Assembly: GCA_002774635.1 (NCBI GenBank) | Contig: PEXU01000047.1 | Coordinates: 1-52,591, forward strand | Reading direction: 5' to 3' | DNA from: Candidatus Kerfeldbacteria bacterium CG08_land_8_20_14_0_20_40_16 | GTDB taxonomy: Bacteria; Patescibacteriota; Patescibacteriia; UM-FILTER-42-10 | DNA length: 52,591 nt | Shown: piece after piece, positions 1 to 52,591 of the stretch | Position numbering within the stretch: position 1 is the first letter of the stretch | Layout: each line of letters opens with the position of its first letter | Position numbers and translations under genes: made by a program | Notes under the pieces: model-generated | Told to the model about the DNA's origin: nothing | Seen by the model: the letters and a program-made list of their open reading frames with translations, nothing else | The model's database searches: none

Positions 1-7
1 GGGTAGT

Positions 8-1079
8 TGGAATTAATTTGGTTGGTAAATTGTTCATTTACAAGTAAATTTTGACTTGAATCTAATAGCTGCTATAGCCCATTTACGCCAAGCATTGGGT
101 GCGTTAACTGTCCTTGCCTTTCTTCTAATGTAACTGTTTACCGATTCCATTACGTTGACTGTTGTTGGCAAATTAAATTCAGGATGTTGCAAGTAGCTTC
201 TGTATTCAGGGAAATGTCTCAAAAGTTCTCGGACAACCATTCTCATTCGTCTGGGGCATAACGGATGTTTTGCGAGTATAGCCAACCGTCTACAAAGAAC
301 ATTCACTCGCCGTTTTGATATTTCAGTAATCGCCAGTTTTGCTGATTGATAAATCTTTTCCCTGATCTGCCTGCCGGGGGTAGATGCTCTTTTGCCCCTC
401 ATCTTTTGGAGCATGCTAAGTAAGTGGAAATGGCATCTTTGAATAATCCAGCCATTTTCATAGGCAATTGCATCAAATCCTCTAATTCCGTCAGAAACAA
501 CAGCAACTAAGCGGTTTTTCACGGATAGGGGAAGTCCATTGATAACCACGTTCCAATCAGTAGCATTCTCTTTGCCAGATTTTAAGACCGGATCAAATAC
601 TGTTACCGTTTCTGAATTAGTTGATTTCACCGATAAGCAATACAATGTCCAAAATCCGTTTTTAAACAACTGCCATTCGGCGTCAACGATTAATATTAGT
701 TTCTGACCACGGATTCGGATAATTCTTCGGGCATTTACTACAGCCTTTAATTCATTGTTGAATCTTTTGTAGACAGCGTCAATTGATAGACGGGAATGCA
801 AAGCAATCTGCTTAACAGAGAAACCGTGATTAAATACTTTGTTTAAATGATTTCTCGACCTACGTAAGGTTCTCCGGCCTGGCTTGGCTGGATGTACTCT
901 CCATGTTTTTCGGCAAGCGGTACACTGCCTGCGCTTGCCGCCAAAACGAATTATTTTAGCGGCACAACATTTACTTTTCTCATGTATTAGTTTCATACAA
1001 GAGAAAAGTAGCAGAAAAAGTCAATATTTACTTGTAAATGAGCTAAAAAATTAAACTGTCACCAACCGAATTTATTCCA
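8..1079 (-). mobile_element. Complete small IS element (~1.07 kb) carrying a single transposase ORF. Terminal inverted repeats read inward TGGAATnAATTnGGTTGGT ... TTTACAAGTAAA at both ends. Family not resolved (IS1595-like by size and N-terminal zinc ribbon).
   Basis: Left end 8-48 and the reverse complement of right end 1027-1079 share two conserved blocks (17/19 in the outer block, plus TTTACAAGTAAA inside). A single 320-aa ORF sits between them. Confidence 0.7.
34..996 (-). CDS. DDE-type transposase with an N-terminal Cys-rich zinc-ribbon
   Basis: 320 aa; N-terminal CC...CxxC motif, strongly basic, and flanked by the terminal inverted repeats. Confidence 0.65.
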   Translation of the reverse strand: MKLIHEKSKCCAAKIIRFGGKRRQCTACRKTWRVHPAKPGRRTLRRSRNHLNKVFNHGFSVKQIALHSRLSIDAVYKRFNNELKAVVNARRIIRIRGQKLILIVDAEWQLFKNGFWTLYCLSVKSTNSETVTVFDPVLKSGKENATDWNVVINGLPLSVKNRLVAVVSDGIRGFDAIAYENGWIIQRCHFHLLSMLQKMRGKRASTPGRQIREKIYQSAKLAITEISKRRVNVLCRRLAILAKHPLCPRRMRMVVRELLRHFPEYRSYLQHPEFNLPTTVNVMESVNSYIRRKARTVNAPNAWRKWAIAAIRFKSKFTCK

Positions 1080-1109
1080 TCATCCCGTAATTAGTAATTC
1101 TAAAAACCT

Positions 1110-1361
1110 ATGCCTTATTTCGAAAAAGAGGAAAATTTAGATCCCAAAACACTGGATCTGGAACGGGCTTCTAAATCTTTAAGAGAAGAATTGGAAGCAA
1201 TTGATTATTACCAAGAGAGGATAGAGAATGCTAAAGATGAAGGGCTAAAGAAAATCTTAGCTCATAATCGCGATGAAGAAAAAGAGCATGCCGCCATGCT
1301 GGTTGAGTGGCTGCGGAAAAATGATCCTGTTTTTGATCAAAAGTTTAAAGAGCACGATTAG
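1110..1361 (+). CDS. Small ferritin-like (EncFtn-like) di-iron carboxylate mini-protein
   Basis: 83 aa, helical, with E...Y and EEKEH (ExxH) motifs at EncFtn-like spacing. No encapsulin shell gene is adjacent. Confidence 0.4.
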   Translation: MPYFEKEENLDPKTLDLERASKSLREELEAIDYYQERIENAKDEGLKKILAHNRDEEKEHAAMLVEWLRKNDPVFDQKFKEHD

Positions 1362-1377
1362 TTTTAAATATTGTATC

Positions 1378-1452
1378 TACCTCTCCTATCCTCCCCTTAT
1401 CAAGGGGAGGAATCCTTATGTTTCCCCTCCTTTGCAGGAGGGGTTAGGAGAG
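1378..1452 (+). terminator. Compound structured element: two adjacent hairpins (CTCCCCTT/AAGGGGAG and CCCCTCCT/AGGAGGGG) enclosed by an outer stem (CTCTCCTA/TAGGAGAG). Probably a terminator or small structured RNA.
   Basis: Nested inverted repeats read directly from the sequence. The stems are purine-rich and SD-like. Confidence 0.45.
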
Positions 1453-1565
1453 GTATTAATAAAATCCTAGAATAATCATTTTTCTTGCATCAGTGATTTG
1501 AAATCAAGATTTTTTCTTGATATAATAGCGGTTATTTGCTAAGGTTATTTACTCGAAAAGGCGAA

Positions 1566-1587
1566 ACGTCGACGTTTCGCCTTCTAA
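1566..1587. promoter_or_regulatory. Perfect 22-bp palindrome GGCGAAACGTCGACGTTTCGCC upstream of the purB-like gene; candidate operator or terminator without a T-run.
   Basis: Perfect inverted repeat. The half-sites CGAAACG/CGTTTCG resemble PurR-type half-sites, but the spacing differs. Confidence 0.3.
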
Positions 1588-1638
1588 GAAGTAAACAAAG
1601 AAAGTTCGTTTCATTATAAACAAGAAAGGAGGCCAGAA

Positions 1639-3102
1639 ATGGCCAAAAGAAATCTGGTACTGCCGGGCAATCCCCGCTACCAGCCCGTTTCACTGGTACC
1701 TTACTTTGGGTATGACAATTTGGTGCATTCGTGGATTTGGGTGGAATCGGCGCTTCTGAAAGCGCTCGCGGATATCGGTTATCTGCCGGATGATGCCGAA
1801 GCAGCTTTACGCTTAAGAGGCAGAGCGGGTTGGCAGACTCATCTGGAAAGCTGCATTACCACGACCAAGGTTGATTATCGGGAGAAAACGGCGAAAAGAA
1901 GAACTAAGCACGACATTCGGGCGCTGGTATTACTGATGCAAGAGAATCTTCCGCCGGAACTGAGGCGTTGGGTTCATTTTGGCGCTACGTCCTTTGACAT
2001 CCGCGACACGGCAGCAATCATTGATTTCAAAGCGGCGTATCAGAAAGTGACCGCTCCTACGGTTCGGAAGCTGGCTCTGGCAATAGCGGCAAAAACGGAG
2101 GAGTTTGCCGGAAAAATTCAGATCGGGCGAACTCATGGGCAGCACGCTCTGCCGATAACGGTAGGGTTCTGGCTGGCAACTATTTTGAACCGCCTGATGA
2201 CCGCTGGCAGAAATCTTGAGTTTGATTCCTTATCGCTCGTCGGTAAGTTCAGTGGAGCGGTCGGTGCTCACAATGCCCAGATTGGATTAGGAATCGAAAA
2301 AAAGTATCAGGAATGGCGCAGCGGCAAAAGTTTACCCGATACTTTCGAGGCATTTGTGCTGGCAAAACTCGGCTTAAAACCGGCTGCCGTTTCTACCCAG
2401 ATTCTACCGCCGGAGCCACTCTCCCGCTTTCTGTACAGTTATTTCCAACTTTCCGCCGTTTTAGCCCAGTTAGGCAACGATGGGCGCAATTTACAGCGCA
2501 CGGAAATTGCGGAAGTAATGGAAGTGTTTGAGAAAGGTCAGACCGGCTCGTCTACTATGGCGCACAAACGCAATCCGATTACTTTTGAAAACACTGCCGG
2601 CATCTTCAAAATCGTAAAGGCAGAATTCCTAAAGGTGATGGACTGCATGACTTCAGACCACCAGCGCGATCTGGTAGACAGCTCCGTAATGCGGGAATTT
2701 CCCGGCATTGTAGTGTTGGTTCAGTACCAGCTGGAGAGCCTGCTGCGCTTAATTCCGAAAATGGTTGTGGACCCGGAAGCGCTGAAGCGCAACTTCCAGC
2801 TTTCCGCCAACGTGATTCTGGCAGAGCCGATTTATTTGGCGCTGATTCTGGGCGGCTACCGGGGTGATGCGCACAAGTTTGTGAACCACACGCTTACCCC
2901 GCGTGCTAAAGAAAGCGGAAACCAAATAATCGTGGAACTGGAAAAAATGGCAAGACGTAGCCAGACGCTTCAGAAAGTACTGGAAAACATTCCCAAAGAC
3001 GTCCTTCGGTTACTGCATGATCCGCGAGAATATGTCGGTTCGGCATCGGCCGAAGCATTAAGAATTGCTTCAGGGGCTCATACACAGTTCTCTGAACATT
3101 AA
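1639..3102 (+). CDS. purB: Fumarate-lyase superfamily enzyme, most likely adenylosuccinate lyase (PurB-like)
   Basis: GSSTMAHKRNP signature loop of the aspartase/fumarase/ASL family. The purA remnant elsewhere in the window supports a purine role. 487 aa is longer than canonical PurB. Confidence 0.6.
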   Translation: MAKRNLVLPGNPRYQPVSLVPYFGYDNLVHSWIWVESALLKALADIGYLPDDAEAALRLRGRAGWQTHLESCITTTKVDYREKTAKRRTKHDIRALVLLMQENLPPELRRWVHFGATSFDIRDTAAIIDFKAAYQKVTAPTVRKLALAIAAKTEEFAGKIQIGRTHGQHALPITVGFWLATILNRLMTAGRNLEFDSLSLVGKFSGAVGAHNAQIGLGIEKKYQEWRSGKSLPDTFEAFVLAKLGLKPAAVSTQILPPEPLSRFLYSYFQLSAVLAQLGNDGRNLQRTEIAEVMEVFEKGQTGSSTMAHKRNPITFENTAGIFKIVKAEFLKVMDCMTSDHQRDLVDSSVMREFPGIVVLVQYQLESLLRLIPKMVVDPEALKRNFQLSANVILAEPIYLALILGGYRGDAHKFVNHTLTPRAKESGNQIIVELEKMARRSQTLQKVLENIPKDVLRLLHDPREYVGSASAEALRIASGAHTQFSEH

Positions 3103-3164
3103 CTCCTTAGCCGATTCTTTAGATTGTAGGGCGTGTACTTTTACCAGAAAGTGCCCGCCCTTTT

Positions 3165-3812
3165 TCATTCATAAAGCCAGAAATCATCACGGTCGATATG
3201 CCAGGCACTTAGCAGCTCGTCCGCCACCAAAGCAATGACATCTTTGTTCCAGTTAACTTGTTCGGCCCCCTCTCTTTCCAAAAGCACTGACCAAACAGGG
3301 CGCAAATCGTCATCTGATTGGTAAGCTTCGCATTTAGCGTAATATACTTTGTTTTCTTCTTGGTACAATGCTTTAAACAGCTCGGCGCATTTCAGTTTAA
3401 TGGAATTGAGATCCTCCAACACTTTAGTTTCATAATTGGTGGTGATTTCGTGTTCATCAGCCCAAAATCCCACCAGCGAAAAATACTCTTCCTGCTCGGA
3501 CATTCTTCGATCAGATTCGTTTTTAAAAAGATAAGGTTTGCCTTGGATATTATTGCCGGCCATTACCTCGCTGACGATTGATTTGATGTTAGCGATGCTT
3601 TCTTCCTTGTTTTCTAGTTCTTTCCCTGATTGGTTAGTTATTTCCTCAATAACCTTGGACTTTTCTTCGTAGTATTTTTCTTCCGCAGTTTTATTGCCTC
3701 CGCTCGCGTAATAAATAATCACAACGACGATTCCCGCCGCTATTATAGCCAAAACAGCAATTACTATAATTAATGTTTTTTTGGTGTTTTTCATAGGATT
3801 ATAATTAGTCAT
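3165..3812 (-). CDS. Single-pass membrane protein, function unknown. The start is probably at MTNYNP (3812), not at the upstream extension listed in the ORF track.
   Basis: N-terminal transmembrane helix (LIIVIAVLAIIAAGIVVVII) followed by a soluble acidic domain. The upstream in-frame extension runs into a GC-rich structured region. Confidence 0.45.
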   Translation of the reverse strand: MTNYNPMKNTKKTLIIVIAVLAIIAAGIVVVIIYYASGGNKTAEEKYYEEKSKVIEEITNQSGKELENKEESIANIKSIVSEVMAGNNIQGKPYLFKNESDRRMSEQEEYFSLVGFWADEHEITTNYETKVLEDLNSIKLKCAELFKALYQEENKVYYAKCEAYQSDDDLRPVWSVLLEREGAEQVNWNKDVIALVADELLSAWHIDRDDFWLYE

Positions 3813-3829
3813 TAAACTTGTTTTTATTT

Positions 3830-4015
3830 CGACTAGCGAGGAGCAAAATGAAAGCTTGCTATCATTTTGGCCGAGCGACGCCTGCCTCCGCCGAAGCGAA
3901 GCCTCGGCTTCGCGCAGGTAGGTCGAAACACAGGGTAAATACCCCGTGGCTTGCCGCTTTTCCATTCAATCCCGCGGACGCGGGATTGGGGTCCAGGGCT
4001 TGCTCTGGGGTCAAT
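3830..4015. other. GC-rich structured island in a divergent intergenic region: multiple hairpins, including the 16-nt palindrome TCCCGCGGACGCGGGA. Candidate ncRNA or GC-palindrome element.
   Basis: Sharp GC spike against AT-rich flanks. Stems include gaagcctcggcttc and cccgcggacgcggg. The same 16-mer recurs at 38606-38621. Confidence 0.4.
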
Positions 4016-4108
4016 ACCCTTTATTATAGTATTTAATCCATTTTCTGGGAATTAAATATTTTTAGCTTATTATGCTACTATTAACTGGTAAACATTAAAG
4101 GCAAAACT

Positions 4109-5470
4109 ATGAAATATTGTCCCAAATGCAATGCCCTTTTAAACAAAGAAGCCGAATTCTGCAGCGAATGCGGCACCAAAATCGAATCGGAGAACAAAAC
4201 TTCAGAACCCGCTCAAACTCCGATTACTCCAAAACAAAAAAGAAAAAAATCGAGCAACAGATTACTTTGGGTTATCATTATTATTTTTACCCTGGTCATT
4301 ATTGGTGCACTGATTGCTGCTTTTTTTGTTTTTCGGGAATCGGATGAGAAAAATTCCAATTCCGCTATTCCTTCCAATCAAAATTTAAACATGAATGTCA
4401 ATGAGAATACTAACGCCAATGTTAATCTTAATCAGAATGTAAACAGTGATGAGAATATGAATATAAATGATAATGGCAATATTAACATAAATCTAAATGA
4501 GAATAGCAATGAAAATACAAATGCGAATCTCAATGAAAATACTAACCAAGAGCAATTCACTCAAACCGATCCGGTAAATCCACTCCGGCCGCCGATCCCC
4601 GAAACCATTGTAACCGCTTCCTCCACCTTGGAAGACGCCAGCAATACCGGATTCGATTATTCCCCCTCTCAAGTTTTAGATCAGGATTTTTCCACGGCTT
4701 GGACCGAAGGAGTGAACGGTTACGGAGTGGGTGAGTGGATTAAAATGGAATTTCCAGGAACAGCCGAAATCAATACGATCGGAATCGTGCCAGGATACGC
4801 CCGCGATGAAGAAATCTACAACGAGAATGACCGAGTGGCGGATTTGGAACTGGAGTTTTCTGGCGGATCAAAAATAACCAGAACGCTTGCAGACCAATAC
4901 GGCATGCAGTTTATTGAATTTCCAACCGTTGGAACTACTTATATCAAATTAACAATTAAGGGAGTTTACGACGGATCAAAATACCAGGATGCCGCCATTG
5001 CTGAGCTTGATATCTGGTCCGACTATGTAACCAATAAAGATGCCCAAGCAGCCCTGGAATACTATCAAACTAATAAGGAATCGGCCGCTCTAAAGCCTCC
5101 TGTGAAATACATCGAGAAAACCTACATGGCCATCGGCATTATGGGCAGTCCTACTCCAGAAATTCCAGTTAATTTCTATTCTCCCACTGTGGAGCCGATG
5201 GTTGCTGCCGCAGAAATCCCCGCCGCCACTCCTCAAGGAATTACCTTTACCGCTAAGTGGTTCAATGAAGGCAACTTGTTCCATACCCAGGATATTACCA
5301 GTTATTCGCCGGTTGCCGAGATTGCTACCATTACTATTGTTTCCACCGCCCAGATTAGTGATTTAGTTTCTCCACCTGATGTTCTGTGGCCTCTGGGCGA
5401 TTATGATGTCAGATGGTATGAAGACGGCCAGCTTTCCACCACTCAAATTTTTGCCGTGACTCCGCAATAA
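4109..5470 (+). CDS. Membrane-anchored protein with, in order: N-terminal zinc-ribbon, transmembrane helix, (Asn-X)n low-complexity linker, discoidin (F5/8 type C)-like domain, and a C-terminal domain of unknown function
   Basis: CPKC...CSEC ribbon; hydrophobic helix; ~57-residue stretch with N at alternate positions (aatNNN DNA repeats 4376-4550); D..TAW and EW motifs typical of discoidin-like domains. Confidence 0.55.
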   Translation: MKYCPKCNALLNKEAEFCSECGTKIESENKTSEPAQTPITPKQKRKKSSNRLLWVIIIIFTLVIIGALIAAFFVFRESDEKNSNSAIPSNQNLNMNVNENTNANVNLNQNVNSDENMNINDNGNININLNENSNENTNANLNENTNQEQFTQTDPVNPLRPPIPETIVTASSTLEDASNTGFDYSPSQVLDQDFSTAWTEGVNGYGVGEWIKMEFPGTAEINTIGIVPGYARDEEIYNENDRVADLELEFSGGSKITRTLADQYGMQFIEFPTVGTTYIKLTIKGVYDGSKYQDAAIAELDIWSDYVTNKDAQAALEYYQTNKESAALKPPVKYIEKTYMAIGIMGSPTPEIPVNFYSPTVEPMVAAAEIPAATPQGITFTAKWFNEGNLFHTQDITSYSPVAEIATITIVSTAQISDLVSPPDVLWPLGDYDVRWYEDGQLSTTQIFAVTPQ

Positions 5471-5543
5471 GCCAAACTAAGGTTAGCATTTATTTTCTTA
5501 GAAATTAAAAAGATTTTGGAACTTATAATTAACTTTAAAAAAT

Positions 5544-5750
5544 ATGCGAACCGAGGAAGAAATTAAGGAAAAAATAGACGATTTGGAATCAGAGAAAGAT
5601 GATCTGGAAACTGAATTTCAAGAGACGCTGGAGGATGAGAATGTTGAAGAAGATTCCGAGAAGGGTGAAGAACTAAGATGCGAGTATGACGAAAAAGTCG
5701 AAGCAATGGAAAAACAAATCGGTCTGTTAGAATGGGTCTTGAAGGAATAA
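5544..5750 (+). CDS. Small, highly acidic coiled-coil protein (68 aa), hypothetical
   Basis: ORF between two secreted/membrane protein genes; no clear Shine-Dalgarno site. Confidence 0.25.
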   Translation: MRTEEEIKEKIDDLESEKDDLETEFQETLEDENVEEDSEKGEELRCEYDEKVEAMEKQIGLLEWVLKE

Positions 5751-5784
5751 ACATTTTTAAATAAACAGGAAAGGAGGTGATAAC

Positions 5785-6642
5785 ATGAAAAGAAGCCTTG
5801 CCATTACGCTAGTGGCTTTCGCTGCCGTTATGCTAACGGTTGGCGTAGTGAAAGCGGCATCGGAATACAATATTACTTCCACCCTAGGAGGAGTAAGCGG
5901 AGATTTTTTTGATTTAGATGGAACTTTGAAAGTTGACTCAATTAAAGTAGGGGCCCAGGGAGTAGGCGGAGTGACCTTTTTTAACGGGACGATTGTAAAT
6001 GAAACTACTAATAGCGGTGTTGATAATCCAGTTACCTTCGGCGATAATGTCAGGATTGATGGTAGAGTATATCGGGGTGCAGCCGCTGGGACAAGCGATT
6101 CCATGCCTTTTATTGTTAATGATAATATGGAAGTCACTGGTACCTTGACCGTTTCCGGATTAAGCGGTTCGGGAATTGTGTCCAGTAATAATATTGCCAG
6201 TAATGCAATTACCAGTGCCAAGGTGGCTGATGGTGCCATTGCCACAGAGGATCTAGCGGATAATTCTGTCACTCAAGCAGTGGAAGATTCTTCTACTACT
6301 TCTCAAACCACCACTAAGTCAGGGGGGGATTTCGATACCGCAGCAGAAGTTGAAATAACCACTGGTGACAGTAATCTGTTCTGCACGTTTAGCGGTTATG
6401 GAACGACTGGTAATCCTGACCATTCGATTACTGTTGCTCTGCTACTAGATAATGAAGTGATTGACCGGACCGTGCGATCAGCAACAATGGGCGGAGGAGA
6501 TGGTCATATTATCTTAAACACCACAGCTATTTTGGAAGTTGCTGCTGGTGACCACACCATCCAATTAGGATGGAATACTGATAATGAGATTACGGCCAGT
6601 CTTTATGCCAACACTCTAGATTGTATTGAACTAAAGAAATAA
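5785..6642 (+). CDS. Secreted Gly/Thr/Ser-rich beta-rich protein (fibre-like), hypothetical
   Basis: Strong Shine-Dalgarno site (aggaggtg), signal peptide ending VKAAS, and a rho-independent terminator downstream. Confidence 0.55.
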   Translation: MKRSLAITLVAFAAVMLTVGVVKAASEYNITSTLGGVSGDFFDLDGTLKVDSIKVGAQGVGGVTFFNGTIVNETTNSGVDNPVTFGDNVRIDGRVYRGAAAGTSDSMPFIVNDNMEVTGTLTVSGLSGSGIVSSNNIASNAITSAKVADGAIATEDLADNSVTQAVEDSSTTSQTTTKSGGDFDTAAEVEITTGDSNLFCTFSGYGTTGNPDHSITVALLLDNEVIDRTVRSATMGGGDGHIILNTTAILEVAAGDHTIQLGWNTDNEITASLYANTLDCIELKK

Positions 6643-6655
6643 CAGCTGTGGCAAT

Positions 6656-6690
6656 TCAAAAAACCCGTCGTAATTGGCGGGTTTTTTTGT
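6656..6690 (+). terminator. Rho-independent terminator
   Basis: aaaaacccgtcgtaattggcgggttttttt. Confidence 0.7.
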
Positions 6691-6710
6691 AAATTTGTAT
6701 AATATAAGCT

Positions 6711-8222
6711 ATGAGAAAAGCCTTTATTTTTATAATTATCCTCGTATTCTTTTTTTATCCCTTAGTAGGATTTGCGGAAAGCTCTACATGGGCCGTTACC
6801 AATGATAAGGTTGGTTTAAATGTTCATTGGGCTTTAGGAGGATTCGGCAAAGACAGCCAATACAGCTACCGACTCACCCAAAGCCGCACTAAGTGGGTGC
6901 GGGAACATTTTTATACCGAAGTGTTTATGGTAGAAAATCCTAATGCTTGGTTTGAAAGATATGATTACGTTCTGAATGAATACCATCGCAAGGGGATTAA
7001 AGTTTTGGGAATGTTAGCCTATGGTCCGGAGCACGGCGATTTTCAGCAGCCCAATCTGGAATTGTGGGAAGATTACGTCAGAACAATTGTTTACCGCTAC
7101 AAAAACCGGGTGGCCGCTTGGGAGATTTGGAATGAGCCCGACTCACCCAGTTATTTAAATCCTAACAATCCGGAAACTTTTGGCCCTATTTTAGAAACGG
7201 CTTATCGAACCATTAAAAACATTGACCCAGGTGCTCTCGTTCTGAATGGTGGACTGGTCTGGCCCAATTTCTATTTTGCCGAACAGCTTTTTCAAAATTA
7301 CAACCAGTACTTTGACCGCTTGGCCGTACACGCCTATTACTGCCGAGAAGGAAACAATCAATTGCTTACGGACTTAAATTCCCTTCAAGCGGTGGTAAAT
7401 AAGTACCGTCCCGGTGAAAAAATTTGGATTACTGAATTAGGCTGTTCTTCTTTTGACGAATCTTTTCAAGAATCCTATTTAGCAGGAACCGCTCAAGCGG
7501 TTTTGGAAGCTGGCTTTGTGGAGAAAATTTTTCTCTATAACATCCGTAACCGGGAAACGGGCAACGCTTACGAAGACCATTTTGGACTTTTGACCTTAGA
7601 TCTGCGGCCCCGCCTTTCCTGGAATTGGTACCGTAAGCTCCCGCGGGGTCCTTATGATCAGCCAAGAATCAGCGTGGAACTAGAACAAAAACACGCTCAA
7701 GAATTAAGAGCGGTTCTGGAAAACTATTTTGGCCTGGGTAAGATTCCCGTGTCCGCAGAAAACTGGTCCAAGCTGGTTAATGCGTATATCTATGGGGGCT
7801 ATCCGGTAATTGCCATTGTTCAATCCTTGCGTTTTGGCGGCAAAACAGTGCATCCCACTATTCATTATGATTATTGGCAGGAATCAATTGATTATCAGAA
7901 TTATATCAATAAAGATTTAATCAATGGCCGTTTTGTTTATTCTTACGGAAAGGCGCGCTTACCTATTGATCAAGAGCAACAGAAAGCCTTAGAATTAAAA
8001 CAAAAACTCCAAGACCAATTTGGCTTAGAGCATTTACGGATTAATGATACAAACTGGGTTAAACTATTAAATGCATATGCCTACGGGGGATACCCGGTAG
8101 AAGCTATTGCGCGGGCGGTAATTTATGGCGGAAAAACGGTTCATTTAGAAATTCCATGGAAAACCTGGCAGGAATCAGCCGATTACCAAGAGTTTATCTC
8201 CAAACCAATCCCCACTTCTTAG
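6711..8222 (+). CDS. Secreted clan GH-A glycoside hydrolase (GH5-like) with two tandem C-terminal ~60-aa repeat modules
   Basis: Signal peptide; WEIWNEPD (acid/base Glu) and ITELG (nucleophile Glu); an internal repeat containing NAYxYGGYPV...GGKTVH occurs twice. Confidence 0.6.
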   Translation: MRKAFIFIIILVFFFYPLVGFAESSTWAVTNDKVGLNVHWALGGFGKDSQYSYRLTQSRTKWVREHFYTEVFMVENPNAWFERYDYVLNEYHRKGIKVLGMLAYGPEHGDFQQPNLELWEDYVRTIVYRYKNRVAAWEIWNEPDSPSYLNPNNPETFGPILETAYRTIKNIDPGALVLNGGLVWPNFYFAEQLFQNYNQYFDRLAVHAYYCREGNNQLLTDLNSLQAVVNKYRPGEKIWITELGCSSFDESFQESYLAGTAQAVLEAGFVEKIFLYNIRNRETGNAYEDHFGLLTLDLRPRLSWNWYRKLPRGPYDQPRISVELEQKHAQELRAVLENYFGLGKIPVSAENWSKLVNAYIYGGYPVIAIVQSLRFGGKTVHPTIHYDYWQESIDYQNYINKDLINGRFVYSYGKARLPIDQEQQKALELKQKLQDQFGLEHLRINDTNWVKLLNAYAYGGYPVEAIARAVIYGGKTVHLEIPWKTWQESADYQEFISKPIPTS

Positions 8223-8238
8223 AATTTATCTAATCTGA

Positions 8239-9195
8239 TTGGTGGTGTATAATAAATCCCAAATGGAACTATTTTTAGCTCAACCTCGCGGATTTTGTGC
8301 CGGAGTAACCCGTGCCATTGAAACGGTGAATTTTGCTTTGGAGAAATTCGGTTCTCCCGTCTATATCCGTCATTCCATAGTACACAATCAGCACGTTATA
8401 GATGAATTTAAAAAGAAGGGGGCAATTTTTGTTGAAACCCTTCAAGATGTTCCCAAAGGAAGCCGAGTAATTTTCAGCGCGCACGGGATTTCTCCAGCGG
8501 TGCGGAAAGAAGCGGAAGCGCGTAATCTGAAAGTAGTTGATGCTACTTGTCCTTTAGTATCCAAAGTACATTTGGAAGCAATCCGCTACGCCAAACAGGG
8601 ATATTCCATTATCCTGGTTGGACATAAGGGTCACGTGGAAGTGGAAGGAACGGCTGGTGAAGCTCCTGATCAAACAATAATTATGGAAAGCAAGGACGAA
8701 CTAGCTGGTTTAAAAGTGATTGATCCAGCTAAAGTAATCGTACTAACCCAGACTACGCTTAGTATTGATGATACTCAGGAAATCATCGGTGCTCTAAAAA
8801 AGAAGTTTCCCCAACTGATTGAACCGCCTAAGGGCGATATTTGTGATGCTACCCAGAATCGCCAGGATGCCGTTAAGTATTTAGCTGAATTTTGCGATTT
8901 AGTATTGGTAGTGGGAGATCCTTCTAGCTCTAACTCCAACCAGCTGAAAGAAGTTGCTTCAAAAAAAGGAATCGAGGCTTATTTAATTAAAGACAGCTCT
9001 GATATTGATTCAGAATGGCTAAACGGCGTAACGGCGGTGGGAGTAACGGCCAGTGCTTCCACTCCCGAATATCTTATTGACCAAGTGGTTGTCTTTCTTC
9101 AAAAGCAGGGGGCTCAGCAAATAAAGGAAGTTCAAAGAAGAAAAGAAAACGCTGAATTTCCTTTACCCAGTGAAATAACAAAAACTAATTATTAA
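8239..9195 (+). CDS. ispH: 4-hydroxy-3-methylbut-2-enyl diphosphate reductase IspH/LytB (true start probably the MELF... Met near 8263)
   Basis: ATCPLVSKVH and the remaining conserved Cys ligands; typical length. Confidence 0.85.
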   Translation: MVVYNKSQMELFLAQPRGFCAGVTRAIETVNFALEKFGSPVYIRHSIVHNQHVIDEFKKKGAIFVETLQDVPKGSRVIFSAHGISPAVRKEAEARNLKVVDATCPLVSKVHLEAIRYAKQGYSIILVGHKGHVEVEGTAGEAPDQTIIMESKDELAGLKVIDPAKVIVLTQTTLSIDDTQEIIGALKKKFPQLIEPPKGDICDATQNRQDAVKYLAEFCDLVLVVGDPSSSNSNQLKEVASKKGIEAYLIKDSSDIDSEWLNGVTAVGVTASASTPEYLIDQVVVFLQKQGAQQIKEVQRRKENAEFPLPSEITKTNY

Positions 9196-9206
9196 TTACC
9201 AGGGCT

Positions 9207-10127
9207 ATGGTATATGAACTAATTATTGTTGGCGGATCAGCTTCCGCTGTAGCCGCCGGAATTTACGCGGCTCGCCGAAAGTTAAATTTTATTATTATCT
9301 CCAAAGACTTTGGGGGAGAAGTGGCTAACTCTGGTGAGATAGAGAACTATCCCGGGTTTGTGAAAACAACCGGCATTGAATTGAGCGAAAAATTCAAGAA
9401 ACATCTAGCGAGCCACAATGTTTTTCCGGAAACTGGGATAGAGGTAAAAAACATTAAGCAAGAAAATAACCGTTTTATTCTGGAGGCGGATAAAATAGGA
9501 AAGGCCGTTGTTTATGAAGCGAAAAGCGTGATTATTGCTACGGGAGTGCGGCCCCGGCAGTTAGGTATACCCGGAGAAGAAAAGTTTAGGGGTAAAGGAG
9601 TGAGTTACTGCACGGTTTGTGACGGTCCGTTGTTCAGAAATAAGATCGTGGCTACTATCGGAGGAGGCAATTCCGCTTTAGAATCAGTTTTAATGCTTTC
9701 TCAAATCGCTTCTAAAGTTTATTTAATCACCATTAATTCGGAATTAGCAGGAGAAAATACTCTCATTGACAAAGTCAAGGCAGATAAGAAGATTGAAATT
9801 ATCTGCAATGTCAATACTAAAAAAATAATAGGCGAGCAACTGGGGGGGGGCTTGGAATACAAAGAAAAAGAAAGTTCCCAAACCAAAAGACTGAAAGTGG
9901 ATGGAATTTTTGTTCACATTGGGCATCTTCCCAATTCCCAAATGGTTGATTTGACGGAGAAAAACAAATTTGGCGAAATAATCGTGGATCGACTTGGCCA
10001 AACAAATATTGGCGGCCTGTTCGCGGCAGGAGATGTAACCGATATTCCCTATAAACAGATTGCGATTGCTACGGGCATGGGAGTGACAGCGGCGCTTTCG
10101 GCCGTTAGCTATTTAAATAGCAATTAG
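9207..10127 (+). CDS. trxB: Thioredoxin-disulfide reductase
   Basis: N-terminal FAD-binding GGSASAVAAGIYAAR, redox CTVCDG, and NADPH-binding GGGNSALE. Confidence 0.85.
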   Translation: MVYELIIVGGSASAVAAGIYAARRKLNFIIISKDFGGEVANSGEIENYPGFVKTTGIELSEKFKKHLASHNVFPETGIEVKNIKQENNRFILEADKIGKAVVYEAKSVIIATGVRPRQLGIPGEEKFRGKGVSYCTVCDGPLFRNKIVATIGGGNSALESVLMLSQIASKVYLITINSELAGENTLIDKVKADKKIEIICNVNTKKIIGEQLGGGLEYKEKESSQTKRLKVDGIFVHIGHLPNSQMVDLTEKNKFGEIIVDRLGQTNIGGLFAAGDVTDIPYKQIAIATGMGVTAALSAVSYLNSN

Positions 10128-10429
10128 CTTGTAGAAAATAGTGAGTTAGGTATAGGATGTTAGCTTGTAGGCGGGTAGAAAGAGAACGAAAAGCGAAAAA
10201 CGTAAAAGGCAAAATCACAGATGAAAATTAAAAATTGTATTATCAGTTAAACAAAGATAATAGAAAGTTAAAAATCATTTTTCGCTTTACATTGTAATTT
10301 TTCATTTTCAGTTTTTAATTTTTCACTAAAGTAATACTCGCTACAACCAAAAGCCAAAAAGCGATAAAAAACGGATGACTCATTAAAAAGCCGTTTTTTA
10401 TTTGACATCATTTATCAAACGTATTATCC

Positions 10430-10452
10430 TTATTAGTAATCATTCCTAATAA
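10430..10452. promoter_or_regulatory. Inverted repeat TTATTAG-n9-CTAATAA (Fur/PerR-box-like) just upstream of the Fur-family gene; probable autoregulatory operator next to a TTGACA -35 element at 10403
   Basis: 7-bp perfect inverted repeat, AT-rich like Fur/PerR boxes, positioned between the promoter and the start codon. Confidence 0.45.
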
Positions 10453-10459
10453 GGAAAAA

Positions 10460-10981
10460 GTGAATAAATACCACAAATCAACCCGTCTGACCGCTCAGAA
10501 AAAGACGATTTTGGCTTGTCTTAGGCATTTTGAGCCGATTCACCCTACCTCCCAAATGGTTTTTCAAAGAGTAAAGAAAGAAATTCCTAATATTTCATTG
10601 GCAACAGTTTATCGGAATTTAAATTCCCTTCGGAAAGGGGGATTTGTTGAAGAAATAGTCGTTCATGACGAACCAAGTAGATATGATGGCCGGGTAGATG
10701 CCCATCTTCATTTTCGTTGCGAATGCTGCAAAGAAATAGTTGATGTAGAAGACCCTAATCTATTTCGTTCCACGTCGCGTCTTTTGAAGGAAAAGGGTTT
10801 CTTAGTTCAGCGCTCCACTCTTGTGTATTCCGGCCTCTGCCGAAAATGCCAGAACCATAAAAAAGACGATAGTTTATTTTGCAGCGCGCTGGGAAAGATT
10901 AAGTCGAGTCTTCCGAAAAAGGGCTCCTCCTGCCAGATTTGCGGCTTCCAGGAAGAATGTTCGTACCATACAATTAAATAG
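10460..10981 (+). CDS. Fur-family metalloregulator (Fur/Zur/PerR-like) with an extended Cys-rich C-terminus
   Basis: Winged-helix N-terminus (ATVYRNL), HFRCECC metal-site motifs, and extra CRKC/CQIC pairs in a C-terminal extension. Confidence 0.75.
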   Translation: MNKYHKSTRLTAQKKTILACLRHFEPIHPTSQMVFQRVKKEIPNISLATVYRNLNSLRKGGFVEEIVVHDEPSRYDGRVDAHLHFRCECCKEIVDVEDPNLFRSTSRLLKEKGFLVQRSTLVYSGLCRKCQNHKKDDSLFCSALGKIKSSLPKKGSSCQICGFQEECSYHTIK

Positions 10982-11068
10982 CATCCTTGTTTGCCTTGCC
11001 AGAGTTTGACGGCAACTGAAAAATTTTATAGAGTGGAAGAGAAGCTAACAAACTTAATCCAATTATAA

Positions 11069-11320
11069 ATGGCTGACGAACAAAAAAAGGATGCGCCAAA
11101 AATTTCCAAAATCGAAGTAGATCGTGATGCCTGCATCAGCGTAGCAAGCTGTGTAGATATTGCCCCCGAAGTATTTGAGCTTGACGATGAGGGAAAAGCG
11201 GTAATCAAGAACCCTAAAGGTAATCCTGACAACACGATTTTAGAAGCAGCGCAGTCTTGCCCAGTGAACGCCGTTATTCTCTACGACGAGAACGGAAAAA
11301 AGATCTGGCCTGAGGAATAA
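11069..11320 (+). CDS. Small ferredoxin (single cluster, three-Cys Pyrococcus-type motif)
   Basis: DRDACISVASCVDIAPEVF ... CPVNAV. Confidence 0.7.
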   Translation: MADEQKKDAPKISKIEVDRDACISVASCVDIAPEVFELDDEGKAVIKNPKGNPDNTILEAAQSCPVNAVILYDENGKKIWPEE

Positions 11321-11391
11321 AATATCCTAATAAATCAAGCTTAATTAAAGAAGGATACCCTCCTTCTTTAATCTTTTTAACTAAAAGTTTC

Positions 11392-11961
11392 ATGAATGAA
11401 ATAATCCTCGACCTAGAAACCCAAAATCCCTTTCAGTTTGGCAATAAGAACACTAAGGATTTAAAAATATCATTGGTGGGAATTTACCATTACGGTCAGA
11501 ATCAGTTTTTAGCCTTTCCTGAAGAAAAGCTGGGGGAGTTATGGCCTCTCCTGGAACACGCTGACCGGATTATCGGCTACAATATCAAAGGGTTTGATTT
11601 TCCGGTGCTGAATAACTATTATTCCGGAAACATGGCACAGTTTCCGGCCCTAGACATTATGGATATTATTTACCAGAAGTTGGGATTCCGCGTCAGTCTG
11701 GATGACGTTGCCCGCTCTACCTTGAATATCGGAAAAACGGGGGATGGTTTAAAGGCGATCAAATTGTTCCGGGAAGGTAAAATGGATGAGCTGTGCGACT
11801 ATTGCCTGCAAGATGTCCGCCTGACCAGGGATTTATACGAATACGGAAAGAAACACGGCAAGCTTCTCTACGAAAATAAATTAGGAAAAGGTGAAATAGC
11901 GGTTGATTTCAATCCATCCCGAGATCAGAGACATTCCATTAACTTTACCCTTCCCATTTAA
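11392..11961 (+). CDS. DEDDy-type 3'-5' exonuclease domain protein
   Basis: ExoI (LDLET), ExoII (YNIKGFDFPVL) and ExoIII (YCLQDVRLTRDLY) motifs. Confidence 0.6.
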   Translation: MNEIILDLETQNPFQFGNKNTKDLKISLVGIYHYGQNQFLAFPEEKLGELWPLLEHADRIIGYNIKGFDFPVLNNYYSGNMAQFPALDIMDIIYQKLGFRVSLDDVARSTLNIGKTGDGLKAIKLFREGKMDELCDYCLQDVRLTRDLYEYGKKHGKLLYENKLGKGEIAVDFNPSRDQRHSINFTLPI

Positions 11962-12716
11962 TGAAAAATATACTCTCAATTCAAAATCTGAAAGTTAAAG
12001 TTGATCAGAAAGAAATCATCAAGGGGGTCTCCTTAAATATTAAATCCGGAGAAATCCATGCTTTAATGGGGCCTAACGGTTCCGGCAAAAGCACCCTGGC
12101 CATGGCTTTGATGGGAAACCCTGATTTTAAAATTGCGTCCGGAAAAGCATTATTCAATCAAAGAAACATTTTGGCAGAACCTCCTGAGAAGCGGGCAAAA
12201 CAGGGGCTTTTTCTTTCCTTTCAGTATCCCCAGGAGATAGCAGGCGTAAGTTTGTTTAATTTTTTAAGAACGGCTTATAACAATGTAAAACGAAAAAAGA
12301 ATGATCCCATTTCTGTGGCGGAATTCAGAAACCTGTTGGAAGAAAAAAGCCGGCTCCTTAAAATTGATCCTTCGTTTTGGGGGAGACCGATTAATGAAGG
12401 TTTTTCCGGAGGCGAAAAAAAGAAAGCCGAAATTTTGCAGCTTTCGATATTGGAACCTAAGCTGGCAATTTTGGATGAAACTGACTCGGGTTTGGATATT
12501 GATGCTCTTAAAACAGTGGCCGAAGGCATCGATCAAATCCGTCGAAAAAATAAAATGAGTATTTTAATTATTACCCATTATCAAAGAATTCTGCGCTATA
12601 TCAAACCTGATTTTGTGCACGTATTGCTGGCGGGCAAAATAGTGGAATCGGGTCGGCAAGCCCTGGCTGGAAAATTGGAACAAAAGGGCTATTTGAATTT
12701 CATCAAGAAAAAATAA
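11961..12716 (+). CDS. sufC: Fe-S cluster assembly ATPase SufC
   Basis: Walker A (GPNGSGKST), ABC signature, Walker B; lies immediately upstream of sufB. Confidence 0.9.
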
Positions 12717-12720
12717 GAGC

Positions 12721-14124
12721 ATGATTACTAAGACCGCCGAAATAGTTTCTGAACAATACAAATACGGCTTTGCCATGCCGGAAAAATACGTCTATAAATC
12801 TAAAAAAGGGCTTGATGAAAAGGTAATCCAAGAAATTTCTTGGAAGAAAAGCGAGCCGGCCTGGATGACCAAATTTCGTCTGCAAAGCTATCAGTACTTT
12901 AAGAAGAGAGCTTTACCAAAATGGGGAGGAGATCTGAAAAAAATCAACTTTGACAGCATTTATTACTACATTAAACCAACGGATCACCCGGCCAAAACCT
13001 GGGAGGAGCTGCCTTCAGAAATTAAGGAAACCTACGACAAAATTGGCGTTCCGGAAGCGGAAAAGAAATTTCTGGCGGGAGTAGGAGCGCAGTACGATTC
13101 AGAAATGGTTTACCATTCTCTAATCGAGAATCTGGAAAAACAGGGAATTATTTTTTTGGATACCGATTCCGCTTTGCAACAATACCCCGATTTAGTAAAG
13201 GAGTATTGGGGTACAATTGTTCCGTCCAATGATAACAAATTTGCTGCTCTCAACTCCGCAGTGTGGTCCGGAGGGTCGTTTATCTACGTGCCAAAAGGGG
13301 TAAGCGTGAAACTGCCTTTGCAGGCTTACTTCAGAATCAATGCGGCGCGGATGGGTCAGTTTGAACGCACTTTAATTATTGCGGAAGAGGGGAGCGACTT
13401 TCACTATTTAGAAGGATGTACTGCTCCGATTTATACCACCGATTCCCTGCACGCAGCCGTGGTAGAAGTGTTTATAAAAAAGGGAGCCCGAGTGCGCTAT
13501 ACCACCATCCAAAACTGGAGCAATAATGTCTATAATCTGGTAACCAAAAGAATGCGAATTGAAGCAGAAGGAATCGGAGAATGGATTGATTGCAATCTTG
13601 GTTCTAAGCTAACCATGAAATACCCCGCCTGCTATTTAATGGGCCCGGGCGCGCGCGGCGAGCTGCTTTCTATGGTTTATGCCGGATTAGGCCAGCACCA
13701 GGATGCCGGCGGCAAAATGATCCACATAGCGCCCCATACTTCTAGCAGAATAACTTCTAAGTCAATCAGCCAGAACGGGGGAAGAACATCTTATCGCGGG
13801 CTGATTCAAATAAATTCCAAGGCAGAAGAATCAAAATCCCGGGTGGTGTGTGATGCCTTAATTCTAGATGAAAAATCCCGGTCCGACACCTATCCTGATA
13901 TGAAAATCTATCAGCAAAATACCCAGGTGGAGCACGAAGCCACAGTCTCTAAAATAGGCGAGGAGCAGCTTTTTTACTTAATGAGCCGGGGTATTGACCA
14001 GATGACCGCCGAGACAATGATTATTAACGGATTCATTGAACCAATTGTAAAAGAACTACCGTTGGAATATGCGGTAGAAATGAACCGGCTGATCCAGCTA
14101 CAGATGGATAGAAGTATTGGTTAA
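12721..14124 (+). CDS. sufB: Fe-S cluster assembly scaffold SufB
   Basis: 467 aa with conserved SufB/SufD C-terminal beta-helix region. Confidence 0.9.
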
Positions 14125-14127
14125 TTT

Positions 14128-14232
14128 CATAATTTACAATTCTCAATTTTCAATGACTACTTTCTTAATTGTTTGAAAATTGAATCATTGAAAATTTATT
14201 GAAAATTGAAAATTGATAATTAAAAATTGCAT
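14128..14232. repeat. Copy of the dispersed AT-rich hairpin repeat (AATTTTCAAT / ATTGAAAATT family)
   Basis: Left arm caattctcaattttcaatg; right arm cattgaaaatttattgaaaattgaaaattgataatt. Confidence 0.7.
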
Positions 14233-14851
14233 TCTAATGACTAAAATAATAATTGATCAACTGAATAGAAAAAAGTCCAAGCGAACTTTGTCTGTTGGTA
14301 AAAGTGAGTCTTTAGTCTATTTATTACTGGGTTTACAGCCGGGCTCCAAAGAAGTCACGATAAATCTAAATGGCAAGGGGGCGACGGCCGAGATACTGGG
14401 ATTGTTTATCGGCCGGCAAGGAACAGGTCAGATCAAAACAATTCAGCGCCACTTGGCTCCTGACACTACCAGCGATTTGTTAATAAAAAGCGTTTTATTT
14501 GATGAGGCAAGCTATAATTACCACGGCATGATCCGGATCGACCGGTCCGCTCCGGGCGCCAATGCTTATCAAAGAAATGACAACTTATTACTAAGTGAAA
14601 AAGCGCTGGTTAACACTAGGCCGGAATTGGAGATTCTGGCCAACGATGTCCGTTGCACCCACGGGGCAACCACCGGCAGAATAAATGAGGCTAACCTGTT
14701 TTATCTTACCAGTAAAGGTATTGCCAAAAAGGAAGCGGAGCGTCTAATCGTGGAAGGGTTTTTGCAAGATGTTCTTGAGAGGATTCCTGACCAGAAAAAA
14801 AGAAATGAGCTAGCAAAACAATTAAAAAGGAAATTAAATCATGTTAATTAA
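14213..14851 (+). CDS. sufD: Short SufD-like Fe-S assembly protein
   Basis: SufBD-family C-terminal region; its position directly after sufB. Confidence 0.7.
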   Translation: MIIKNCILMTKIIIDQLNRKKSKRTLSVGKSESLVYLLLGLQPGSKEVTINLNGKGATAEILGLFIGRQGTGQIKTIQRHLAPDTTSDLLIKSVLFDEASYNYHGMIRIDRSAPGANAYQRNDNLLLSEKALVNTRPELEILANDVRCTHGATTGRINEANLFYLTSKGIAKKEAERLIVEGFLQDVLERIPDQKKRNELAKQLKRKLNHVN

Positions 14852-15143
14852 AATAGCCAAAACAAACGAAATATCAGCTGGAGCAATGAAACGGTTTACT
14901 GTAAGGGGCAAAAAAATCATCATTGTAAATCTGGAGGAAAAATTTTATGCCCTAGATGATACTTGTTCGCATAACCAATGCTCTTTGAGCAAAGGAGAAT
15001 TAGAAGGCGGGATAATTATTTGTCCTTGCCACGGAGCAAGGTTTGATGTTTCGACCGGCAAAGTGCTGGCGCTTCCGGCGGTGAAAGACCTCAAAATTTA
15101 TCCGGTTCAAATCAAAAAAGATTATTTATATGTAGAAATTTAA
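14841..15143 (+). CDS. Rieske [2Fe-2S] domain protein
   Basis: CSH...CPCH ligand boxes. Confidence 0.8.
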   Translation: MLIKIAKTNEISAGAMKRFTVRGKKIIIVNLEEKFYALDDTCSHNQCSLSKGELEGGIIICPCHGARFDVSTGKVLALPAVKDLKIYPVQIKKDYLYVEI

Positions 15144-15144
15144 T

Positions 15145-16368
15145 ATGATTGATGCCGCTAAAATCAAAAAAGATTTTCCGCTTCTAAATCAGAAAATGAA
15201 CGGCCAGCCGCTAGTCTATTTAGACAGTGCTGCTACTTCTCAAAAACCTCAAGCAGTAATTGATGCTATTAAGGATTTTTATGAGCGCCATAACGCCAAT
15301 ATTCATCGGGGGATCTACCGGTTAAGCGAGGAGGCCACCGAGCTTTATGAAGGTGCCCGGGAAAAAGTGCAAAAATTCATTAGAGCCAAAGAAACAAAAG
15401 AAATCATTTTTACCCGTGGTACTACTGAATCAATTAACTTAGTGGCTTATAGTTGGGGCAGACAAAATATAGAAAAGGGGGATGAAATTATTGTTACGGA
15501 AATGGAGCATCATTCTAATCTGATCCCCTGGCAGTTATTGGCTAAAGAAAAAGAAGCGGTTCTGAAATTTATTCCGATAGATGATGAAGGTCGTTTGAAG
15601 ATTACTAAGCTGGACAGTTTGTTGAATAAGAAAACAAGGTTATTAGCAATAACGCATGTTTCTAATGTTTTGGGAGTGGTTAATCCTTTGAAAGAAATCA
15701 TCACCAAGGCGCATAGTAATGGAACGCGGGTGCTGGTAGATGGTGCCCAGGCCGTTCCCCATCTGTCCGTGGATGTATCAGAGCTAGATTGTGATTTTTA
15801 CGCTTTTTCAGGCCATAAAATGCTGGGACCGACCGGCATCGGAGTGCTCCACGGAAAAAGGGAGTTATTAGAAGCGATGCCTCCCTTTATGGGCGGGGGT
15901 GAAATGATTAAGGAAGTTACCAAAGAAGGCGCTACTTGGAACGAATTGCCGACCAAGTTTGAAGCGGGCACTATGCCGATTGCCCAAGTGGTCAGTTTAG
16001 GAACGGCCATTGATTATTTGAATGGCATCGGAATGGAAAATATCTGGCAGCATGAACAAATGCTCATTGCCTATGCTTTAGAAAAGGTTACGGCCATACC
16101 TGGAGTTAAAATCTATGGTCCGTTGAAACCGAAAGACAAAGGCGGAGTGCTGTCCTTTAATATCGGCGAAATCCATCCGCATGACATTGCTTCTATTTTT
16201 GATGAAGAAGGAATTGCGATCCGGGCCGGTCACCACTGCGCCCAGGTATTGCACCGTCGTTTAGGGATTCCCGCTACCGTCCGGGCCAGTTTTTACCTTT
16301 ATACCGATCAGTCGGATATTGATAAACTGATAGGAGCAATTAAGAAAGCTAAACAACTTTTGCTATGA
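15145..16368 (+). CDS. sufS: Cysteine desulfurase SufS (PLP-dependent)
   Basis: PLP-lysine region SGHKMLGPTGIGVL; active-site cysteine RAGHHCAQ. Confidence 0.9.
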   Translation: MIDAAKIKKDFPLLNQKMNGQPLVYLDSAATSQKPQAVIDAIKDFYERHNANIHRGIYRLSEEATELYEGAREKVQKFIRAKETKEIIFTRGTTESINLVAYSWGRQNIEKGDEIIVTEMEHHSNLIPWQLLAKEKEAVLKFIPIDDEGRLKITKLDSLLNKKTRLLAITHVSNVLGVVNPLKEIITKAHSNGTRVLVDGAQAVPHLSVDVSELDCDFYAFSGHKMLGPTGIGVLHGKRELLEAMPPFMGGGEMIKEVTKEGATWNELPTKFEAGTMPIAQVVSLGTAIDYLNGIGMENIWQHEQMLIAYALEKVTAIPGVKIYGPLKPKDKGGVLSFNIGEIHPHDIASIFDEEGIAIRAGHHCAQVLHRRLGIPATVRASFYLYTDQSDIDKLIGAIKKAKQLLL

Positions 16369-16757
16369 ACACCTCGGATATTTATCGGGAAGAAATTATT
16401 GACCATTCCAAACATCCGCGCAATTTCGGTAAAATTGCTAAGCCGGATGTACGCTATAAAGAAAAAAACCCGCTTTGCGGTGATGAAATAGAACTTTTCG
16501 TAAAATTGGATAGTCATAAAAAAGTTAAAGCAGTCGCTTTTAACGGAGCCGGTTGCGTAATCAGCAGGGCCTCTGCTTCTTTATTCACCGAGGCGATAAA
16601 AGGAAAATCTGTGAGGGAATTAGAACAACTTTCTGCTAAGGATGCCTTGGAGTGCCTGGGTTTATCAGAGCTTACTCCGACCCGCCAAAAATGCGCTCTG
16701 CTGGTTCTAGAAACTCTCAAGCGCGGCTTGAAGAAATATCAACAAAAAACCAAATAG
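16365..16757 (+). CDS. sufU: SufU/IscU-like sulfur-transfer/scaffold protein
   Basis: NifU-N-like fold with conserved Cys (LCGDE, GAGC). Confidence 0.8.
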   Translation: MNTSDIYREEIIDHSKHPRNFGKIAKPDVRYKEKNPLCGDEIELFVKLDSHKKVKAVAFNGAGCVISRASASLFTEAIKGKSVRELEQLSAKDALECLGLSELTPTRQKCALLVLETLKRGLKKYQQKTK

Positions 16758-16787
16758 GAAGAATCTCTAACAATTAAACTAAATACT

Positions 16788-17369
16788 ATGAAATACGAAT
16801 TACCTAAACTTAATTATGCTTATGATGCCTTAGAGCCTTATCTTGACGCTCAAACAATGGAAATTCACCATTCCAAACATCATCAAGCCTATACTGATAA
16901 TTTCAACAAAGCTTTGGCGGAGCATCCTGACCTGGCGGAAATGCCGGTGGAGGAGCTTTTAGCTAAAGTGAATGAATTATCGATTAAAGATAGAGATAAA
17001 AACGCTCTGCGTAACCACGGCGGAGGTTATTATAATCATAAACTGTTCTGGGAAATTATGGATCCCGCTAACAAAAAGGACGAATCTTTAATCAAGGACA
17101 TTGAAACAGAGTTTGGCTCCGTTGATTCCTTTAAGGAACAGTTTTCCGAAACGGCTAAAACTCTACTAGGCAGCGGCTGGGCCTGGCTAGCACGGGATAA
17201 AGAAGGCAAGCTCCATGTTTACGGTCTGCCTAATCAGGATTCCCCCTTCCAAAAAGGGCATACCCCGATAATCTGCCTGGATGTTTGGGAGCATGCTTAT
17301 TATCTTAAATATCAAAACCGCCGACCGGAATACATTGAAAACTGGTGGAATGTCTTAAAATTAATTTAG
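16788..17369 (+). CDS. sodA: Fe/Mn superoxide dismutase
   Basis: Signature motifs LPxLxYxxxALEP, HHxKHH and DVWEHAYY. Confidence 0.9.
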   Translation: MKYELPKLNYAYDALEPYLDAQTMEIHHSKHHQAYTDNFNKALAEHPDLAEMPVEELLAKVNELSIKDRDKNALRNHGGGYYNHKLFWEIMDPANKKDESLIKDIETEFGSVDSFKEQFSETAKTLLGSGWAWLARDKEGKLHVYGLPNQDSPFQKGHTPIICLDVWEHAYYLKYQNRRPEYIENWWNVLKLI

Positions 17370-17406
17370 AAAGGGGATACTAATAAGTGAGGGTCTGTCT
17401 ATTACA

Positions 17407-17437
17407 GTAGGCGAGCTCGCGTCGCGGGATCGCCTAC
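17407..17437. repeat. Palindromic element GTAGGCGAgctcgcgtcgcgggaTCGCCTAC (GTAGGCGA family), acting as terminator after sodA
   Basis: Inverted repeat followed by tttt. Related copies at 18923-18958 and 22159-22186. Confidence 0.6.
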
Positions 17438-17531
17438 TTTTGTATTGACCAATCATTTCTTTATTGATAAAATAAAGGACTTTAAGAAGTTTTTTTGAAC
17501 ATTCACAAACCTTAATAGAGGAGGGCTTGAA

Positions 17532-18848
17532 ATGCCGCTCAAAATAATTGTTGGTTGTCAAAAAGGCGATGAAGGTAAAGGTAAGCTTGTTGATCGAGAA
17601 CTTACATTAGGTCATTTTACCTGGAACGTGCGTTTTCAAGGTGGGCGCAATGCCGGCCATACCGTGCAAGTCGGAGATCAACAGATTATCCTGCATCTGA
17701 TTCCTTCGGGAGTGCATCACAAGAATGTCCAATTGGGACTAGGCCCGGGTGTCATTTTTGACCCACAGGGGTTCTTTGAGGAAGTAGATGAACTCAAATC
17801 TTTTGGGATTGAAGTTGAAGGGCGTCTCTGGGTTTCCCCGGCTGCCAAGCTGGTAATGCCCTGGGATAAGGTTCTGGACGGAGCAATCGACCAAGTTCGG
17901 GCTGAAGCTCAAGGTAAAACGGTTCAGGCTGGCGGTGGAGTAGGAACCACTAATCGCGGGATCGGTCCGGCTTATGCCAATGCCATTGCCCGGGACGGTC
18001 TGACCGTTGCCCATCTGCTGAATCCGGAAATTCTCCGCCAACGGCTGGGAACAGTGGTGCCGGTCATCAATCGGATACTCAATGCTTTCGGCTGTCCGGA
18101 AACTAGCGTATAGGAAGTATTTGATCTGTACGCGCCGCTCGGAGAATGCTTACGGAAATTTACTAAGCCTCTTTCTCAAGGATTAGTACAATCACTTGAG
18201 AAAGATCAGTGGATTTTAGTGGAAGGTGGTCAGGGTGCTTTCCTAAGTGTTGACTGCGGGGTCAGTTATCCCTGTTGCACTTCTTCCATTACCACCTCTA
18301 ATGCCGTTTTTGCCGGGTTAGGATTGCCGCTGGTTCCCGAGTGGATCGGTCCGATCGTAGGCGTGGTCAAAGCTTACCAAACTGCCGTCGGTAATCATCC
18401 CATGCCCACTTTGATTGGTGGAGAAGTGGAAGAGAGAATCCGCCAGCGCGGAAAGGAATTCGGTGCTACCACCGGTCGTCCTAGGCACTGTTGCTGGATT
18501 AATGGCTTGGAATTGGTAAGGGGGGTCTGGATTAACGGATGCACGGAAATCGTCATTACTAAGCTGGATGTTCTGGACGAAGAACCAGCAATTCCGATTG
18601 CGCGGGCGCTACGCTACAATAACTATGAGATTCATGAACTGCCTTCGACTTTGGAGGAATACCTAAGATGTGAGCCGGTTTATGATCAAGCTATGTCTGG
18701 TTGGCAAAAAGATACCAGTGGGGTTAGTAAATTCTCTAACCTTCCCGAAGAAGCCTGGAACTATCTCAAGCAACTGGAAATCATTGCCGGCGTGCCGATC
18801 ACCGGCGTTTCTAACGGTCCTCAAAGGGATCAGTTCTGCGTCGCGTGA
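17532..18848 (+). pseudogene. purA: Adenylosuccinate synthetase purA interrupted by a single in-frame TAG at 18111-18113. Both halves and the intervening segment are in one frame and PurA-like throughout.
   Basis: N-terminal half has the GDEGKGK P-loop and GGRNAGHT; after the TAG the same frame reads EVFDLYAPLGE...LVEGGQGAFLSVDCGV...GTTGRPRHCCW...ITKLDVLD. TAG is used as the stop of three other genes in the window. Confidence 0.75.
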
Positions 18849-18864
18849 TGCAGAACACCTCCAG

Positions 18865-18895
18865 GGGAAGAATTATTCATGGTTCTTCCCCTATT
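18865..18895 (+). terminator. Rho-independent terminator after purA
   Basis: ggggaagaattattcatggttcttcccc + tatttt. Confidence 0.6.
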
Positions 18896-18922
18896 TTATT
18901 TGACGAGGATTAATAATTTATG

Positions 18923-18958
18923 ATCAGTAGGCGAATTTGGCCAAATTCGCCTACTGAT
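18923..18958. repeat. Perfect 36-bp palindrome ATCAGTAGGCGAATTTGGCCAAATTCGCCTACTGAT (GTAGGCGAATTT family)
   Basis: Seen directly in the sequence. Confidence 0.75.
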
Positions 18959-19009
18959 AGGAACGATGTCCCACGTACCAAAGTAGGGTATTTGTTCAGT
19001 GGAACGAGT

Positions 19010-19100
19010 ACCCTTTTTAAATTTCCAATTTCCAATTCTCAATTTTCAAATAAGTTCCAAATTCCAATGTTCCAAACATATTTATAATTTGGAATTTTAA
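19010..19100. repeat. Copy of the AT-rich AATTTCCAAT/AATTTTCAAT repeat family
   Basis: atttccaatttccaattctcaattttcaaat ... ttataatttggaatttt. Confidence 0.6.
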
Positions 19101-19159
19101 TAAAAAAAGGGTATAAGCACAAAGTGCTCTACCCTTGTAAATTCCTCCTTTCGAATGAA

Positions 19160-20065
19160 CTATCCCGTCCTTTGATAAACAGGTTCACGTTTCTTCTTAA
19201 AGGCAGTGAGCCCTTCCGCATAGTCCGGATGTGGTGCGAGTTCTTGCAGGTAAACCGTTTCGGAAAATTCCAGAGCTTCGGTAAGGGTTTTAGCATTCTG
19301 GGCACAGTGGGTTAGCACGCTGGTCGCCTGATTCAGGACAAAGGAGCTCAACTTAGCGGTATGCTGCTGTACATCGGCAAGCGCTTGGGCGACGGTAGTT
19401 TCGTCAATGTGCAGGACTTCTCCAAAGAGACTGGAAATTTTAGGTAGTTCCGCAACTGATCTGAAATCCAGTTGCTCAATGAGATTTTCCAGCGTGCCGG
19501 TAAAAGTCTCGTCAATCAGCCCCATAACGCGCATATCCTCCAGTTGCCAGGGTTCCTCTCCCTTCAGAATTTTACCTGTCAGCAGAAACCGGATTGTGCT
19601 TGTGATGTCCTTTGATAGGCGGGGGAAAACTGCCAAACCGAACGGCGGATAGCAAGCCAGCTTAATCTCCGGAACTCCGAAATACAGCGTTTTGGGATTC
19701 AAGGCGATTACCTTCCGGCAGGCCCGGACCAGTTCCGCTCCTCCGCCTAGACACTTGCCGGAAACAATAGCGACGGTAGGAAGGGGAAATTCAGCAACGG
19801 TCCGGCAGAGATTGTTGAAAACAGGAAGCATTTTTCCCACCTTCTCCGGAAAATGTTCGCCAATATCCGCTCCGGCGCAAAAATACTCTCCTTCACTGGC
19901 GAGCACCAATAGGTCGAATTCCTTGATCGGGAATTCCATCAGCAGAAAGTGGGATAGTTCTTCGCACATCGCCTGGTTCAAAATGTTTAGCGGCGGTCGC
20001 TTAAGCAGTAAGACCGCATTTCGACCATATGGTTTGAGTTCAGTAAATTGCAAATTCATCCTCAT
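19160..20065 (-). CDS. Enoyl-CoA hydratase/isomerase (crotonase) family protein
   Basis: Crotonase-fold motifs (FCAGADIGE, GGGAELVRACRKVIA); GC-richer than surrounding genes. Confidence 0.65.
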   Translation of the reverse strand: MRMNLQFTELKPYGRNAVLLLKRPPLNILNQAMCEELSHFLLMEFPIKEFDLLVLASEGEYFCAGADIGEHFPEKVGKMLPVFNNLCRTVAEFPLPTVAIVSGKCLGGGAELVRACRKVIALNPKTLYFGVPEIKLACYPPFGLAVFPRLSKDITSTIRFLLTGKILKGEEPWQLEDMRVMGLIDETFTGTLENLIEQLDFRSVAELPKISSLFGEVLHIDETTVAQALADVQQHTAKLSSFVLNQATSVLTHCAQNAKTLTEALEFSETVYLQELAPHPDYAEGLTAFKKKREPVYQRTG

Positions 20066-20118
20066 ACTCCTTAATAAGTTAATAGGACAAAAATTTCGGT
20101 TGTCAGAACGGGGAAGGG

Positions 20119-21255
20119 CTACGATTCTTGAGGTTTTCCCAGCACCGCCTCAAACAGCTCTTCATTCATGGGATGACCTTCTGCCAGCAACTGTCGGTAC
20201 TTAATGAAATCAATGACATTCGAGCCGGTGATTTTCTTGGTGTTGAAGGCAGTGAATCCCAGAGAACCTTCGCCCTGCATGTTTGCTGCTAGCCAGTGCC
20301 GGTTGGGAAGTTTATTCTGGTCCCACCCGGATTTTTTCTTCTGCCGGATACCGTCAATAGATTTCATCAGACAGCCCGAGAACAGGTTGATAAAGGTCCA
20401 GACGATGCGGTTGACTGCGGTATCGAGCTGAGCGGAATCATATACCACTTTTTCCATCAGACCTTTGGCATGCTGGATTTCGTTGTGTCCTGAGAGGCGT
20501 TCGCCGAAGACAATTCTGCCGTTCTCTATCCATTGGTCGGTGATGACCAAGGGGTTGGTGATGAATTTTCCTTCCAGCTTGAGTACTGGTACTGCCTCGG
20601 TGATTAATCCCAGCCGCAACATCTTGTAGGCAGACCACATTTCGCAGGAAACGCAGCTCCACATTGCTTGCTCAAGGGGTAACAACCAAGGCAGAAAGTC
20701 AGTAGAACCGCCGTCTGGTGCGCTGCCATGACGAGGACCGGCTTGTCCGAATATAGCAGTGTCAGCGGCAATGGTCAGATCGCATGCCATGCCAATTTCC
20801 TGACCGCCAGCTACGCGCATGCCGTTGACTCGGTTGATGACGGGCTTTTTGCAGTTTAGAATGGCATCCACCATCGCGATGAAAAGGTCCATGTACTGAC
20901 CGTATTCTTCCGGCCGGCCGGAGTAATACTCGGCGTATTCCTTGGTGTTGCCGCCGGTGCAGAAAGCCTTGCTGCCCATGGCAGTGAAAACCACTGCTAC
21001 CACACTGCGGTCCATTGAGGCGCGGTAGAACCCGGCGATTACTCCTTTCACCATTTTCGTGGTGTAGGAATTAAGTTGCTCCGGGTTGTTCAGAATAATC
21101 CAGGCGGTGCAAAGGTCTGGAACTACCAGTCCTTTGTCGTCCATTATCGGGCGTAGTTCGTACATTACACCCGGTGCTTGATCGCTGAATAGCGATTCGT
21201 CAAAGAGATTATGGTCTTTCAACTCATGATCTCGTGGTACCCAGTCTAGTGACAT
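20119..21255 (-). CDS. Long-form crotonase-superfamily enzyme (378 aa; MenB-like or ring-hydrolase BamA/Oah-like; subfamily not resolved)
   Basis: FCTGGN...GQAGPRHGSAPDGGSTDFLP crotonase core with N- and C-terminal extensions. Confidence 0.5.
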   Translation of the reverse strand: MSLDWVPRDHELKDHNLFDESLFSDQAPGVMYELRPIMDDKGLVVPDLCTAWIILNNPEQLNSYTTKMVKGVIAGFYRASMDRSVVAVVFTAMGSKAFCTGGNTKEYAEYYSGRPEEYGQYMDLFIAMVDAILNCKKPVINRVNGMRVAGGQEIGMACDLTIAADTAIFGQAGPRHGSAPDGGSTDFLPWLLPLEQAMWSCVSCEMWSAYKMLRLGLITEAVPVLKLEGKFITNPLVITDQWIENGRIVFGERLSGHNEIQHAKGLMEKVVYDSAQLDTAVNRIVWTFINLFSGCLMKSIDGIRQKKKSGWDQNKLPNRHWLAANMQGEGSLGFTAFNTKKITGSNVIDFIKYRQLLAEGHPMNEELFEAVLGKPQES

Positions 21256-21455
21256 GTTTTACTCCCTTCTGTTTTTACTAACTGATTGGTGATTTTTTGA
21301 TTGTATTTGGTTGTAAAAGTTCAAATTTGTATTTAATAATACAAGTTTTATATCTTAGCATAAGGAAAAGGGGAATTCAAATCTTGACTTTGTTTCTGGT
21401 TATATGATAGTGTGAAATTACAGATAAATGGCGTTCTCGGACGTCTATTTTTTGT

Positions 21456-21500
21456 TTAATTCTCAATTATCAATTCTCAATTTACAATCAATTTTCAATG
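21456..21500. repeat. Left arm of the AT-rich hairpin repeat; it contributes the ATG of the four-helix-bundle gene
   Basis: aattctcaattatcaattctcaatttacaatcaattttcaATG. Confidence 0.65.
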
Positions 21501-21863
21501 AAACAATTTCCAAACAGGTATGATTTAGAAGATAGAACAGCTAATTTTGGCGCTGATATCATATTATTTTGTAAAAGAATTGTACAGGACGAAATCGCCA
21601 AACCCATTGTAAAACAGCTAATTCGTTCGGCAACAAGCATTGGAGCAAATTATATGGAAGCAAATGCCGCAAGTTCAAGAAAAGATTTTAGAAATAAGAT
21701 ATACATTTGCAAGAAAGAAGCTCAAGAAACAAAACATTGGCTGAGAATGATGTTGGTCTGTTTACCGGATAAGAAAGAAAAGATAAATAAACTACGTGGA
21801 GAATGTCAGGAATTAACGTTAATTTTTCAAAAAATAACCTCGTCATTGAAAATTAAAAATTAA
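21498..21863 (+). CDS. Four-helix-bundle protein (23S-rRNA-intervening-sequence protein family)
   Basis: Characteristic LIRSATSIGANYMEANAASSRKDFRNKIYICKKEAQETKHWL motif; both gene ends lie inside the repeat arms. Confidence 0.7.
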   Translation: MKQFPNRYDLEDRTANFGADIILFCKRIVQDEIAKPIVKQLIRSATSIGANYMEANAASSRKDFRNKIYICKKEAQETKHWLRMMLVCLPDKKEKINKLRGECQELTLIFQKITSSLKIKN

Positions 21864-21925
21864 ACATTCACTGAAAATTGATAATTGGAAATTGAAAATT
21901 TGTTTTTATTGTAAATTTGACAATT
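21845..21925. repeat. Right arm of the AT-rich hairpin repeat; it contributes the stop codon of the four-helix-bundle gene
   Basis: cattgaaaattaaaaattaaacattcactgaaaattgataattggaaattgaaaatt. Confidence 0.65.
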
Positions 21926-22125
21926 TATCCAAAAATAGAATAGGATAGGAATTACAACTAAATAACTAATTTTAGCCATGAAACTGCAATTTAAGTACAA
22001 TCTGATGAATTCCAAAGATACCCAAGGAATCAGGGATGTTGCCGTATTATACGGTAATCTCGCTTGCCCGGGCAGTTTTAGGCTAATTTTAGGCAAAATG
22101 TAATGTAATTTAGTTATTATCCTAG

Positions 22126-22150
22126 TACTGCCCCGGCAAAAGCCGGGGTT
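22126..22150 (+). terminator. Rho-independent terminator
   Basis: ccccggcaaaagccggggttttt. Confidence 0.65.
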
Positions 22151-22158
22151 TTTAAGTA

Positions 22159-22186
22159 GTAGGCGAATTTCGCGAAATTCGCCTAC
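22159..22186. repeat. Palindrome GTAGGCGAATTTCGCGAAATTCGCCTAC (third copy of the GTAGGCGAATTT family)
   Basis: Seen directly in the sequence. Confidence 0.75.
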
Positions 22187-22216
22187 AAAACCGTTCCCAA
22201 ACTGGAGGAAACAACC

Positions 22217-23410
22217 ATGATCAAGAGAACAACCAAAATATTCTACCTTGTCACCGGAATCAGCGAATTTTTCGTGGCTTTTCATTTTGGCACCTACGTG
22301 CTGTTCTTGCTGTCGCACCAGCTGACGCTTTTTGAGGTCAGCCTGGTAAACATGGTTTTTATGACCACCATGTTCTTATTTGAAGTGCCAACCGGTGCTA
22401 TTGCCGATATCTTTGGCCGAAGATTCTCTTATCTTCTGTCTTGCCTGGTCACTGCCGCCGGATTCCTGTTTTACGGATTTTCGAGCACCTTGGCCGGATT
22501 TATGTTAGCGGAAGCGATTCTGGCCTTGGGAGCAACCCTTACTTCCGGAGCGTTAGATGCTTGGTTTGTGGACAGTCTGAAATTCTACGGCTACCAGGGG
22601 TCGTTTCACAATTTCTTTGCCCGCCAGGCAAGGATTCTGAATGGAGCAACCATCTTTGGCGCTTTGGCCGGCGGTTACTTAGGCCGTTTGAATCTCGCTT
22701 ACAATTGGTTTGTAGCTGGATTCGGATTTCTGCTGGTAGCTTGGCTGGCCTCGCGGTTGATGAAGGAGGAATACTTTCAACCGAATGGAAACGGCATAAA
22801 GGGCATTCTGTCTGATTTTCGGGAAGTAGCCGGCAGCTCTTTCCACTATGGTAAGAGCAGTAAGGCATTTGTCTTGCTGGTTCTAATTGGCGTGGGAGTG
22901 AGTATTGCCACTATGGCCCCTAATATGCAGTGGCAGCCGGTTTTCCGGAGGTACTTTAATGATCCGGCGCTCTTTGGCTGGCTTTGGGCGGCCATGTCCG
23001 TGGCGGTAATAATCGGAAACACCCTAGTTCCTTGGCTGGCTAAGAAATTACCAGGCCAAAAATGGGTCTTTGCTTTAGCACTGCTGGTGATTGGAGTAGG
23101 GGTGATTATCACCCCTTGGGCTTCCGGATTACTGATCACCCTGTTGTTCTTCCTGTTTCATGAAATGGGTCGGGGAGTGCTTAGGCCCAGCCTGGATGCT
23201 TATTTAAACAGGATTATTCCTTCTAATTGGCGGGCCACCCTCCTCTCAATTTATTCTATGACCACCACCGGCGGAGCGGCCCTGGGACTACTGATAAGCG
23301 GTTATTTAGCAGAGCGCTACTCGATTCCGCTAACCTGGTCTCTGGCCGGGGGTTTGTTGCTGCTACTTATCCCCATCTCCTTGAAGCTCAAGGAAGAAGG
23401 AAAAAATTAA
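22217..23410 (+). CDS. MFS-type transporter (12 predicted transmembrane helices)
   Basis: Hydrophobicity pattern and a GRRF-type loop motif (ADIFGRRFSY). Confidence 0.7.
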   Translation: MIKRTTKIFYLVTGISEFFVAFHFGTYVLFLLSHQLTLFEVSLVNMVFMTTMFLFEVPTGAIADIFGRRFSYLLSCLVTAAGFLFYGFSSTLAGFMLAEAILALGATLTSGALDAWFVDSLKFYGYQGSFHNFFARQARILNGATIFGALAGGYLGRLNLAYNWFVAGFGFLLVAWLASRLMKEEYFQPNGNGIKGILSDFREVAGSSFHYGKSSKAFVLLVLIGVGVSIATMAPNMQWQPVFRRYFNDPALFGWLWAAMSVAVIIGNTLVPWLAKKLPGQKWVFALALLVIGVGVIITPWASGLLITLLFFLFHEMGRGVLRPSLDAYLNRIIPSNWRATLLSIYSMTTTGGAALGLLISGYLAERYSIPLTWSLAGGLLLLLIPISLKLKEEGKN

Positions 23411-23411
23411 A

Positions 23412-23448
23412 AGGTCCTTCCTAACACCAAGAAGGACCTTTTTTATCA
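23412..23448 (+). terminator. Rho-independent terminator
   Basis: aaaaggtccttcctaacaccaagaaggaccttttttat. Confidence 0.7.
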
Positions 23449-23645
23449 CTTGTTTTAGCTAAAATATTCAAAAAATTGATTTACCCTACTTTATCGCTTG
23501 ACAGTGTTTTATCAGAAGAAGTATGATAAAAACAACAAAATAGACTGGCAAACAAACACCAAAATCAATTTAAAAACCTTTAACAATCTCAGGGTTTGTT
23601 TTTTTCTCGCTTTTTTTCACTGAAAATGAGCAAAAGTGGGGAGTA

Positions 23646-23674
23646 TTGACTGACACAAGATTTTGTGATAGAAT
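23646..23674 (+). promoter_or_regulatory. Sigma70-like promoter of the nrdR-nrdJ operon (TTGACT ... extended -10 TGATAGAAT)
   Basis: ttgactgacacaagattttgtgatagaat. Confidence 0.5.
23654..23669. promoter_or_regulatory. NrdR box 1 (ACACAAGATTTTGTGA), overlapping the -10 region
   Basis: 13/16 match to the NrdR-box consensus acaCwAtATaTwGtgt. Confidence 0.55.
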
Positions 23675-23685
23675 ACCTTATAGGA

Positions 23686-23701
23686 CCACTAGATATAGTA
23701 T
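23686..23701. promoter_or_regulatory. NrdR box 2 (CCACTAGATATAGTAT), 32 bp downstream of box 1
   Basis: Near-palindrome matching the NrdR-box core ACTAtATATAGT; the tandem spacing of ~3 helical turns is typical. Confidence 0.55.
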
Positions 23702-23781
23702 TTTTAAGAATACAAAAAGCTAATTTGTGGGGAAATAACAAATCCCACCCTTAAAAGGGTCTATTTTTTTGCGAAAAAACT

Positions 23782-24258
23782 ATGCGTTGTCCAGTTTGCC
23801 AACATCCCGATAGCCGAGTGGTAGATAGCCGGCTGGTAGAAGACGGAATAGTTATCCGTAGGCGCCGGGAATGTGAAAAGTGTGAATTTCGATTTTCTAC
23901 CTATGAAGAGGTAGAAATCCTAGATCTTTCTGTAATTAAAAGAGACGGACGCCGACAGCCCTATTCTCGAGAGAAACTAGAAGAAGGATTAAGGAAGTCG
24001 TTGGAAAAACGCCCAATCGGGTCAGATGATTTCAAAAGATTAATTAGCCGGATCGAAAGGGATATTCAACTTAAGAGTAAATCAGCTTCTGCTCAAGCTA
24101 ATGGTTCCCGCCGAGAAGTTCCTACTTCCAAAATAGGCGACATTGTGATTAAGCATCTTCGCAAAGTTGATCCGGTGGCTTACATTCGCTTTGCCTCGGT
24201 CTATAAATCATTTGATGACATTGATTCCTTTAAAAAAGAGCTTAAGAAAATAAGTTAG
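23782..24258 (+). CDS. nrdR: Transcriptional repressor NrdR
   Basis: N-terminal zinc ribbon CPVC...CEKC plus ATP-cone. Confidence 0.9.
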   Translation: MRCPVCQHPDSRVVDSRLVEDGIVIRRRRECEKCEFRFSTYEEVEILDLSVIKRDGRRQPYSREKLEEGLRKSLEKRPIGSDDFKRLISRIERDIQLKSKSASAQANGSRREVPTSKIGDIVIKHLRKVDPVAYIRFASVYKSFDDIDSFKKELKKIS

Positions 24259-24285
24259 CTTTTCAAGCATTAATTAGGAGGTTTT

Positions 24286-27189
24286 ATGCCCCAACAAACA
24301 CAAACACTTACCTCTTCCAAAATCGAAGAAGAAATCGAAATAAAAGATTCAGCCCCGGAAACAGATAAAAAAAGAGGTCTTTCTTTCCAGCGACTTTTTA
24401 CCTACGCCGAAACTCATCCTTTCGATGAAATCAAATGGGAAAAAAGAGATGCCGTAATCACCGACCCGAAAGGCAAAATAGTCTTTGAGCAAAAAGAAGT
24501 GGAAGTTCCTGATTTCTGGTCTCAGAACGCTACTAACATTGTGGCCTCGAAATATTTTTATGGCGATAAAGAAAAAAAAGAAAGAGAGTTCAGCGTCAAA
24601 CAACTGATTGACCGAGTCTCTCGAACCATAACCGACTGGGGCAAAAAAGATAATTATTTTGCATCCGAAGAAGATGCGGAAAATTTCTATAACGAATTAA
24701 CTTACCTTTTAGTAAATCAATACACGGCATTTAATAGCCCAGTCTGGTTTAACTGCGGGGTTGATCGTTATGATAGTGGTTCAGGAAAAGGACGCTATTA
24801 CTGGAACAAAGAACAGCAAAAAATATTAGTTGCCGAAGACGATTATACTCATCCCCAATGTTCGGCCTGTTTTATCAATTCGGTGGAAGATTCCATGGAT
24901 TCTATTTTAAATTTGGCCAAAACCGAGGGAATGTTGTTCAAATTCGGATCAGGAGCCGGTACCAACCTTTCTCCTATTCGGTCTTCTAAAGAGCATTTAA
25001 GCGGCGGCGGTCAATCCTCTGGCCCGGTGTCGTTTATGAAAGGATTTGATGCTTTTGCCGGGGTGATTAAATCGGGCGGCAAGACTCGCCGAGCGGCCAA
25101 AATGGTCATTTTAGATGTAAATCACCCGGATATAATGGAATTTATTGGATGTAAAGCCAATGAAGAAAAGAAAGCCTGGGCTCTAATTGATGCTGGTTAC
25201 GATGGTTCGATTGATGGAGAAGCTTATTCTTCGATTTTTTTCCAAAATGCCAACAATAGCGTTCGGGTAACGGATGAATTTATGGAAGCAACCCTGAATG
25301 ATGGTAAGTGGAAAACAAGGACAATTACCACTGGCAAAGTAATGGATACTTTTAATGCCCGTGACCTTTTGCGCAAAATCGCGGAAGCAACCCATATTTG
25401 TGGCGATCCCGGACTGCAGTTTGATACCGCGGTTAATGATTGGCATACCTGTTTGAATACCGATCGCATTTATGCCTCTAATCCTTGTAGCGAGTATATG
25501 TTCATCAATGATTCGGCCTGCAATCTGGTATCTTTAAATCTGACCAAGTTTTTGAATGATAATGGGGAGTTTGACGTTGCTTCTTTTAAGCATGCTGTGG
25601 ATGTAGTAATTACCGCTCAAGAGATAATCGTGGACCGCGCCAGTTATCCGACCCAGAAGATTGCTGAAAATAGCCATCTGTTCCGTGCCCTCGGGCTGGG
25701 ATACGCCAACTTGGGAGCGCTTCTGATGTATTTGGGCCTTCCTTATAATAGTGATAGGGGTAGAGCCTTGGCCGGTGTAATCACCGCCATTATGACCGCC
25801 GAAGCTTACAAACAATCTTCTATCATGGCCAAAGAAAAGGGGGTTTTTGATAAATATAATGAAAACAGAGAGCCCTTTTTAAGGGTGATTCGAAAACACC
25901 GGGATGCCACTAAAGAAATCAACGGCGATTTGACCATGCCTGGTCTAAAACAGGAGGCGGAAGAAATCTGGAACGAAGTTTTAGAACTAGGAAACGAGTA
26001 CGGCTTTCGAAATGCTCAAGTAACCTTGCTGGCTCCTACCGGTACCATCGGCTTTTTAATGGATTGTGATACTACCGGTATTGAGCCGGACATTGCTCTG
26101 GTAAAATACAAAAAATTGGTGGGAGGAGGCTACATGAAGATTGTGAATAATACTATCCCCATGGCGCTTAAACGGCTTGGCTACAACAATGATCAGGTCA
26201 AGGACATTATCGACTACATTGACAAAAACGATACGATCGAGGGAACGCCTTATCTTAAAGAAGAAGATCTGCCGGTATTTGATTGCGCTTTTCGTCCTTC
26301 CAACGGCGTCCGCTCCATTCACCATTTGGGGCATATTAAAATGATGTCGGCCGTTCAACCCTTTCTTTCTGGAGCCATTTCTAAAACGGTGAACATGCCC
26401 GAGAATTCAACGGTAGAAGATATTATGGATACCTATATCCAGGCTTGGAAGTTGGGCTTAAAAGCAATTGCCATTTATCGGGATAGTTCTAAACGAACTC
26501 AACCTTTAAACAATAAGAAAGAGGAAAAGGATGTCAAGAAAGAGGAGTTTAAAGTAATTCGTAACAAACTGCCGGACGAAAGACAGTCCATTACCCATAA
26601 GTTCGAAGTAGCCGGCCACGAAGGATACATTACGGTTGGTCTTTACGAAGATGGTCGCCCTGGCGAAATCTTTATTACCATGTCGAAAGACGGCAGCACC
26701 CTTTCTGGAATAATGGACGCCTTTGCCACTTCTATTTCCCTTAACCTGCAATATGGCGTTCCCCTGAAAGTGCTGGTTAATAAATTTACCCACACCCGCT
26801 TTGAACCGGCCGGCTTTACCAATAACAAGCAGATCCCGATGGCTAAGTCGATTATGGATTATATCTTTCGCTGGTTGGCAATAAAGTTTTTAAACCCCGA
26901 AGAAGTAGCGTTGGTTCATAACGCTTTATTGATTGGGGAAGACAAGAAGGAACTGAAGGAAGAGGTAAAAGAAAATAGCAAAATAAAGGAGGAAGAAAAA
27001 GATTCTCCTAATCCGGGCGAAGGTCAAGACCCGCTGCCCGCTTTTCAAATAAAGGTTGAGCAACAAGAATTGTTAACCTTTCAGAACCACGAAGATGCTC
27101 CGTTCTGCGAAGAATGCGGATCAATTATGATTCGCAACGGATCCTGCTACAAATGCCTGGAATGCGGCAGTACCAGCGGCTGCTCCTAG
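24286..27189 (+). CDS. nrdJ: Class II (adenosylcobalamin-dependent) ribonucleotide reductase NrdJ with a C-terminal zinc ribbon
   Basis: 967 aa monomeric-type RNR; active-site NPCSEY; C-terminal CEECG...CYKCLECG. Confidence 0.8.
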   Translation: MPQQTQTLTSSKIEEEIEIKDSAPETDKKRGLSFQRLFTYAETHPFDEIKWEKRDAVITDPKGKIVFEQKEVEVPDFWSQNATNIVASKYFYGDKEKKEREFSVKQLIDRVSRTITDWGKKDNYFASEEDAENFYNELTYLLVNQYTAFNSPVWFNCGVDRYDSGSGKGRYYWNKEQQKILVAEDDYTHPQCSACFINSVEDSMDSILNLAKTEGMLFKFGSGAGTNLSPIRSSKEHLSGGGQSSGPVSFMKGFDAFAGVIKSGGKTRRAAKMVILDVNHPDIMEFIGCKANEEKKAWALIDAGYDGSIDGEAYSSIFFQNANNSVRVTDEFMEATLNDGKWKTRTITTGKVMDTFNARDLLRKIAEATHICGDPGLQFDTAVNDWHTCLNTDRIYASNPCSEYMFINDSACNLVSLNLTKFLNDNGEFDVASFKHAVDVVITAQEIIVDRASYPTQKIAENSHLFRALGLGYANLGALLMYLGLPYNSDRGRALAGVITAIMTAEAYKQSSIMAKEKGVFDKYNENREPFLRVIRKHRDATKEINGDLTMPGLKQEAEEIWNEVLELGNEYGFRNAQVTLLAPTGTIGFLMDCDTTGIEPDIALVKYKKLVGGGYMKIVNNTIPMALKRLGYNNDQVKDIIDYIDKNDTIEGTPYLKEEDLPVFDCAFRPSNGVRSIHHLGHIKMMSAVQPFLSGAISKTVNMPENSTVEDIMDTYIQAWKLGLKAIAIYRDSSKRTQPLNNKKEEKDVKKEEFKVIRNKLPDERQSITHKFEVAGHEGYITVGLYEDGRPGEIFITMSKDGSTLSGIMDAFATSISLNLQYGVPLKVLVNKFTHTRFEPAGFTNNKQIPMAKSIMDYIFRWLAIKFLNPEEVALVHNALLIGEDKKELKEEVKENSKIKEEEKDSPNPGEGQDPLPAFQIKVEQQELLTFQNHEDAPFCEECGSIMIRNGSCYKCLECGSTSGCS

Positions 27190-27295
27190 TCTCAATTTTC
27201 AATTTTCAATTTACAATTTTCAAGTACGCCATTGAAAATTGAATCATTGAGAATTTAATGGAAATTGCAAAATTGATAATTGAAAATTATTGATT
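27190..27295. repeat. Copy of the AT-rich hairpin repeat (caattttcaattttcaatttacaattttcaag / cattgaaaattgaatcattgagaattt...aaattgataattgaaaatt)
   Basis: Inverted arms read directly from the sequence; shares the GAAAATTGATAATTG core with the other copies. Confidence 0.7.
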
Positions 27296-27846
27296 ATATT
27301 ATGTCCAGAAAAACAGAAAATAAAGGATTAGTAATCGTCTACACTGGCTCTGGCAAAGGCAAAACCACCGCGGCGATTGGAATGGCAGTGCGCGCGGCCG
27401 GTTATAATCAAAAATCAATCATTATTCAATTTATCAAAGGAACTTGGAAATCAGGGGAAGGGCAGAGTCTGAAAAAGCTTTATCCTCAAATAGAGATTAT
27501 TCCGGCCGGCAAGGGATTCGTAAAGATATTAAATGACCGCGAGCCTTTCAAAAATCATCTTCAAGCGGCTCAAGCGGCCTTAAAACTGGCTCGGCAGGCT
27601 GTCCGTTCCCATAAATATCAAATAGTGGTTCTGGATGAAATCAACTATGCGGTAAAAGGGAATTTGGTTTTAGTAAAAGATGTCTTAGATCTAATTAAAA
27701 TGAAGCTTCCCTCAATCCATTTAGTGCTGACCGGCAATTACGCTTCACCCCGCCTAATTCAAAAAGCCGATCTGGTGACAGAAATGAAAGAAATTAAACA
27801 TCCTTTCCAAAAAGGAATTAAGGCTCAAGAAGGAATCGATTATTAA
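27280..27846 (+). CDS. cobO: Cob(I)alamin adenosyltransferase (CobO/BtuR/CobA family); alternative start at 27301 (MSRK...)
   Basis: P-loop GSGKGKTTAA and family-typical length; sits adjacent to the B12-dependent RNR. Confidence 0.75.
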   Translation: MKIIDYIMSRKTENKGLVIVYTGSGKGKTTAAIGMAVRAAGYNQKSIIIQFIKGTWKSGEGQSLKKLYPQIEIIPAGKGFVKILNDREPFKNHLQAAQAALKLARQAVRSHKYQIVVLDEINYAVKGNLVLVKDVLDLIKMKLPSIHLVLTGNYASPRLIQKADLVTEMKEIKHPFQKGIKAQEGIDY

Positions 27847-27857
27847 GCGATTTGACA

Positions 27858-27887
27858 GCTCTAGTCAAGAAGTAATAGAATTAACTC
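27858..27887 (+). promoter_or_regulatory. Promoter TTGACA-18-TAGAAT driving the cobalamin riboswitch
   Basis: ttgacagctctagtcaagaagtaatagaat. Confidence 0.5.
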
Positions 27888-27899
27888 ACCTTAACAATT

Positions 27900-28140
27900 G
27901 AAAGTTTAATCAGAGAGAAAACAGGGAACACCGGTGGCTCCCTCGTCAGACGAGGGGGGAATCCGGGGCAGACCCGCTACTGTGAGTTCTGAACGAAGTG
28001 AAGAAATCACCTCGAGCTTAGTCGAGAGGTGATTATTCCCCAGCTCAGAATAAGCCAGAGAACTGAATCTCTCTTGAGAAAGTCTTCTTTACTTTCTTCG
28101 CGGATAGAGAAAGGAAGGGTCTAATTTTTGCCTTCCTTGA
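27900..28140 (+). ncRNA. Cobalamin (B12) riboswitch with terminator-type expression platform
   Basis: AGGGAACACCGGTG core, B12-box-like CCGCTACTG, AAGCCAGAGAACTG (cf. AGCCAGGAGACCTGCC), and a terminal hairpin ggaagg...ccttcc + ttttttt. Confidence 0.7.
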
Positions 28141-28187
28141 TAGGAAGGTTTTTTTGTCCGCAGGGATAATCATTAATAAAAAACGAT

Positions 28188-28610
28188 ATGTCTAAAAAAA
28201 GAATTTATTTCCTCGCCGTTATTTTAATCACCTTGTCTTTAGTTGGTGCTGGTTGTCTTACTAAGGAAACCAGCACTGAAACAGGCCAAGTAAAAGGAGA
28301 GGCAACGGAAACAGCACAGCTCCAAGTTGATCTGGTTATTAATACCGGCAACAGCAACCTGACTTATACCATATCGGTTATTCAGGATTCAACTGTTTTA
28401 GCGCTGTTACAATCCGCTTCGGAAAAATACGGGCTGGCTCTGGAAGTTCAGGATTCTACTTATGGACCATTTGTTCAGGCGCTGGCTGGCAAAAACGGAG
28501 GCGAAGATGGTAAATACTGGATTTACTATGTTAACGGAGAAGCGGCCACCGTCGGGGTGGGGGAGCAAATCGCAAAAGATGGTGATAAAATTGAATTTAA
28601 ATTTGAGTAA
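28188..28610 (+). CDS. Lipoprotein with DUF4430-like (transcobalamin/intrinsic-factor-like) B12-binding domain
   Basis: Lipobox LVGAGC; C-terminal GKNGGEDGKYWIYYVNGEAATVG...DGDKIEF motif characteristic of DUF4430. Confidence 0.6.
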   Translation: MSKKRIYFLAVILITLSLVGAGCLTKETSTETGQVKGEATETAQLQVDLVINTGNSNLTYTISVIQDSTVLALLQSASEKYGLALEVQDSTYGPFVQALAGKNGGEDGKYWIYYVNGEAATVGVGEQIAKDGDKIEFKFE

Positions 28611-28628
28611 TTATTAATCCCTATTATT

Positions 28629-29213
28629 ATGAATAAGTTCAATCGCAAAAAATTATTTTTTGCTGTTTTGCTGATTGGCTTTGCTATCTTAGGCCGCTAT
28701 CTTTTATTGGAGGTGCCAAACGTAGAAACAATGACCGCTGCCATTCTTTTAGCCGGTGCTTTACTAGGAGGAGCATACACCCTGATCGTTCCCTTAGCGG
28801 CAGTGGCCATCTTTGATTTATTCTATGGCAACAGTTCCATTCTGATTTTCACCTGGTCCGCTTGGGCAATCATTGGTTTTTTTGGGTTGGTGCTTAAAGG
28901 AAGGACCAAAAGCGCCTGGAAGTTTACGGCCGGTTTAACAGGAATGGGAATGGTTGCTTCTCTTTTTTTCTATTTTTGGACCAATTTTGGGGTCTGGCTG
29001 ATTGGTAATTGGTATCCTAAAACGACCAATGGTCTGTTAAACTGCTTTTTGGCTGGTGTTCCCTTTTTGAAATGGCAGATTATTGGAAACCTGATTTTGG
29101 TTCCGGTTTCTGGATTAGCCTTTCATTTTCTTTTTGAAAAAATCAGAATGGCTAAACTAAAGCTGTTATTTATCCCCACACCAAGAACGTCCCACCCTTC
29201 GAAACGGGGGTAA
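28629..29213 (+). CDS. Small polytopic membrane protein, candidate cobalamin transporter substrate-capture component (ECF S-component/CbrT- or BtuM-like)
   Basis: ~190 aa with 5-6 transmembrane helices, co-transcribed behind the B12 riboswitch. Confidence 0.4.
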   Translation: MNKFNRKKLFFAVLLIGFAILGRYLLLEVPNVETMTAAILLAGALLGGAYTLIVPLAAVAIFDLFYGNSSILIFTWSAWAIIGFFGLVLKGRTKSAWKFTAGLTGMGMVASLFFYFWTNFGVWLIGNWYPKTTNGLLNCFLAGVPFLKWQIIGNLILVPVSGLAFHFLFEKIRMAKLKLLFIPTPRTSHPSKRG

Positions 29214-29330
29214 AAGGGAGATTGAACTTTCCTAAAAAATGTCCCATTTTCAGAATGAGGTGTGGGGATTTACTAAAGAAACAAACAGAGCTAAAATTGA
29301 TTAGGTTATCATTATTATAGAGATCAAATT

Positions 29331-30851
29331 ATGAAAGCCAGGCGATTTTATCCAGTAATTGTTGGTATTTTAGCAAGTTTTAGCTTAATTATTTATTCTG
29401 TTAAACCTCAAGAAAGTTCTGCTGCCGAGCTTGCCCAATCCGCTACCAGAATCCGGATCGATCAAAATACGATTAAAAAAGGCTTTACCGTGGAACACGC
29501 CAGCGGTAATTTTCGTTTTGCCGTTACTCCCGGGCAGGTTGATCAGGAAGTAAGCATTGTGTTGAAAAATGAAACTGTTTTTAATGCTCCCTTGCCCGCC
29601 GGAAAGAAAGCGGTCAGCCCCTTTTATTCCTTCGGAGTAAAAGGAATGGACCATAACCCGGTTATTGTAGAAAAGCCTTATTGGGTGGCCATGCACTATA
29701 CTTCAGATAATTCCATTGCCCCCAAAGCTATTTACAACTGGGACAGTAATAAAAACAGCTGGATGAGAATGCCCTCCGGCGTGAATCTAGAAGCCCAAGA
29801 AGTACGAGCAATTTCCCATTTGCCTTTTTCTTGGGTGGTAGTTTTAGAGGATACCAATACTTTGCAGGGCAGAGCCAGTTGGTTCCCTTCTTCCCAAGGG
29901 TTAGTTGCTGCCAGTAACGATTTTCCTCTGGGTACCGAGCTGACAGTGATCAACTTGGCTAACAATAAAGCTGTGGTAGTAAAGGTTGTTTCTACGGGCC
30001 CTTTCGTAGCCGATCGGATTATTGATTTGTCTGATGATGCTTTCCAAGAACTGACGACGCTTTCGGAAGGAGTGATTGAAGTTAAAGTCCAGCCGGCAAT
30101 AGCCAGTCCAGCTGTGGTTAGTATTGATTCTCCTTCGGGTATTTTGATTGATGCGGGTTCCGGCCAGGTTCTTTGGGAAAAGAATGCTAAAGAGGTGCGT
30201 TCCATTGCCAGTATTACTAAACTGATGACCGCAATGATCTTTTTGGACACTAACACCTCTTTTGATAAAGTAGTCGCCATGGAGCAGTCAGATATGGCTA
30301 GCGGTTCCAATTTACAAGTAAGTGCCGGCGAAACTCTGAAGGTACAAGATTTGTTTTACTCTATGCTGGTCGGTTCTGCTAATAATGCCAGTTTGGCTCT
30401 GGCTCGTTCCACTGGGCTATCGCAAGAGGAATTTGTCAGCCGGATGAATGCCAAAGCCCAAAACTTAGGGCTAACTAACACTCATTTTGTTGAACCATCT
30501 GGCCTTAATCCCGATAACAAATCAACGGTTCACGACGTGGTTTTGTTTTCTAAGGAAGCTCTGAAGTCTTTTTCCATGCTCCAAGGAACCACCACCAAAG
30601 AATATACCTTTACCACCATCAACCGCGGCGTTTTTCATAGAATAAAAAACACTAATGAACTGCTCGATTCCTCGCTTTACGTTACCGGCGGAAAAACCGG
30701 CTATTTGGACGAAGCCGGCTACTGCTTAATGGCCAAAGCCAAAAACAGTCAGGGTCGCGAGGTAATCGCGGTTACCTTGAGTGCGACTACCTCTAGTTCA
30801 AGATTCAGTGATACCGAGAAATTGCTTCGATGGGGGTTAGGTACTCCTTAA
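29331..30851 (+). CDS. Secreted fusion protein: N-terminal domain + RlpA-like double-psi beta-barrel + D-alanyl-D-alanine carboxypeptidase (PBP5/6 family)
   Basis: DPBB motif GRASWFP...TELTVINLANNKAVVVKVVSTGPFVADRIIDLSDDAF; SxxK (SITK), SGSN and KTG motifs. Confidence 0.75.
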   Translation: MKARRFYPVIVGILASFSLIIYSVKPQESSAAELAQSATRIRIDQNTIKKGFTVEHASGNFRFAVTPGQVDQEVSIVLKNETVFNAPLPAGKKAVSPFYSFGVKGMDHNPVIVEKPYWVAMHYTSDNSIAPKAIYNWDSNKNSWMRMPSGVNLEAQEVRAISHLPFSWVVVLEDTNTLQGRASWFPSSQGLVAASNDFPLGTELTVINLANNKAVVVKVVSTGPFVADRIIDLSDDAFQELTTLSEGVIEVKVQPAIASPAVVSIDSPSGILIDAGSGQVLWEKNAKEVRSIASITKLMTAMIFLDTNTSFDKVVAMEQSDMASGSNLQVSAGETLKVQDLFYSMLVGSANNASLALARSTGLSQEEFVSRMNAKAQNLGLTNTHFVEPSGLNPDNKSTVHDVVLFSKEALKSFSMLQGTTTKEYTFTTINRGVFHRIKNTNELLDSSLYVTGGKTGYLDEAGYCLMAKAKNSQGREVIAVTLSATTSSSRFSDTEKLLRWGLGTP

Positions 30852-30857
30852 TCAAGT

Positions 30858-32837
30858 TTGCTTATGGGAAACGAGTCAGTACCGAAAAGCGACAAAGGGC
30901 TTTCGAATAATTCAAAAAGGGCAATAATTTTCAGTACCCTTTTTATTTTTACCTTATTCTGGTTTTCCCCCTCTTTTAAAGTGGGATTTTTAGCGGACGA
31001 TTACGATTTTTTGGAACATACTATCCAGGCCGAAGAAACCGGCCACCCGCTTTTAGCTTTGTTGAATACTTCCATTGGTGGAATTTCGTTTTATCGGCCA
31101 GTAATCAATCTTTCTTTCGGACTGGGTTATCAATTTTTTAACTTCAATCCCTTAGGATACCATTTAACCAATATTATCATTTTTGGGATAAGTGTTGGTT
31201 TGTTTAGTCTTTTAATTGATTTTCTTTTTAACCGCCAGTTGCTTGGTTTTATGGCCGGCCTTTTATTTTTAGTAAATCCGTTTAGTGCCGAGAGCGTAGT
31301 TTGGATTGCGGGCCGGACTGATCTAATTATGCAGTTATTTTTGCTTCTTAGTCTAATTTTCTTTTTGTTGCTACGGAAACAATTTAAATATTTCTGGCTG
31401 CTTGGCTTTGTTCTGGCGTCTTTATTATGTATTTTCAGCAAAGAAAACGGAATTATCATTGCCGGCCTTATTTTTTTAATCGACCTTTTTTGGTTTAATT
31501 TAATTAGCAAAATAAAGCGGGGTTCTTTAAAGGAGCGTTGGCGACTGTTAGCCCCCTATTTTTTAATAGGGCTGGTAATAATTTTGTTTTTTATCGGCCG
31601 CTACCTGGTATTAGGCCATTTCATTCTTCAGCATAATGAATTTGGCTATCCTAATTTCAGAATGCCCGGATTAAGGGATGTTTATCTGTTTTTCTTTTAT
31701 TTTGTCAAAGGCATTATGCCCAGCAGCGGATTTGAATGGCTGGGCATTCCTTCTAAGATTTTTTACGGTTTATATTCCCTAAGCATGCTGGCTGGATTGT
31801 TTTCTTTGGCCGCTTTAATTTACAAAAAAGCATTTCCCTTCCTGAATCGTTTGATTTTTGCCGGGCTATTCACCTTTTTCTTAGTTCTGCCAGTTTTAGG
31901 ATTTGTCCGTTTTGTTACCGCTGACCATCAAAATGCTCGTTTTCTTTTTGTGCCCGCGCTTGGCATCATTCTATTCATCATTACGCTCTATGGTATTTTT
32001 CCTAAAAGCGGTCTGCGGCTATTAAGAATGAGCGCGCTTGGCTTGATTATCATTTTGTGGGGAGCAACTTCTTGGTACGTTCAGATTCCCTTTAAAAATG
32101 CCAGTGATACTTTAAGAGGGGTTTTTGATAAATTTGAGCAACAAATAATGCCGGAAATCCGAACAGTAGCACAACCCGCTATCTTGCTGGCAAATTTGCC
32201 CCAAGTGCGCCGTGGGGTTTATGTCACTCCGTCAGATATCGATTTGGCGCTGCAAATAAAGTTTCCCCAATTAAAATCCGCGGAGATTCAAATGTACGGC
32301 ATTGTTCCGTTAGCAGACTCGGCAATTTGCCAGATCCAGAATGGCGAAAGAAACCCAGTCACCCTGTTTGCCTATCTTTGGCAAAATGATCAGTTTGTTT
32401 CTTCTGAAATAAGAGAAAGAGTTTCTTTTTCCCCGCGCGATCCGGTATCTTTAGGCGGAGCTTTGAATGAAAATAATCAATCGGTGGAATTCCCTGCCGT
32501 TGTTGACCATCAGAAATCAATAGTTTGGAACTATAAGGGAGAGGCTTTTGATCCGGCTAACCTTAAAGAATTAATAATTCCGATCAATTCCTGGGAAGGG
32601 GAATTAAGCGGTGCCTCCTCGCATATCCGTTTCCGCTTTAGCTTTGGAGATAAACTGAATAATGACCGGATGCTGGCTATTTCAGTAAAACAGGAGGATT
32701 TAGACCAAGGGATGATTCGCTTGCCGTTGTGTCCCTACCCTCGATTTTATGATACTTACCCAATTAAAAAATTGTCATTAGAATGGTTGGGATTCGAGAA
32801 TGCCAAAATAGAAGTAGGCGCTCCTGAATTTCGTTAA
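30858..32837 (+). CDS. Large polytopic membrane protein with C-terminal extracytoplasmic domain (GT-C-fold glycosyltransferase-like)
   Basis: Multiple N-terminal transmembrane helices, soluble C-terminal ~250 aa. Confidence 0.35.
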   Translation: MLMGNESVPKSDKGLSNNSKRAIIFSTLFIFTLFWFSPSFKVGFLADDYDFLEHTIQAEETGHPLLALLNTSIGGISFYRPVINLSFGLGYQFFNFNPLGYHLTNIIIFGISVGLFSLLIDFLFNRQLLGFMAGLLFLVNPFSAESVVWIAGRTDLIMQLFLLLSLIFFLLLRKQFKYFWLLGFVLASLLCIFSKENGIIIAGLIFLIDLFWFNLISKIKRGSLKERWRLLAPYFLIGLVIILFFIGRYLVLGHFILQHNEFGYPNFRMPGLRDVYLFFFYFVKGIMPSSGFEWLGIPSKIFYGLYSLSMLAGLFSLAALIYKKAFPFLNRLIFAGLFTFFLVLPVLGFVRFVTADHQNARFLFVPALGIILFIITLYGIFPKSGLRLLRMSALGLIIILWGATSWYVQIPFKNASDTLRGVFDKFEQQIMPEIRTVAQPAILLANLPQVRRGVYVTPSDIDLALQIKFPQLKSAEIQMYGIVPLADSAICQIQNGERNPVTLFAYLWQNDQFVSSEIRERVSFSPRDPVSLGGALNENNQSVEFPAVVDHQKSIVWNYKGEAFDPANLKELIIPINSWEGELSGASSHIRFRFSFGDKLNNDRMLAISVKQEDLDQGMIRLPLCPYPRFYDTYPIKKLSLEWLGFENAKIEVGAPEFR

Positions 32838-32849
32838 TAAATAAAATCT

Positions 32850-34502
32850 GTGTTTACCTATCTAAATAAAATTACAAAAGACAGGTACCTATTGATATTT
32901 ATCGGGTTAGTCGTGGCCTTGGTTATTTTTAATATCCTTTGGATTATAAAAGATCAGAGCCCTCCGCTTTGGGATATGGCCGCTCATTCCGCCCGCTCAG
33001 TGGACTTCGGCAAATTCATCCAGGGCTTTCACCCGCGCGCTATTTTAAATTACGTTTCTATTTATCCGCCGTTTACTTATCTGTTAACGGGCAGTTTGTA
33101 TTCTATCCTAGGCTTTTCTGAAGACATTCCCCAGTTTTCTTTGCTAATTTACCTGATAGTTTATTTAGTAAGTATCTATGGGATTGCCCATAAGCTTTTC
33201 AGTAGAAAAAGCGTGGCCTTGTTCGCGGTATTTTTAGCGTCAGTCTATCCTTTGCTAGTTCATTTTTCCAGAATATACGATCTGGATTTCCCTCTAACGG
33301 CCTTACTCGCTTTGTCCTTATACGCCTTATTAAGAACAGGCTATTTTACCAATCTCAAATGGTCTGTTGCTTTGGGCGTTATCGTTGCTCTGGGCATGCT
33401 TACTAAGTGGACTTTTGTTATTTTTTTCCTTGGCCCTTTAGTGGTCTACCTGTTTGCTTTCAAAAAAACCAATGATAGTTTGGCAGAAAACGAACTATCC
33501 CGAAAGGTTTTTAGGAGAAATCTGCTAATGGCGGTAATGGTGGCGCTTGTTATCGCTGTTCCGTGGTATTGGCAGAATTTTTTTGATGTTCTAAAATCCA
33601 GCATTGCTACCCGTAATAATGTTTTCTCAGTTCCTTACGAAAACATTATTAGCATCGGCAATATTAATTATTACATCCTAAAAACAATTAAAAGCGTCAC
33701 TTGGCCGCTTGCCCTGCTGATGCTGACGGGCATTATTTTTTCTTTTCTGCGGCACAAAAAAGAAGACTGGTTTTTGCTGAGCTGGATTCTGTTACCTTAT
33801 TTTTTAATGACTTTTTTAATCTATTCCAAAGAAAGCCGCTATTTTTTGCCGGAGTATCCTGCCTTGGCAATAATTTCAGCCGGTACTATTCTTTCGCTCA
33901 AAAAAATCTGGCTTAAAAGGACTTTAGTTATTGGCGGAGTGATCATTGGAATATTTATCTGGATAGAAACTTCTTGGGGAATTCTTTTTCTACCCTGGAA
34001 GTTTTACCAGCAAATAGGGTTTTTTAGAACTTATGGCTATTTTGTCCCCTCTACCGAAGATGTGGGATACGGCTTTACCCGCCCGACCCAATACCAGACA
34101 GCAATTAAAGAAATTCCCCGTGCTATTCTGGCCGATCGGAGCAAGAGAAAAGTATCGGCAGAAAGCCCAAGTAAGATTTTAGTTGTACCGAACAGCATTT
34201 TCTTGACCGCTGCCCAAATTCAGTTTTATGGCAATCTGATCGGTTTAAAAGCCGATTATAGTTTAAGTTCTAAAGTAAGAGTTAAGGATTTTAGAAAATT
34301 TCTGCCCCAGGCGGACTACATTATCACAAAAACAGGTGATCAAGGCCCCAGCATCTGGTCGCCTCATTTAAAGGATATCCAAGAGGAATCAGAAAATCCT
34401 GAAAGCGAGATTTTTAGTAAGTACGAACTGATAGATACTTGGCCTTTAAACGGAATTGAAGCGGAAAATCAAACAGCAAGACTTTATCGCAGGAAGGACT
34501 AA
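32850..34502 (+). CDS. Polytopic membrane protein, GT-C family glycosyltransferase-like (ArnT/PMT-like)
   Basis: Multi-transmembrane N-terminus with an early periplasmic loop PPLWDMAAH, plus a C-terminal soluble domain. Confidence 0.4.
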   Translation: MFTYLNKITKDRYLLIFIGLVVALVIFNILWIIKDQSPPLWDMAAHSARSVDFGKFIQGFHPRAILNYVSIYPPFTYLLTGSLYSILGFSEDIPQFSLLIYLIVYLVSIYGIAHKLFSRKSVALFAVFLASVYPLLVHFSRIYDLDFPLTALLALSLYALLRTGYFTNLKWSVALGVIVALGMLTKWTFVIFFLGPLVVYLFAFKKTNDSLAENELSRKVFRRNLLMAVMVALVIAVPWYWQNFFDVLKSSIATRNNVFSVPYENIISIGNINYYILKTIKSVTWPLALLMLTGIIFSFLRHKKEDWFLLSWILLPYFLMTFLIYSKESRYFLPEYPALAIISAGTILSLKKIWLKRTLVIGGVIIGIFIWIETSWGILFLPWKFYQQIGFFRTYGYFVPSTEDVGYGFTRPTQYQTAIKEIPRAILADRSKRKVSAESPSKILVVPNSIFLTAAQIQFYGNLIGLKADYSLSSKVRVKDFRKFLPQADYIITKTGDQGPSIWSPHLKDIQEESENPESEIFSKYELIDTWPLNGIEAENQTARLYRRKD

Positions 34503-34544
34503 ATATCCTTACATTGGGAATCAAGGCAAATGTATCCTCGCCCA

Positions 34545-34580
34545 CGGGGAATGAGTGATATGGGCGTCCTTCAAAAGGGC
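34545..34580 (+). terminator. Rho-independent terminator
   Basis: gggcgtccttcaaaagggcgtttttt. Confidence 0.5.
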
Positions 34581-34899
34581 GTTTTTTAATTGCATGATTA
34601 CTGTTTTTGGAGATAAAATAAAAATCCTCCCACACCATTGACCCCATTAGAGATTTCCATAATCAAACCTTAGTATATTCTTGGTTTGAATCAGATAATT
34701 TGAAATACTTAGGTTAATATTCATTTTATCTCTAACGGGATTGACAAATTCTACAAAGTATGATAGGGTGATCTGTTACACTTACCTGTTTTTTAAACGG
34801 GTTTGCTCGTAACGCGTTCGTTGAAAATTGGTTACAAAACCTAGCAATCTTGTAAGTAATGTTGATAAAGAAATAAAAAAAGAGAGAAAGGAGGCAGAA

Positions 34900-36732
34900 A
34901 TGCCTACGAATCCAACAGTTCCAGAAACCGGTGAAGCTTCTACTTCCCCAAAAACCAAGAGGAAGAAAAAAGGCCTTTTCCTTTGGGCTGAAATCTTAAG
35001 GTGGGTGCTTTTCGGACTGATTGTTCTAATTAGCCTCATCTCAAGCCTAAGCTCTGGTAAAGCCGTAGACCTGATCGTGGCCTTGGTGACAATTATTATT
35101 TCTGCTGCCGTGTTGTGGGTTTTAGTTCCGATTCTGGTCAGGAGAATGGCGGACCAAGGATTGTTTTTTCTGCGGGTTCCGGAAATGAGAGCCGCGCTAA
35201 TTCTGTGCGACAAAGTAATCCACAAAATCCTCATTTCTGCTTCCGAGAAACATCGGACAAGGTTTGATGGATTAGTGACGGAGAAGGGGGTTAAGGGAGT
35301 AAAACTACAAGTACTGGAATCCGGTCAGGGGCTGGTTTGGATGGGAGTACCCTGGAAGTACCAGCGGTATGAGTGGTATGAGAAATCCGACGAGGAAAAA
35401 AATCCCGAGATTGATCCTCAAACTCTGCTCGTACTTTCCGAGCGGATTTTCGATTTTACGCCGCCCGACGTTGATACTGCCGAACCGATAGAGATCCATG
35501 CCAAGTTGACGGTTTACTTCTATATCTATGACCCTTACAAAGCGCTTTTCGGAGTGCGGTACTACCTCGAAGCCCTTGCGCTGGAAATTGCTTCGCGTTG
35601 GCGCAAGGTCATATCTCTACTGCACTATTTTCAGTACATCAGAGCGGAAGAAGGCAAGTCGGATCTTAAGGGCAAAACAGTGGGACAAGTCTCGGCACTT
35701 ATTATGGAGTCAATGGAAGTTGACCCCGAGATTATCAAGTTGGCCCATCGTCGGCTGCTCACTGATTTGTGGCTGGCGGCGATGAAGAAAAAACTCTACT
35801 TCGACTCAGAAGGAAACCTCCAGGAAAACAAAAGAGAAGAAGAAGCGGTTCCCTGGGACATCACCGACCCGCTCGTTTTAGACGGGAAGACTGGAAAGAA
35901 CAGCGAATTCGACGTGTACGACGACTTTACTGCCATGCCTGGTAATCGTGTCTACGTGAAGGACAACGGCGAGGTAAAAGAATCGGTCGATGGTACCACG
36001 GTAAACCTGAAGCCTCTGAAGCCTCAGCCCGGTGAACAAAATCCGGTGGTCGATCTTGTTCACAAGGTCGTATACACCTACACCCAAACATCTGAAGGAA
36101 AAAAAGAGGTGAAAAGGGTGTTTTACAAACTGGGCATTCCGCCCAGCAAAGCTGTCCGCCGGATTTTTGAAGACTGGGGAGTCGTGCTCAAAGACGTCGA
36201 AGTCACTGACATCGAGCCAAAAGAAATAGCCATTAGAGAAGCTCTGTCTGAAAGACTTAAGGCCAGAGCCGCGGCCATGGCTGTGAAAGAAACGGCCGCG
36301 GGTCATAAAGCCAAAGACATTCTGGAAGGAGAAGGAGTAAAACAGAGGACGATTCTGGAGGGAGAGGGTCAGAGAGAGGCAAGGAGACTAGCGCTTGTCG
36401 GAGATGCCGAAGGGTTTACGGCACAAATAAAAGCCCTTGGACTTTCTCAAGGAAAAGAAGCAAGCATTGTTCTAATTGCCGAGCAAATGCGGAGAATCAC
36501 CGAAAAAACCCAGATGACCGTAATGGCTGGTAGTGGCGCAGGTTGGACCGATCTTTTCGGAAGCATTCCCCTCATAAAAGACCTCTGGTCAGGGAAGCCG
36601 CAAACCTCAGAATCCTTCATCGGCACCTTATCCAGCATGTCAGAAGCGGATCTGGCAAAGGTGAAAAGTGAACTTGCCAGAATCGATAGCAGCGTTGAAA
36701 AAGAAAAGCAGAAAACTGATAAAACTGAATGA
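34900..36732 (+). CDS. SPFH/band-7 (flotillin/YqiK-like) membrane protein; start taken at the Met preceded by a strong Shine-Dalgarno site
   Basis: aaggagg-7nt-ATG at 34900; N-terminal transmembrane helices; SPFH-like core; C-terminal Ala/Glu-rich flotillin-type repeats. Confidence 0.55.
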   Translation: MPTNPTVPETGEASTSPKTKRKKKGLFLWAEILRWVLFGLIVLISLISSLSSGKAVDLIVALVTIIISAAVLWVLVPILVRRMADQGLFFLRVPEMRAALILCDKVIHKILISASEKHRTRFDGLVTEKGVKGVKLQVLESGQGLVWMGVPWKYQRYEWYEKSDEEKNPEIDPQTLLVLSERIFDFTPPDVDTAEPIEIHAKLTVYFYIYDPYKALFGVRYYLEALALEIASRWRKVISLLHYFQYIRAEEGKSDLKGKTVGQVSALIMESMEVDPEIIKLAHRRLLTDLWLAAMKKKLYFDSEGNLQENKREEEAVPWDITDPLVLDGKTGKNSEFDVYDDFTAMPGNRVYVKDNGEVKESVDGTTVNLKPLKPQPGEQNPVVDLVHKVVYTYTQTSEGKKEVKRVFYKLGIPPSKAVRRIFEDWGVVLKDVEVTDIEPKEIAIREALSERLKARAAAMAVKETAAGHKAKDILEGEGVKQRTILEGEGQREARRLALVGDAEGFTAQIKALGLSQGKEASIVLIAEQMRRITEKTQMTVMAGSGAGWTDLFGSIPLIKDLWSGKPQTSESFIGTLSSMSEADLAKVKSELARIDSSVEKEKQKTDKTE

Positions 36733-36792
36733 ACCAAAAGCGGGCGCTGGCCGGTTGCTGGCGCCCACTTTTCCTACTTTAGGAGGTAAGAT

Positions 36793-37764
36793 ATGTTTGT
36801 AGTAATGATTGTCGTGCTGATGGTGTCTGCTGCTATTGTGATGACGTTTTTGCTCATCGGAAAAGCGGCAACACCAAGCCAGAGAAGAACGGCGGCTGAA
36901 ACGTCTCCTACAGATGTGACACAAAATCCGAATTGGCTTAGTCGTCGCTGGAAAAGGATTCGCGGCAATAAACCCTTCAAAGAATGGATGCGCACGTGGG
37001 GGACCTTCGGATGCTGGGTGTCTTTCTGGGCCGCCGAAATAATTTTGGTCGAGGTGAACAATCCGGGGTTCTGGAAGAAACTGTTGTTCGGCTGGGACTT
37101 TATGACTGTTGGCTTCTGGGTGATGCACGTTATTTTCATTTGGACCTTGGGAACCTGGGGTTCGGGGAAAAGCAAGGGAGCCCGGAAGTTTTCGGTTCTC
37201 CTATGCAACGTAGTATGGATCGGGCTCTTCGTGTTTTTTCAGAGCCAGATCCTAAATATTCCCTATTCTGATTGGTTATTTCGGAATGTGCTAAAAAACA
37301 GTAACCAGTCAGCCACTACGCAGACATACACCACGCCAGCAAACTACGAGAACTATATTGCTAGTCCAGCTCCTGGTATGATAATTGCCGGAGTGGTGCC
37401 AGAGGGTAAAGCGCCGGATGGCTCCTGGAAACTGCAGTATGTCTGCGATCTGAAGCCGGGTGAGAACCTCATTACCATTACCGAGGTAAACGGTCGTATC
37501 CGGGCGAACGGTCGCTACACTCGGTTTGAGAGCGAAAAGCTCTACGCCGATGTAGTGCGAGGCCCTCGCGATTGGGAATCAATTGAGATTTCTGACGAGG
37601 AAAGCCCACTTCGGCTCGCAGTGGGAAACCGACTGGTCCTGATCGCCGGCCCGGGCGAGGTACGGATGACTGTAACCAAGCTGACCCCCTTGTATGCCTA
37701 TATTGAGGCAGAACAGGGCGGTTCGGGAATCGTTCAACTTAAACTAACGGTGAGATCGAGCTAA
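36793..37764 (+). CDS. NfeD-like membrane protein (N-terminal transmembrane helices + C-terminal beta-barrel), probable partner of the SPFH protein
   Basis: Domain architecture and its operon position directly after the SPFH gene. Confidence 0.4.
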   Translation: MFVVMIVVLMVSAAIVMTFLLIGKAATPSQRRTAAETSPTDVTQNPNWLSRRWKRIRGNKPFKEWMRTWGTFGCWVSFWAAEIILVEVNNPGFWKKLLFGWDFMTVGFWVMHVIFIWTLGTWGSGKSKGARKFSVLLCNVVWIGLFVFFQSQILNIPYSDWLFRNVLKNSNQSATTQTYTTPANYENYIASPAPGMIIAGVVPEGKAPDGSWKLQYVCDLKPGENLITITEVNGRIRANGRYTRFESEKLYADVVRGPRDWESIEISDEESPLRLAVGNRLVLIAGPGEVRMTVTKLTPLYAYIEAEQGGSGIVQLKLTVRSS

Positions 37765-37774
37765 TGCTCGTTCT

Positions 37775-37818
37775 CAAGGCGGGGCGCGTGCTTTCGAAAG
37801 AGAGTGCCGCCCCTTTTT
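37775..37818 (+). terminator. Rho-independent terminator
   Basis: ggcggggcgcgtg...gccgcccctttttt. Confidence 0.55.
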
Positions 37819-37943
37819 TATTTTTGCTCTAAAACAAAAATTCCCATAAAGGGATATAGTATTTCGGAAAGTTTGTTACTGGTACTAGGGGTGGGGATTG
37901 TCACCCCGTACCAAAAAATATTATTGCTAAACAGTAAAGTATG

Positions 37944-38019
37944 TGGTAGCGGGGGTGGGGATTGAACCCACGACCTTGGGCTTATGAGTCCCACGCTCTA
38001 CCAACTGAGCTACCCCGCC
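37944..38019 (-). tRNA. tRNA-Met (CAT), elongator-type, CCA encoded
   Basis: GGCGGGGTAGCTCAGTTGGTAGAGCGTGGGACTCATAAGCCCAAGGTCGTGGGTTCAATCCCCACCCCCGCTACCA folds as a canonical cloverleaf. Confidence 0.85.
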
Positions 38020-38074
38020 TTAAAGTAGTTTTGAGTATTATTGCTAATTTAATGTAATCTTATATTTTTGCTAC

Positions 38075-38240
38075 GGGGTGAAAGTCCCACGCTCTTCCTG
38101 GGTGCTTAAGGTCACCTTTGGTGACATCTCCGCACCCGTCTCGGCGCTCGCCAAGACAAGTAAGTTGTCTTGCTTTCCGCGCCTCGACCCAACTGAGCCC
38201 GTCCGCCTCGGCTACGCCGAAGGCGTGCCGGGCGGGCTAC
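38075..38240 (-). other. Degenerate tRNA-Met-like duplicate (acceptor 5' strand + D-arm + anticodon-stem 5' strand) interrupted in the D-loop by a ~95-nt GC-rich hairpin-rich insertion
   Basis: GGCGGACGGGCTCAGTTGG-[insertion with hairpins ggtcacc/ggtgacc and caagaca/tgtcttg]-AGAGCGTGGGACT matches the tRNA-Met 5' half. Confidence 0.5.
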
Positions 38241-38247
38241 CCTGGCT

Positions 38248-38323
38248 TGGTTGCGGGAGGGGGATTCGAACCCCCGACCTCCAGGTTATGAGCCTGACGA
38301 GCTGACCGCTGCTCTATCCCGCG
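38248..38323 (-). tRNA. Initiator tRNA-fMet (CAT); C1xA72 mismatch, A11:U24, CCA encoded
   Basis: CGCGGGATAGAGCAGCGGTCAGCTCGTCAGGCTCATAACCTGGAGGTCGGGGGTTCGAATCCCCCTCCCGCAACCA. Confidence 0.85.
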
Positions 38324-38573
38324 TCGTGTTGTCTTTTATAATTTTAAAGAATCCATCTCCTCCTTTTTGTTTTTTAAAGAATATTTCTCTTTTTCTTGCC
38401 TGGCTAAGTTTATCGAATTTTTCTGAATAAATCAATTTCCAGTTCTTAAATCGCTTTGTCCAGGTAGATAATCCCTCATTATGTTCTTTTAGCCTTCTTT
38501 GGATATCAGAAGTAGTCCCAATGTAATACCTCTTATTTTCGCTTTGAATTATATATACTATGTACTTTTTCAT
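38286..38573 (-). CDS. Small GIY-YIG nuclease domain protein; the ORF's 3' end reads into the tRNA-fMet 5' end, so the true C-terminus is likely shorter
   Basis: YIVYIIQSENKRYYIGTTSDIQRRLKEHN (GIY-YIG with the R/E/N catalytic trio). Confidence 0.65.
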   Translation of the reverse strand: MKKYIVYIIQSENKRYYIGTTSDIQRRLKEHNEGLSTWTKRFKNWKLIYSEKFDKLSQARKREIFFKKQKGGDGFFKIIKDNTTRDRAAVSSSGS

Positions 38574-38589
38574 CTTATCATCCAGTAAC

Positions 38590-38645
38590 TATGAGCCTGA
38601 CGAGCTGATCCCGCGTCCGCGGGACTCTATCCCGCGTCGAATGCT
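38590..38645 (-). other. Partial duplicate of the tRNA-fMet 5' half (acceptor strand through anticodon, ending after CTCATA) in which the D-loop CAGCGG is replaced by the 16-nt palindrome TCCCGCGGACGCGGGA
   Basis: The minus strand reads cgaCGCGGGATAGAG-TCCCGCGGACGCGGGA-TCAGCTCGTCAGGCTCATAg, compared with the intact gene 290 bp away. Confidence 0.6.
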
Positions 38646-38707
38646 TAAGTATCTTAACTTATAAAAAAAAATCTGACAAGACAGGTGGTAATAGTAAATA
38701 TAGTCTT

Positions 38708-38795
38708 TGGTGGGCAAGGAGAGAATCGAACTCTCATGAGCTTACGCTCATACGATTTTGAGTCGTACGCGTCTACCAATTCCGCCACTCGCCCC
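38708..38795 (-). tRNA. tRNA-Leu (CAA), long variable arm, CCA encoded
   Basis: GGGGCGAGTGGCGGAATTGGTAGACGCGTACGACTCAAAATCGTATGAGCGTAAGCTCATGAGAGTTCGATTCTCTCCTTGCCCACCA. Confidence 0.85.
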
Positions 38796-38957
38796 TTTAT
38801 TTAATGTGTATACTTTTTCCGTCGGATGAATGTAGGGTTTATTATACCCCAAACCTAGCTACTATTTAAGATTCCCTTTCGTTGTAAAATAAGTCTAGAA
38901 ATAAAATACTTAACTGTCAACATTTCAATGATGTAAAAAATCAGCAAATCTGGTATA

Positions 38958-39752
38958 ATGATACAAGATTTTGTCTTTCAAAATAATATGGCTCGAATTA
39001 TTTCGCTGGTAAATCAAAAAGGAGGAGTGGGTAAAACCACTACCGCTGTTAATTTAGGAGCCTATTTAGCGGCGATGGGCCGTTTTGTCCTTTTGGTGGA
39101 CATTGATCCTCAAGGAAACGCATCTTCCGGAGTGGGAATCGATTTTAGAAAAGTGCAAAAAGGAGTCTATGAGGCAATTATTAAACAGGCTTCTTTTCGG
39201 GAAGTGACTCATCATACAGCGTTAGAAGGCTATAAAGTGGCCCCTTCCACAATTTCCTTGGCCGGCGCTAATATTGAGCTGGTGACGGTGGAAAACCGAG
39301 AACACAAGCTGCGCGAGAGCCTGTTAGAGGTCAAGAACGATTATGATTACATTTTAATCGATTGCCCGCCTAGCTTAGGATTATTGACGATTAACGGCTT
39401 AGTGGCCGCCGACGAAATTTTGGTTCCCGTGCAAAGCGAATACTATGCATTAGAAGGATTAGGGCAACTACTCCATACCGTTAATTTAATTAAGGAAAAT
39501 ATTAAGCCAGAACTCAAAATGTTGGGAGCGGTGCTGACCATGTACGACCGCCGCCACCAGCTTTCCAACGAGGTAATGTATGAGCTTTACAAATTTTTCC
39601 CCAGTAAAATATTTCGTTCCGTCATACCCCGAAACGTGAAGCTGGCCGAAGCTCCTTCTTTCGGCGAGCCGATTATTAAGTACGATCCCAAATCAAAAGG
39701 GGCCAAAGCCTACGAGAGGCTGGCCCGGGAAGTAATTGAAACAGAAGGATAA
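38958..39752 (+). CDS. parA: Chromosome partitioning ATPase ParA/Soj (start probably MARIISL at 38988)
   Basis: Deviant Walker A KGGVGKTT. Confidence 0.9.
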   Translation: MIQDFVFQNNMARIISLVNQKGGVGKTTTAVNLGAYLAAMGRFVLLVDIDPQGNASSGVGIDFRKVQKGVYEAIIKQASFREVTHHTALEGYKVAPSTISLAGANIELVTVENREHKLRESLLEVKNDYDYILIDCPPSLGLLTINGLVAADEILVPVQSEYYALEGLGQLLHTVNLIKENIKPELKMLGAVLTMYDRRHQLSNEVMYELYKFFPSKIFRSVIPRNVKLAEAPSFGEPIIKYDPKSKGAKAYERLAREVIETEG

Positions 39753-39764
39753 TCAGATAAAAAT

Positions 39765-40631
39765 ATGAAACACAATAGCAGCTTGGGTCGGGGATTAGCC
39801 GCCCTGATTCCCATCAAAAAAGAATCGACTATTTCTACCGCAGAGCTGGCCAGGACTGAAGTAGAAAGGGTGCAAGAGGTTCCGGTTTCCCAAATCCAGA
39901 ATAATCCCATGCAGCCCCGGCACCATTTCGACCACCATTCGGAAGAGGAATTGGTAAATTCTATTAAAGAGCACGGAATTATCCAGCCGCTGATTGTTAC
40001 TAAAACAGATCAGGGCTACCAGCTGATTGCCGGAGAAAGAAGATTAAGGGCCGCTAAACTGCTGGAGCTAGCAACGGTTCCAATAATTTTAAGAAACGCT
40101 TCCCAGCAGCAAAAACTGGAGGTTTCCTTAATTGAGAATATTCAGCGGCAGGATCTTAATCCTGTTGAAGAAGCCCAAGCTTACCGTCGGCTGATGGATG
40201 AATTTAGCCTGACCCAAGAGCAGTTGGCCAACCGAATGGGCAAGAACCGCGCCACTATTGCTAATATCATTCGGGTCCTAGAGTTGCCCGAGGAAGTCCA
40301 AAATGCCCTGATTGACCGAAAGATTACCATTGGGCACGCCAAAGTGCTTTTGTCGCTGGATAACCCTAAAGATCAAATCAACACTTTTAAAAAGATTTTG
40401 CGCGGGAACCTTAATATTCAAGAAACAACCAGGATCATCAGAAAAATCCAGCCGAAAGGAGAGAAAACAATCGACTTTGCTCTTCAAGAAAAAGAAGAAA
40501 AACTAAGAGCGGCGCTGGCCACTAAAGTGAATATTGAAAAGAGGGGGAATAAAGGAAAAATCGTGATCGCATTTTATTCCTCTGAAGAAATGGATTCCCT
40601 TATTAGAAAGATATTAGGCAACGATCGCTAG
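39765..40631 (+). CDS. parB: Chromosome partitioning protein ParB/Spo0J
   Basis: ParB box GERRLRAAK, HTH, and a C-terminal dimerisation region. Confidence 0.9.
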   Translation: MKHNSSLGRGLAALIPIKKESTISTAELARTEVERVQEVPVSQIQNNPMQPRHHFDHHSEEELVNSIKEHGIIQPLIVTKTDQGYQLIAGERRLRAAKLLELATVPIILRNASQQQKLEVSLIENIQRQDLNPVEEAQAYRRLMDEFSLTQEQLANRMGKNRATIANIIRVLELPEEVQNALIDRKITIGHAKVLLSLDNPKDQINTFKKILRGNLNIQETTRIIRKIQPKGEKTIDFALQEKEEKLRAALATKVNIEKRGNKGKIVIAFYSSEEMDSLIRKILGNDR

Positions 40632-40736
40632 TGTAGATTTTTTGGATGTTGATGGAATATCTATTGTTCGATTGCTCGATTATTCTATTGTTACCAGCTA
40701 AGTTTAACAATAAAACTAATCATTAGCAGGAATTAA

Positions 40737-43034
40737 ATGTCGTTTAAATTTTTATCCAAGGTAAATAATTCCCAAAAATCAATGGGCGATAAAATAATCA
40801 ATTGGTGCCTTTCTTTAATTATTTTTTTCTTGCCTCTTTTCTTTTTTCCACTTTCCGTAAGTACTTTGGAATTGAACAAGATGTTTTTGTTCTATTTATT
40901 AGTCTTTATTGCTTTTTTAACCTGGATTATCAATTCGGTGTTAAGAAAAGAATTGGTAATCAAACACAGTTTTTTAAATACCTTAATAATCATCTTCGGA
41001 TTAATTTACCTGCTGGCCTCTATTTTTTCTGACGATCGCTTTTTAAGTTTTATTGGCGCCCCTTTATCGCATGGCAGTTTCTTAGCGCTTCTATTCTTTA
41101 TTATTTTCTATTTTCTGGTTACCAACACAATCAGGGGAATAGAAGAAGGATGGCAATTACTGCGGCTGTTTTTGTATTCCGGGATATTGATTGTAATTTT
41201 TAACCTAGCCCAGCTTTTTGGAGTGCATATTTTGCCTTTTGATTTTACCCAGAACAGCGCTTTTAATTTAGTGGCTAATTCCGTTTCTATTCTCGCCATT
41301 TATTTAGTGGTCTTGTTTGTGATTGGACTCGGTTTTTTAATCAGAAGCACTAAACAAACAGAAAGAATATCCAGCGAAGTTTTTTTGGTGCTAGTATTCG
41401 CTCTCCTCTTTTTCTTAGATCAAGATATTGGCTGGTATTTATTAATTTTTGGCTTATTTGCTTGGCTGGTATTCCTTTCTATGCAATCAAAGAGAATAAA
41501 AGCATTTTGGGTGATTCTGCCCACTGTTCTTTTGATTATTTCCTTAGCCTTTTTATTTTTTTCCACCACTTCATTGACCTGGCTGAATCCTCCCACCGAT
41601 TTGAAGCTTGATTATCATACCACGCTCACAATAACCAAATCCAGTCTGACGCACTCTCTTATTTTAGGATCCGGCCCCGAGACTTTTCATTACGATTTTA
41701 GTGCTTATCGGCCAGTTGATTACAATAATTCTATTTTATGGCAATTGCGTTTTGATCGTTCCACTAATGAATTTTTTCAATTAATCATTACGGCCGGGTT
41801 TTTTGCCTTTCTCGCTTTTATCATAATTTCCCTCTGGTATCTAATAAGAGTAGGTAAGAATATTTTGGTATCCAGCGCCATCAAAGATGAATGGTATTAT
41901 CAATCAGTAATTTTTTCGGGATTTTTAGTTATTTTCTTAAGTGGTTTTCTTTACCCTTTTAGTACCGCTACCAGCTTTATTTTCTGGTTCTTATTGGCAT
42001 TGGGAGGGTTATTCTTAAACCGAAAAGAGGTGAAATTAAATCTTCAGAAATCAGCCGGAATCAATTTTATTTTCTCGCTTGGTTTTTCTTTACTATTAAT
42101 CGGTGCCGTTTCTTTTATTTATTTTGGGATGAGAATTTGGCTGGGAGATTATTATTTAGCTCAAGCTCAAACCACCTTTGAGGAAACCAACAATCCTTTG
42201 TTGGCCATAGAAAAACTGGAAAAGGGAGTAAGTCTTAGTCCTTGGCTGGCTGCGCCTCATTTGGCCCTGGCCGATGGTCTGATGGTAAGCGCCAATTATT
42301 CGGTACAGCAAAATGATGCTGCTAGTACCGGGAACTTATTAAATAGAGCGGAACAGGAAATAGAGCTGGCTATCAAAAAAGAGCCTAAGAATGTGGTGGT
42401 CTATGAACATGCTGGTGAGATTTATCAGCTGATTAGCAAAGCCGGCGGTTCAATAGCCAATGAAAAAATAATAGCAGTCTATGAAAAAGCGATCGAGCGG
42501 GAATCAAACAGTCCTTCTCTTTATTTAACTCTAGGCAGTGTCTATTTTTCGCAAGCCCAAATTATTCAAGCTCGAATTGATAATTCCCAAGAACCAACCG
42601 GAGAAGAAAGCGATTTAGAGACCGCTACTCAAAATGCCTTGGAAAAGATAAAAAGAGCTACTGAATTGAAATCAGATTACGAAAACGCGGAACAGCTTTA
42701 TGCTCAAGTTCTAGAATTTCAAGGAAAGTTCTCAGAAGCGGTTGAATATCTTAATACTGCCTTAGCGAACAATGCAGCCAGCTTAACTCTCTTAGAAGAA
42801 AGGGGTAAGGCACTGTTAGCCGAAGAAAAATTAGAAGAAGCCCAAAATGATTTCCTGACCATTTTAGCGCTGGCGCCCAATCACGCTAATGCCCATTATT
42901 GGTTAGCTTTGATTTACGAGAAGCAAGGGGAAAAAGATAAAGCAATAGCAGAATTAGAGCAGGTTTTAAAAACTAATCCGGGCAATTCGTTAGTGACCCA
43001 AAAAATCTCCCAGTTAAAGGGAGAATCAAATTAA
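40737..43034 (+). CDS. Polytopic O-antigen-ligase (Wzy_C)-like membrane protein with C-terminal TPR repeats
   Basis: ~12 transmembrane helices; TPR-like repeats in the C-terminal ~300 aa. Confidence 0.55.
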   Translation: MSFKFLSKVNNSQKSMGDKIINWCLSLIIFFLPLFFFPLSVSTLELNKMFLFYLLVFIAFLTWIINSVLRKELVIKHSFLNTLIIIFGLIYLLASIFSDDRFLSFIGAPLSHGSFLALLFFIIFYFLVTNTIRGIEEGWQLLRLFLYSGILIVIFNLAQLFGVHILPFDFTQNSAFNLVANSVSILAIYLVVLFVIGLGFLIRSTKQTERISSEVFLVLVFALLFFLDQDIGWYLLIFGLFAWLVFLSMQSKRIKAFWVILPTVLLIISLAFLFFSTTSLTWLNPPTDLKLDYHTTLTITKSSLTHSLILGSGPETFHYDFSAYRPVDYNNSILWQLRFDRSTNEFFQLIITAGFFAFLAFIIISLWYLIRVGKNILVSSAIKDEWYYQSVIFSGFLVIFLSGFLYPFSTATSFIFWFLLALGGLFLNRKEVKLNLQKSAGINFIFSLGFSLLLIGAVSFIYFGMRIWLGDYYLAQAQTTFEETNNPLLAIEKLEKGVSLSPWLAAPHLALADGLMVSANYSVQQNDAASTGNLLNRAEQEIELAIKKEPKNVVVYEHAGEIYQLISKAGGSIANEKIIAVYEKAIERESNSPSLYLTLGSVYFSQAQIIQARIDNSQEPTGEESDLETATQNALEKIKRATELKSDYENAEQLYAQVLEFQGKFSEAVEYLNTALANNAASLTLLEERGKALLAEEKLEEAQNDFLTILALAPNHANAHYWLALIYEKQGEKDKAIAELEQVLKTNPGNSLVTQKISQLKGESN

Positions 43035-43039
43035 TTCGG

Positions 43040-43080
43040 AAAAATAGAAAGAGATCCGGTCGCGGCCGGATCTCTTTGTT
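43040..43080. terminator. Bidirectional terminator hairpin between convergent genes
   Basis: agagatccggtcgcggccggatctct. Confidence 0.6.
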
Positions 43081-43088
43081 ATATTTTG

Positions 43089-44537
43089 TCATTTGGCGTA
43101 GCGACGAATTCTTTCCTTAGCTAAATGCGTTTTGACAAATTCCAACCAATCGGTACTGGGACGTTTTCTTTTTTTATCCATAATAATTTCAACCATATCG
43201 CCGCTTTTCAGTTTGGTGTCTAATTTATTCATTTTTTCGTTAATTTTCGCCCCGCTGCATTTATTGCCAAGATCAGTATGAACGTAATAAGCAAAGTCAA
43301 CCGGTGTGGATCCCTCGGGCAAATCAATCACATCTCCTTTGGGAGTAAAGACGAAAATACGGTTTTGGAAAATATCAGTCTTGATTGATTCCAGGAATTG
43401 GGTCTGATCCTTAACTTCTTTCTGAATTAAAATCAAATCTTTAATCCAAGCAAACTCTTTCCTTAAATCCTTTTTTGATTTTAAAACTCCCCCTTCTTTA
43501 TAGTGAAAATGAGCGGCAATGCCAAATTCAGCATACTCGTGCATTTTAGGGGTTCTAATTTGAAATTCTACTACTTGTCCTCCTAGACAAAAAATGGTGG
43601 TGTGCAGAGATTGGTAACCGTTAGGTTTAGGGGTGGCAATATAATCTTTGATTTTTCCTTTAAGTGGTTTCCAATTTTTGTGAATAATTCCTAAGGTGGC
43701 GTAGCAATCACTGATGGTCGGCACAATTATCCGAACTGCGATTAAATCGTGTATTTCATTAAAATCCATATTGTTTCTAAGCAACTTTTGATACAGGCTA
43801 TAAAGATGCTTGGTCCTGCCGTGAATTGATAACACTTTGATTTTTTCATATGCTAGCAATTCTTTTATTACTTTTTTTACTTGTTCAATATACTTTTCTT
43901 CAGTTTGGAGTATTTCTTTCACTTTTCTGGTCAGCATTTCGTATTCTTCAGGAAGAACATAAGGGAACGACAAATCCTCCAGCTTACCTTTCAGTTCGCC
44001 CATTCCTAAGCGATTAGCGATCGGAGCGTATATTTCTAAGGATTCTAAAGCAATTCTTTTTTGCTTTTCTTTAGGAAGGGCAGCGAGTGTTTCTAAATTA
44101 TGAATTCGGTCGGCAAACTTAATCAGAATGATTCTAATATCCTGCGCCATGGCTAGAAACATCTTTCTCAAATTTTCAATATAGCGTTGCATTCCCCGGT
44201 ATTTTATTTTTCCTAGCTTGGTAATACCTCCTACCAAGGTAGCAATTTCTTTTCCGAATTCTTTTTCCACATCTTCGATTGTTTTAGCGGTATCTTCCGG
44301 AACATCGTGCAAAAGGCCGGCAATGATAATTTTGTCGCTTAATCCTAAGCTTGCCAGATTGTAAGCGGTGGCCAAAGGATGCTGAATATAATCTTCGCCT
44401 GAGAGCCGTTTTTGCCCGCGGTGCGCCTCCTCGGCAAAATCATAAGCCAAACTGATCAGGTCGATGTCAGCCTCGGGATTTTTCTCTTTTACTTCTTTAA
44501 GCAGGGTTTTAATAGTCATGGTCGTTGTGTTAGGCAA
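43089..44537 (-). CDS. rel: Short bifunctional (p)ppGpp synthetase/hydrolase Rel/SpoT homolog (HD + synthetase + TGS domains, no ACT domain)
   Basis: HD motif HDVPED; synthetase GYQSLHTT; TGS fold at the C-terminus. Confidence 0.85.
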   Translation of the reverse strand: MPNTTTMTIKTLLKEVKEKNPEADIDLISLAYDFAEEAHRGQKRLSGEDYIQHPLATAYNLASLGLSDKIIIAGLLHDVPEDTAKTIEDVEKEFGKEIATLVGGITKLGKIKYRGMQRYIENLRKMFLAMAQDIRIILIKFADRIHNLETLAALPKEKQKRIALESLEIYAPIANRLGMGELKGKLEDLSFPYVLPEEYEMLTRKVKEILQTEEKYIEQVKKVIKELLAYEKIKVLSIHGRTKHLYSLYQKLLRNNMDFNEIHDLIAVRIIVPTISDCYATLGIIHKNWKPLKGKIKDYIATPKPNGYQSLHTTIFCLGGQVVEFQIRTPKMHEYAEFGIAAHFHYKEGGVLKSKKDLRKEFAWIKDLILIQKEVKDQTQFLESIKTDIFQNRIFVFTPKGDVIDLPEGSTPVDFAYYVHTDLGNKCSGAKINEKMNKLDTKLKSGDMVEIIMDKKRKRPSTDWLEFVKTHLAKERIRRYAK

Positions 44538-44633
44538 TCCTAGTGTAAGCTAGAATTGTTTTCCAATCAAGGCAATTAAAACAAAAAGGCGCGAATTGTT
44601 TTGCGCCTTGCTTGATTGATAAATTTTTCTCAA

Positions 44634-46841
44634 TTACTTTTTGAATTTACAGCCAGTATTAGAACAATAGCTTGTATTCCCCTTGCCATAAACTAATAGA
44701 TTTTCGCAATCCGGGCATTTTTCGCCGGTCGGTTTAGACCAGAGGGCGAATTTACAATTAGGATATTGGTTGCAGGAATAGAATGTTTTTCCTCTTTTGC
44801 TTCTTTTCTCTACAATATCGCCCTTGCCGCACTGGGGGCATTTTACACCAGTAGTTTTCTCAATCCCTTTTATGCCTTTACATTCCGGATATTTAGAACA
44901 GCCCAGGAATTTTCCGTAGCGACTCTGCTTGATCTGCATGGGAGCGCCGCAAAGGTCACATTTTTCATCGGTCAGTTCCGGTTTCTCCGGTTCGCCAGCT
45001 CCATTTAAGGGTTTTGTATTTTTGCAGTCAGGAAAGCCGGTGCAGGCTAAAAATTTTCCAAAGCGTCCCAGTTTAATTACCATCGGCTTGCCGCACTTTT
45101 CGCAAACTTCTTCGGTGGCTTCTTCAGTTAAATCTTTTTTATTTACTTTTTCCATTTTTTGCATAAGGTTTTCTTTAAATGGTTGATAAAATTCTTTAAT
45201 AATCGGAATCCATTCCTTTTTCGCTTGGGCAATTTCATCTAAATTGTTTTCCATATTGGCAGTAAATTGATAATCCACTATTTTAGGAAAGTGTTCTACT
45301 AATACGTCGTTAACCAGAATGCCAATTTCATTTGGTTTCAGTCTCCGATTTTCTTTGGATACATAACCCCGCTCGATAATTGTGCCGATGGTAGGGGCGT
45401 AGGTGGAGGGACGGCCGATTCCGTATTCCTCAAGCGCTTTCACTAAGCCGGCTTCGGAATAACGGGCCGGCGGTTCGGTAAAATGCTGTTCGGGAATGAT
45501 TTCCTTAGCTTCTAATTTTTCATTTATTTCCAGTTGAGGCAGAAGTTTCTCTTGCTGATTATTGGGATATACTTTCAAAAATCCGTCGAATTTTATTATT
45601 GATCCGGAAGCCAAAAAATTGTATTTTTCTTCTTTATTTACAATATCGACACTGGTTGAATCAATTATGGCTTTTTCCATTTGGCAGGCGAGTGCTCTCT
45701 GCCAAATAAGTTCGTAAAGCTTGTAAATCGATTTGTCGACATAAGGTTTGATTGACTCGGGGGCACGGTTAATATCGGTGGGCCGAATCGCTTCATGCGC
45801 TTCTTGAGCGAGCTTGGATTTTGCTTTGTAATACCGGGCTGTTTTAGGTAAATAAGAAGCACCAAAACTTTCTTTAATATATCCTCGGGCCTCCTCAATA
45901 AATTTACGGGCTAAATTAACAGAATCAGTACGCATATAAGTGATTAGTCCCACTGTTCCTTCCGAACCAAGTCCCAATCCTTCATAGAGCTTTTGAGCCA
46001 TAAACATAGTCTGGCGTGAAGAATATCCTAATTTTCGATTAGCATCTTGCTGTAGGGTAGAGGTAGTAAAAGGAGGAAAAGGATTGCGATAGGTTTCCTT
46101 TTTTCTAATCTCCTTAACAAAAAATCCATCCTTGAGATTTTCTAAAATGGCCTTCGCTTCTTTTTCGTTGGGGATGGCAAATTTATCCAGCGTTTTGCCG
46201 GCAATCTTGTTTAGTTTGGCTGGAACAGTTTCCTTGCTATCGAGTTTCTTAAATTCCCCTTCAATCGTCCAATATTCCCGAGCCTTAAAATTCTGAATTT
46301 CTCTTTCTCTTTCCACGATTAAGCGGACGGCCACTGATTGTACTCTTCCCGCTGATAGGCCTTTAGCCACCTTCTTCCATAGAAAAGGGGAGAGCTCGTA
46401 TCCGACTAAGCGATCCAGCACCCGGCGGGCCTGTTGCGCATCTACCAGGTTTAAATCAAGCGAGCGGGGATTTTTCAGCGCGTCTTTAATTGCTTCTTTG
46501 GTGATTTCGTGGAAGGCAATTCTTCTAGTTTTATCTTCAGGCAAACCAAAAATATTGGCCAAATGCCAAGAAATAGCCTCTCCTTCCCGGTCTTCATCAG
46601 TAGCAAAATAGACCAAACTAGCTTTCTCGGCCAGTTTTTTCAGCTCGTTCACTTTTTTCCGCGACTTAGTGGGAATTACGTAATGGGGTTCAAAATTGCT
46701 TTCGATGTCGATTCCCATGTTTCCTTTAGGAAGATCTCGAACATGCCCGTTTGATGATTGAACATCGTATTCCTTTCCCAAAAAACGGGAAATAGTCTTG
46801 GCTTTGGTGGGTGATTCAACGATTACTAAATTTTTAGCCAT
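44634..46841 (-). CDS. topA: DNA topoisomerase I (type IA) with multiple C-terminal zinc ribbons
   Basis: Toprim N-terminus (LVIVESPTKAKTI), active-site Tyr region, and 4x CxxC...CxxC. Confidence 0.9.
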   Translation of the reverse strand: MAKNLVIVESPTKAKTISRFLGKEYDVQSSNGHVRDLPKGNMGIDIESNFEPHYVIPTKSRKKVNELKKLAEKASLVYFATDEDREGEAISWHLANIFGLPEDKTRRIAFHEITKEAIKDALKNPRSLDLNLVDAQQARRVLDRLVGYELSPFLWKKVAKGLSAGRVQSVAVRLIVEREREIQNFKAREYWTIEGEFKKLDSKETVPAKLNKIAGKTLDKFAIPNEKEAKAILENLKDGFFVKEIRKKETYRNPFPPFTTSTLQQDANRKLGYSSRQTMFMAQKLYEGLGLGSEGTVGLITYMRTDSVNLARKFIEEARGYIKESFGASYLPKTARYYKAKSKLAQEAHEAIRPTDINRAPESIKPYVDKSIYKLYELIWQRALACQMEKAIIDSTSVDIVNKEEKYNFLASGSIIKFDGFLKVYPNNQQEKLLPQLEINEKLEAKEIIPEQHFTEPPARYSEAGLVKALEEYGIGRPSTYAPTIGTIIERGYVSKENRRLKPNEIGILVNDVLVEHFPKIVDYQFTANMENNLDEIAQAKKEWIPIIKEFYQPFKENLMQKMEKVNKKDLTEEATEEVCEKCGKPMVIKLGRFGKFLACTGFPDCKNTKPLNGAGEPEKPELTDEKCDLCGAPMQIKQSRYGKFLGCSKYPECKGIKGIEKTTGVKCPQCGKGDIVEKRSKRGKTFYSCNQYPNCKFALWSKPTGEKCPDCENLLVYGKGNTSYCSNTGCKFKK

Positions 46842-47178
46842 AAAAAAATGGAGCTTTAAATTTTAATATCCTTATTTATAACTCAAATTGTTTATTGCTG
46901 TCAATATAGGAAGTTAGGAGATAGACTATGGTTGTGTTTGAAGGTATGGTCTGATGTATGGTTTAAGGGGTGGTTTAAGGTCTTTTAGGAAAATGCATGG
47001 ATTAGAATATACTACACCCTTCTACCACGACCATACTTAGAAATAAACTCCCAACCTTAAACCCAGTAAGATTTCTTTAGTGGAGTGGATGAAATCTCAC
47101 TATTGGATATTGTTATTACTATCTAAGTAATCTATAATGTTATATAGAAATGAATAATCAAAATTAAATCATAATTAT

Positions 47179-47928
47179 ATGGATATGGATATAGTATTAT
47201 TTATAGTATTCGCATTAATTTTTATTACTCCATATTTCATAGCATTCTATTTCCGACGTCGGAAACCAATAATTACAGAATTAATATTGGCCTTTATTCT
47301 TGGTTTCGCCGTAGCTTCTTTTTTTTACTCAATCATAGATATTTTATATCACGATTACGGATTAGAAGGGGCTATTATAGAGCTTTGGATGTTCATTTTA
47401 ATAATAATAGCTCTTATCAATAGTATTTGGTTGAGAAGGTCATTAAGGAAAAAACGTGTTGAACTTCAAGGTAAATCACAACATATTTATCTGTTTATTG
47501 CCTTAATACTTGGTATTTTACTATCAACTATTTTGTATTGGGGATCAATCGAAAACTTCGTAGAAAAAAGAAACATCTCGGCAGCTATAAAAACAAAATA
47601 CCAAGAAGCTGTTAAGAAATCGCCCATAGTTGATATTGGAGAAACAATTACACTTACTCCAGAACAGCCAGCTTTTAAATTAAATTCTAGCAAAGGACTA
47701 TTAGTAGAAGATATAGTAAAAAGAAACGATAAATTCCTTCAGCCTCACTGGTTAGGTTGTGATTTTAATTATTATGTATCCTCAGGAAGAAGTGGTATTA
47801 GTTATCTCTACTCTAAAAATTATGAAATTATGATAGAGAAAAATACATGTGCCCAGTTAAAAGACTGTGATACTAATACACTAAATTTGGAGATTACTCA
47901 TTGTAACCCCAATTTAATGTATCGCTAA
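47179..47928 (+). CDS. Membrane protein, hypothetical, in a markedly AT-rich (~28% GC) island
   Basis: 3-4 transmembrane helices; compositional outlier. Confidence 0.45.
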   Translation: MDMDIVLFIVFALIFITPYFIAFYFRRRKPIITELILAFILGFAVASFFYSIIDILYHDYGLEGAIIELWMFILIIIALINSIWLRRSLRKKRVELQGKSQHIYLFIALILGILLSTILYWGSIENFVEKRNISAAIKTKYQEAVKKSPIVDIGETITLTPEQPAFKLNSSKGLLVEDIVKRNDKFLQPHWLGCDFNYYVSSGRSGISYLYSKNYEIMIEKNTCAQLKDCDTNTLNLEITHCNPNLMYR

Positions 47929-48022
47929 ATCAGTGGAGAATTCTCTTTTGAAGGATAAGCTGAAGCTTCCACGCTTCTGTTTTTTTAATGCTTTTAGCTT
48001 AAACAACTTTCAAATATCCAAA

Positions 48023-49105
48023 TCATCTTGCTAAAAAATAATACATCCCGCCTAAATTTCTCACCTTTCCCTTCATTTCCATTAAAGTCAAAGCGGAATT
48101 AACGGTGGATGTTGATAACCCGCTGTTTTTTACTATCTGATCGATATGAACGGGATCCTGGGAAAATGATTTAAGAATTAATTCCTCTTCTTTGGTGTCG
48201 GCAATGATTTTTCTTACTTCTTGGGAACTGGTGAGTTGTTTTAGGTTCAATGGTTCCAAGATATCCTCTGCTTTAGTAACTGCCCGAGCCCCCATTTTAA
48301 TCAGATTATTGGGCCCCTCGGAATTTTTGCTGTAGATGCTCCCGGGAACGGCAAAAACCTCCCGGTTTTGCTCTAAGGCCAGCCGCGCCGTGATTAATGC
48401 GCCGGATTTTTCCCCGGCTTCAATTACCAAAGTGCCGATAGACAGCCCGGAAATAATCCGGTTTCGAATAGGAAAGTGGTGTTTCAAGGCAGCCGTACCT
48501 AAGGGATATTCTGAAATCAGGGCCCCGCCAGCAACCAAAATTTCTTCTGCTAGACGGTAGTTTGCTCGGGGGTAAACTAAATCCAGCCCGCCAGCCAGTA
48601 CCCCAACTGTTCTTCCTTTTGCTTGTAAAGTTGCCTGGTGAGCAAAAGAATCGATTCCTAAAGCTAATCCTGAAACAATGGTTAATCCTGCTCTAGAAAG
48701 ATTGCTAACCAGATCAGAAGCCACCCCTCTCCCGTAAGCCGAAGATTTTCTAGTGCCTACCACGGCCAGCATCAATTCGTCTTTTGTCAGGATACCTTTA
48801 AGATAAAGAAGAGGCGGGGGATCATATATTTCTTTTAAAAGAGCAGGATAATTATTATCCAGCAGGGTGATAATCTTTATTCCGTTTTTCCTCAACTTTC
48901 CCCACTCTTTAAGGGGATCAATCTCTTTTGGCAAGTTGGTGATTTTTGCTGCTGTTTTGGGATGAATCCCGCATCGTTTTATTTCTCTCATCGGCGCCTC
49001 CCAGGCCTCTTTCAGCGAAGAAAAACGGCTCAAAAGCTTCCGGAAAGTAGCAGGCCCGGTTTCAGGGATTTGATTGAAAGCGTTCCAATAAGGTTGATCG
49101 AACAT
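48023..49105 (-). CDS. dprA: DNA processing protein DprA (Smf)
   Basis: Rossmann core motif VVGTRKSSAYG...SGLALGID and a C-terminal winged helix. Confidence 0.85.
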   Translation of the reverse strand: MFDQPYWNAFNQIPETGPATFRKLLSRFSSLKEAWEAPMREIKRCGIHPKTAAKITNLPKEIDPLKEWGKLRKNGIKIITLLDNNYPALLKEIYDPPPLLYLKGILTKDELMLAVVGTRKSSAYGRGVASDLVSNLSRAGLTIVSGLALGIDSFAHQATLQAKGRTVGVLAGGLDLVYPRANYRLAEEILVAGGALISEYPLGTAALKHHFPIRNRIISGLSIGTLVIEAGEKSGALITARLALEQNREVFAVPGSIYSKNSEGPNNLIKMGARAVTKAEDILEPLNLKQLTSSQEVRKIIADTKEEELILKSFSQDPVHIDQIVKNSGLSTSTVNSALTLMEMKGKVRNLGGMYYFLAR

Positions 49106-49355
49106 AGTTGACAGGATATAATTAATCTGATAAGATAAGGCGTTTTTGAAGTAATCTATTAATAAGCAGTGCCGGAGGGTAAAATGTTCTTTGACTTTTT
49201 TGCGAGACTGCCAGCGCCAGTTTGTTTGGCAATCGTATTAATCTGCTTTCCTATTCTGATTGGAATAGCAGCATTGTGTTTTTTTGCATCTCTTCCGGTT
49301 ATTCTGTATTTCATCCTGAGCATTTATTTCAGTTTTCGAGCCTAAAGGAGGAATC

Positions 49356-49604
49356 ATGGAGAGTGCAGGACAGGGAAGTTTATTTGCCGGAGCTTCATTG
49401 GATCCCCCTAAGCAGGGGACTATTCAATGGACCATTAGAATCAGTGGGAGGCGGGTGGTTGTGTATGCTGCTTCTAAAAGAGAAGCATTTGCTGACGCGG
49501 CTAGTGCGGTGAGACCACTGGAGGGCCGTGGTATTGAACGTCGTTACCGGCTTGCGCTCCAAATGGGCGCCAAAGTTATTTCCAAGACCCCGATCATAGT
49601 CTAG
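49356..49604 (+). CDS. Small hypothetical protein (82 aa)
   Basis: Strong Shine-Dalgarno site (aaaggagg-5nt-ATG) and a downstream terminator at 49625-49668. Confidence 0.5.
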   Translation: MESAGQGSLFAGASLDPPKQGTIQWTIRISGRRVVVYAASKREAFADAASAVRPLEGRGIERRYRLALQMGAKVISKTPIIV

Positions 49605-49624
49605 GGCTGAAGGTTGGGAATTAA

Positions 49625-49668
49625 CGAAAACAGGGCTTTCTTCTTGTTAGAACGCCCTGTTTTTTCTT
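49625..49668 (+). terminator. Rho-independent terminator
   Basis: aaaacagggctttcttcttgttagaacgccctgttttttc. Confidence 0.65.
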
Positions 49669-49770
49669 TATTCCAGTGTAACAGAGGAAGCAGTTTTTTT
49701 CAAGTTTGTGCGTATTAAGAAATTAGGAGTTGGCTTCTAAACCCTGTGCTATAAGCCAGATTAGAGCTCT

Positions 49771-49800
49771 TGACATCAGATTTTATTGTGCTAACATGGA
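49771..49800 (+). promoter_or_regulatory. Strong sigma70-like promoter TTGACA-16-TAACAT pointing into a 300-bp non-coding stretch and the tRNA-like cluster
   Basis: cttgacatcagattttattgtgctaacat. Confidence 0.45.
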
Positions 49801-50109
49801 AAACTCCTAAAAAGATACACTTTTACAATATTTAGCCATACTACTCAGGCAGCCGCTTACAAGCGGTGAAAGCTAGGCAACCCCTCCTACGCCAAAGCTG
49901 GTAGCCATCAAGTATAAGGTTTATCCCTTCTGGGTTGGACTTTATTGCTTGTAGGCGGCTCTTTGGGCAGTATTTCAACAAGTATCCGGAGTACTATTTA
50001 TAAGTCCCGGGAAAAGGAAGGATGTTGTGATCCTCCTTAAACAATGTCTCTTCCTCCCGCTTATAAATAGTATTCTGGATATTTTATAAATGGCTCTTTT
50101 GGGATAATA

Positions 50110-50217
50110 GCCCCCATAGCTCAATTGGTTAGAGCAGCGGCCTGAAAAGCTGTTAGCAGTGGTTCCCCGGCCGCCTGCTGACGCAGTCAGCGGGGCAGGC
50201 AATTCCACTTGGGGGCA
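50110..50217 (+). tRNA. tRNA-Phe(GAA)-like gene with perfect acceptor, D and anticodon arms but a 35-nt GC-rich hairpin insertion inside the T-loop (between 56 and 57); no CCA encoded
   Basis: GCCCCCA-TA-GCTCAATTGGTTAGAGC-A-GCGGC-CTGAAAA-GCTGT-TAGCA-AGTGG-TTC[CCCGGCCGCCTGCTGACGCAGTCAGCGGGGCAGGC]AATT-CCACT-TGGGGGC-A. Confidence 0.5.
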
Positions 50218-50590
50218 CGAAAAATCAGATTGCGGGCGTAGTCCCGACGTTCCGACAGTTATGTCGAAAGTCGGGATCCCGACTTCGCCTTTTGCGAACG
50301 TCGGGACTCAGTTGGTAGACCCGCCCGCCGCCGATGTAGCTCCCGCCGACGCTTTCGTTGCACTCAAGCTTTGGCGGGCGAGAGGTGTATATTGAATAAT
50401 CCACTCGCCCATCGTAACTTGGGTTAATACCCAAGCGTAGTTGGGCCAATGTAGCTAAGTCGGTAAAGCAACTCCGGTAAGGAGTAGGTCCGCGGTTCAA
50501 GTCCGCGCATCAGCTCCAGGCGGCTGGCGGGCGGGGCGTCTCTTGGTAAGAAGAGGGTCACTGGTTCGACTCCAGTCGTCCGCTCATAAT
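50218..50590 (+). other. GC-rich cluster of tRNA-like modules and nested palindromes. At 50232-50312 a nested-palindrome segment carrying D-loop-like TCAGTTGGTAGA; at 50440-50517 a tRNA-like element with canonical T-arm CGCGG-TTCAAGT-CCGCG, acceptor 3' strand and CCA; at 50531-50590 a 58-nt acceptor/T-arm minihelix (ACTGG-TTCGACT-CCAGT).
   Basis: Acceptor-stem complementarity (GCGGGCG/CGTCCGC with one G-U), T-loop consensus, D-loop-like TCAGTTGGTAGA, and perfect inverted repeats GTCCCGACG/CGTCGGGAC. Confidence 0.4.
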
Positions 50591-50628
50591 TGTTCTTCGG
50601 CTCAAGAATTTTCTTGAGCTTTTTTTAA

Positions 50629-51825
50629 TTACGCTAATTGGTTGGTCCGGGCAATTTGGGCGTAATATTCTCCGCTTGGTCTGATTTTTCTTTCTTGGGT
50701 TTTGAAATTTACGCTGAATAATCCAAACTTTTTACTGTAGCCTTCCCGCCATTCGAAATTGTCCATTAGCGACCAATGAAAGTATCCCCGGATATCGTAT
50801 CCTTCCAAAATCTTTTGATGCAATACGACAAGGTGGTCCTGAATGAACTTTATGCGCATTTTATCCTTGGCGTCGGCAATTCCATTCTCTGTGATATACA
50901 AAGGTTTATTAAATCGGGCAGCAAATTCAATTACCCGGCCTAATCCTTCCGGATAAATTTCCCAGCCATAATCGCTAACCGGAACATTTTGGGGCACCGT
51001 ATCTTTAAAGAAAGTACTGGATTGGTACAGTTTTAGTTTAACGCGAGAATGATAATAGTAATTGATGCCGATAAAATCCAGTGAATTAGCAGTTTGTTCC
51101 AGAAACCAACGGTTGTGCCATTGATGACCCAACCGGGCGGCCAGGTGATCCGTCGGCAACCAGGATCGATAAGGATCAAAGGCAATTAAGTTTTTCGCTA
51201 TCCCGACTTCCGATTGAGAATCCACCTTCTTAATTAATCCGTAAGCCAGTCGGTGGGCTTTTACCAAGTTTTTCCTGACCTCGTTGGCCGCAGAAATAGA
51301 TTTTTCTTGAGGAGGCCAGTATCCCGCCAAAAATCCCAGCTCAGTGTAAACATCCGGCTCGTTCAGGGAAATCCAGTATTTTACTGGAGGTAGGCTTTCC
51401 ACCATCTTCTGGCAATACCGGCTAAAAAGTTCTGGCGCCTGTTTATTTTTCCATCCTCCTTTTTTGGCAAACCAGTTGGGATTGGTGAAGTGATGCAGAG
51501 TAACGAATGGTTCGATCCCTAGTTTCTGTAACTCAACAACCATTTGCTGGTAGCGATTGATTGCTGCTTGATTCCATTTTCCTTCCTCTGGCTCGATTCT
51601 GCTCCATTCAATGGAAAAACGGTAGGCGTTGTTATTCAGTTTTTGAATTAAATCAAAATCTTCCAGATAGCGATTCCAGCTGTCGCAGGCTTGGCCAGAA
51701 AGAGTGCCATCATTAATTTTTCCCGGTTCCCATTCAATCCAATCATTATTCTGGCCGCCCTCTATTTGATGCGCTGAAGTAGCAGTACCCCAAAAGAAAC
51801 CCTCTGGGAATTTTTTTGTCTTCAT
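50629..51825 (-). CDS. GH1 family beta-glucosidase (short form)
   Basis: Acid/base LNEPDVY and nucleophile ITENG motifs, with an N-terminal FxWGxATSAHQ. Confidence 0.8.
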   Translation of the reverse strand: MKTKKFPEGFFWGTATSAHQIEGGQNNDWIEWEPGKINDGTLSGQACDSWNRYLEDFDLIQKLNNNAYRFSIEWSRIEPEEGKWNQAAINRYQQMVVELQKLGIEPFVTLHHFTNPNWFAKKGGWKNKQAPELFSRYCQKMVESLPPVKYWISLNEPDVYTELGFLAGYWPPQEKSISAANEVRKNLVKAHRLAYGLIKKVDSQSEVGIAKNLIAFDPYRSWLPTDHLAARLGHQWHNRWFLEQTANSLDFIGINYYYHSRVKLKLYQSSTFFKDTVPQNVPVSDYGWEIYPEGLGRVIEFAARFNKPLYITENGIADAKDKMRIKFIQDHLVVLHQKILEGYDIRGYFHWSLMDNFEWREGYSKKFGLFSVNFKTQERKIRPSGEYYAQIARTNQLA

Positions 51826-52358
51826 TATGCTAAAAGCTTTTGGATATTAGTGATGAATTGAGGCAGGAGTTCTTTTAACTCCTTTTTTTCCTGGCGATTA
51901 AATTTTTTTAAAACAAAATCGGACGGATCCATTTTGGCTAAATAATCATTCTTAATGCCAATTTTTATCTGAGTAAAATCTTGTAATCCAAGCTGTTCAA
52001 TTATAGAAGTGATTCCCTTATGGCCTCCGGAAGAACTGTCCTTTTTCTCGCGGTACTGTCCGAATTCCAAATCCAGGTCATCCCGAATCGCCAGAATATC
52101 CTTAGGGCTTATTTTATAAAATCTTTGGATTAATCCCACGGCCTGTCCGGAATTGTTCATGTGGGTCAAAGGCTTAGCTAGAATTATCTTTTGTCCGTTG
52201 AAGGTTCCTTCAGAAATAGCGCTTTGGAATTTACTTTCCGTCTTAAACTTTGCCAAATCCAAAACCGAGCGCAATTCTTCAATTATTTGCCATCCAATAT
52301 TGTGTCTGGTTTTTTCGTATTTTTTTCCGGGATTTCCCAAACCCACCACTAGTTTCAT
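51825..52358 (-). CDS. pth: Peptidyl-tRNA hydrolase
   Basis: N-terminal VGLGNPG, plus HNIG and other catalytic motifs. Confidence 0.9.
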   Translation of the reverse strand: MKLVVGLGNPGKKYEKTRHNIGWQIIEELRSVLDLAKFKTESKFQSAISEGTFNGQKIILAKPLTHMNNSGQAVGLIQRFYKISPKDILAIRDDLDLEFGQYREKKDSSSGGHKGITSIIEQLGLQDFTQIKIGIKNDYLAKMDPSDFVLKKFNRQEKKELKELLPQFITNIQKLLA

Positions 52359-52591
52359 TTTTTACTTTTACTCTGTTTAATAATTAGCGGTGTTCCCCAC
52401 AGACTAAATTCCATCCGCAAAGAATTTTTTAAAATGTCCATCACGGCAGCCGGTATTTCGGTTTTCGGGGCGGCGGTGATGGTGAATTGAGGTGGAGCGG
52501 TTCCGAATTGCTCAATGGATTCAAGAGAAGGAGTTTCTTTATTCTTAATTCCTGGAGATAAATTTTTATTAAAGAAATTCAGAAATGATTG
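52355..52591 (-). CDS. 3' end of an upstream gene (partial); by synteny possibly rplY/ctc, but not recognisable from this fragment
   Basis: Open frame to the window edge on the minus strand; its stop overlaps the pth start codon (ATGA). Confidence 0.3.
   Translation of the reverse strand, partial: QSFLNFFNKNLSPGIKNKETPSLESIEQFGTAPPQFTITAAPKTEIPAAVMDILKNSLRMEFSLWGTPLIIKQSKSKK

Follow-up and report, generated by a model that had tools for sequence, protein, structure and literature searches.

What is a compact island of GC-rich hairpins doing in the AT-rich spacer between two divergent bacterial genes? The question is raised by a contig from a groundwater CPR bacterium (Kerfeldbacteria), the whole of which (52,591 nt, overall GC 0.42) was analysed and is referred to here as the window. 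An initial annotation of this DNA described an island of about 190 nt, drew attention to a 16-mer and two shorter motifs that it shares with sequences some 34 kb away, and took these as links that join GC-palindromic insertions into one mobile or amplified family; a structured non-coding RNA was offered as the alternative. The explanation that appears to fit best, and to which we give about even credence, takes the island for a GC-rich hairpin insertion, composite in build and non-autonomous, with an analogue in the GC clusters of yeast mitochondria.

Setting, composition and fold of the island

The island lies in a spacer of 311 nt (3798-4108), which separates a gene for a membrane protein from a divergently transcribed gene for a Zn-ribbon/NADase_transloc protein (Table 1). 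Its description as a GC-rich hairpin island in an AT-rich divergent spacer is borne out by base composition and by folding. The GC content of the island is about 0.61; in 100-nt windows it peaks at 0.60-0.62 at 3850-3999, as against 0.26-0.27 in the flanks on each side, and the change at the island edges is sharp. Folded as RNA, the plus strand has a minimum free energy (MFE) of -90.6 kcal/mol (z -4.69), with 0/200 shuffles folding as well, and the minus strand one of -87.4 kcal/mol (z -4.57). Such near-equal folding of the two strands is expected of palindromic DNA.

In the predicted structure the island would have two modules side by side, each closed by a stem and built of small GC hairpins; they measure ~102 nt and 89 nt, and a duplicated TTTATT bounds the whole. 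No single terminal stem closes the entire island, unlike the insertions in tRNA genes that are described below. Terminal inverted repeats were not found either, the island ends TCGACTAGCG... and ...GGTCAATACCC not being inverted repeats.

Table 1. Features of the island, its surroundings and the tRNA loci discussed in the text (positions are those of the window)
Feature	Position	Strand	Description
Transposase	34-996		Sole transposase in the window; the IS spans 34-1041, and its inverted repeats are unrelated to the island
ORF, membrane protein	3797..3165	-	210 aa; ATG at 3797; without Pfam domain
Left direct repeat TTTATT	3823..3828		Putative target-site duplication
Island	3829..4019		191 bp; GC ~0.61; non-coding; without Rfam family; absent in syntenic relatives
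Module 1	3827..3928		~102 nt; stem-closed, multi-branched, with two inner hairpins (MFE structure)
Module 1, closing helix	3827-3834 / 3921-3928		TTTCGACT / GGTCGAAA (MFE structure)
Hairpin in module 1	3844..3869		CAAAATGA...TCATTTTG (self inverted match and MFE)
Perfect GC hairpin in module 1	3896..3913		GCGAAGCC/GGCTTCGC
Module 2	3932..4020		89-nt imperfect palindrome AGGGTAAATACCCC...GGGGTCAATACCCT, with the 17-mer hairpin as its tip (MFE, both strands)
First copy of the GGGTNAATACCC module	3933..3944	+	GGGTAAATACCC
Hairpin with 10-bp stem	3967..3988		CAATCCCGCGGACGCGGGATTG; contains the 17-mer at 3970-3986
Second copy of the GGGTNAATACCC module	4008..4019	+	GGGTCAATACCC; also the 3' end of the island
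Weak terminator-like hairpin	4007-4020	+	Tail TTATTATAGT; no plus-strand gene ends upstream
Right direct repeat TTTATT	4020..4025		Putative target-site duplication
Sigma-70-like promoter match	4023..4051	-	TTCCCA-17-TATAAT, 10/12; just outside the right end of the island; consensus match only
ORF, Zn-ribbon/NADase_transloc protein	4109..5470	+	
Intact tRNA-fMet	38248-38323		tRNA calls
GIY-YIG nuclease ORF	38286..38573	-	95 aa; Pfam PF01541, 1.2e-17; between the tRNA-fMet fragment and the intact tRNA-fMet
Displaced tRNA-fMet 5' fragment	38590..38639	-	tRNA positions -3 to +37; D-loop CAGCGGT replaced by the 17-mer
tRNA-Phe(GAA)	50110-50217		35-nt insertion in the T-loop between 56 and 57, as in locus L154
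tRNA-Thr(GGU)	~50232-50585		Two insertions, 65 nt and 216 nt
tRNA-Thr insertion 1			65 nt, in the D-stem; TCCCGACG...CGTCGGGA
tRNA-Thr insertion 2			216 nt, after the D-loop; CCCGCCCGCC...GGCGGGCGGG

An insertion into an empty site

The same divergent gene pair is found in five syntenic relatives, in which the spacer measures 109-125 nt, against 311 nt here, and in none of which does it carry a GC island. The nearest relative in the protein database, L011 (71% identity in the flanking protein), has a spacer of 125 nt in a conserved gene order (an EncFtn-like gene, adenylosuccinate lyase, a 209-aa gene, the NADase_transloc gene, and genes of 68 and 285 aa); in L012, L013 and L166/L167 the divergent pair is kept with spacers of 109-118 nt. 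Both flanks of the island can be placed on the L011 spacer. The right flank, from TTTATTATA on, aligns to it from position 28, with a score that 0/1000 shuffles reach, and the left flank terminates in TGTTTTTATT, which corresponds to its positions 24-34. On L011 the two flanks overlap by 6 bp, TTTATT, a sequence of which a single copy is present at the L011 empty site.

Taken together, the short spacers of the relatives, the empty site in L011 and the TTTATT repeats on either side of the island identify it as an insertion and not a conserved RNA gene. The simplest reading is that the island would have arisen as a lineage-specific insertion of 191 bp, with a 6-bp duplication of TTTATT, after the split from the L011 lineage. 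As a putative target-site duplication the repeat is moderately convincing; it is AT-rich and its occurrence could partly be coincidence.

Local alignment detects no significant similarity between the island itself and the L011 spacer (p = 0.2-0.29). A homology between the 3' part of the island and that spacer, suggested by MAFFT (TTGGGGT-N9-GCTCTG), was discarded, since its local alignment scores are not above those of shuffles.

Within the species the island is present in all ten contigs that were compared, which come from several samples, at 99-100% identity. Presence/absence polymorphism was found neither for the island among these 10 strain contigs nor for the tRNA insertions among strains.

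The island as a structured RNA

At the Rfam gathering scores, no family, be it 6S, SRP, RNase P, tmRNA, a riboswitch, a group I/II intron or a ribozyme, matches over 3829-4019, the only matches in the window being tRNAs and a cobalamin riboswitch elsewhere. When 3700-4150 and 37900-38850 were scanned at E <= 10, only noise was returned over the island and nothing at E < 0.01; the best sub-threshold match, BcKCsr2, scores 19.5 bits (E = 0.033), where 40 would be needed for gathering. The initial annotation had left room for a housekeeping RNA covering the island; no such Rfam family matches, and this reading is excluded. A conserved non-coding RNA is unlikely. Nor was a retron msr-msd or an IS200/IS605 omega RNA recognised: neither a reverse transcriptase nor TnpB/IscB is encoded next to the island, where the adjoining ORFs are those of the membrane protein and the Zn-ribbon/NADase_transloc protein, and there is no HEARO or related Rfam match at the island.

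It is conceivable that the island is a newly acquired RNA, the structure of which is the functional product: a plus-strand sRNA of ~200 nt or, acting in cis, the 5' leader of the gene on the minus strand. The very low folding z-scores on both strands are in keeping with this, as is the fixation of the island in 10/10 strain contigs; a TATAAT at 3807-3812 and a hairpin with a U-rich tail at 4007-4030 would serve the sRNA, and the promoter match on the minus strand just outside the island would serve the leader. However, equal folding of the two strands suits palindromic DNA equally well, and the promoter and terminator matches do not exceed in number what is expected from shuffles. The island is, moreover, absent in every syntenic relative despite the conservation of the flanking genes, and it has no Rfam family and no homologue in the collections searched.

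The pattern of strain variation also speaks against a functional RNA. Two SNPs, G3922A and T3947C, fall in the island, and two of the three differences that L006 shows over 7 kb lie within these 191 nt, a density above that of the surroundings. On the plus strand, G3922A disrupts the C3833-G3922 pair, which on the minus strand it would turn into G.U; T3947C is unpaired in the folds of both strands. With this enrichment of strain SNPs and the loss of a plus-strand pair to one of them, constraint on the island looks weaker than on its mostly coding surroundings. We therefore regard a newly acquired structured RNA as unlikely.

A genuine promoter at the minus-strand match would make the island a structured 5' leader of the membrane-protein gene. 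The island is probably co-transcribed with that gene in this way; its role there would be no more than that of a passive stabiliser or insulator, and not that of a dedicated RNA gene.

A hairpin shared with a tRNA-fMet fragment

One of the links drawn in the initial annotation is confirmed. A 17-mer, TCCCGCGGACGCGGGAT, occurs exactly at 3970-3986 (+) and at 38608-38624 (-), with a BLAST E value of 0.003 in the window. The 16-mer that had originally been noticed, TCCCGCGGACGCGGGA, lies at 3970-3985 (+) and is found again, exactly, at 38609-38624 (-), whereas 0/100 shuffles contain any match; the sharing is thus real, but the second copy had been placed three nucleotides away, at 38606-38621, and the two copies are on opposite strands. 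Perfect GC-rich hairpins number only 19 in the window, so that the occurrence of two identical ones is unlikely by chance, even under a hairpin-aware null.

As had been proposed, the second copy sits in the D-loop of a 5' fragment of tRNA-fMet, where it replaces the D-loop sequence. The order at this locus is the tRNA-fMet fragment, then a GIY-YIG ORF, then the intact tRNA-fMet. The hairpin itself resembles the tRNA: its 3' arm and loop, GACGCGGGAT, recur unchanged in the tRNA-fMet gene at -2 to +8, and the 17-mer reads as the acceptor 3' strand, then GA, then the acceptor 5' strand and U8 of tRNA-fMet. This identity points to a shared origin.

It could be asked whether the entire island is a decayed tRNA gene, or a tandem junction, riddled with hairpin insertions in the manner of the tRNA-Phe and tRNA-Thr genes at 50.1-50.6 kb. 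In addition to the acceptor strands and U8 that can be read in the 17-mer hairpin, island positions 9-70 align weakly to tRNA-Phe, although at p ~0.007 before correction for 10 tests this is not convincing. Against such an origin, the island without the 17-mer has no significant similarity to tRNA-fMet (p = 0.13-0.57), and no tRNA model matches the island even at E <= 10. ARAGORN calls four tRNAs elsewhere in the window and none at the island; it also finds 0 tRNAs in ~44,000 constructs from which one to three stem-closed segments of the island had been removed, while the same deletion procedure recovers tRNA-Phe and tRNA-Thr as positive controls. The island as a tRNA derivative was rejected on these grounds, and we consider it very improbable.

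The 17-mer also has a wider distribution. In L088, an unrelated Patescibacterium, an identical copy replaces 8 nt of the anticodon stem in a fragment of tRNA-Ser(GCU), the fragment being an internal copy that directly follows the intact gene. A scan of a genome collection matched at least 117 unrelated genomes, mostly by chance in GC-rich genomes; among the matches listed there are also AT-rich and Patescibacteria contigs, and a 19-mer scan of metagenomes gave one further AT-rich example, L145. In some AT-rich genomes the 17-mer is flanked by A- and T-runs and is then an ordinary bidirectional terminator hairpin. In view of these terminator-like copies and of the chance matches in GC-rich genomes, a stable hairpin may in part have recurred by convergence.

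Hairpin insertions in tRNA genes and fragments

A second unit ties the island to a tRNA gene. The GGGTNAATACCC module is found at 3933 and 4008, that is at the two ends of module 2, and again at 50421-50432 within the 216-nt insertion of tRNA-Thr. A search of the window with GGTNAATACC gives 4 matches where 0.30 are expected, a number reached by 0/100 shuffles; the fourth match lies in the coding region of a gene read as sufB and is counted as chance. In 0.97 Mb of other loci GGGTNAATACCC is absent.

The remaining links to the tRNA-fMet region do not exceed chance. The motifs gcctcggct and cgccgaag, which had been taken to join the island to 38195-38235, are indeed present there, but 79/300 dinucleotide shuffles share as many 8-mers and in 49/300 the local alignment scores as high. 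Chance thus accounts for two of the three links by sequence that had been named for a single family. What remains is the 17-mer, GGGTNAATACCC and a common GC-rich, stem-closed build, and the idea of one family is weakly supported.

The insertions in tRNA-Phe and tRNA-Thr are GC-rich and stem-closed, and their deletion in silico yields canonical cloverleaves; it is because of these insertions that both genes are missed by ARAGORN and Rfam. Comparable hairpins occur in displaced tRNA fragments, and in other organisms those homologues of the GIY-YIG ORF that could be located have an arrangement like that of the tRNA-fMet locus. In L153 and L155 a 5' fragment of tRNA-Glu, whose D-loop contains two GC hairpins that together span 30 nt, is followed by a GIY-YIG ORF and then by an intact tRNA-Glu. 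In L154 the order is an intact tRNA-Phe, a GIY-YIG ORF and a tRNA-Phe 3' fragment; the T-loop of this fragment has a GC hairpin of 20 nt inserted between 56 and 57. GIY-YIG ORFs flanked by hairpin-bearing tRNA fragments are found in three lineages.

Free-standing GIY-YIG homing-endonuclease cassettes, such as the seg genes of phage T4 and insertions in fungal mitochondria, duplicate part of their host gene. The tRNA-fMet locus is like them in that a small GIY-YIG ORF lies within a partial tRNA duplication, together with an intact tRNA and a displaced fragment, a likeness in arrangement. To our knowledge, a GC hairpin in the D- or T-loop of the displaced fragment has no precedent in such cassettes. 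The island itself is unlike them, having neither a GIY-YIG gene nor a tRNA fragment.

Other comparisons are offered by the non-canonical introns of archaeal tRNAs and by the intervening sequences of bacterial rRNA that are excised by RNase III. Like these, the insertions in tRNA-Phe and tRNA-Thr are stem-closed extras (in the D-stem, D-arm and T-loop), the precise removal of which restores a canonical tRNA. They differ from the archaeal introns in their bacterial host and in that no bulge-helix-bulge motif is evident on inspection. The tRNA introns published for Patescibacteria belong to group I and sit in the anticodon loop (PMC13011429); hairpin insertions in the D- or T-arms are not described in that work, and no closer case was met in the literature searched.

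Search for further copies

Dispersed repetition is the defining property of a mobile family; the island is single-copy in everything that was searched, and only its sub-modules recur. In the 52.6-kb window no second copy, full or partial, was detected by BLAST, by repeat finders or by a regex for the module ends. No second copy was found by nhmmer among the fetched loci, in scans of viral contigs, or among phages and plasmids searched with blastn. Metagenome contigs scanned with a 20-mer gave 0 matches, in a collection that is evidently without the JGI samples that carry this contig, and a spurious 72-aa ORF in the island matched only itself among 5.8 billion proteins. Of the proposal that the island is mobile or amplified, the insertion itself stands, on the comparison with five relatives, the 6-bp repeat and the empty site; amplification is not matched by any second copy in the collections searched.

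One match from outside the genome deserves mention. Island positions 3895-3922 are matched over 28 nt, at 96%, in the GC-rich viral contig L134, where the matching stretch (7134-7161) belongs to a cluster of hairpins. As homology this match (a 23-mer, in a 28-nt GC hairpin) was rejected on account of the GC-rich genome in which it lies, and it is regarded as convergence.

These observations bear on another account, in which foreign or filler DNA was captured once at a staggered double-strand break, no family exists and the 17-mer is a convergence on a common, stable hairpin. A single copy in everything searched speaks for this account; the viral match agrees with it, as does the presence of the 17-mer in so many unrelated genomes, in several of them as a plain terminator hairpin. 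It is harder to square with the coincidence of the 17-mer in a 52-kb window that holds only 19 candidate hairpins (E = 0.003), with the second module, GGGTNAATACCC, being common to the island and the tRNA-Thr insertion, with the same 17-mer in a tRNA-Ser fragment of another Patescibacterium, or with the identity between GACGCGGGAT and tRNA-fMet. A one-off capture therefore seems to us improbable, to about the same degree as a newly acquired RNA.

Relation to known mobile elements

Several kinds of element resemble the island in being small, non-coding and intergenic and in forming hairpins on both strands, among them MITEs, REP/BIME, ERIC/IRU, the palindromic elements of Rickettsia and the repetitive hairpin elements of sponge mitochondria. 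The island is MITE-like in having a target duplication at its insertion site, albeit an AT-rich repeat, but is unlike MITEs in lacking terminal inverted repeats that match an autonomous IS. REP/BIME elements are palindromes of 20-40 bp with a GTAG or CGTC tag and are mobilised by RAYT; the island, by contrast, has neither tag at its ends, and the window encodes no cognate transposase or RAYT. GTAG-tagged palindromes do occur elsewhere in the window (18923-18958 and 22159-22186), and their sequence is unrelated to the island.

The closest parallel appears to be the GC clusters of yeast mitochondria, which are GC-rich hairpins in an AT-rich genome, with a putative target duplication and with units that merge and shuffle (PMC4478555). 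It has been proposed that their mobility requires nucleases encoded elsewhere or an RNA intermediate (PMC4478555). The island and clusters such as GC42 are alike as short, non-coding, GC-rich hairpins made of composite units, in an AT-rich host and with a putative short target duplication, and several copies of the 17-mer are preceded by AG, the target dinucleotide reported for GC42. There are also clear differences. The yeast clusters measure 30-50 bp and are present in many copies, whereas the island measures 191 bp and is single-copy in the collections searched; its duplication is TTTATT instead of the AG of GC42, its host is a bacterium, and the two have no sequence relationship. Since the island lacks terminal inverted repeats and only one full copy is present in the collections searched, its membership of a MITE, REP or GC cluster family is not established.

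A model for the origin of the island

As a composite hairpin insertion, the island would be loosely classed with the insertions, GC-rich and stem-closed, that tRNA genes and fragments carry in this genome and in other Patescibacteria. Its kinship to the tRNA insertions would run through shared units and not through overall homology: two hairpins, TCCCGCG-GA-CGCGGGAT and GGGTNAATACCC, are each found more than once, which suggests that units are reused and merged. We infer that the island has been mobile, a transposase or nuclease acting in trans being the candidate agent. Insertion might, for example, accompany repair where DNA has been cut by nucleases of the GIY-YIG kind that is encoded beside hairpin-bearing tRNA fragments; alternatively, an RNA-mediated copy-and-paste step may be involved.

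A broader proposal would unite the island, the 17-mer, the insertions in tRNA-Phe and tRNA-Thr and the displaced tRNA fragments as products of one undescribed process in Patescibacteria. Small GC-rich hairpins would propagate as units, fuse with one another and insert into tRNA genes and AT-rich spacers, at times along with small GIY-YIG nuclease cassettes. The tRNA genes, interrupted but perfect in other respects, would still work, their insertions being removed or tolerated at the RNA level. This proposal is tentative and, in our judgement, doubtful, though a little less so than the one-off capture considered above. If true, it would represent a new kind of bacterial tRNA intervening sequence.

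Implications

On its own the island is of modest interest: it is a small insertion and probably a neutral one. It is of more value as an indicator of the way in which the reduced, AT-rich genomes of CPR bacteria gain GC-rich DNA with structure. For the annotation of such genomes it carries a practical lesson, namely that where a GC-rich island with a low folding z-score is met in an AT-rich genome, the orthologous site in relatives should be checked before a non-coding RNA is called.

Its hairpin modules are also present within tRNA genes overlooked by standard tools, and it is the tRNA insertions and the GIY-YIG cassettes that merit a dedicated follow-up. Should the tRNA-Phe and tRNA-Thr genes of this contig be the only copies in the genome, the organism must either process tRNAs with hairpins inserted in the D-arm and T-loop or tolerate these insertions. 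In that event, the calling of tRNA sets in CPR bacteria would have to change, and the insertions would point to an undescribed bacterial pathway of RNA processing or DNA mobility.

GIY-YIG cassettes and displaced tRNA fragments

A recurrent cassette is found in the window and in three loci of other organisms that encode GIY-YIG homologues (L153, L154 and L155), in which a small GIY-YIG ORF has an intact tRNA on one side and a displaced fragment of that tRNA on the other. This concerns the tRNAs for fMet, Glu and Phe. The displaced fragment carries a GC-rich hairpin insertion in its D- or T-loop, and the 3' end of the ORF extends into tRNA sequence. In other samples the window's cassette is found on contigs that are mostly ~1 kb in length, which suggests that assemblies are broken by its tRNA duplication.

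A second GC-rich structured island directly adjoins the CCA end of tRNA-fMet. Its start resembles the 5' part of a tRNA that is interrupted at position 10/11 by extra sequence, GCCAGGGTAG[CCCGCCCGG...CGGACGGG]CTCAGTTGGGTCGAG (insertion in brackets). No tRNA could be reconstructed from this island with three or fewer deletions, and Rfam returned no match over it.

Features of the window and cassettes of related loci
Feature	Location	Strand	Remarks
GIY-YIG/tRNA cassettes	window 38248-38639; L153 2440-2830; L155 310-651; L154 86-470		
Second GC-rich structured island	window 38060-38250	minus	~175 nt; z -4.8
AT-rich TTGAAAATTGA / TCAATTTTCAA repeats	window 10291-10337, 14118-14237, 19014-19072, 21452-21523, 21845-21909, 27188-27297		
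Cobalamin riboswitch	window 27886-28084	+	38 bits (gathering score 31.5)
tRNA-Phe(GAA) gene	window 50110-50217		identified by in silico deletion of insertion
tRNA-Thr(GGU) gene	window 50232-50585		split by two stem-closed GC-rich insertions

The 17-mer in other contigs

The 17-mer, a GC hairpin sequence of the window, recurs in identical form in an unrelated Patescibacterium (L088, Patescibacteria MAG JBMORS01). Here, the intact tRNA-Ser(GCU) gene is followed directly by a copy of its internal part, from D-loop to T-loop (2540-2625), and the 17-mer takes the place of 8 nt in the anticodon stem of this fragment. There is no GIY-YIG gene near this fragment.

Two AT-rich contigs from elsewhere also contain the hairpin. 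In both it is found within a longer structure. In L071 (1005-1180) it lies 5' of a 130-nt imperfect hairpin, with a z of -6.2 over the whole stretch. In L145 (560-760) a long AT-rich palindrome has this hairpin as its GC tip.

Other repeats and elements of the window

A long perfect palindrome, GTAGGCGAATTT(GG/CG)(CC/CG)AAATTCGCCTAC, is present in two copies (18923-18958 and 22159-22186). Like REP-type repeats these begin with GTAG, but they are unrelated in sequence to the island, the GC-rich hairpin insertion at 3829-4019. Dispersed AT-rich repeats made up of TTGAAAATTGA / TCAATTTTCAA units, in direct and inverted orientation, occupy several spacers, and a cobalamin riboswitch is also present (Table).

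An IS-like unit (34-1041) encodes a 320-aa ORF with a weak match to Mutator-family transposases (PF00872), and is bounded by 24-bp inverted repeats (34-57 and 1018-1041; 96% complementary). It is absent from two contigs of other strains of the species (L002 and L008), where synteny begins at the EncFtn gene.

Interrupted tRNA genes

The first insertion in tRNA-Thr(GGU) (65 nt, 50242-50306, TCCCGACG...CGTCGGGA) lies in the D-stem, and the second (216 nt, 50320-50535, CCCGCCCGCC...GGCGGGCGGG) is 3' of the D-loop. Once both are taken out, a perfect tRNA-Thr cloverleaf results. The longer insertion contains a GGGTTAATACCC hairpin, a weak 'tRNA-Tyr' call (50445-50518) and a duplicated 5' fragment of that call (GCCGATGTAGCTC).

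The neighbouring tRNA-Phe(GAA) gene is called by neither ARAGORN nor Rfam, because a GC-rich, stem-closed insertion of 35 nt (50166-50200) separates T-loop positions 56 and 57; its removal in silico yields a canonical tRNA-Phe. The ~460 nt 5' of this gene (49640-50105) contain inverted repeats at 49980-50004 and 50060-50084, with no convincing ORF and no Rfam match. Within the gene, a G.U pair of the anticodon stem becomes G-C through the strain SNP T50151C. This substitution hints that the tRNA-Phe(GAA) gene remains under selection.

Follow-up and report, generated by a model that had tools for sequence, protein, structure and literature searches.

Among described systems, the kind closest to the element analysed here is the rRNA intervening sequence (IVS) that encodes an S23p protein. 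Such IVSs are found in the 23S and 16S rRNA genes of Leptospira, Coxiella, and Brucella, and also among the rRNA insertions of CPR bacteria (PMC11270868). The Coxiella IVS comprises an S23p ORF, a 28-bp terminal stem, and three to four tandem heptamers (GACAGAT) before the ATG, and RNase III cuts it at the first heptamer; IVSs are regarded as selfish, horizontally acquired sequences (PMC4990558). The ORF belongs to family PF05635 and is about 120 aa long, and the total length is about 430-450 nt (428/444 nt in Coxiella).

The REP/REPIN sequences of Pseudomonas and E. coli are dispersed intergenic palindromic doublets that are associated with a usually single gene, RAYT, flanked by inverted copies of the repeat. 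Heptamers are likewise known as intergenic repeats: TAACTGA repeats of Beggiatoaceae, Cyanobacteria, and Bacteroidetes often lie just 5' of start codons (PMC4679880), and the GGGAATC arrays of Xanthomonas have mostly four units, 70-75 of them occurring as convergent inverted pairs (PMC4692102). As quoted in PMC4679880, Mrazek (2007) found heptamers to be the most over-represented long simple repeats in prokaryotic genomes. Xanthomonas (PDB entry 2GSC) and cyanobacteria also carry PF05635 genes, and neither PMC4679880 nor PMC4692102 mentions a link between heptamer repeats and such genes.

The stretch of DNA examined here (the window) is a complete contig of 52.6 kb from a Candidatus Kerfeldbacteria MAG, and its relevant features are collected in Table 1. 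The repeats of this window are likely the terminal arms and gene-less miniatures of a small, selfish, IVS-type element that resides in operon spacers. The element is a variant of the S23p-type rRNA IVS that is located in mRNA spacers, and we infer a mechanism for it below.

Table 1. Repeat-bearing features of the window and their coordinates
Feature	Position	Strand	Description
Full element	21458-21900	+	Arms of ~40 nt, 4-5 heptamers each, around a 121-aa PF05635/TIGR02436 gene
Left arm, full element	21458..21497	+	AATTCTC AATTATC AATTCTC AATTTAC AATC AATTTTC A(ATG); ATG immediately next
Four-helix-bundle (4HB) gene	21498..21863	+	121 aa, PF05635 23S_rRNA_IVP / TIGR02436
Right arm, full element	21845..21900	+	ATTGAAAATTAAAAAT(TAA)ACATTCACTGAAAATTGATAATTGGAAATTGAAAATT; stop codon inside
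Gene-less hairpin copy 1	14123..14232	.	Fills the spacer between sufB (stop 14122-14124) and the sufD-like gene (ATG 14237)
Gene-less hairpin copy 2	27190..27295	.	Fills the spacer between class II RNR (stop 27187-27189) and cobO (ATG 27301)
Decayed copy	19020..19106	.	Flanked by purA and the enoyl-CoA hydratase gene, which converge
Doubtful region, excluded as a member	10225..10330	.	A-rich GAAAATTAAAAATTG, ~60 nt further on a T-rich TAATTTT x4 array; arm order reversed

The repeats are present where the original prediction placed them and exceed chance. With up to two mismatches, CAATTNNCAATTNNCAAT has 20 matches in the window (1.5 expected; none of 100 shuffles reaches 20), and AATTTTCAAT with up to one mismatch has 43, where 21 are expected. 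Inverted arms were found at 14130-14154/14198-14222 (88%), 27194-27226/27256-27288 (79%), and 21455-21499/21852-21896 (73%; 352 nt apart, with the PF05635 ORF between them). Folding z-scores of the hairpins are -2.6 (14125-14238), -3.1 (19010-19125), and -4.4 (27186-27300). Ten independent metagenome contigs are 99.5-100% identical across the region; they show no indels, and none of the repeats carries a SNP. The region is therefore not an assembly artefact. The unit had been described as decamer-like, but Tandem Repeats Finder (TRF) returns period 7 at each site, and the structure is a heptamer array, (AATTNNC)n and then the inverse (GNNAATT)n. The original prediction included neither the heptamer period nor the connection with rRNA intervening sequences, nor the broad distribution described below. 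At least five copies had been counted, of which the full element, the two hairpins, and one decayed copy stand, whereas 10225-10330 was removed because of its opposite arm order, its TAATTTT unit, and its weak fold (z = -1.8, with 11 of 200 shuffles equally good). This region may consist of remnants of two elements. A motif search across the 52.6-kb window revealed no further copy.

In the full element, the two arms indeed supply the start and stop codons of the gene, as had been proposed: the ATG (21498) falls within ...TTTTCAATG of the left arm, codons 3-5 of the gene prolong the heptamer array, and the TAA (21861-21863) lies within the right arm. Both gene-less hairpins are about 105 nt in size. 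The left array of copy 1 (14131-14155) reads AATTTAC AATTCTC AATTTTC AATG and its right array spans 14172-14228; the arrays of copy 2 are located at 27194-27224 and 27231-27288. Their 5' ends lie 0-4 nt past the sufB and RNR stop codons and their 3' ends 5 nt from the sufD-like and cobO ATGs. For these two copies, the claim that the repeats sit immediately 5' of start codons holds; the copy given as 19010-19100 instead lies between convergent stop codons (18848 and 19160) and retains only the left array (AATTTCC AATTTCC AATTCTC AATTTTC) and remnants, its right arm being mostly gone. The ...CCAATGTTCCAAACA that follows this array, read by eye, looks like a remnant of the N-terminal part of the 4HB gene.

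The 4HB gene has at least 473 relatives in GTDB genomes. The best 80 of these are 62-75% identical, come from many Patescibacteria lineages, and have the same arms alongside, both arms being present in 65 of the 80 loci under a strict rule. In 39 of the 65 cassettes, the left arm starts exactly 40 nt from the ATG; array length is constant at 4+1 units across lineages, and the whole unit measures 414-517 bp. On sequence comparison, the same gene-plus-heptamer-arms design is found to span the whole Patescibacteria superphylum. The neighbouring genes are unrelated housekeeping genes, e.g., atpG/atpD, and the closest homologues (77% and 75%) are found in differing genomic contexts. The 4HB gene is usually single within +/-10 kb. 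Thus, the suggestion of a tiny mobile cassette is strongly supported, as the arm-gene-arm unit recurs in 80 unrelated contexts across Patescibacteria. Its likeness to the S23p IVS extends to total length, to the PF05635 ORF, to the terminal complementary sequences that are predicted to form a stem around this ORF, and to the tandem heptamers directly before the ATG, with no Shine-Dalgarno sequence. However, the window copies lie between protein genes rather than in a 16S/23S rRNA helix (neither the window nor any of 13 related loci was found to contain rRNA), both arms are wholly heptamer arrays, the reading frame is intact and highly conserved whereas that of Coxiella is decaying, and gene-less miniatures accompany the element.

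Insertion polymorphism is seen at the sufB/sufD junction. The spacer is 112 nt long with the hairpin in the window, whereas the spacers of syntenic relatives measure 29 nt (a solo 4-heptamer array), 11 nt, or 2 nt; the proposed comparison of presence and absence thus yielded relatives without the hairpin. More generally, elements begin at the upstream stop codon or a few nucleotides away and end just before the next start. An element inserted into a 2-11-nt operon spacer will adjoin the preceding stop codon as well as the next start codon, and adjacency to start codons is better explained by insertion into such spacers of compact operons than by a promoter/UTR role. Full elements are co-oriented with the upstream gene in 58 of 62 cases (p = 3e-13) and with the downstream gene in 49 of 60. 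The elements have sharply defined ends (AATTTTC...GAAAATT), and neither a conserved flank nor a conserved target was found. No target-site duplication was detected: of 64 elements, 37 have no shared flanking nucleotide, 25 share 1-2 nt, and two share more, which is chance-like.

Neither a reverse transcriptase nor a transposase or RNase was found as a partner gene among 94 neighbours (51 upstream and 43 downstream). An Rfam search placed no family on the hairpins, its matches in the window being tRNAs and a cobalamin riboswitch only. RNR-anchored metagenome loci, whose best match (63% identical) is too distant for synteny, served as an AT-matched negative control; these 490 kb contained eight short arrays, no hairpins, and no 4HB genes. 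A phage vector was also considered and rejected, since a search of IMG/VR gave no 4HB relative; in 120 viral loci with the left-arm pattern (1.06 Mb), there were no hairpin pairs and no 4HB genes.

The product of the 4HB gene matches Pfam PF05635 (E = 2e-16) and TIGR02436 (E = 2.6e-22), and PDB entry 2RLD with E = 4.5e-15, or 5e-37 when a profile is used; the profile search of the PDB returned nothing by sequence besides 2RLD. A single-sequence AF2 model predicts four helices (pLDDT 77.6), and the best fold matches of this model are 2RLD and 2GSC. The motif RxxxSxxxNxxE (R43-E54) is conserved. Domain and fold searches identified PF05635/TIGR02436 as the sole domain, with no HUH, DDE, or recombinase domain and no known catalytic motif. 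The protein is 67-78% identical in more than 120 clusters, whereas SufD drops to 45-55%. A pentamer of four-helix bundles, and hence the same fold class, is also found in Avd, the accessory protein of diversity-generating retroelements (DGRs), which binds nucleic acid within the DGR ribonucleoprotein (PMC10053308). The fold matches to Avd (4DWL, 8UB7) are weak (E ~0.5-1), and the window differs from a DGR in that the 94 neighbours include no reverse transcriptase and no template/variable repeat, nor does the window region contain a reverse transcriptase.

Gene-less copies are not restricted to the window: the genomes of the relatives contain 22 candidates, 17 of them at least 80 nt long. They retain CAATG and a few codons, together with sequence resembling the stop-proximal part of the gene. 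Copies from one genome form families, with mutual identities of 96/99, 85/95, and 83/92 and a lower identity to the local full element; in the window, copy 2 matches copy 1 in 83 of 92 aligned columns and the arms of its own full element in 72 of 93. The heptamer type agrees with that of the neighbouring full element in 18 of 19 gene-less copies. Because a gene-less copy is an inverted repeat with an identical reading on both strands, its orientation was scored from internal asymmetry, a weak signal that gave a mixed result (eight plus, five minus, four uncalled). The MITE-like reading of the original prediction is strongly supported, short of a MITE in the strict sense. The non-coding copies of ~100 bp, their terminal inverted repeats and gene-like remnants, their multiplication within a genome, the related longer coding element, and the absence of the hairpin from syntenic sufB/sufD loci all fit, whereas the lack of a target-site duplication and of a transposase in the parent element does not.

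When the whole element is folded, the arms are predicted to pair in both the minimum-free-energy and the centroid structure. The window copy as a whole folds no better than shuffles (z = +0.24), and another element (L066) reaches z = -4.6. Over 38 elements, 1181 of 1634 arm positions are Watson-Crick, and pairing rests on self-complementary AATT cores plus C/G. Covariation between an element's own arms, which would prove an RNA stem, was not detected: own arms are complementary at 31.08/43 positions vs 31.20/43 for the arms of other elements. G-U pairs (68) are not in excess over A-C pairs (80). Because own-arm complementarity is about equal to that with other arms and G-U does not exceed A-C, covariation and strand asymmetry lend no RNA-specific support.

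A mechanism can nonetheless be outlined for the small IVS-type element. Sitting in transcribed spacers in the orientation of the host genes and having no promoter of its own, it would be read through from the host operon. In the transcript, the arms may pair into an imperfect stem of 30-43 bp with the insert looped out, and this stem could be a substrate for RNase III, by analogy with S23p-type IVSs in rRNA, for which cleavage has been demonstrated by experiment. If the arms pair and RNase III acts on the stem, insertion would do little harm to flanking genes. Because the inner end of the stem includes the start codon, the 4HB gene probably depends for translation on coupling to ribosomes that are completing the upstream gene. 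Its product, a homopentamer, probably recognises the array, with one protomer per heptamer. Gene-less copies may be internal-deletion derivatives that were then copied as such.

The most serious rival, in our view rather unlikely, is a domesticated DNA-level system resembling REPIN/RAYT, in which the arms are protein-binding repeats, the 4HB pentamer or a recruited host enzyme copies the hairpins and the gene via DNA hairpins or recombination, and RNA pairing is incidental. Much of the anatomy is shared: inverted copies of a dispersed repeat border a gene that mostly occurs only once within +/-10 kb, gene-less doublets of this repeat are scattered in intergenic spacers as within-genome families, and gene and repeat co-vary, in that residue 111 changes with heptamer base 7. 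The lack of extra own-arm complementarity also fits, as do the conserved and variable positions inside each heptamer, which are expected of a protein site, the absence of target duplication, and the seemingly mixed orientation of gene-less copies. However, the window gene encodes a four-helix bundle with no HUH, DDE, or recombinase domain, whereas RAYT is an HUH (Y1, IS200/IS605-like) transposase, and the repeat is a tandem heptamer array, whereas REP is a unique palindrome. A seven-nucleotide spacing is unsuited to phased binding on B-DNA; full elements are strongly co-oriented with host genes, which suggests a need for host transcription; and the related rRNA IVSs work at the RNA level (PMC4990558).

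It is much less probable that the hairpins are regulatory or structural spacer modules of the host (mRNA-stabilising or processing hairpins, attenuators, or promoter/UTR elements, the last being, alongside a MITE-like element and a recombination site, one of three readings offered originally) and that the 4HB gene encodes a conserved regulator of the host and happens to have the same signals. Such modules could account for hairpins that extend exactly from stop to start in sufB/sufD and RNR/cobO and are invariant in ten population contigs, and heptamer repeats 5' of starts have been proposed as translational regulators in Beggiatoaceae (PMC4679880). The arms contain one weak -35/-10-like match (27273-27300), but it ends at the cobO ATG, too close to drive cobO. 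No hairpin was called as an intrinsic terminator, lacking a G+C-rich stem or T-run, whereas ordinary terminators were called elsewhere in the region. Moreover, syntenic relatives manage with 2-11-nt spacers at sufB/sufD, the unrelated contexts offer no regulon logic, and gene-less copies hold sequence like 4HB-gene remnants. Spacer insertion thus explains the position of the copies better than a promoter/UTR module does. That the repeats are ordinary heptamers made by slippage in AT-rich spacers and do not form an element is scarcely tenable: heptamers are the most over-represented long class of simple repeat in prokaryotes (Mrazek 2007, as quoted in PMC4679880) and their copy number differs between Coxiella strains (PMC4990558), but array length is constant at 4+1 units with the left arm at 40 nt in 39/65, the arms are inverted pairs with sharp ends and accompany the same gene in distant lineages, AT-matched controls have no hairpins, and, unlike in phase-variable repeats, no indel or unit-step change in copy number occurs among the ten population contigs, which argues against slippage-driven dynamics on short time scales.

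For the IVS-type element, the relationship between protein and heptamer can be followed further. Residue 111 (Q111 in the window protein) is Q in 63 of 67 elements whose heptamer base 7 is C and G in all 13 whose base 7 is G, and synonymous codons vary at this residue in both groups. This association may reflect few evolutionary events, and a nucleotide-level constraint is also possible because the first codon base is itself C or G. Monophyly of the G-type elements was not recovered, the tree being star-like with all pairs ~70% identical. Outside Patescibacteria, 14 plasmid-borne PF05635 genes from five other phyla were inspected, and every one lies between inverted arrays built of other heptamers; period 7 ranks top in 12/14 upstream and 13/14 downstream flanks vs 11/280 control segments. 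In cyanobacterial and other plasmids, heptamer identity tracks protein similarity.

The gene-plus-heptamer design may explain why heptamer repeats are common in bacteria. More broadly and tentatively, PF05635 pentamers could read tandem heptamers sequence-specifically, one protomer per heptamer in a TRAP-like manner, and, together with the arms, make up a gene-plus-repeat system that is widespread and moves horizontally. The heptamer repeats of bacteria, which share the heptamer unit and intergenic location with the window repeat and differ from its AATTNNC sequence, would then be gene-less offspring of this system (the STRRs of cyanobacteria, TAACTGA in Beggiatoaceae and Bacteroidetes, the inverted GGGAATC pairs in Xanthomonas, and the overall excess of heptamer repeats), and rRNA intervening sequences would be one special landing site.

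The window and its relatives join three puzzles, namely, heptamer repeats, PF05635 proteins, and the ORF of rRNA intervening sequences. The STRR, TAACTGA, and GGGAATC families have been known since 1990 and, to our knowledge, have no explanation; similarly, we know of no function for the very common PF05635 proteins, of which two crystal structures are available, or for the ORF in rRNA intervening sequences. A gene between inverted arrays of 4-5 heptamers, a heptamer that varies with the protein, and gene-less hairpins of the same type make recognition of heptamers by the protein testable, for example, in the culturable Nostoc punctiforme, Bacteroides thetaiotaomicron, and Xanthomonas campestris. 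For Patescibacteria, the findings point to a superphylum-wide element that enters few-nucleotide spacers of essential operons, apparently harmlessly. In annotation, hairpins and 4HB genes within atp, suf, restriction-modification, CRISPR-cas, and efflux operons are better regarded as passengers than as members. The full element of the window itself occupies a minority context, downstream of a divergent gene.

On the forward strand, the repeats read directly as runs of AATTNNC (mostly AATTTTC, AATTTAC, and AATTCTC) with runs of the inverse unit, GNNAATT, after each, and Tandem Repeats Finder gives a period of 7 at every repeat site, so that the unit is a heptamer and not the decamer-like unit of the original prediction. 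When up to two mismatches are allowed, CAATTNNCAATTNNCAAT has 20 matches in the window (1.5 expected; 0 of 100 shuffles attain 20), all confined to four places (14.1, 19.0, 21.5-21.9, and 27.2 kb), and a looser scan found no further copies elsewhere in the 52.6-kb window. The predicted family of hairpin repeats is real at these places, whereas the segment at 10225-10330, which had been included, is not counted (its arm order is reversed, its unit is different, and its fold is weak). Folding of the two compact copies beats shuffles (z = -2.6 and -4.4). According to the gene map, which combines ORFs, Pfam, and gene calls from identical public contigs, the proposed location 5' of start codons applies to the two copies that lack a gene (gene-less copies) but not to the decayed copy. 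The remaining arm pair is split around a gene for a four-helix-bundle (4HB) protein, with which it forms the full element; as predicted, the arms supply both the start and the stop of this gene, its ATG being the tail of ...TTTTCAATG and its TAA lying inside the right arm. The riboswitch past cobO, the upstream NrdR, and the B12-dependent class II ribonucleotide reductase make this a B12-centred neighbourhood.

Coordinates of the repeats and of nearby features in the window
Feature	Position	Inverted arms	Setting or remark
Gene-less copy	14123-14232	14130-14154/14198-14222	occupies spacer between sufB (stop 14122-14124) and short sufD-like gene (ATG 14237)
Decayed copy	19020-19106		between two convergent genes; right arm mostly gone; at 18985-19125 flanked by ACCCTTTTT...AAAAAGGGT, paired in the fold
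Split arm pair	21458-21497 / 21845-21900	21455-21499/21852-21896	flanks 121-aa PF05635 gene
4HB gene	21498-21863 (+)		121 aa, PF05635
Gene-less copy	27190-27295	27194-27226/27256-27288	occupies spacer between class II ribonucleotide reductase (stop 27187-27189) and cobO (ATG 27301)
Cobalamin riboswitch	27886-28084 (+)		Rfam RF00174, 38 bits; directly past cobO, ahead of DUF4430/DUF6580 genes
purA	17532-18848		in-frame TAG at 18111-18113
Ordinary terminator-like hairpins	18863-18892 and 18985-19014		
Perfect 18+18-nt palindrome	18923-18958		ATCAGTAGGCGAATTTGG/CCAAATTCGCCTACTGAT; downstream of purA; unrelated to heptamer family

The 4HB protein sequence is present on at least 23 public contigs. 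Ten retrieved contigs, from several samples and several assemblers, are 99.5-100% identical to the window, with no indels and no substitutions within any repeat. Thus, the repeats are not assembly artefacts, and the absence of indels indicates that they are not slippage-prone on the time scale of this population. It should be noted that the adenylosuccinate synthetase gene purA, interrupted in the window, is an intact 438-aa gene in one population contig (L006), which carries CAG at the TAG site, i.e., there is a nonsense polymorphism in an essential-looking gene.

The 121-aa protein has at least 473 relatives in a scan that took one genome from each GTDB species; the best 80 of them are 62-75% identical over their whole length. 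Hosts of these 80 include Yanofsky-, Ames-, Curtiss-, Nealson-, Jorgensen-, Giovannoni-, and Levybacteria, as well as Berkel-, Kaiser-, and Saccharibacteria, CPR2, and others, and the same arms are found nearly everywhere in their flanks (left-arm consensus AATTTTC AATTTTC AATTTTC AATTTTC AATC AATTTTC AATG; right-arm consensus, as reverse complement, AATTTTCAATTTTCAATTTTCAATTTTCATTGAATTTTCAATT). The left arm begins exactly 40 nt 5' of the ATG in 39 of 65 elements, the heptamer array runs on into codons 3-5 (CAA TTT TCA), the TGA of ...AATTGAAAATT often serves as the stop codon, and the entire element measures 414-517 bp. Two typical-armed cassettes (L020 and L048) lie on contigs binned as DPANN archaea (Undinarchaeales and Pacearchaeota), which may reflect transfer between domains or the mis-binning of small cells that were co-filtered. 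One saccharibacterial 4HB gene (L046, 10001-10363) has two in-frame stops, one exactly at the residue-111 codon (Q to stop), and is either a pseudogene or a sequencing issue.

The full element is an insertion rather than a syntenic gene. Its 94 immediate neighbours are unrelated housekeeping families (for example, ATP synthase gamma/beta, ribosomal protein S2, trigger factor, ClpP, RecO, SHMT, and RF-1), with no reverse transcriptase, transposase, or other recurring partner among them, and the two closest homologues (77% and 75% identical) each lie in still another gene context. The ends are sharp (AATTTTC...GAAAATT), with neither conserved sequence beyond them nor target duplication. Of 62 upstream neighbours, 58 share the strand of the element (p = 3e-13), and approx. 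41 of these 58 have their stop between -2 and +13 nt relative to the first heptamer (the TAA often overlaps AATT); downstream, 49 of 60 neighbours are co-oriented. Identity of the 4HB protein is 67-78% throughout more than 120 clusters, whereas the neighbouring SufD-like protein reaches 67% in its best relative and 45-55% in other Patescibacteria; such a difference would fit horizontal spread, very strong constraint, or both.

The gene-less hairpins are derived from the full element. There are 22 close left-right pairs (two in the window and 20 in 1.03 Mb of related loci), 17 of them at least 80 nt long and most 95-119 nt. Gene-less copies retain the left arm, CAATG, and two to ten 4HB codons (e.g., ...CAATGACACAATTTT) and pick up again near the 4HB stop codon (...AAACATTAAAAATTCAATGAAAATT...), and 18 of 19 typed copies have the same heptamer type as the full element near them. 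When the local full element is taken with its ORF removed, identities between copies and between copy and own full element are 96/99 and 84/105 in genome L063, 85/95 and 80/95 in L012, and 83/92 and 72/93 in the window; copies in the same genome are thus closer to each other than to the local full element, which argues that they multiplied as gene-less units. The repeats are unchanged within the population, and the sufB/sufD junction, 112 nt in the window including the hairpin, is much shorter in relatives. In the closest ones (L283 and L284; SufD 67%), the spacer is 29 nt and consists of a solo four-heptamer array, AATTTCT AATGTCT AATTACT AATTTCT AATG (L283 1-32, L284 49-80), whose first unit supplies the sufB stop and whose last unit supplies the sufD start; it is 11 nt in L285 (SufD 62%) and 2 nt in the fully syntenic L286 (SufD 58%). 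The short spacers also account for the proposed location 5' of start codons: where a genome has operon spacers of only a few nucleotides, any insertion that is tolerated touches a stop as well as the next start. The arms, being inverted repeats of each other, do not reveal how a gene-less copy is oriented; internal asymmetry gives a mixed picture.

Among described elements, the S23p-encoding intervening sequence (IVS) of rRNA genes comes closest. The Coxiella IVS (428-444 nt) has a 28-bp bordering stem and three to four tandem GACAGAT heptamers ahead of the ORF start, is cleaved by RNase III in the first of these heptamers, and is seen as a selfish, horizontally acquired element (PMC4990558). 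Other PF05635 ORFs have been reported from rRNA insertions of CPR bacteria (PMC11270868) and from within cas operons (PMC3936711). The present element is best filed as a variant of this kind, which, unlike the rRNA IVS, lives in mRNA spacers, has heptamer-array arms, and leaves gene-less offspring. Heptamers have been described in their own right, namely TAACTGA 5' of start codons in Beggiatoaceae, Cyanobacteria, and Bacteroidetes (PMC4679880) and GGGAATC in Xanthomonas, mostly as four units and with 70-75 convergent inverted pairs (PMC4692102). PF05635 and S23p go unmentioned in both papers, and the literature searched yielded none that links heptamer repeats to PF05635 or contains the motif. 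The mobile-cassette or MITE-like reading of the original prediction was right in substance, but a MITE proper would call for target duplication and a transposase, both of which are absent. The promoter module is not supported, with only one weak promoter-like match in the arms. No hairpin was called as a terminator, though ordinary G+C-rich terminators were called nearby, and the element belongs neither to the terminators nor to the phase-variable SSRs; no Rfam family covers the hairpins. It also falls outside REPIN/RAYT and DGR, having no HUH enzyme and no RT, respectively.

In 490 kb of control metagenome loci anchored on ribonucleotide reductase, many of similar G+C, there are 8 short arrays but neither hairpin pairs nor 4HB genes; extra arrays per kb number 0.165 in 4HB-anchored loci versus 0.016 in these controls. 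Hairpin pairs and 4HB genes are also absent from 120 viral contigs with a four-unit left-type array (1.06 Mb), and a protein scan found no 4HB relatives in viral contigs.

The 4HB protein matches PF05635 and TIGR02436, and in the PDB its sequence matches only 2RLD, a five-chain entry for BT_0352 of Bacteroides thetaiotaomicron (E = 5e-37 with a profile). An AlphaFold model (single sequence, pLDDT 77.6) has four helices (11-28, 35-56, 61-88, and 94-116), and by fold it comes closest to 2RLD and to the Xanthomonas campestris protein Xcc0516 (2GSC), with five chains in each entry; for Xcc0516, a homopentamer has been described. Avd, both by itself and as part of the DGR ribonucleoprotein, matches less well. 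The family motif RxxxSxxxNxxE, noted previously (PMC3936711), lies at R43-E54.

The arms could serve as an RNA stem or as a protein site. They pair over at least 30 bp in whole-element folds. Among 38 elements with a 40-nt left arm, complementarity to the own arm shows no excess over that to other elements (31.08 vs. 31.20 of 43), nor do G-U pairs (68) exceed A-C pairs (80). Complementarity rests on the self-complementary AATT cores and the C/G position, with unit positions 5-6 varying freely, a pattern that fits a repeated recognition site no less well than a helix under selection. In 13 elements (G-type), both arms and codon 3 (Q to E) have AATTTTG/CAAAATT in place of the AATTTTC/GAAAATT of the C-type. 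All 13 encode Gly at residue 111, by four different codons; the residue is Gln in 63 of 67 C-type elements (CAA 41, CAG 21) and His in two elements with mixed A/T units. This co-variation may go back to few independent events (the tree is star-like), and the first base of the codon co-varies too; it is suggestive but not proof of a link between protein and heptamer. Of the inferences on what the protein does and how the element moves, the most testable is that the 4HB pentamer would read the heptamer array.

The same design appears in other phyla. PF05635 genes that are 31-43% identical to the window protein came up by tblastn on plasmids of Nostoc, Dolichospermum, Aulosira, Planktothrix, Pseudanabaena, Gloeocapsa, Bernardetia, Chondrinema, Treponema, Monoglobus, and Chlorohelix. 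All 14 of those inspected lie between arrays that have a heptamer period and are inverted relative to each other, and each gene has a heptamer of its own. The heptamers include AATTCAA x4-5 in Nostoc flagelliforme and Aulosira, CAATTCG x4.7 with a 33-nt perfect inverted repeat in N. punctiforme, TAATTCG x4.7 in Dolichospermum and Nostoc C052, AAATCGT in Planktothrix, AATCTAA in Gloeocapsa, ATGAAGG-type units in Chlorohelix, CTCTCCG-type units in Treponema, and CAGTNNA, the complement of the TAACTGA type, in Chondrinema. The best period is 7 in 12 of the 14 upstream flanks and in 13 of the 14 downstream ones, vs. 11 of 280 control segments. Twelve of the 14 genes run in the same direction as their annotated neighbours. 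They lie inside operons, such as RND efflux, hsdS/hsdR, DrmD/MmeI, and helicase/methylase, or ahead of cas1. Defence-operon settings are frequent in other phyla (L152, L153, L156, L157, L158, and L159) and comprise DISARM DrmD/MmeI, hsdS/hsdR, helicase/methylase, positions upstream of cas1, and DUF1156/HEPN. Similarity of the 4HB proteins goes with the heptamer of their arms, identity being 77%, 85%, and 89% within heptamer groups vs. 52-56% between the AATTCAA group and others. The proteins of Pseudanabaena (L157, a cyanobacterium) and Candidatus Chlorohelix (L159, Chloroflexota) are 69% identical and have related GATGAAG-type arms, a likeness that suggests cross-phylum transfer of the entire element. 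On a plasmid of Nostoc sp. UHCC 0870 (L161, approx. 520-600 and 985-1030), both arms carry, in inverted orientation, an insert of approx. 25 nt, GTTAGCGGAGCGGGACGTTAGTC, which resembles small dispersed repeats described in Nostoc.

What the first reader, a model, noticed from the sequence alone, without database searches (positions are those of the whole stretch)
17532..18848. purA interrupted by a single in-frame amber codon
Both ORF-track fragments (17532-18113 and 18219-18848) lie in the same frame. The 105 nt between them also translate into PurA-like sequence (EVFDLYAPLGE...LVEGGQGAF). The only defect is TAG at 18111-18113. TAG terminates at least three other genes here, so codon reassignment is unlikely. 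The alternatives are a recent nonsense mutation (loss of de novo AMP synthesis despite an intact purB-like gene), a sequencing or assembly error, or programmed readthrough.
Basis: seen in the sequence. Interest (0 to 1): 0.55.

Follow-up and report, generated by a model that had tools for sequence, protein, structure and literature searches.

The report
Segregating amber nonsense allele in purA
The stop codon inside this groundwater bacterium's AMP-synthesis gene purA is a real, recent C-to-T mutation that coexists in the wild population with the intact version, so it is ordinary gene loss caught in progress, not a sequencing error or a recoded codon.

Summary
purA (17532-18848, +) is one reading frame, matched end to end by the adenylosuccinate synthetase family, and is broken only by TAG at 18111-18113.

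The window is a 52,591-bp contig of a Candidatus Kerfeldbacteria (CPR/Patescibacteria) genome assembled from a metagenome.

Other public assemblies of the same near-clonal population are 99.8-100% identical.
- 23 fetched contigs, from 22 other sample or assembly ids and several assemblers, carry TAG.
- Five contigs carry CAG (Gln194) and encode an intact 438-aa PurA.
- The nearest orthologue (80% aa identity) also has CAG. More distant orthologues have Ser, Asp, Ala, Asn, Pro or Lys at this position.

So the TAG is a single C-to-T transition segregating in nature. It is not an error, and the stop is not conserved.

TAG also ends 11 of the 48 other ORFs, including iscU with the same TAG-GAA-G context. 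No other gene in the window has an in-frame stop, and the window has no tRNA(CUA).

Truncation at residue 193 removes the residues that bind IMP, aspartate and guanine. The allele is therefore most likely null, or at best a weak hypomorph through near-cognate Gln readthrough.

dN/dS of about 0.1 against the orthologue shows the gene was constrained until recently. Interest is low to moderate.

The parts
17532..18848 (+). purA (adenylosuccinate synthetase) reading frame: 438 sense positions plus the terminal TGA, interrupted at codon 194
   Evidence: PF00709 matches end to end (E = 1e-117). Best solved-structure matches are E. coli and Yersinia PurA (E about 1e-82).
18111..18113 (+). In-frame amber codon TAG. 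Position 18111 is a segregating C/T site: CAG (Gln194) is ancestral, TAG is derived.
   Evidence: T in the window and in 23 fetched loci. C in L001-L005. CAG in the 80% orthologue L035 and TCG in L021.
17532..18110 (+). N-terminal 193-aa product expected from the amber allele. It has the P-loop GDEGKGK, Asn40/His43 and the GTT IMP-phosphate loop. GenBank annotates it as PIS42347.1.
   Evidence: residue mapping from the alignment
18114..18845 (+). C-terminal 244 codons that the amber allele no longer translates. They include Gln234 (E. coli Q224), the TSS motif at 250-252, Arg316/Arg318 (R303/R305) and Lys344/Asp346 (K331/D333). The first canonical in-frame start is GTG at 18219, with no clear Shine-Dalgarno sequence.
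   Evidence: GenBank annotates a 240-aa fragment, PIS42348.1.
17445..17473 (+). Sigma-70-like promoter candidate for purA (TTGACC, 17 nt, TAAAAT, with TG before the second hexamer)
   Evidence: consensus match only
17520..17525 (+). Shine-Dalgarno sequence GGAGGG, 6 nt before the ATG
   Evidence: Read directly from the sequence
17510..17510 (+). Segregating C/T site 22 nt upstream of the purA start codon
18622..18622 (+). Segregating A/G site, Asn364Ser. It is found with both the TAG and the CAG allele.
18863..18892 (+). Terminator-like hairpin (13 pairs) followed by a T-rich tail, 15 nt after the purA stop codon
17406..17438 (.). REP-like palindrome AGTAGGCGA...TCGCCTACT upstream of purA
   Evidence: I10
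18923..18958 (.). Perfect 18+18 nt palindrome of the same family downstream of purA. Many contigs from other assemblies end here.
   Evidence: I3; contig ends
1639..3102 (+). Intact purB-like gene (adenylosuccinate lyase family), the partner step of the IMP-to-AMP branch
   Evidence: The 487-aa product is seen unchanged on 11 contigs.

Best explanation
Codon 194 of purA changed from CAG (Gln) to TAG by one C-to-T transition in a near-clonal natural population of a Candidatus Kerfeldbacteria (CPR) bacterium. Both alleles still segregate, and the amber allele is the one most often assembled.

Translation of the amber allele should stop after residue 193. The product would have the P-loop half of the enzyme but would lack the residues that bind IMP, aspartate and the guanine base. 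The allele is therefore inferred to be a null allele of adenylosuccinate synthetase. At most it is a weak hypomorph, if occasional near-cognate decoding of UAG inserts Gln, which would recreate the wild-type protein.

The mutation is very young. The rest of the gene, its promoter-like site, Shine-Dalgarno sequence and terminator are intact. The gene was under strong purifying selection until recently.

That the organism tolerates the loss is an inference. It would require AMP or adenine from a host or the environment, in line with the host-dependent, biosynthetically limited lifestyle described for CPR bacteria (abstracts listed).

Shown: the codon, the polymorphism, the ancestral state, the normal use of TAG as a stop, and the position of the catalytic residues. 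Inferred: loss of activity, tolerance through salvage, and neutral or near-neutral spread.
For: 1. The variant is real.
- The 193-aa N-terminal fragment is indexed in 36 blocks of the assembly collection, and 22 contigs were read.
- All 23 fetched TAG loci have T at 18111. They come from JGI, ENA MEGAHIT, ENA SPAdes and Logan assemblies.

2. The intact allele exists.
- P0122 and P0125 are 438 aa with Gln194. P0122 is identical to the window's PurA apart from Gln at codon 194, and P0125 also has N364S.
- Four of their five contigs (L001, L003-L005) are 99.8-99.95% identical to the window along their whole length.
- L002 is window-type only to the right of 17085.

3. The ancestral state is a sense codon.
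- The orthologue with 80% aa identity has CAG, and the 68% orthologue has TCG.
- Across the family the position varies (Q, D, S, A, N, P, K).

4. There is no recoding signal.
- purA is the only interrupted frame in the window.
- TAG ends 11 of 48 other ORFs.
- The iscU stop reads TAG GAA G, as the internal purA TAG does. sod follows iscU in the same frame with no intervening stop.
- The window has no tRNA with a CUA anticodon.

5. The gene is a genuine, recently constrained purA.
- PF00709 matches end to end.
- The equivalents of catalytic residues D13, K16, N38, H41, Q224, R303, R305, K331 and D333 are present. They are invariant or nearly invariant in the alignment.
- dN/dS is about 0.10 against the nearest orthologue.

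6. The polymorphism spectrum looks unpurged.
- The 14 variable sites in about 11 kb are 1 nonsense, 9 nonsynonymous, 3 synonymous and 1 intergenic.
- One nonsense site among them is not unexpected.
Against: - The amber allele is the majority allele and appears on several SNP backgrounds. Six of the eight possible haplotypes at 17510/18111/18622 are seen. That is more than expected for a deleterious allele confined to one clone. It could mean the allele is tolerated, rescued or even favoured.
- No second disabling mutation has accumulated in any TAG contig. Only L034 has two extra nonsynonymous changes.
- purB remains intact.
- These points fit extreme youth, but they also fit continued function.
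- The rest of the genome could not be scanned for a suppressor tRNA or for prfA.
- Assemblies from JGI, ENA and Logan may reuse some of the same reads, so the contig counts overstate independence.
- Consensus assembly of mixed strains can fabricate haplotype combinations.
Confidence: 0.8

Rival explanations
1. Sequencing, consensus or assembly error: the organism really has a sense codon at 18111-18113.
For: It is a single-base difference in a metagenome-assembled genome. Intact versions of the gene exist in other assemblies.
Against: TAG recurs in 23 fetched contigs from 22 other sample or assembly ids. These were built with different assemblers (JGI pipeline, MEGAHIT k141, SPAdes, Logan). 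A random error would not recur like this, and no homopolymer or repeat lies at the site.
Confidence: 0.03
2. Functional decoding of the amber codon yields full-length PurA at useful levels. The means could be a dedicated suppressor tRNA, a lineage-specific TAG reassignment, pyrrolysine-type recoding or programmed readthrough.
For: - The frame is otherwise perfect in every TAG contig, and the allele is common.
- Position 194 tolerates many residues in the family, so almost any insertion would give an active enzyme.
- In E. coli, near-cognate tRNAs insert Q, Y, W, E and K at UAG (PMC4333366). Gln would restore the wild-type sequence.
Against: - No orthologue has a stop here.
- No other in-frame TAG occurs in 52.6 kb.
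- TAG is a frequent true terminator, used at 23% of ORF ends.
- The same TAG-GAA-G context ends iscU just before an in-frame sod.
- The window has no tRNA(CUA) and no Rfam recoding element.
- The local hairpins are no more than chance would give. The fold z-score is -2.7, and my estimate is about 0.75 perfect 11-bp inverted repeats by chance per window.
- The sense allele coexists with the stop allele, which is not expected for a fixed recoding site.
Confidence: 0.08
3. Split enzyme: the N-terminal fragment (1-193) and a separately initiated C-terminal fragment assemble into an active two-piece PurA.
For: Gene callers annotate both halves as ORFs, and both hit PF00709.
Against: - The first canonical in-frame start after the stop is GTG at 18219, 35 codons downstream, with no clear Shine-Dalgarno sequence.
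- GenBank's alternative start is a CTG at 18126 (inferred from the length and first residues of P0007).
- Residues 194-229 would be lost.
- None of the homologues aligned is split.
- The break arose from a point mutation of a contiguous gene that still exists intact in the same population.
Confidence: 0.03
4. Adaptive loss or balanced polymorphism: inactivating or down-tuning purA is advantageous for this putative symbiont. The allele has been driven to high frequency and moved between genomic backgrounds by recombination.
For: - The amber allele is in the majority.
- It is seen with both states of the flanking SNPs at 17510 and 18622.
- It is seen on contigs with different left-hand junctions: L026 has the sod of a third lineage, and L010 has nusB.
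- dprA, a DNA-uptake and recombination mediator gene, is in the window.
Against: - The population is nearly clonal, with only 14 variable sites in about 11 kb. Its polymorphisms are mostly nonsynonymous. Drift or hitch-hiking is therefore sufficient.
- Haplotype mixing and hybrid contigs can be assembly artefacts.
- No allele-frequency time series or sample metadata could be obtained.
Confidence: 0.06

Closest known systems
Adenylosuccinate synthetase PurA (Pfam PF00709; NCBIfam NF002223 and TIGR00184; E. coli structures such as 1ADE)
   Same: The match is collinear over the full length. It has the P-loop GDEGKGK, NAGHT, GTT, GGQG, TSS, GATTGRxR and TKLD motifs. A purB-like partner gene lies in the same window.
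   Different: - It is interrupted at codon 194 in this allele.
- The whole Patescibacteria clade scores just below the NCBIfam equivalog cut-offs: 392 against 402 bits, and 338 for a 58% relative.
- The clade has its own substitutions: Lys/Arg in place of the Trp before GDEGKGK, a 9-10-residue insertion after residue 123, LSVDCGxSYPCC in place of LDVDHGTYPYV, and RHCCW in place of RRCGW.
Segregating premature-stop (loss-of-function) alleles and nascent pseudogenes in bacteria undergoing reductive evolution
   Same: A single-base nonsense change in a gene that is otherwise intact and was recently constrained. The ancestral allele still coexists with it. Abstracts listed describe CPR bacteria as having limited, patchy biosynthetic repertoires and a likely symbiotic lifestyle.
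   Different: Here the derived allele is the one most often assembled, across many samples. No secondary degradation is visible yet.
Amber suppression and near-cognate UAG readthrough (E. coli supE-type tRNA-Gln suppressors, from my own knowledge; natural Q/Y/W/E/K misincorporation at UAG, PMC4333366)
   Same: The codon is UAG derived from CAG. The usual near-cognate insertion, Gln, would recreate the wild-type enzyme.
   Different: No suppressor tRNA, stimulatory context or conservation of the stop was found. TAG is a common true terminator in the window.
PurZ (succino-amino-deoxyadenylate synthase of phages with the Z base)
   Same: It belongs to the same superfamily.
   Different: The match is weak: 75 bits against a cut-off of 300. 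The window is a bacterial chromosome segment with suf, RNR, topA, relA/spoT and parAB genes.

Membership tests
Adenylosuccinate synthetase (PurA, PF00709) | Full-length collinear match to the family profile | tested here: met
   PF00709 covers residues 5-435, profile positions 1-415 of 416, E = 1.1e-117. PDB PurA chains match with E down to 3e-82.
Adenylosuccinate synthetase (PurA, PF00709) | Catalytic and ligand-binding residues (E. coli numbering from my own knowledge: D13, K16, N38, H41, T128/T129, Q224, R303, R305, K331, D333) | tested here: met
   Mapped through the alignment to D13, K16, N40, H43, T139/T140, Q234, R316, R318, K344 and D346. All are invariant or nearly invariant in the 14-sequence alignment.
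Adenylosuccinate synthetase (PurA, PF00709) | Score above NCBIfam equivalog cut-off (NF002223 402 bits; TIGR00184 395.55 bits) | tested here: not met
   390-392 bits against NF002223 and 346-348 bits against TIGR00184 for the window and P0122. The relatives P0001 and P0009 are also below. The clade is a divergent PurA lineage. Enzyme specificity was not tested.
Adenylosuccinate synthetase (PurA, PF00709) | Uninterrupted coding sequence | tested here: not met
   TAG at codon 194 in the window. The feature is met by the CAG allele on L001-L005.
Nonsense polymorphism / nascent pseudogene | Sense codon at the homologous position in the closest relatives, differing from the stop by one base | tested here: met
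   CAG in the same-population contigs L001-L005 and in the 80% orthologue L035
Nonsense polymorphism / nascent pseudogene | Variant reproducible in independent data, so not an error | tested here: met
   T at 18111 in 23 fetched loci from 22 other sample or assembly ids and from several assemblers. No read-level check was possible.
Nonsense polymorphism / nascent pseudogene | Truncation removes parts needed for activity, and activity is lost | not testable with these tools
   By alignment, the residues equivalent to Q224, R303/R305 and K331/D333 lie downstream of the stop. Loss of activity itself needs an assay.
Programmed stop-codon readthrough / codon reassignment | Stop codon conserved at the site in orthologues | tested here: not met
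   Orthologues have Q, D, S, A, N, P or K. At the DNA level they have CAG or TCG.
Programmed stop-codon readthrough / codon reassignment | In-frame TAG in other conserved genes, or avoidance of TAG as a terminator | tested here: not met
   No other interrupted frame in 52.6 kb. TAG ends 11 of 48 other ORFs.
Programmed stop-codon readthrough / codon reassignment | Cognate suppressor tRNA (anticodon CUA), pylT/pylS, or loss of RF1 | not testable with these tools
   None among the four tRNAs of the window (Met, Met, Leu-CAA, Tyr-GTA).
Programmed stop-codon readthrough / codon reassignment | Distinctive stimulatory context or downstream RNA structure | tested here: inconclusive
   The 3' context TAG-GAA-G is the same as at the genuine iscU terminator. 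The local fold z-score is -2.7. An 11-bp inverted repeat lies 57 nt downstream, which my estimate puts at about chance level for the window.

The most novel reading that the evidence does not exclude
The amber allele is not a dead end but a tolerated or favoured state. Either low-level near-cognate Gln readthrough, or an undetected suppressor, keeps a trickle of wild-type PurA, making it a down-tuned allele. Or loss of the IMP-to-AMP branch is adaptive for this putative symbiont. In either case the allele has spread by homologous recombination onto several genomic backgrounds of co-occurring Kerfeldbacteria. That would explain why it outnumbers the intact allele across many samples while the frame stays otherwise perfect.
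Probability: 0.12. Interest if true: 0.6.

Novelty: new member of a known kind. Interest (0 to 1): 0.3.

Why it matters
It turns an ambiguous oddity in a single genome into a resolved case. The in-frame stop is a genuine natural polymorphism, and the two "hypothetical protein" entries in GenBank are halves of one purA.

It is a clean example of a biosynthetic gene being lost, or nearly lost, in an uncultivated CPR bacterium while the functional allele still circulates. Read-level time series from the same samples could therefore measure the fate of a loss-of-function allele directly in a natural population with a very small genome.

For annotation, it warns against scoring this genome as able to convert IMP to AMP. 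It also warns against inferring an alternative genetic code from a single interrupted gene.

Tried and rejected
- Exact-pattern scan of JGI metagenome contigs across the site, with N at the variable base: no hits. A protein-guided scan of the same collection returned only more distant orthologues. Allele counts therefore rest on the look-up of encoding contigs.
- The genome-contig scan returned two orthologues, 68% and 58% identical, both uninterrupted. It did not return the window's own genome, so no genome-wide tRNA scan was possible.
- Idea: the C of GTAC is a 5-methylcytosine deamination hot spot, since the mutated C is the last base of a GTAC. GTAC is no more depleted (0.82) than other 4-nt palindromes. 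Dropped.
- Idea: a downstream RNA structure promotes readthrough or reinitiation. The hairpin around the TAG and the 11-bp inverted repeat at 18170-18205 are about what chance gives in this window, and their spacing is unlike that of known readthrough elements (known elements: own knowledge). Dropped.
- A tandem back-up stop and 3'-context comparison for the natural TAG terminators showed nothing distinctive.
- Literature searches for the sample and run accessions, and for CPR plus adenylosuccinate salvage, returned nothing.
- The pyrrolysine and PurZ readings were rejected on orthologue residues and family scores.

Full report
**Observation**

The sequence and its translation show a single frame from ATG 17532 to TGA 18846-18848. 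It has exactly one internal stop, TAG at 18111-18113. The mechanical ORF list splits it into 17532-18113 (193 aa) and 18219-18848 (209 aa, from a GTG), both in the same frame.

With X at the stop, the 438-residue product matches Pfam PF00709 (adenylosuccinate synthetase) in one stretch. The match covers residues 5-435 and profile positions 1-415 of 416, E = 1e-117. It aligns collinearly with the E. coli and Yersinia PurA structure sequences across the stop.

A six-frame scan for long same-frame ORF pairs separated by one stop found no other interrupted gene in the 52.6 kb. The other pairs are neighbouring genes.

**Origin of the window**

The protein search identified both fragments as GenBank entries PIS42347.1 and PIS42348.1. 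Both are annotated "hypothetical protein", from Candidatus Kerfeldbacteria bacterium CG08_land_8_20_14_0..., on a 52,591-bp contig, which is the window itself.

The gene content is that of a bacterial chromosome segment:
- suf Fe-S cluster assembly genes (sufC-like ABC ATPase, two SufB/D-family genes, sufS) with a Rieske gene and iscU, then sod
- nrdR and a class II ribonucleotide reductase, with btuR
- parAB, topA, a relA/spoT-family gene, dprA and pth

GC content is 42%.

**The decisive result: the site is polymorphic in nature**

The 90%-identity protein cluster of the fragments holds three kinds of member:
- the 193-aa N-terminal fragment, on 19 contigs
- four 209-aa C-terminal fragment variants
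- two full-length 438-aa proteins, P0122 and P0125

P0122 is identical to the window's PurA apart from Gln at position 194. P0125 also has N364S.

I fetched the encoding contigs and aligned them to the window. Apart from foreign left ends on L002, L010 and L026 (described below), every contig is 99.8-100% identical to the window. Only 14 positions vary across about 11 kb (12532-23725).

- Position 18111 is T in the window and in 23 fetched loci. These come from 22 other sample or assembly ids and several pipelines: JGI assemblies, ENA MEGAHIT k141 contigs, an ENA SPAdes contig and Logan assemblies of SRA runs.
- The index lists the N-terminal fragment in 36 blocks.
- Position 18111 is C in five contigs, L001-L005.

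A one-off sequencing or assembly error is therefore excluded. A caveat remains: some of these assemblies may reuse the same reads, so the counts are upper bounds on independence. Reads could not be inspected.

**Direction of the change**

At the DNA level the same-population intact allele has CAG. The nearest orthologue (L035, 80% aa identity) has CAG. The 68% orthologue from Candidatus Kerfeldbacteria CG_4_10_14_0.8_um_filter_42_10 (L021) has TCG.

Across 13 homologues the position holds Q, D, S, A, N, P or K. CAG (Gln194) is therefore ancestral and TAG arose by one C-to-T transition. The stop is not conserved, and the position is tolerant of substitution.

**Is TAG a normal stop here?**

Yes.
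- Of the 48 other non-overlapping ORFs of at least 70 aa, 11 end in TAG, 26 in TAA and 11 in TGA.
- The TAG-terminated ORFs include iscU, sod, fur, nrdR, class II RNR, parB, a thioredoxin-reductase-like gene and two enoyl-CoA hydratase genes.
- The iscU terminator reads TAG GAA G, the same 3' context as the purA internal TAG. sod follows in the same frame with no intervening stop, so efficient readthrough of this context would fuse IscU to SOD.
- The window has four tRNAs (two Met-CAT, Leu-CAA, Tyr-GTA) and none with a CUA anticodon. Apart from the four tRNAs, Rfam finds only a cobalamin riboswitch.
- The local RNA fold is modestly stable, with z = -2.7. The 11-bp inverted repeat at 18170-18205 is about what chance gives in a window of this size (my estimate).

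Nothing points to reassignment, pyrrolysine or programmed readthrough. The full genome could not be scanned for a suppressor tRNA or for RF1.

**What the allele does**

The gene looks ready for expression:
- a sigma-70-like promoter candidate at 17445-17473
- GGAGGG 6 nt before the ATG
- a terminator-like hairpin at 18863-18892

I mapped the residues known in E. coli PurA (numbering from my own knowledge) through the alignment.
- The P-loop (D13, K16), N38/H41 (here N40/H43) and the GTT loop lie before the stop.
- Q224 (Q234), the TSS motif, R303/R305 (R316/R318) and the guanine-specificity K331/D333 (K344/D346) lie after it.
- All of these are invariant or nearly invariant in the family alignment.

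A 193-residue product should therefore be inactive. This is an inference.

The first canonical in-frame restart is GTG at 18219, without a clear Shine-Dalgarno sequence, so a functional two-piece enzyme is unlikely.

In E. coli, near-cognate decoding of UAG inserts Q, Y, W, E and K (PMC4333366). Gln would recreate the wild-type protein, so a trace of active enzyme cannot be excluded.

**How recent, and under what selection?**

- dN/dS between the window gene and the 80% orthologue is about 0.10. dS is about 1.6, which is near saturation, and dN is 0.15. The lineage kept purA under purifying selection until very recently.
- No TAG contig carries a second disabling mutation. One, L034, has two extra nonsynonymous changes, V178A and G187V.
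- The 14 segregating sites comprise 1 nonsense, 9 nonsynonymous, 3 synonymous and 1 intergenic. This spectrum is close to unselected mutation, as expected in a young, near-clonal population. One nonsense change among about 14 is unremarkable.
- The purB-like partner gene (1639-3102) is intact here and on 11 contigs.

**Unexplained residue**

The amber allele is the majority allele. Across the sites 17510, 18111 and 18622, six of the eight possible haplotypes occur. That requires recombination, recurrent mutation or assembler mixing of strains.

Several contigs join the purA segment to different left-hand sequences:
- L002 carries the CAG allele. It matches L021 at every informative site checked up to 17072 and is window-type from 17085. 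The two types share only 12 nt at the switch.
- L026 carries TAG and has the sod of a third lineage left of about 17280.
- L010 carries TAG and has a nusB-like ORF left of 17349.
- Four contigs begin exactly at 17910, and two of them end at 20054.

These may be real recombinants; dprA is present in the window. They may also be artefacts. They are the basis for the low-probability reading that the allele is tolerated or favoured and is spreading.

**Comparison with what is known**

The gene is a member of the PurA family by architecture and catalytic residues. However, the whole Patescibacteria clade scores just under the NCBIfam equivalog cut-offs (392 against 402 bits) and carries clade-specific substitutions.

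The interruption belongs to a well-known kind: a premature-stop loss-of-function allele, or nascent pseudogene, in a lineage with reduced metabolism. It fails the tests for programmed recoding that could be run here.

**Verdict**

Its "recent nonsense mutation" alternative is the supported one. "Error" is excluded and "programmed readthrough" has no support.

The case is a tidy, well-documented example of gene loss in progress, but not a new mechanism. Interest is 0.3. Novelty: new member of a known kind.

Noticed in passing
window 17406-17438, 18923-18958, 22159-22186 (similar: 1558-1583); L021 4229-4272, 4869-4902, 6418-6449: A family of REP-like palindromes with core AGTAGGCGA...TCGCCTACT. 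Two copies bracket purA, and palindromes also bracket purA in the 82%-identical sister species. The window's downstream copy matches the L021 palindrome at 4222-4272. Many contigs from other assemblies end at 18934-18952, at the downstream copy.
   Followed up: partly
L002 (ENA ERZ27293348 k141_588912), switch at window 17072-17085, inside sod: This contig matches Kerfeldbacteria CG_4_10_14_0.8_um_filter_42_10 (L021) at every informative site checked up to 17072. From 17085 onward it is 100% window-type, with the CAG allele. The two parents share only 12 nt at the switch, which is too short for a k=141 graph chimera. It may be a real inter-species recombinant.
   Followed up: partly
L010 1-437 (ENA ERZ17912254 NODE_6922) and L026 1-170 (ENA ERZ27293372): TAG-bearing purA segments are joined on the left to a nusB-like ORF (junction at window 17349) or to the sod of a third lineage (junction near 17280). 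These are either structural variants or recombinants, or chimeric contigs.
   Followed up: partly
window 17910 and 20054 (contigs L025, L028, L031, L032; L034 starts at 17903): Four contigs from different assemblies start at exactly 17910, inside purA, and two of them end at exactly 20054. Such shared ends suggest assembly-graph branch points. A 2.1-kb segment may be shared with another co-occurring genome.
   Followed up: no
window 17532-18848 and homologues P0001-P0010: The Patescibacteria PurA clade is divergent. It scores below the NCBIfam equivalog cut-offs. It has Lys/Arg instead of the conserved Trp before GDEGKGK, a 9-10-residue insertion after residue 123, and the motifs SVDCGxSYPCCTSS and GRPRHCCW. 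Substrate specificity is untested. The purB-like gene at 1639-3102 is also below its cut-off.
   Followed up: partly
window 27886-28084 (+): A cobalamin riboswitch (Rfam RF00174, 38 bits). It lies downstream of the class II (B12-dependent) ribonucleotide reductase and btuR genes, and upstream of DUF4430 and DUF6580 genes, which may be a corrinoid uptake module.
   Followed up: no
window 12532-23725 compared with loci L001-L034: The population is nearly clonal across many samples, with 14 variable sites in about 11 kb. Nine of the 13 coding variants are nonsynonymous, which suggests a very recent expansion or weak purifying selection.
   Followed up: partly
window 1639-3102 (purB-like): The identical 487-aa protein is also deposited under a MAG labelled candidate division WWE3 (PIP04291.1, COX53_03300). 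This suggests the same contig was binned into two differently named genomes.
   Followed up: no
window 34-996 (-): An ORF with a weak match to the Mutator-family transposase (PF00872, 25 bits) lies at the left edge of the window.
   Followed up: no
window 18106-18133: The amber codon sits in the 5' arm of an 8-bp hairpin (GCGUAUAG / CUGUACGC). The C-to-T change converts a C-G pair to a U-G pair. This is probably coincidental.
   Followed up: no

Follow-up and report, generated by a model that had tools for sequence, protein, structure and literature searches.

A BamA/Oah-family gene and a Dch-like hydratase gene in an operon of a Kerfeldbacteria genome

The 52,591-nucleotide contig PEXU01000047.1 of Candidatus Kerfeldbacteria bacterium CG08_land_8_20_14_0_20_40_16, which is the whole stretch of DNA analyzed here and is hereafter called the window, carries two co-oriented genes of the crotonase superfamily. 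Both reside on the minus strand (positions 19160-20065 and 20119-21255), and their membership in this superfamily is evident by the fact that each open reading frame matches the Pfam families ECH_1/ECH_2, in agreement with the original prediction for this locus. What reactions might the encoded enzymes perform, and how did the genes come to reside in a small-genome CPR bacterium? The remainder of the 52.6-kb window holds housekeeping genes, and searches within it revealed no CoA ligase, thiolase, acyl-CoA dehydrogenase, benzoyl-CoA reductase or other dehydrogenase for a pathway of this type. CoA-thioester chemistry is indeed unexpected in this setting, as had been proposed. It had further been proposed that the pair is a horizontally acquired, GC-rich island and that AT-rich repeats on its two sides served as recombination sites, which are claims that can be judged by comparison with related genomes.

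Family assignment of the 378-residue protein

Enzymes of the BamA/Oah family are crotonase-fold hydrolases of the anaerobic benzoyl-CoA pathway. They add water to 6-oxocyclohex-1-ene-1-carbonyl-CoA and cleave a C-C bond of the ring to yield 3-hydroxypimeloyl-CoA. By sequence criteria, the gene at 20119-21255 (minus strand) qualifies as an orthologue of this family. Its 378-residue product matches the model TIGR03200 (dearomat_oah) with 544.2 bits, which passes the curated equivalog cutoff of 464.45, and the alignment runs end to end (residues 12-372 of the protein aligned with all 360 model positions). Over 100 family members, many of which are called Oah by their sources, share 66-77% identity with the protein, which keeps 149 of the 155 near-invariant columns, defined as those that are at least 97% conserved in 141 non-CPR members. 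Changes at the other six positions (I126, N141, F250, S293, G330 and N346) compare with a family mean of 1.2, and evolution within the Kerfeldbacteria clade has been faster than the family norm. The protein had been described as unusually long, but its matches span 374-396 amino acids, and 378 residues is a standard length for BamA/Oah. The annotation itself is not new, as the NCBI record PIS42350.1 already gave the protein this name before our analysis.

The suggestion of a MenB/ring-hydrolase-like core also proved sound, with the actual type being the BamA/Oah ring hydrolase. NCBIfam matches of the protein include BadI and MenB, which share the fold with BamA and perform related Claisen/retro-Claisen-type chemistry. 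The closest solved structures are those of MenB (E 7e-27), although this similarity covers only residues 51-230, and MenB heads the list because there is no chain named Oah or BamA among the PDB matches listed. To read the protein as MenB itself (the naphthoate synthase of menaquinone synthesis) or as BadI is nonetheless practically untenable. Scores for MenB (TIGR01929, 97.9 bits versus a cutoff of 342.7; NF005637, 103.8 versus 380) and for BadI (TIGR03210, 110.8 versus 467.6) fall far below their cutoffs while the Oah model passes, and about 50 N-terminal and 140 C-terminal amino acids lie outside the MenB matches. Moreover, no men genes are present within the window, such that the clustering with MenB beside men genes entertained in the original prediction was not observed. 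An AlphaFold model of the protein (pLDDT 70, with active-site loops below 50) was too uncertain for use.

A rare elongated hydratase and the anatomy of the operon

The partner gene can be read from an ATG at 20065, which yields 301 amino acids, or from a second ATG that yields 299 amino acids (19160-20059, minus strand). The latter start is the choice of other gene callers, and it is preceded at a distance of 7 nucleotides by a ribosome binding site (AAGGAG, 20072-20067). The product matches Pfam ECH_1 with 78 bits, and among NCBIfam families it scores highest, with a lead of about 20 bits, for cyclohexa-1,5-diene-1-carbonyl-CoA hydratase (Dch; TIGR03189, dienoyl_CoA_hyt). The score of 92.7 bits is far below the equivalog cutoff of 292.5 for this model. 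However, BamA-adjacent hydratases from five non-CPR loci also miss this cutoff, with four of the five scoring 149-161 bits and TIGR03189 not being among the matches listed for the fifth, and therefore the model appears to be narrow.

In the alignment of the partner hydratase, E111, E133, a GGG motif and the sequence PPLNIL are invariant, and E111, E133, G107-G109 and A64-G65 are invariant also when Dch-annotated proteins are included. The protein resembles Dch/BamR enzymes in the PPLNIL motif, in the oxyanion-hole motifs and in both catalytic glutamates, and the order of its gene relative to bamA is likewise the same. In contrast, it is only 28-34% identical to the Dch-annotated proteins that form its next matches after the long-form clusters, and it is about 40 residues longer (299 versus ~250-262 amino acids) with a helical insertion of 41 amino acids at about residues 195-240. 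This ~300-residue form is represented by only seven protein clusters among 5.8 billion, and two scans of metagenome contigs with the hydratase added no further loci of the long form.

An AlphaFold2 model of the hydratase (pLDDT 94.9) finds its best structural matches in the crotonase domains of FadB, MFE1 and propionyl-CoA synthase. Trimeric crotonases have a swapped C-terminal arrangement, whereas the prediction for this protein is that the 41-residue insertion allows its C-terminal helices to fold back on its own core, in the manner of FadB and MFE1. We classify the partner as a rare, elongated, Dch-like hydratase that represents an uncommon structural variation on the crotonase fold.

The two genes form one minus-strand operon that extends from a promoter at 21380-21352 to a terminator at 19136-19100. 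The putative promoter comprises a -35 element (TTGAAT, 21380-21375), a 17-nucleotide spacer and an extended -10 region (TGnTAAGAT, with the -10 hexamer at 21357-21352). With 8 of 12 consensus matches it falls below the threshold of a consensus scan, and its support comes instead from conservation, as an aligned element precedes the leading gene of the operon in each of four species. The terminator has a 13-bp stem followed by a run of U nucleotides and a predicted folding energy of -19.3 kcal/mol (z -4.1; none of 200 shuffled sequences folded as well). No significant structure was found in the 5′ untranslated region, and Rfam searches of the region returned only sub-threshold chance matches.

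A second terminator hairpin, on the plus strand at 18985-19014, converges on that of the operon. It has a 41-nucleotide match with 93% identity in species B (one of the relatives described below), where the counterpart follows a 140-residue HsmA-like gene that matches the HsmA family. A tblastn search revealed no remnant of this gene in the window, and the hairpin in the window is an orphan.

Composition, synteny and flanking repeats

As had been noted, the pair has a GC content near 50% (0.512 for the bamA gene and 0.499 for the hydratase gene, versus a per-gene mean of 0.426 across the window), and bamA leads the 41 genes in GC as well as in GC3 (GC3 0.602, z 2.6). However, the claim that the neighboring genes are poorer in GC does not hold, as evident by the values for purA (0.503) and for the gene of a major facilitator (MFS) protein (0.493) that flank the pair. 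Similar values occur elsewhere in the window (purB, 0.509; 36793-37764, 0.508; 34828-36732, 0.478), and a GC content of at least 0.475 is reached by 7 of the 41 genes. The GC-rich unit is a block that runs from purA to the MFS gene (17.5-23.4 kb) and is broken by AT-rich intergenic inserts. Its orthologous counterparts in species B and C, the two species measured, have an equally high GC content. Because synonymous divergence (dS) between the species is already ~1.2-1.7, the high GC3 represents a maintained property rather than the fading signature of a transfer.

Comparisons with four related species (B to E, with the window species being A) reveal that the pair is in place in three of them. 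In species B, it lies between the MFS and nrdR genes and purA, in the same position and orientation as in the window. In species C, it is found beside the MFS gene and nrdR on a contig that stops after the hydratase gene, and in the more distant species D it is located next to nrdR. The BamA proteins of B and C are 76% and 72% identical to the window copy. Similarly composed orthologues in the corresponding place in relatives, which the original prediction associated with vertical inheritance, are thus what is observed (for position in B, C and D; for GC content in B and C). From this shared position it follows that the pair is not a recent, repeat-bounded import, although an ultimately foreign origin, as originally suggested, is plausible.

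The repeats lead to the same view. The pair is indeed flanked on both sides by arrays whose unit is an AT-rich heptamer, (AATTNNC)n (19020-19075 and 21458-21499). The left array, together with a short inverted arm (19020-19095), lies between the two convergent terminator hairpins, which directly adjoin in species B with no heptamer array between them, and it is a species-specific insertion. The right array is the left arm of a cassette (21452-21911, plus strand) in which a gene at 21498-21863 is enclosed by inverted heptamer arrays (21458-21499 and 21873-21900). The product of this gene is a four-helix-bundle protein of the 23S rRNA intervening sequence (IVS) family (PF05635, 60.5 bits; TIGR02436, 79 bits). 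The operon and the MFS gene have divergent promoters, and the cassette is inserted in the interval between these; it is absent at the corresponding site in species B and C. Members of the array family, which has 12 matches in the window versus 0.05 expected by chance, are also present in other intergenic regions (14131-14228 and 27194-27288, and more weakly at 10222-10337). AT-rich repeats are absent from the operon flanks in species B, C and D, and those in the window are later insertions specific to the window species. They cannot have been the recombination sites of an acquisition.

The hypothesis that a two-gene island was recently acquired and integrated by recombination at these repeats is therefore very improbable. 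It would account for the first rank of bamA in GC and GC3, for the arrays on both sides, and for the fact that the BamA family consists mostly of proteins from non-CPR anaerobes, which are about as similar to the window protein (66-71% identity) as are those of its CPR relatives (72-76%). It is at odds with the occurrence of the pair in three relatives at the corresponding position and orientation and with a conserved promoter, with the equally GC-rich neighbors and the persistence of the GC-rich block despite dS values above 1, with the absence of the repeats from the same flanks in relatives and the insertion of the left array between hairpins that directly adjoin in species B, and with the dispersal of the repeat families, which are not specific to one element. 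Furthermore, no integrase- or transposase-like gene is found closer than 18 kb to the pair.

Another dispersed repeat in this region is a REP-like element, the 29-nucleotide palindrome GTAGGCGAATTTGGCCAAATTCGCCTAC. One copy lies at 18927-18955 and a second (22158-22186) is present in the leader of the MFS gene, at a site that is occupied in species B and empty in species C. Half-sites have 4 matches in the window versus 0.33 expected, and species B carries copies at other intergenic sites.

Inheritance, erosion and possible function

Gene content at the locus varies among the five species. A gene for an Hbd-like 3-hydroxyacyl-CoA dehydrogenase (3HCDH) lies directly upstream of the pair in species B and D, where it is the first gene after the conserved promoter; in A and C, from which it has been lost, bamA is first. 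Species E has the hydratase gene adjoining a 3HCDH gene and carries no bamA, such that the ~300-residue hydratase is the only operon gene found in all five species. The BamA of species D retains 112 of the 155 invariant positions, has a deletion of ~25 amino acids and scores 410 bits, below the TIGR03200 cutoff. No remnant of the 3HCDH gene was detected in the window by tblastn, and none of the closest homologues checked (64-69% identity) is attributable to species A as a relocated copy. Three of these derive from a different lineage with an ABC-3/ARMT1/3HCDH/4HBT gene context, and the others either cluster with that lineage or do not show the spread over several sources and contigs that marks species A. 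Overall, the cluster appears to have undergone erosion in this clade.

We consider it probable, at odds of roughly 70%, that this is an operon of BamA- and Dch-like genes that was acquired long ago, has been inherited vertically and has been partly eroded, with enzymes that would still act on alicyclic CoA thioesters. A three-gene unit encoding the Hbd-like dehydrogenase, BamA and the Dch-like hydratase was probably acquired once from a non-CPR anaerobe. It would have been passed on among a subclade of Kerfeldbacteria with its location, adjoining nrdR/MFS and purA, unchanged. The locus has been remodeled in the window species, which lost the dehydrogenase gene and the 140-residue HsmA-like gene, received the heptamer array and the four-helix-bundle cassette as insertions in intergenic spacers, and gained an in-frame TAG in purA. 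A neighbor-joining tree computed without an outgroup groups the CPR BamA proteins, with bootstrap values that are weak (34-59%), and therefore the argument for a single acquisition draws mainly on synteny. Among GTDB representatives there is no BamA closer than 68% to the window copy, which indicates that those representatives lack the window species or its BamA.

The same losses could be taken to mean that the pathway no longer functions in the window species and that both genes are heading for loss. This interpretation would fit with the missing dehydrogenase and 140-residue genes and the nonsense codon in purA, all of which occur at one locus, with the degenerate or missing BamA of species D and E, and with the six changed near-invariant residues. 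It would also fit with dN/dS values that are 2-4 times those of neighboring housekeeping genes (0.11-0.14 for bamA and 0.16-0.21 for the hydratase gene versus 0.03-0.12, all approximate due to dS being near saturation). However, these values demonstrate clear purifying selection on both genes (dN/dS 0.11-0.21) over dS distances above 1. Both reading frames are intact and have good ribosome binding sites, a conserved promoter and a terminator, and nearly all invariant residues of BamA are kept. The window population is present in groundwater samples (for example, JGI 3300014060 and 3300005235). Nine metagenome assemblies contain contigs of it, and these are 99.8-100% identical, which indicates that the sequence is essentially fixed, and which leaves too few SNPs for a dN/dS estimate within the population. 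We therefore regard decay toward loss as unlikely.

The classical setting of BamA offers a guide to function. Gene clusters of the type dch-had-oah (bamR-bamQ-bamA) for the lower benzoyl-CoA pathway reportedly occur in Thauera, Geobacter and Syntrophus, and Had is an alcohol-dehydrogenase-type enzyme. In our samples of non-CPR loci, bamA is followed directly on the same strand by a hydratase gene at about 15 of 80, a Dch-like gene lies within 10 kb of bamA at 30 of 37 long loci, and 24 of 37 carry a short-chain dehydrogenase/reductase (SDR) gene. The window resembles many anaerobe loci in having the Dch-like gene directly downstream of bamA, and the ancestral CPR cluster would in principle have encoded three matching activities, namely a hydratase, an NAD-dependent hydroxyacyl-CoA dehydrogenase and a ring hydrolase. 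In contrast to those clusters, the CPR dehydrogenase belongs to the Hbd/3HCDH family, the window species has lost any dehydrogenase at the locus, and genes for a benzoyl-CoA reductase, a Had-type dehydrogenase, a thiolase and a CoA ligase are all missing from the neighborhood. BamA and the hydratase represent non-consecutive steps of the pathway, with no source of substrate visible in the window. Under the preferred reading of an old, vertically inherited operon, the enzymes would still perform dienoyl-CoA hydration and opening of a 6-oxo ring. The intervening oxidation may be carried out by an unlinked dehydrogenase or may be missing, and substrate may come from a partner organism or from activities encoded outside the window.

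An improbable alternative is that the functional core consists of the hydratase and the Hbd-like dehydrogenase acting on short-chain acyl-CoAs of the crotonyl/3-hydroxybutyryl-CoA type, with BamA being accessory or using a non-cyclic or other substrate. Species E, which keeps exactly these two genes, and the fact that only the hydratase gene is present in all five species would agree with this proposal, as would its score below the Dch cutoff and its structural similarity to FadB, MFE1 and propionyl-CoA synthase. A single report describes beta-oxidation-type genes in a CPR genome, and it states explicitly that benzoate genes were not found (PMC5220378). However, the window species has the opposite combination, BamA and hydratase with no 3HCDH found, and Dch is the best family of the hydratase, with its next-best homologues being nearly all Dch-annotated. 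BamA is also too well conserved to suggest a new substrate.

A more far-reaching proposal, which we hold to be doubtful, is that a symbiont subclade of Kerfeldbacteria keeps a stripped-down module for opening alicyclic-CoA rings and uses it without a ring reductase of its own. It is likewise speculative that such a module would comprise BamA and a structurally novel, self-folded Dch-like hydratase, as modeled above, along with the Hbd-like dehydrogenase in some species. Possible roles include consumption of dearomatized intermediates made by a host, reversal of the steps as an electron sink, or action on a related, undescribed substrate. If such a module exists, CPR bacteria would be direct participants in anaerobic aromatic/alicyclic carbon turnover, and environmental surveys with bamA would in part be counting organisms that are not degraders.

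The gene bamA serves as the standard marker for anaerobic degradation of aromatic rings (PMC3794298). Full-text literature searches uncovered no report that connects bamA/oah with CPR, Patescibacteria or Kerfeldbacteria other than incidental co-mentions, and its presence here points to an unreported capability of CPR metabolism. A well-conserved bamA that is under selection in a small-genome CPR bacterium, with no reductase within 52 kb, indicates that the marker can occur outside of classical degraders. The five species also offer a small-scale natural record of how a module erodes, with all three genes in some, only two genes (in either of two combinations) in others, and a degenerate BamA in the most distant species that bears one.

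Identity of the two operon proteins

The 378-amino acid product of the first operon gene (20119-21255, minus strand; Pfam ECH_1 and ECH_2) carries the existing NCBI name 6-oxocyclohex-1-ene-1-carbonyl-CoA hydratase, and this name is correct. The protein shares 66-77% identity with more than 100 proteins found across numerous bacterial and archaeal phyla; their sources name many of these proteins Oah. Because these relatives measure 374-396 amino acids, a length that the original prediction regarded as unusual is ordinary for the BamA family. Window BamA also keeps 149 of the 155 near-invariant columns, defined as those at least 97% conserved across 141 non-CPR members, where changes within the family average 1.2 and reach a maximum of 10. 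We rejected assignment to MenB or BadI, whose models give scores of only 98-111 bits where the cutoffs are 343-468. MenB heads the list of PDB matches because no chain among the matches listed there is named Oah or BamA.

The partner gene was called as an ORF of 301 codons from its first ATG (19160-20065, minus strand; again ECH_1 and ECH_2). Judging from the sequence, translation most likely starts at the second ATG at 20059 to give 299 amino acids, the form chosen by other gene callers; an AAGGAG element is spaced 7 nucleotides 5′ of this codon and only 1 nucleotide from the first ATG. The 59-nucleotide spacer between the two genes contains no terminator, and a strong intrinsic terminator follows the partner gene (19136-19100, minus strand; fold z -4.1). 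A promoter (TTGAAT, 17 nucleotides, TGnTAAGAT; 21380-21352, minus strand) is kept in four species 5′ of the operon's first gene.

The partner falls within a very small clade of ~300-amino acid proteins (7 clusters among 5.8 billion, 47-71% identity), and its next matches, at 28-34% identity, are almost all annotated as cyclohexa-1,5-dienecarbonyl-CoA hydratase. Its best NCBIfam model is likewise Dch (TIGR03189), although the score falls far under the cutoff (92.7 versus 292.5 bits). The two crotonase catalytic glutamates (E111 and E133) are invariant, as are the oxyanion-hole motifs, and the C-terminal helical part carries a 41-amino acid insertion. For an AlphaFold model of high confidence (pLDDT 94.9), the best superpositions are with self-folded crotonase domains, namely those of propionyl-CoA synthase, MFE1 and FadB (TM 0.73-0.78, rmsd 3-4 Å), whereas trimeric crotonases fit poorly (rmsd 10-20 Å). 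This preference of the monomer model suggests that the insertion may allow the C-terminal helices to pack against the subunit to which they belong. With this operon a known family gains a member in an unexpected lineage, joined to a rare long-form hydratase.

In the benzoyl-CoA pathway, Dch hydrates cyclohexa-1,5-diene-1-carbonyl-CoA, Had oxidizes the resulting 6-hydroxy product, and Oah/BamA opens the ring to yield 3-hydroxypimeloyl-CoA. Among 37 long non-CPR BamA loci, a Dch-like hydratase lies within 10 kb of BamA in 30, an SDR dehydrogenase occurs in 24, and a class-I reductase-like set occurs in six. The window's gene order, bamA followed by the hydratase, is common among 80 non-CPR loci. 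We consider it most likely that both enzymes retain the ancestral chemistry on alicyclic CoA thioesters; less likely rivals are that the pair is a decaying remnant, that the hydratase and dehydrogenase form the core with BamA accessory to it, or that the pair is a recent island. The 52.6 kb of the window hold no dehydrogenase, reductase, ligase or thiolase. The accepted marker of the benzoyl-CoA pathway is bamA (PMC3794298). Nothing in the literature searched links bamA/oah to CPR, Patescibacteria or Kerfeldbacteria; one report called CPR beta-oxidation unexpected and did not find benzoate genes (PMC5220378).

A shared locus in related species

The window is part of a Candidatus Kerfeldbacteria MAG (Patescibacteria/Parcubacteria group), and eight of its proteins have exact matches among NCBI and UniRef records. 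The exact BamA protein occurs in identical context on 22 metagenome contigs, which are from one population (99.8-100% DNA identity). Species B (BamA 76% identical) has the order nrdR, MFS, conserved leader, 3HCDH, BamA, ECH, 140-amino acid gene and purA, followed by AhpC, SOD and NifU, where 3HCDH encodes a generic Hbd-like 3-hydroxyacyl-CoA dehydrogenase and ECH is the hydratase. Species C (72%) has RNR, nrdR, MFS, leader, BamA and ECH; species D (ECH 47%) has nrdR, 3HCDH, a divergent 355-amino acid BamA, a 102-amino acid ORF and ECH; and species E (ECH about 50%) has GroEL, 3HCDH and ECH, with BamA absent. Orthologous genes thus occupy the corresponding site in relatives, similarly GC-rich in two of them, and the presence of the pair beside nrdR and/or MFS in species B, C and D does not support a recently acquired island. 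A neighbour-joining tree joins the CPR BamAs in one group with weak bootstrap values (34-59%), and the argument for a single acquisition of the module depends mainly on the shared locus.

Of the 41 window genes, BamA ranks first in both GC (0.512) and GC3 (0.602), and its partner ranks fifth. The pair is GC-rich as predicted, but it does not stand above its neighbours, as evident by purA (0.503) and the MFS gene (22217-23410; 0.493). Similar values are found for purB, 36793-37764 and 34828-36732, and the block from purA to the MFS gene differs in composition from the rest of the window (Mann-Whitney p = 3e-4). GC3 of the orthologous genes in two related species is 0.54-0.65, compared with 0.41-0.48 for nrdR/RNR. 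Because these orthologues are also GC-rich at a synonymous divergence of 1.2-1.7, high GC is a maintained property of the genes rather than the residual signature of a recent transfer.

The ancestral cluster probably had three genes, the dehydrogenase having since been lost from the window species and species C, because 3HCDH is found in species B as well as in D and E, which are more distant, and the same promoter precedes it in B and D. No 3HCDH remnant was found in the window, nor any homologue attributable to the window species outside it. The closest relatives of 3HCDH beyond Kerfeldbacteria (64-69%; loci L101 8001-8918, L103 2462-3379 and L104 3203-4084) share a conserved ABC-3 / ARMT1-like / 3HCDH / 4HBT-thioesterase / TrmO context, and a homologue at 54% identity has an Aenigmatarchaeota (DPANN) MAG as its annotated source.

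The window locus has lost the 3HCDH gene and the 140-amino acid gene, and its purA (adenylosuccinate synthetase, 17532-18848) has a single in-frame TAG (18111-18113). The resulting split (193 + 209 amino acids) is seen in all eight listed population contigs covering purA and could reflect a pseudogene or a recoded stop; species B purA is intact (438 amino acids), and A-B identity is only 68% (dN 0.255), under that of neighbouring genes. Values of dN/dS, only approximate because dS is near saturation, are 0.11-0.14 for BamA and 0.16-0.21 for its partner, compared with 0.03-0.12 for nrdR, RNR, SOD, NifU, CobA and the MFS gene. Purifying selection acts on both genes, though in a more relaxed form than on their housekeeping neighbours. 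Species E keeps only 3HCDH and the long-form hydratase (L096 1186-3080), and the BamA-like protein of species D (L095 2149-3216), with a deletion of about 25 amino acids, retains only 112 of the 155 family invariants; its score of 410 bits is under the Oah cutoff. These two loci form a natural series of module erosion or neofunctionalisation.

Repeats near the operon

The AT-rich element is a heptamer array, AATTNNC, with 12 matches where 0.05 are expected. Inverted arms form gene-less intergenic hairpins at 14131-14228 and 27194-27288, with further hairpins at 10222-10337 and at locus L092 (2288-2361). One hairpin has a counterpart in species C at the same RNR-CobA intergenic site. To the left of the operon, a one-sided array (19020-19075, element 19020-19095) separates the operon terminator from a hairpin at 18985-19014. 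The counterparts of these two features are contiguous in species B, where the hairpin is 3′ of the 140-amino acid gene that is absent from the window. To the right, the array forms one arm of a cassette (21452-21911) that encloses a four-helix-bundle gene (21498-21863; 23S rRNA IVS protein family, TIGR02436) and sits between the divergent operon and MFS promoters. Gene-less hairpins share sequence with the cassette ends, as if they were ‘empty’ derivatives, and the repeat may constitute a small element that is mobile or involved in RNA processing. No heptamer array lies beside the operon in species B, C or D. The repeats, once proposed as island borders and recombination sites, are instead later insertions into the intergenic spacers of one species.

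A 29-nucleotide perfect palindrome, GTAGGCGAATTT(N4)AAATTCGCCTAC, looks like a separate, REP-like dispersed element. It is present at 18927-18955 and 22158-22186 and at two further loci (L089 about 2980-3008, L097 about 2900-2925), just past terminators or in leaders, and its intergenic sites differ between species A and B. At the contig edge, a 320-amino acid ORF (34-996, minus strand) that weakly matches a Mutator-family transposase (25 bits) is bracketed by a 24-nucleotide inverted repeat of 96% complementarity (34-57 and 1018-1041).

The MFS leader and the cobalamin region

The leader of about 260 nucleotides 5′ of the MFS gene (within 21917-22216) is almost invariant across species A, B and C, exceeding the coding genes in conservation. 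It contains a promoter (TTGACA-N18-TAGGAT), a 41-codon ORF (21978-22103) whose frame is preserved in species B despite a 3-nucleotide deletion, and an intrinsic terminator (22130-22149). A long-range 19-bp stem pairs the start of this ORF with its end, and an upstream segment at about 22078-22089, as judged by eye, matches the complement of the terminator's 5′ half in 11 of its 12 positions. The leader has no Rfam match, and its three sequences show no covariation. Its arrangement looks like that of a leader-peptide attenuator or of a riboswitch not yet described.

A cobalamin riboswitch at 27886-28084, whose 38 bits exceed the gathering score, is located 5′ of DUF4430 and DUF6580 genes. Because it follows the genes for a B12-dependent RNR and a cob(I)alamin adenosyltransferase, its position suggests that the surrounding region is a B12 uptake and usage cluster.
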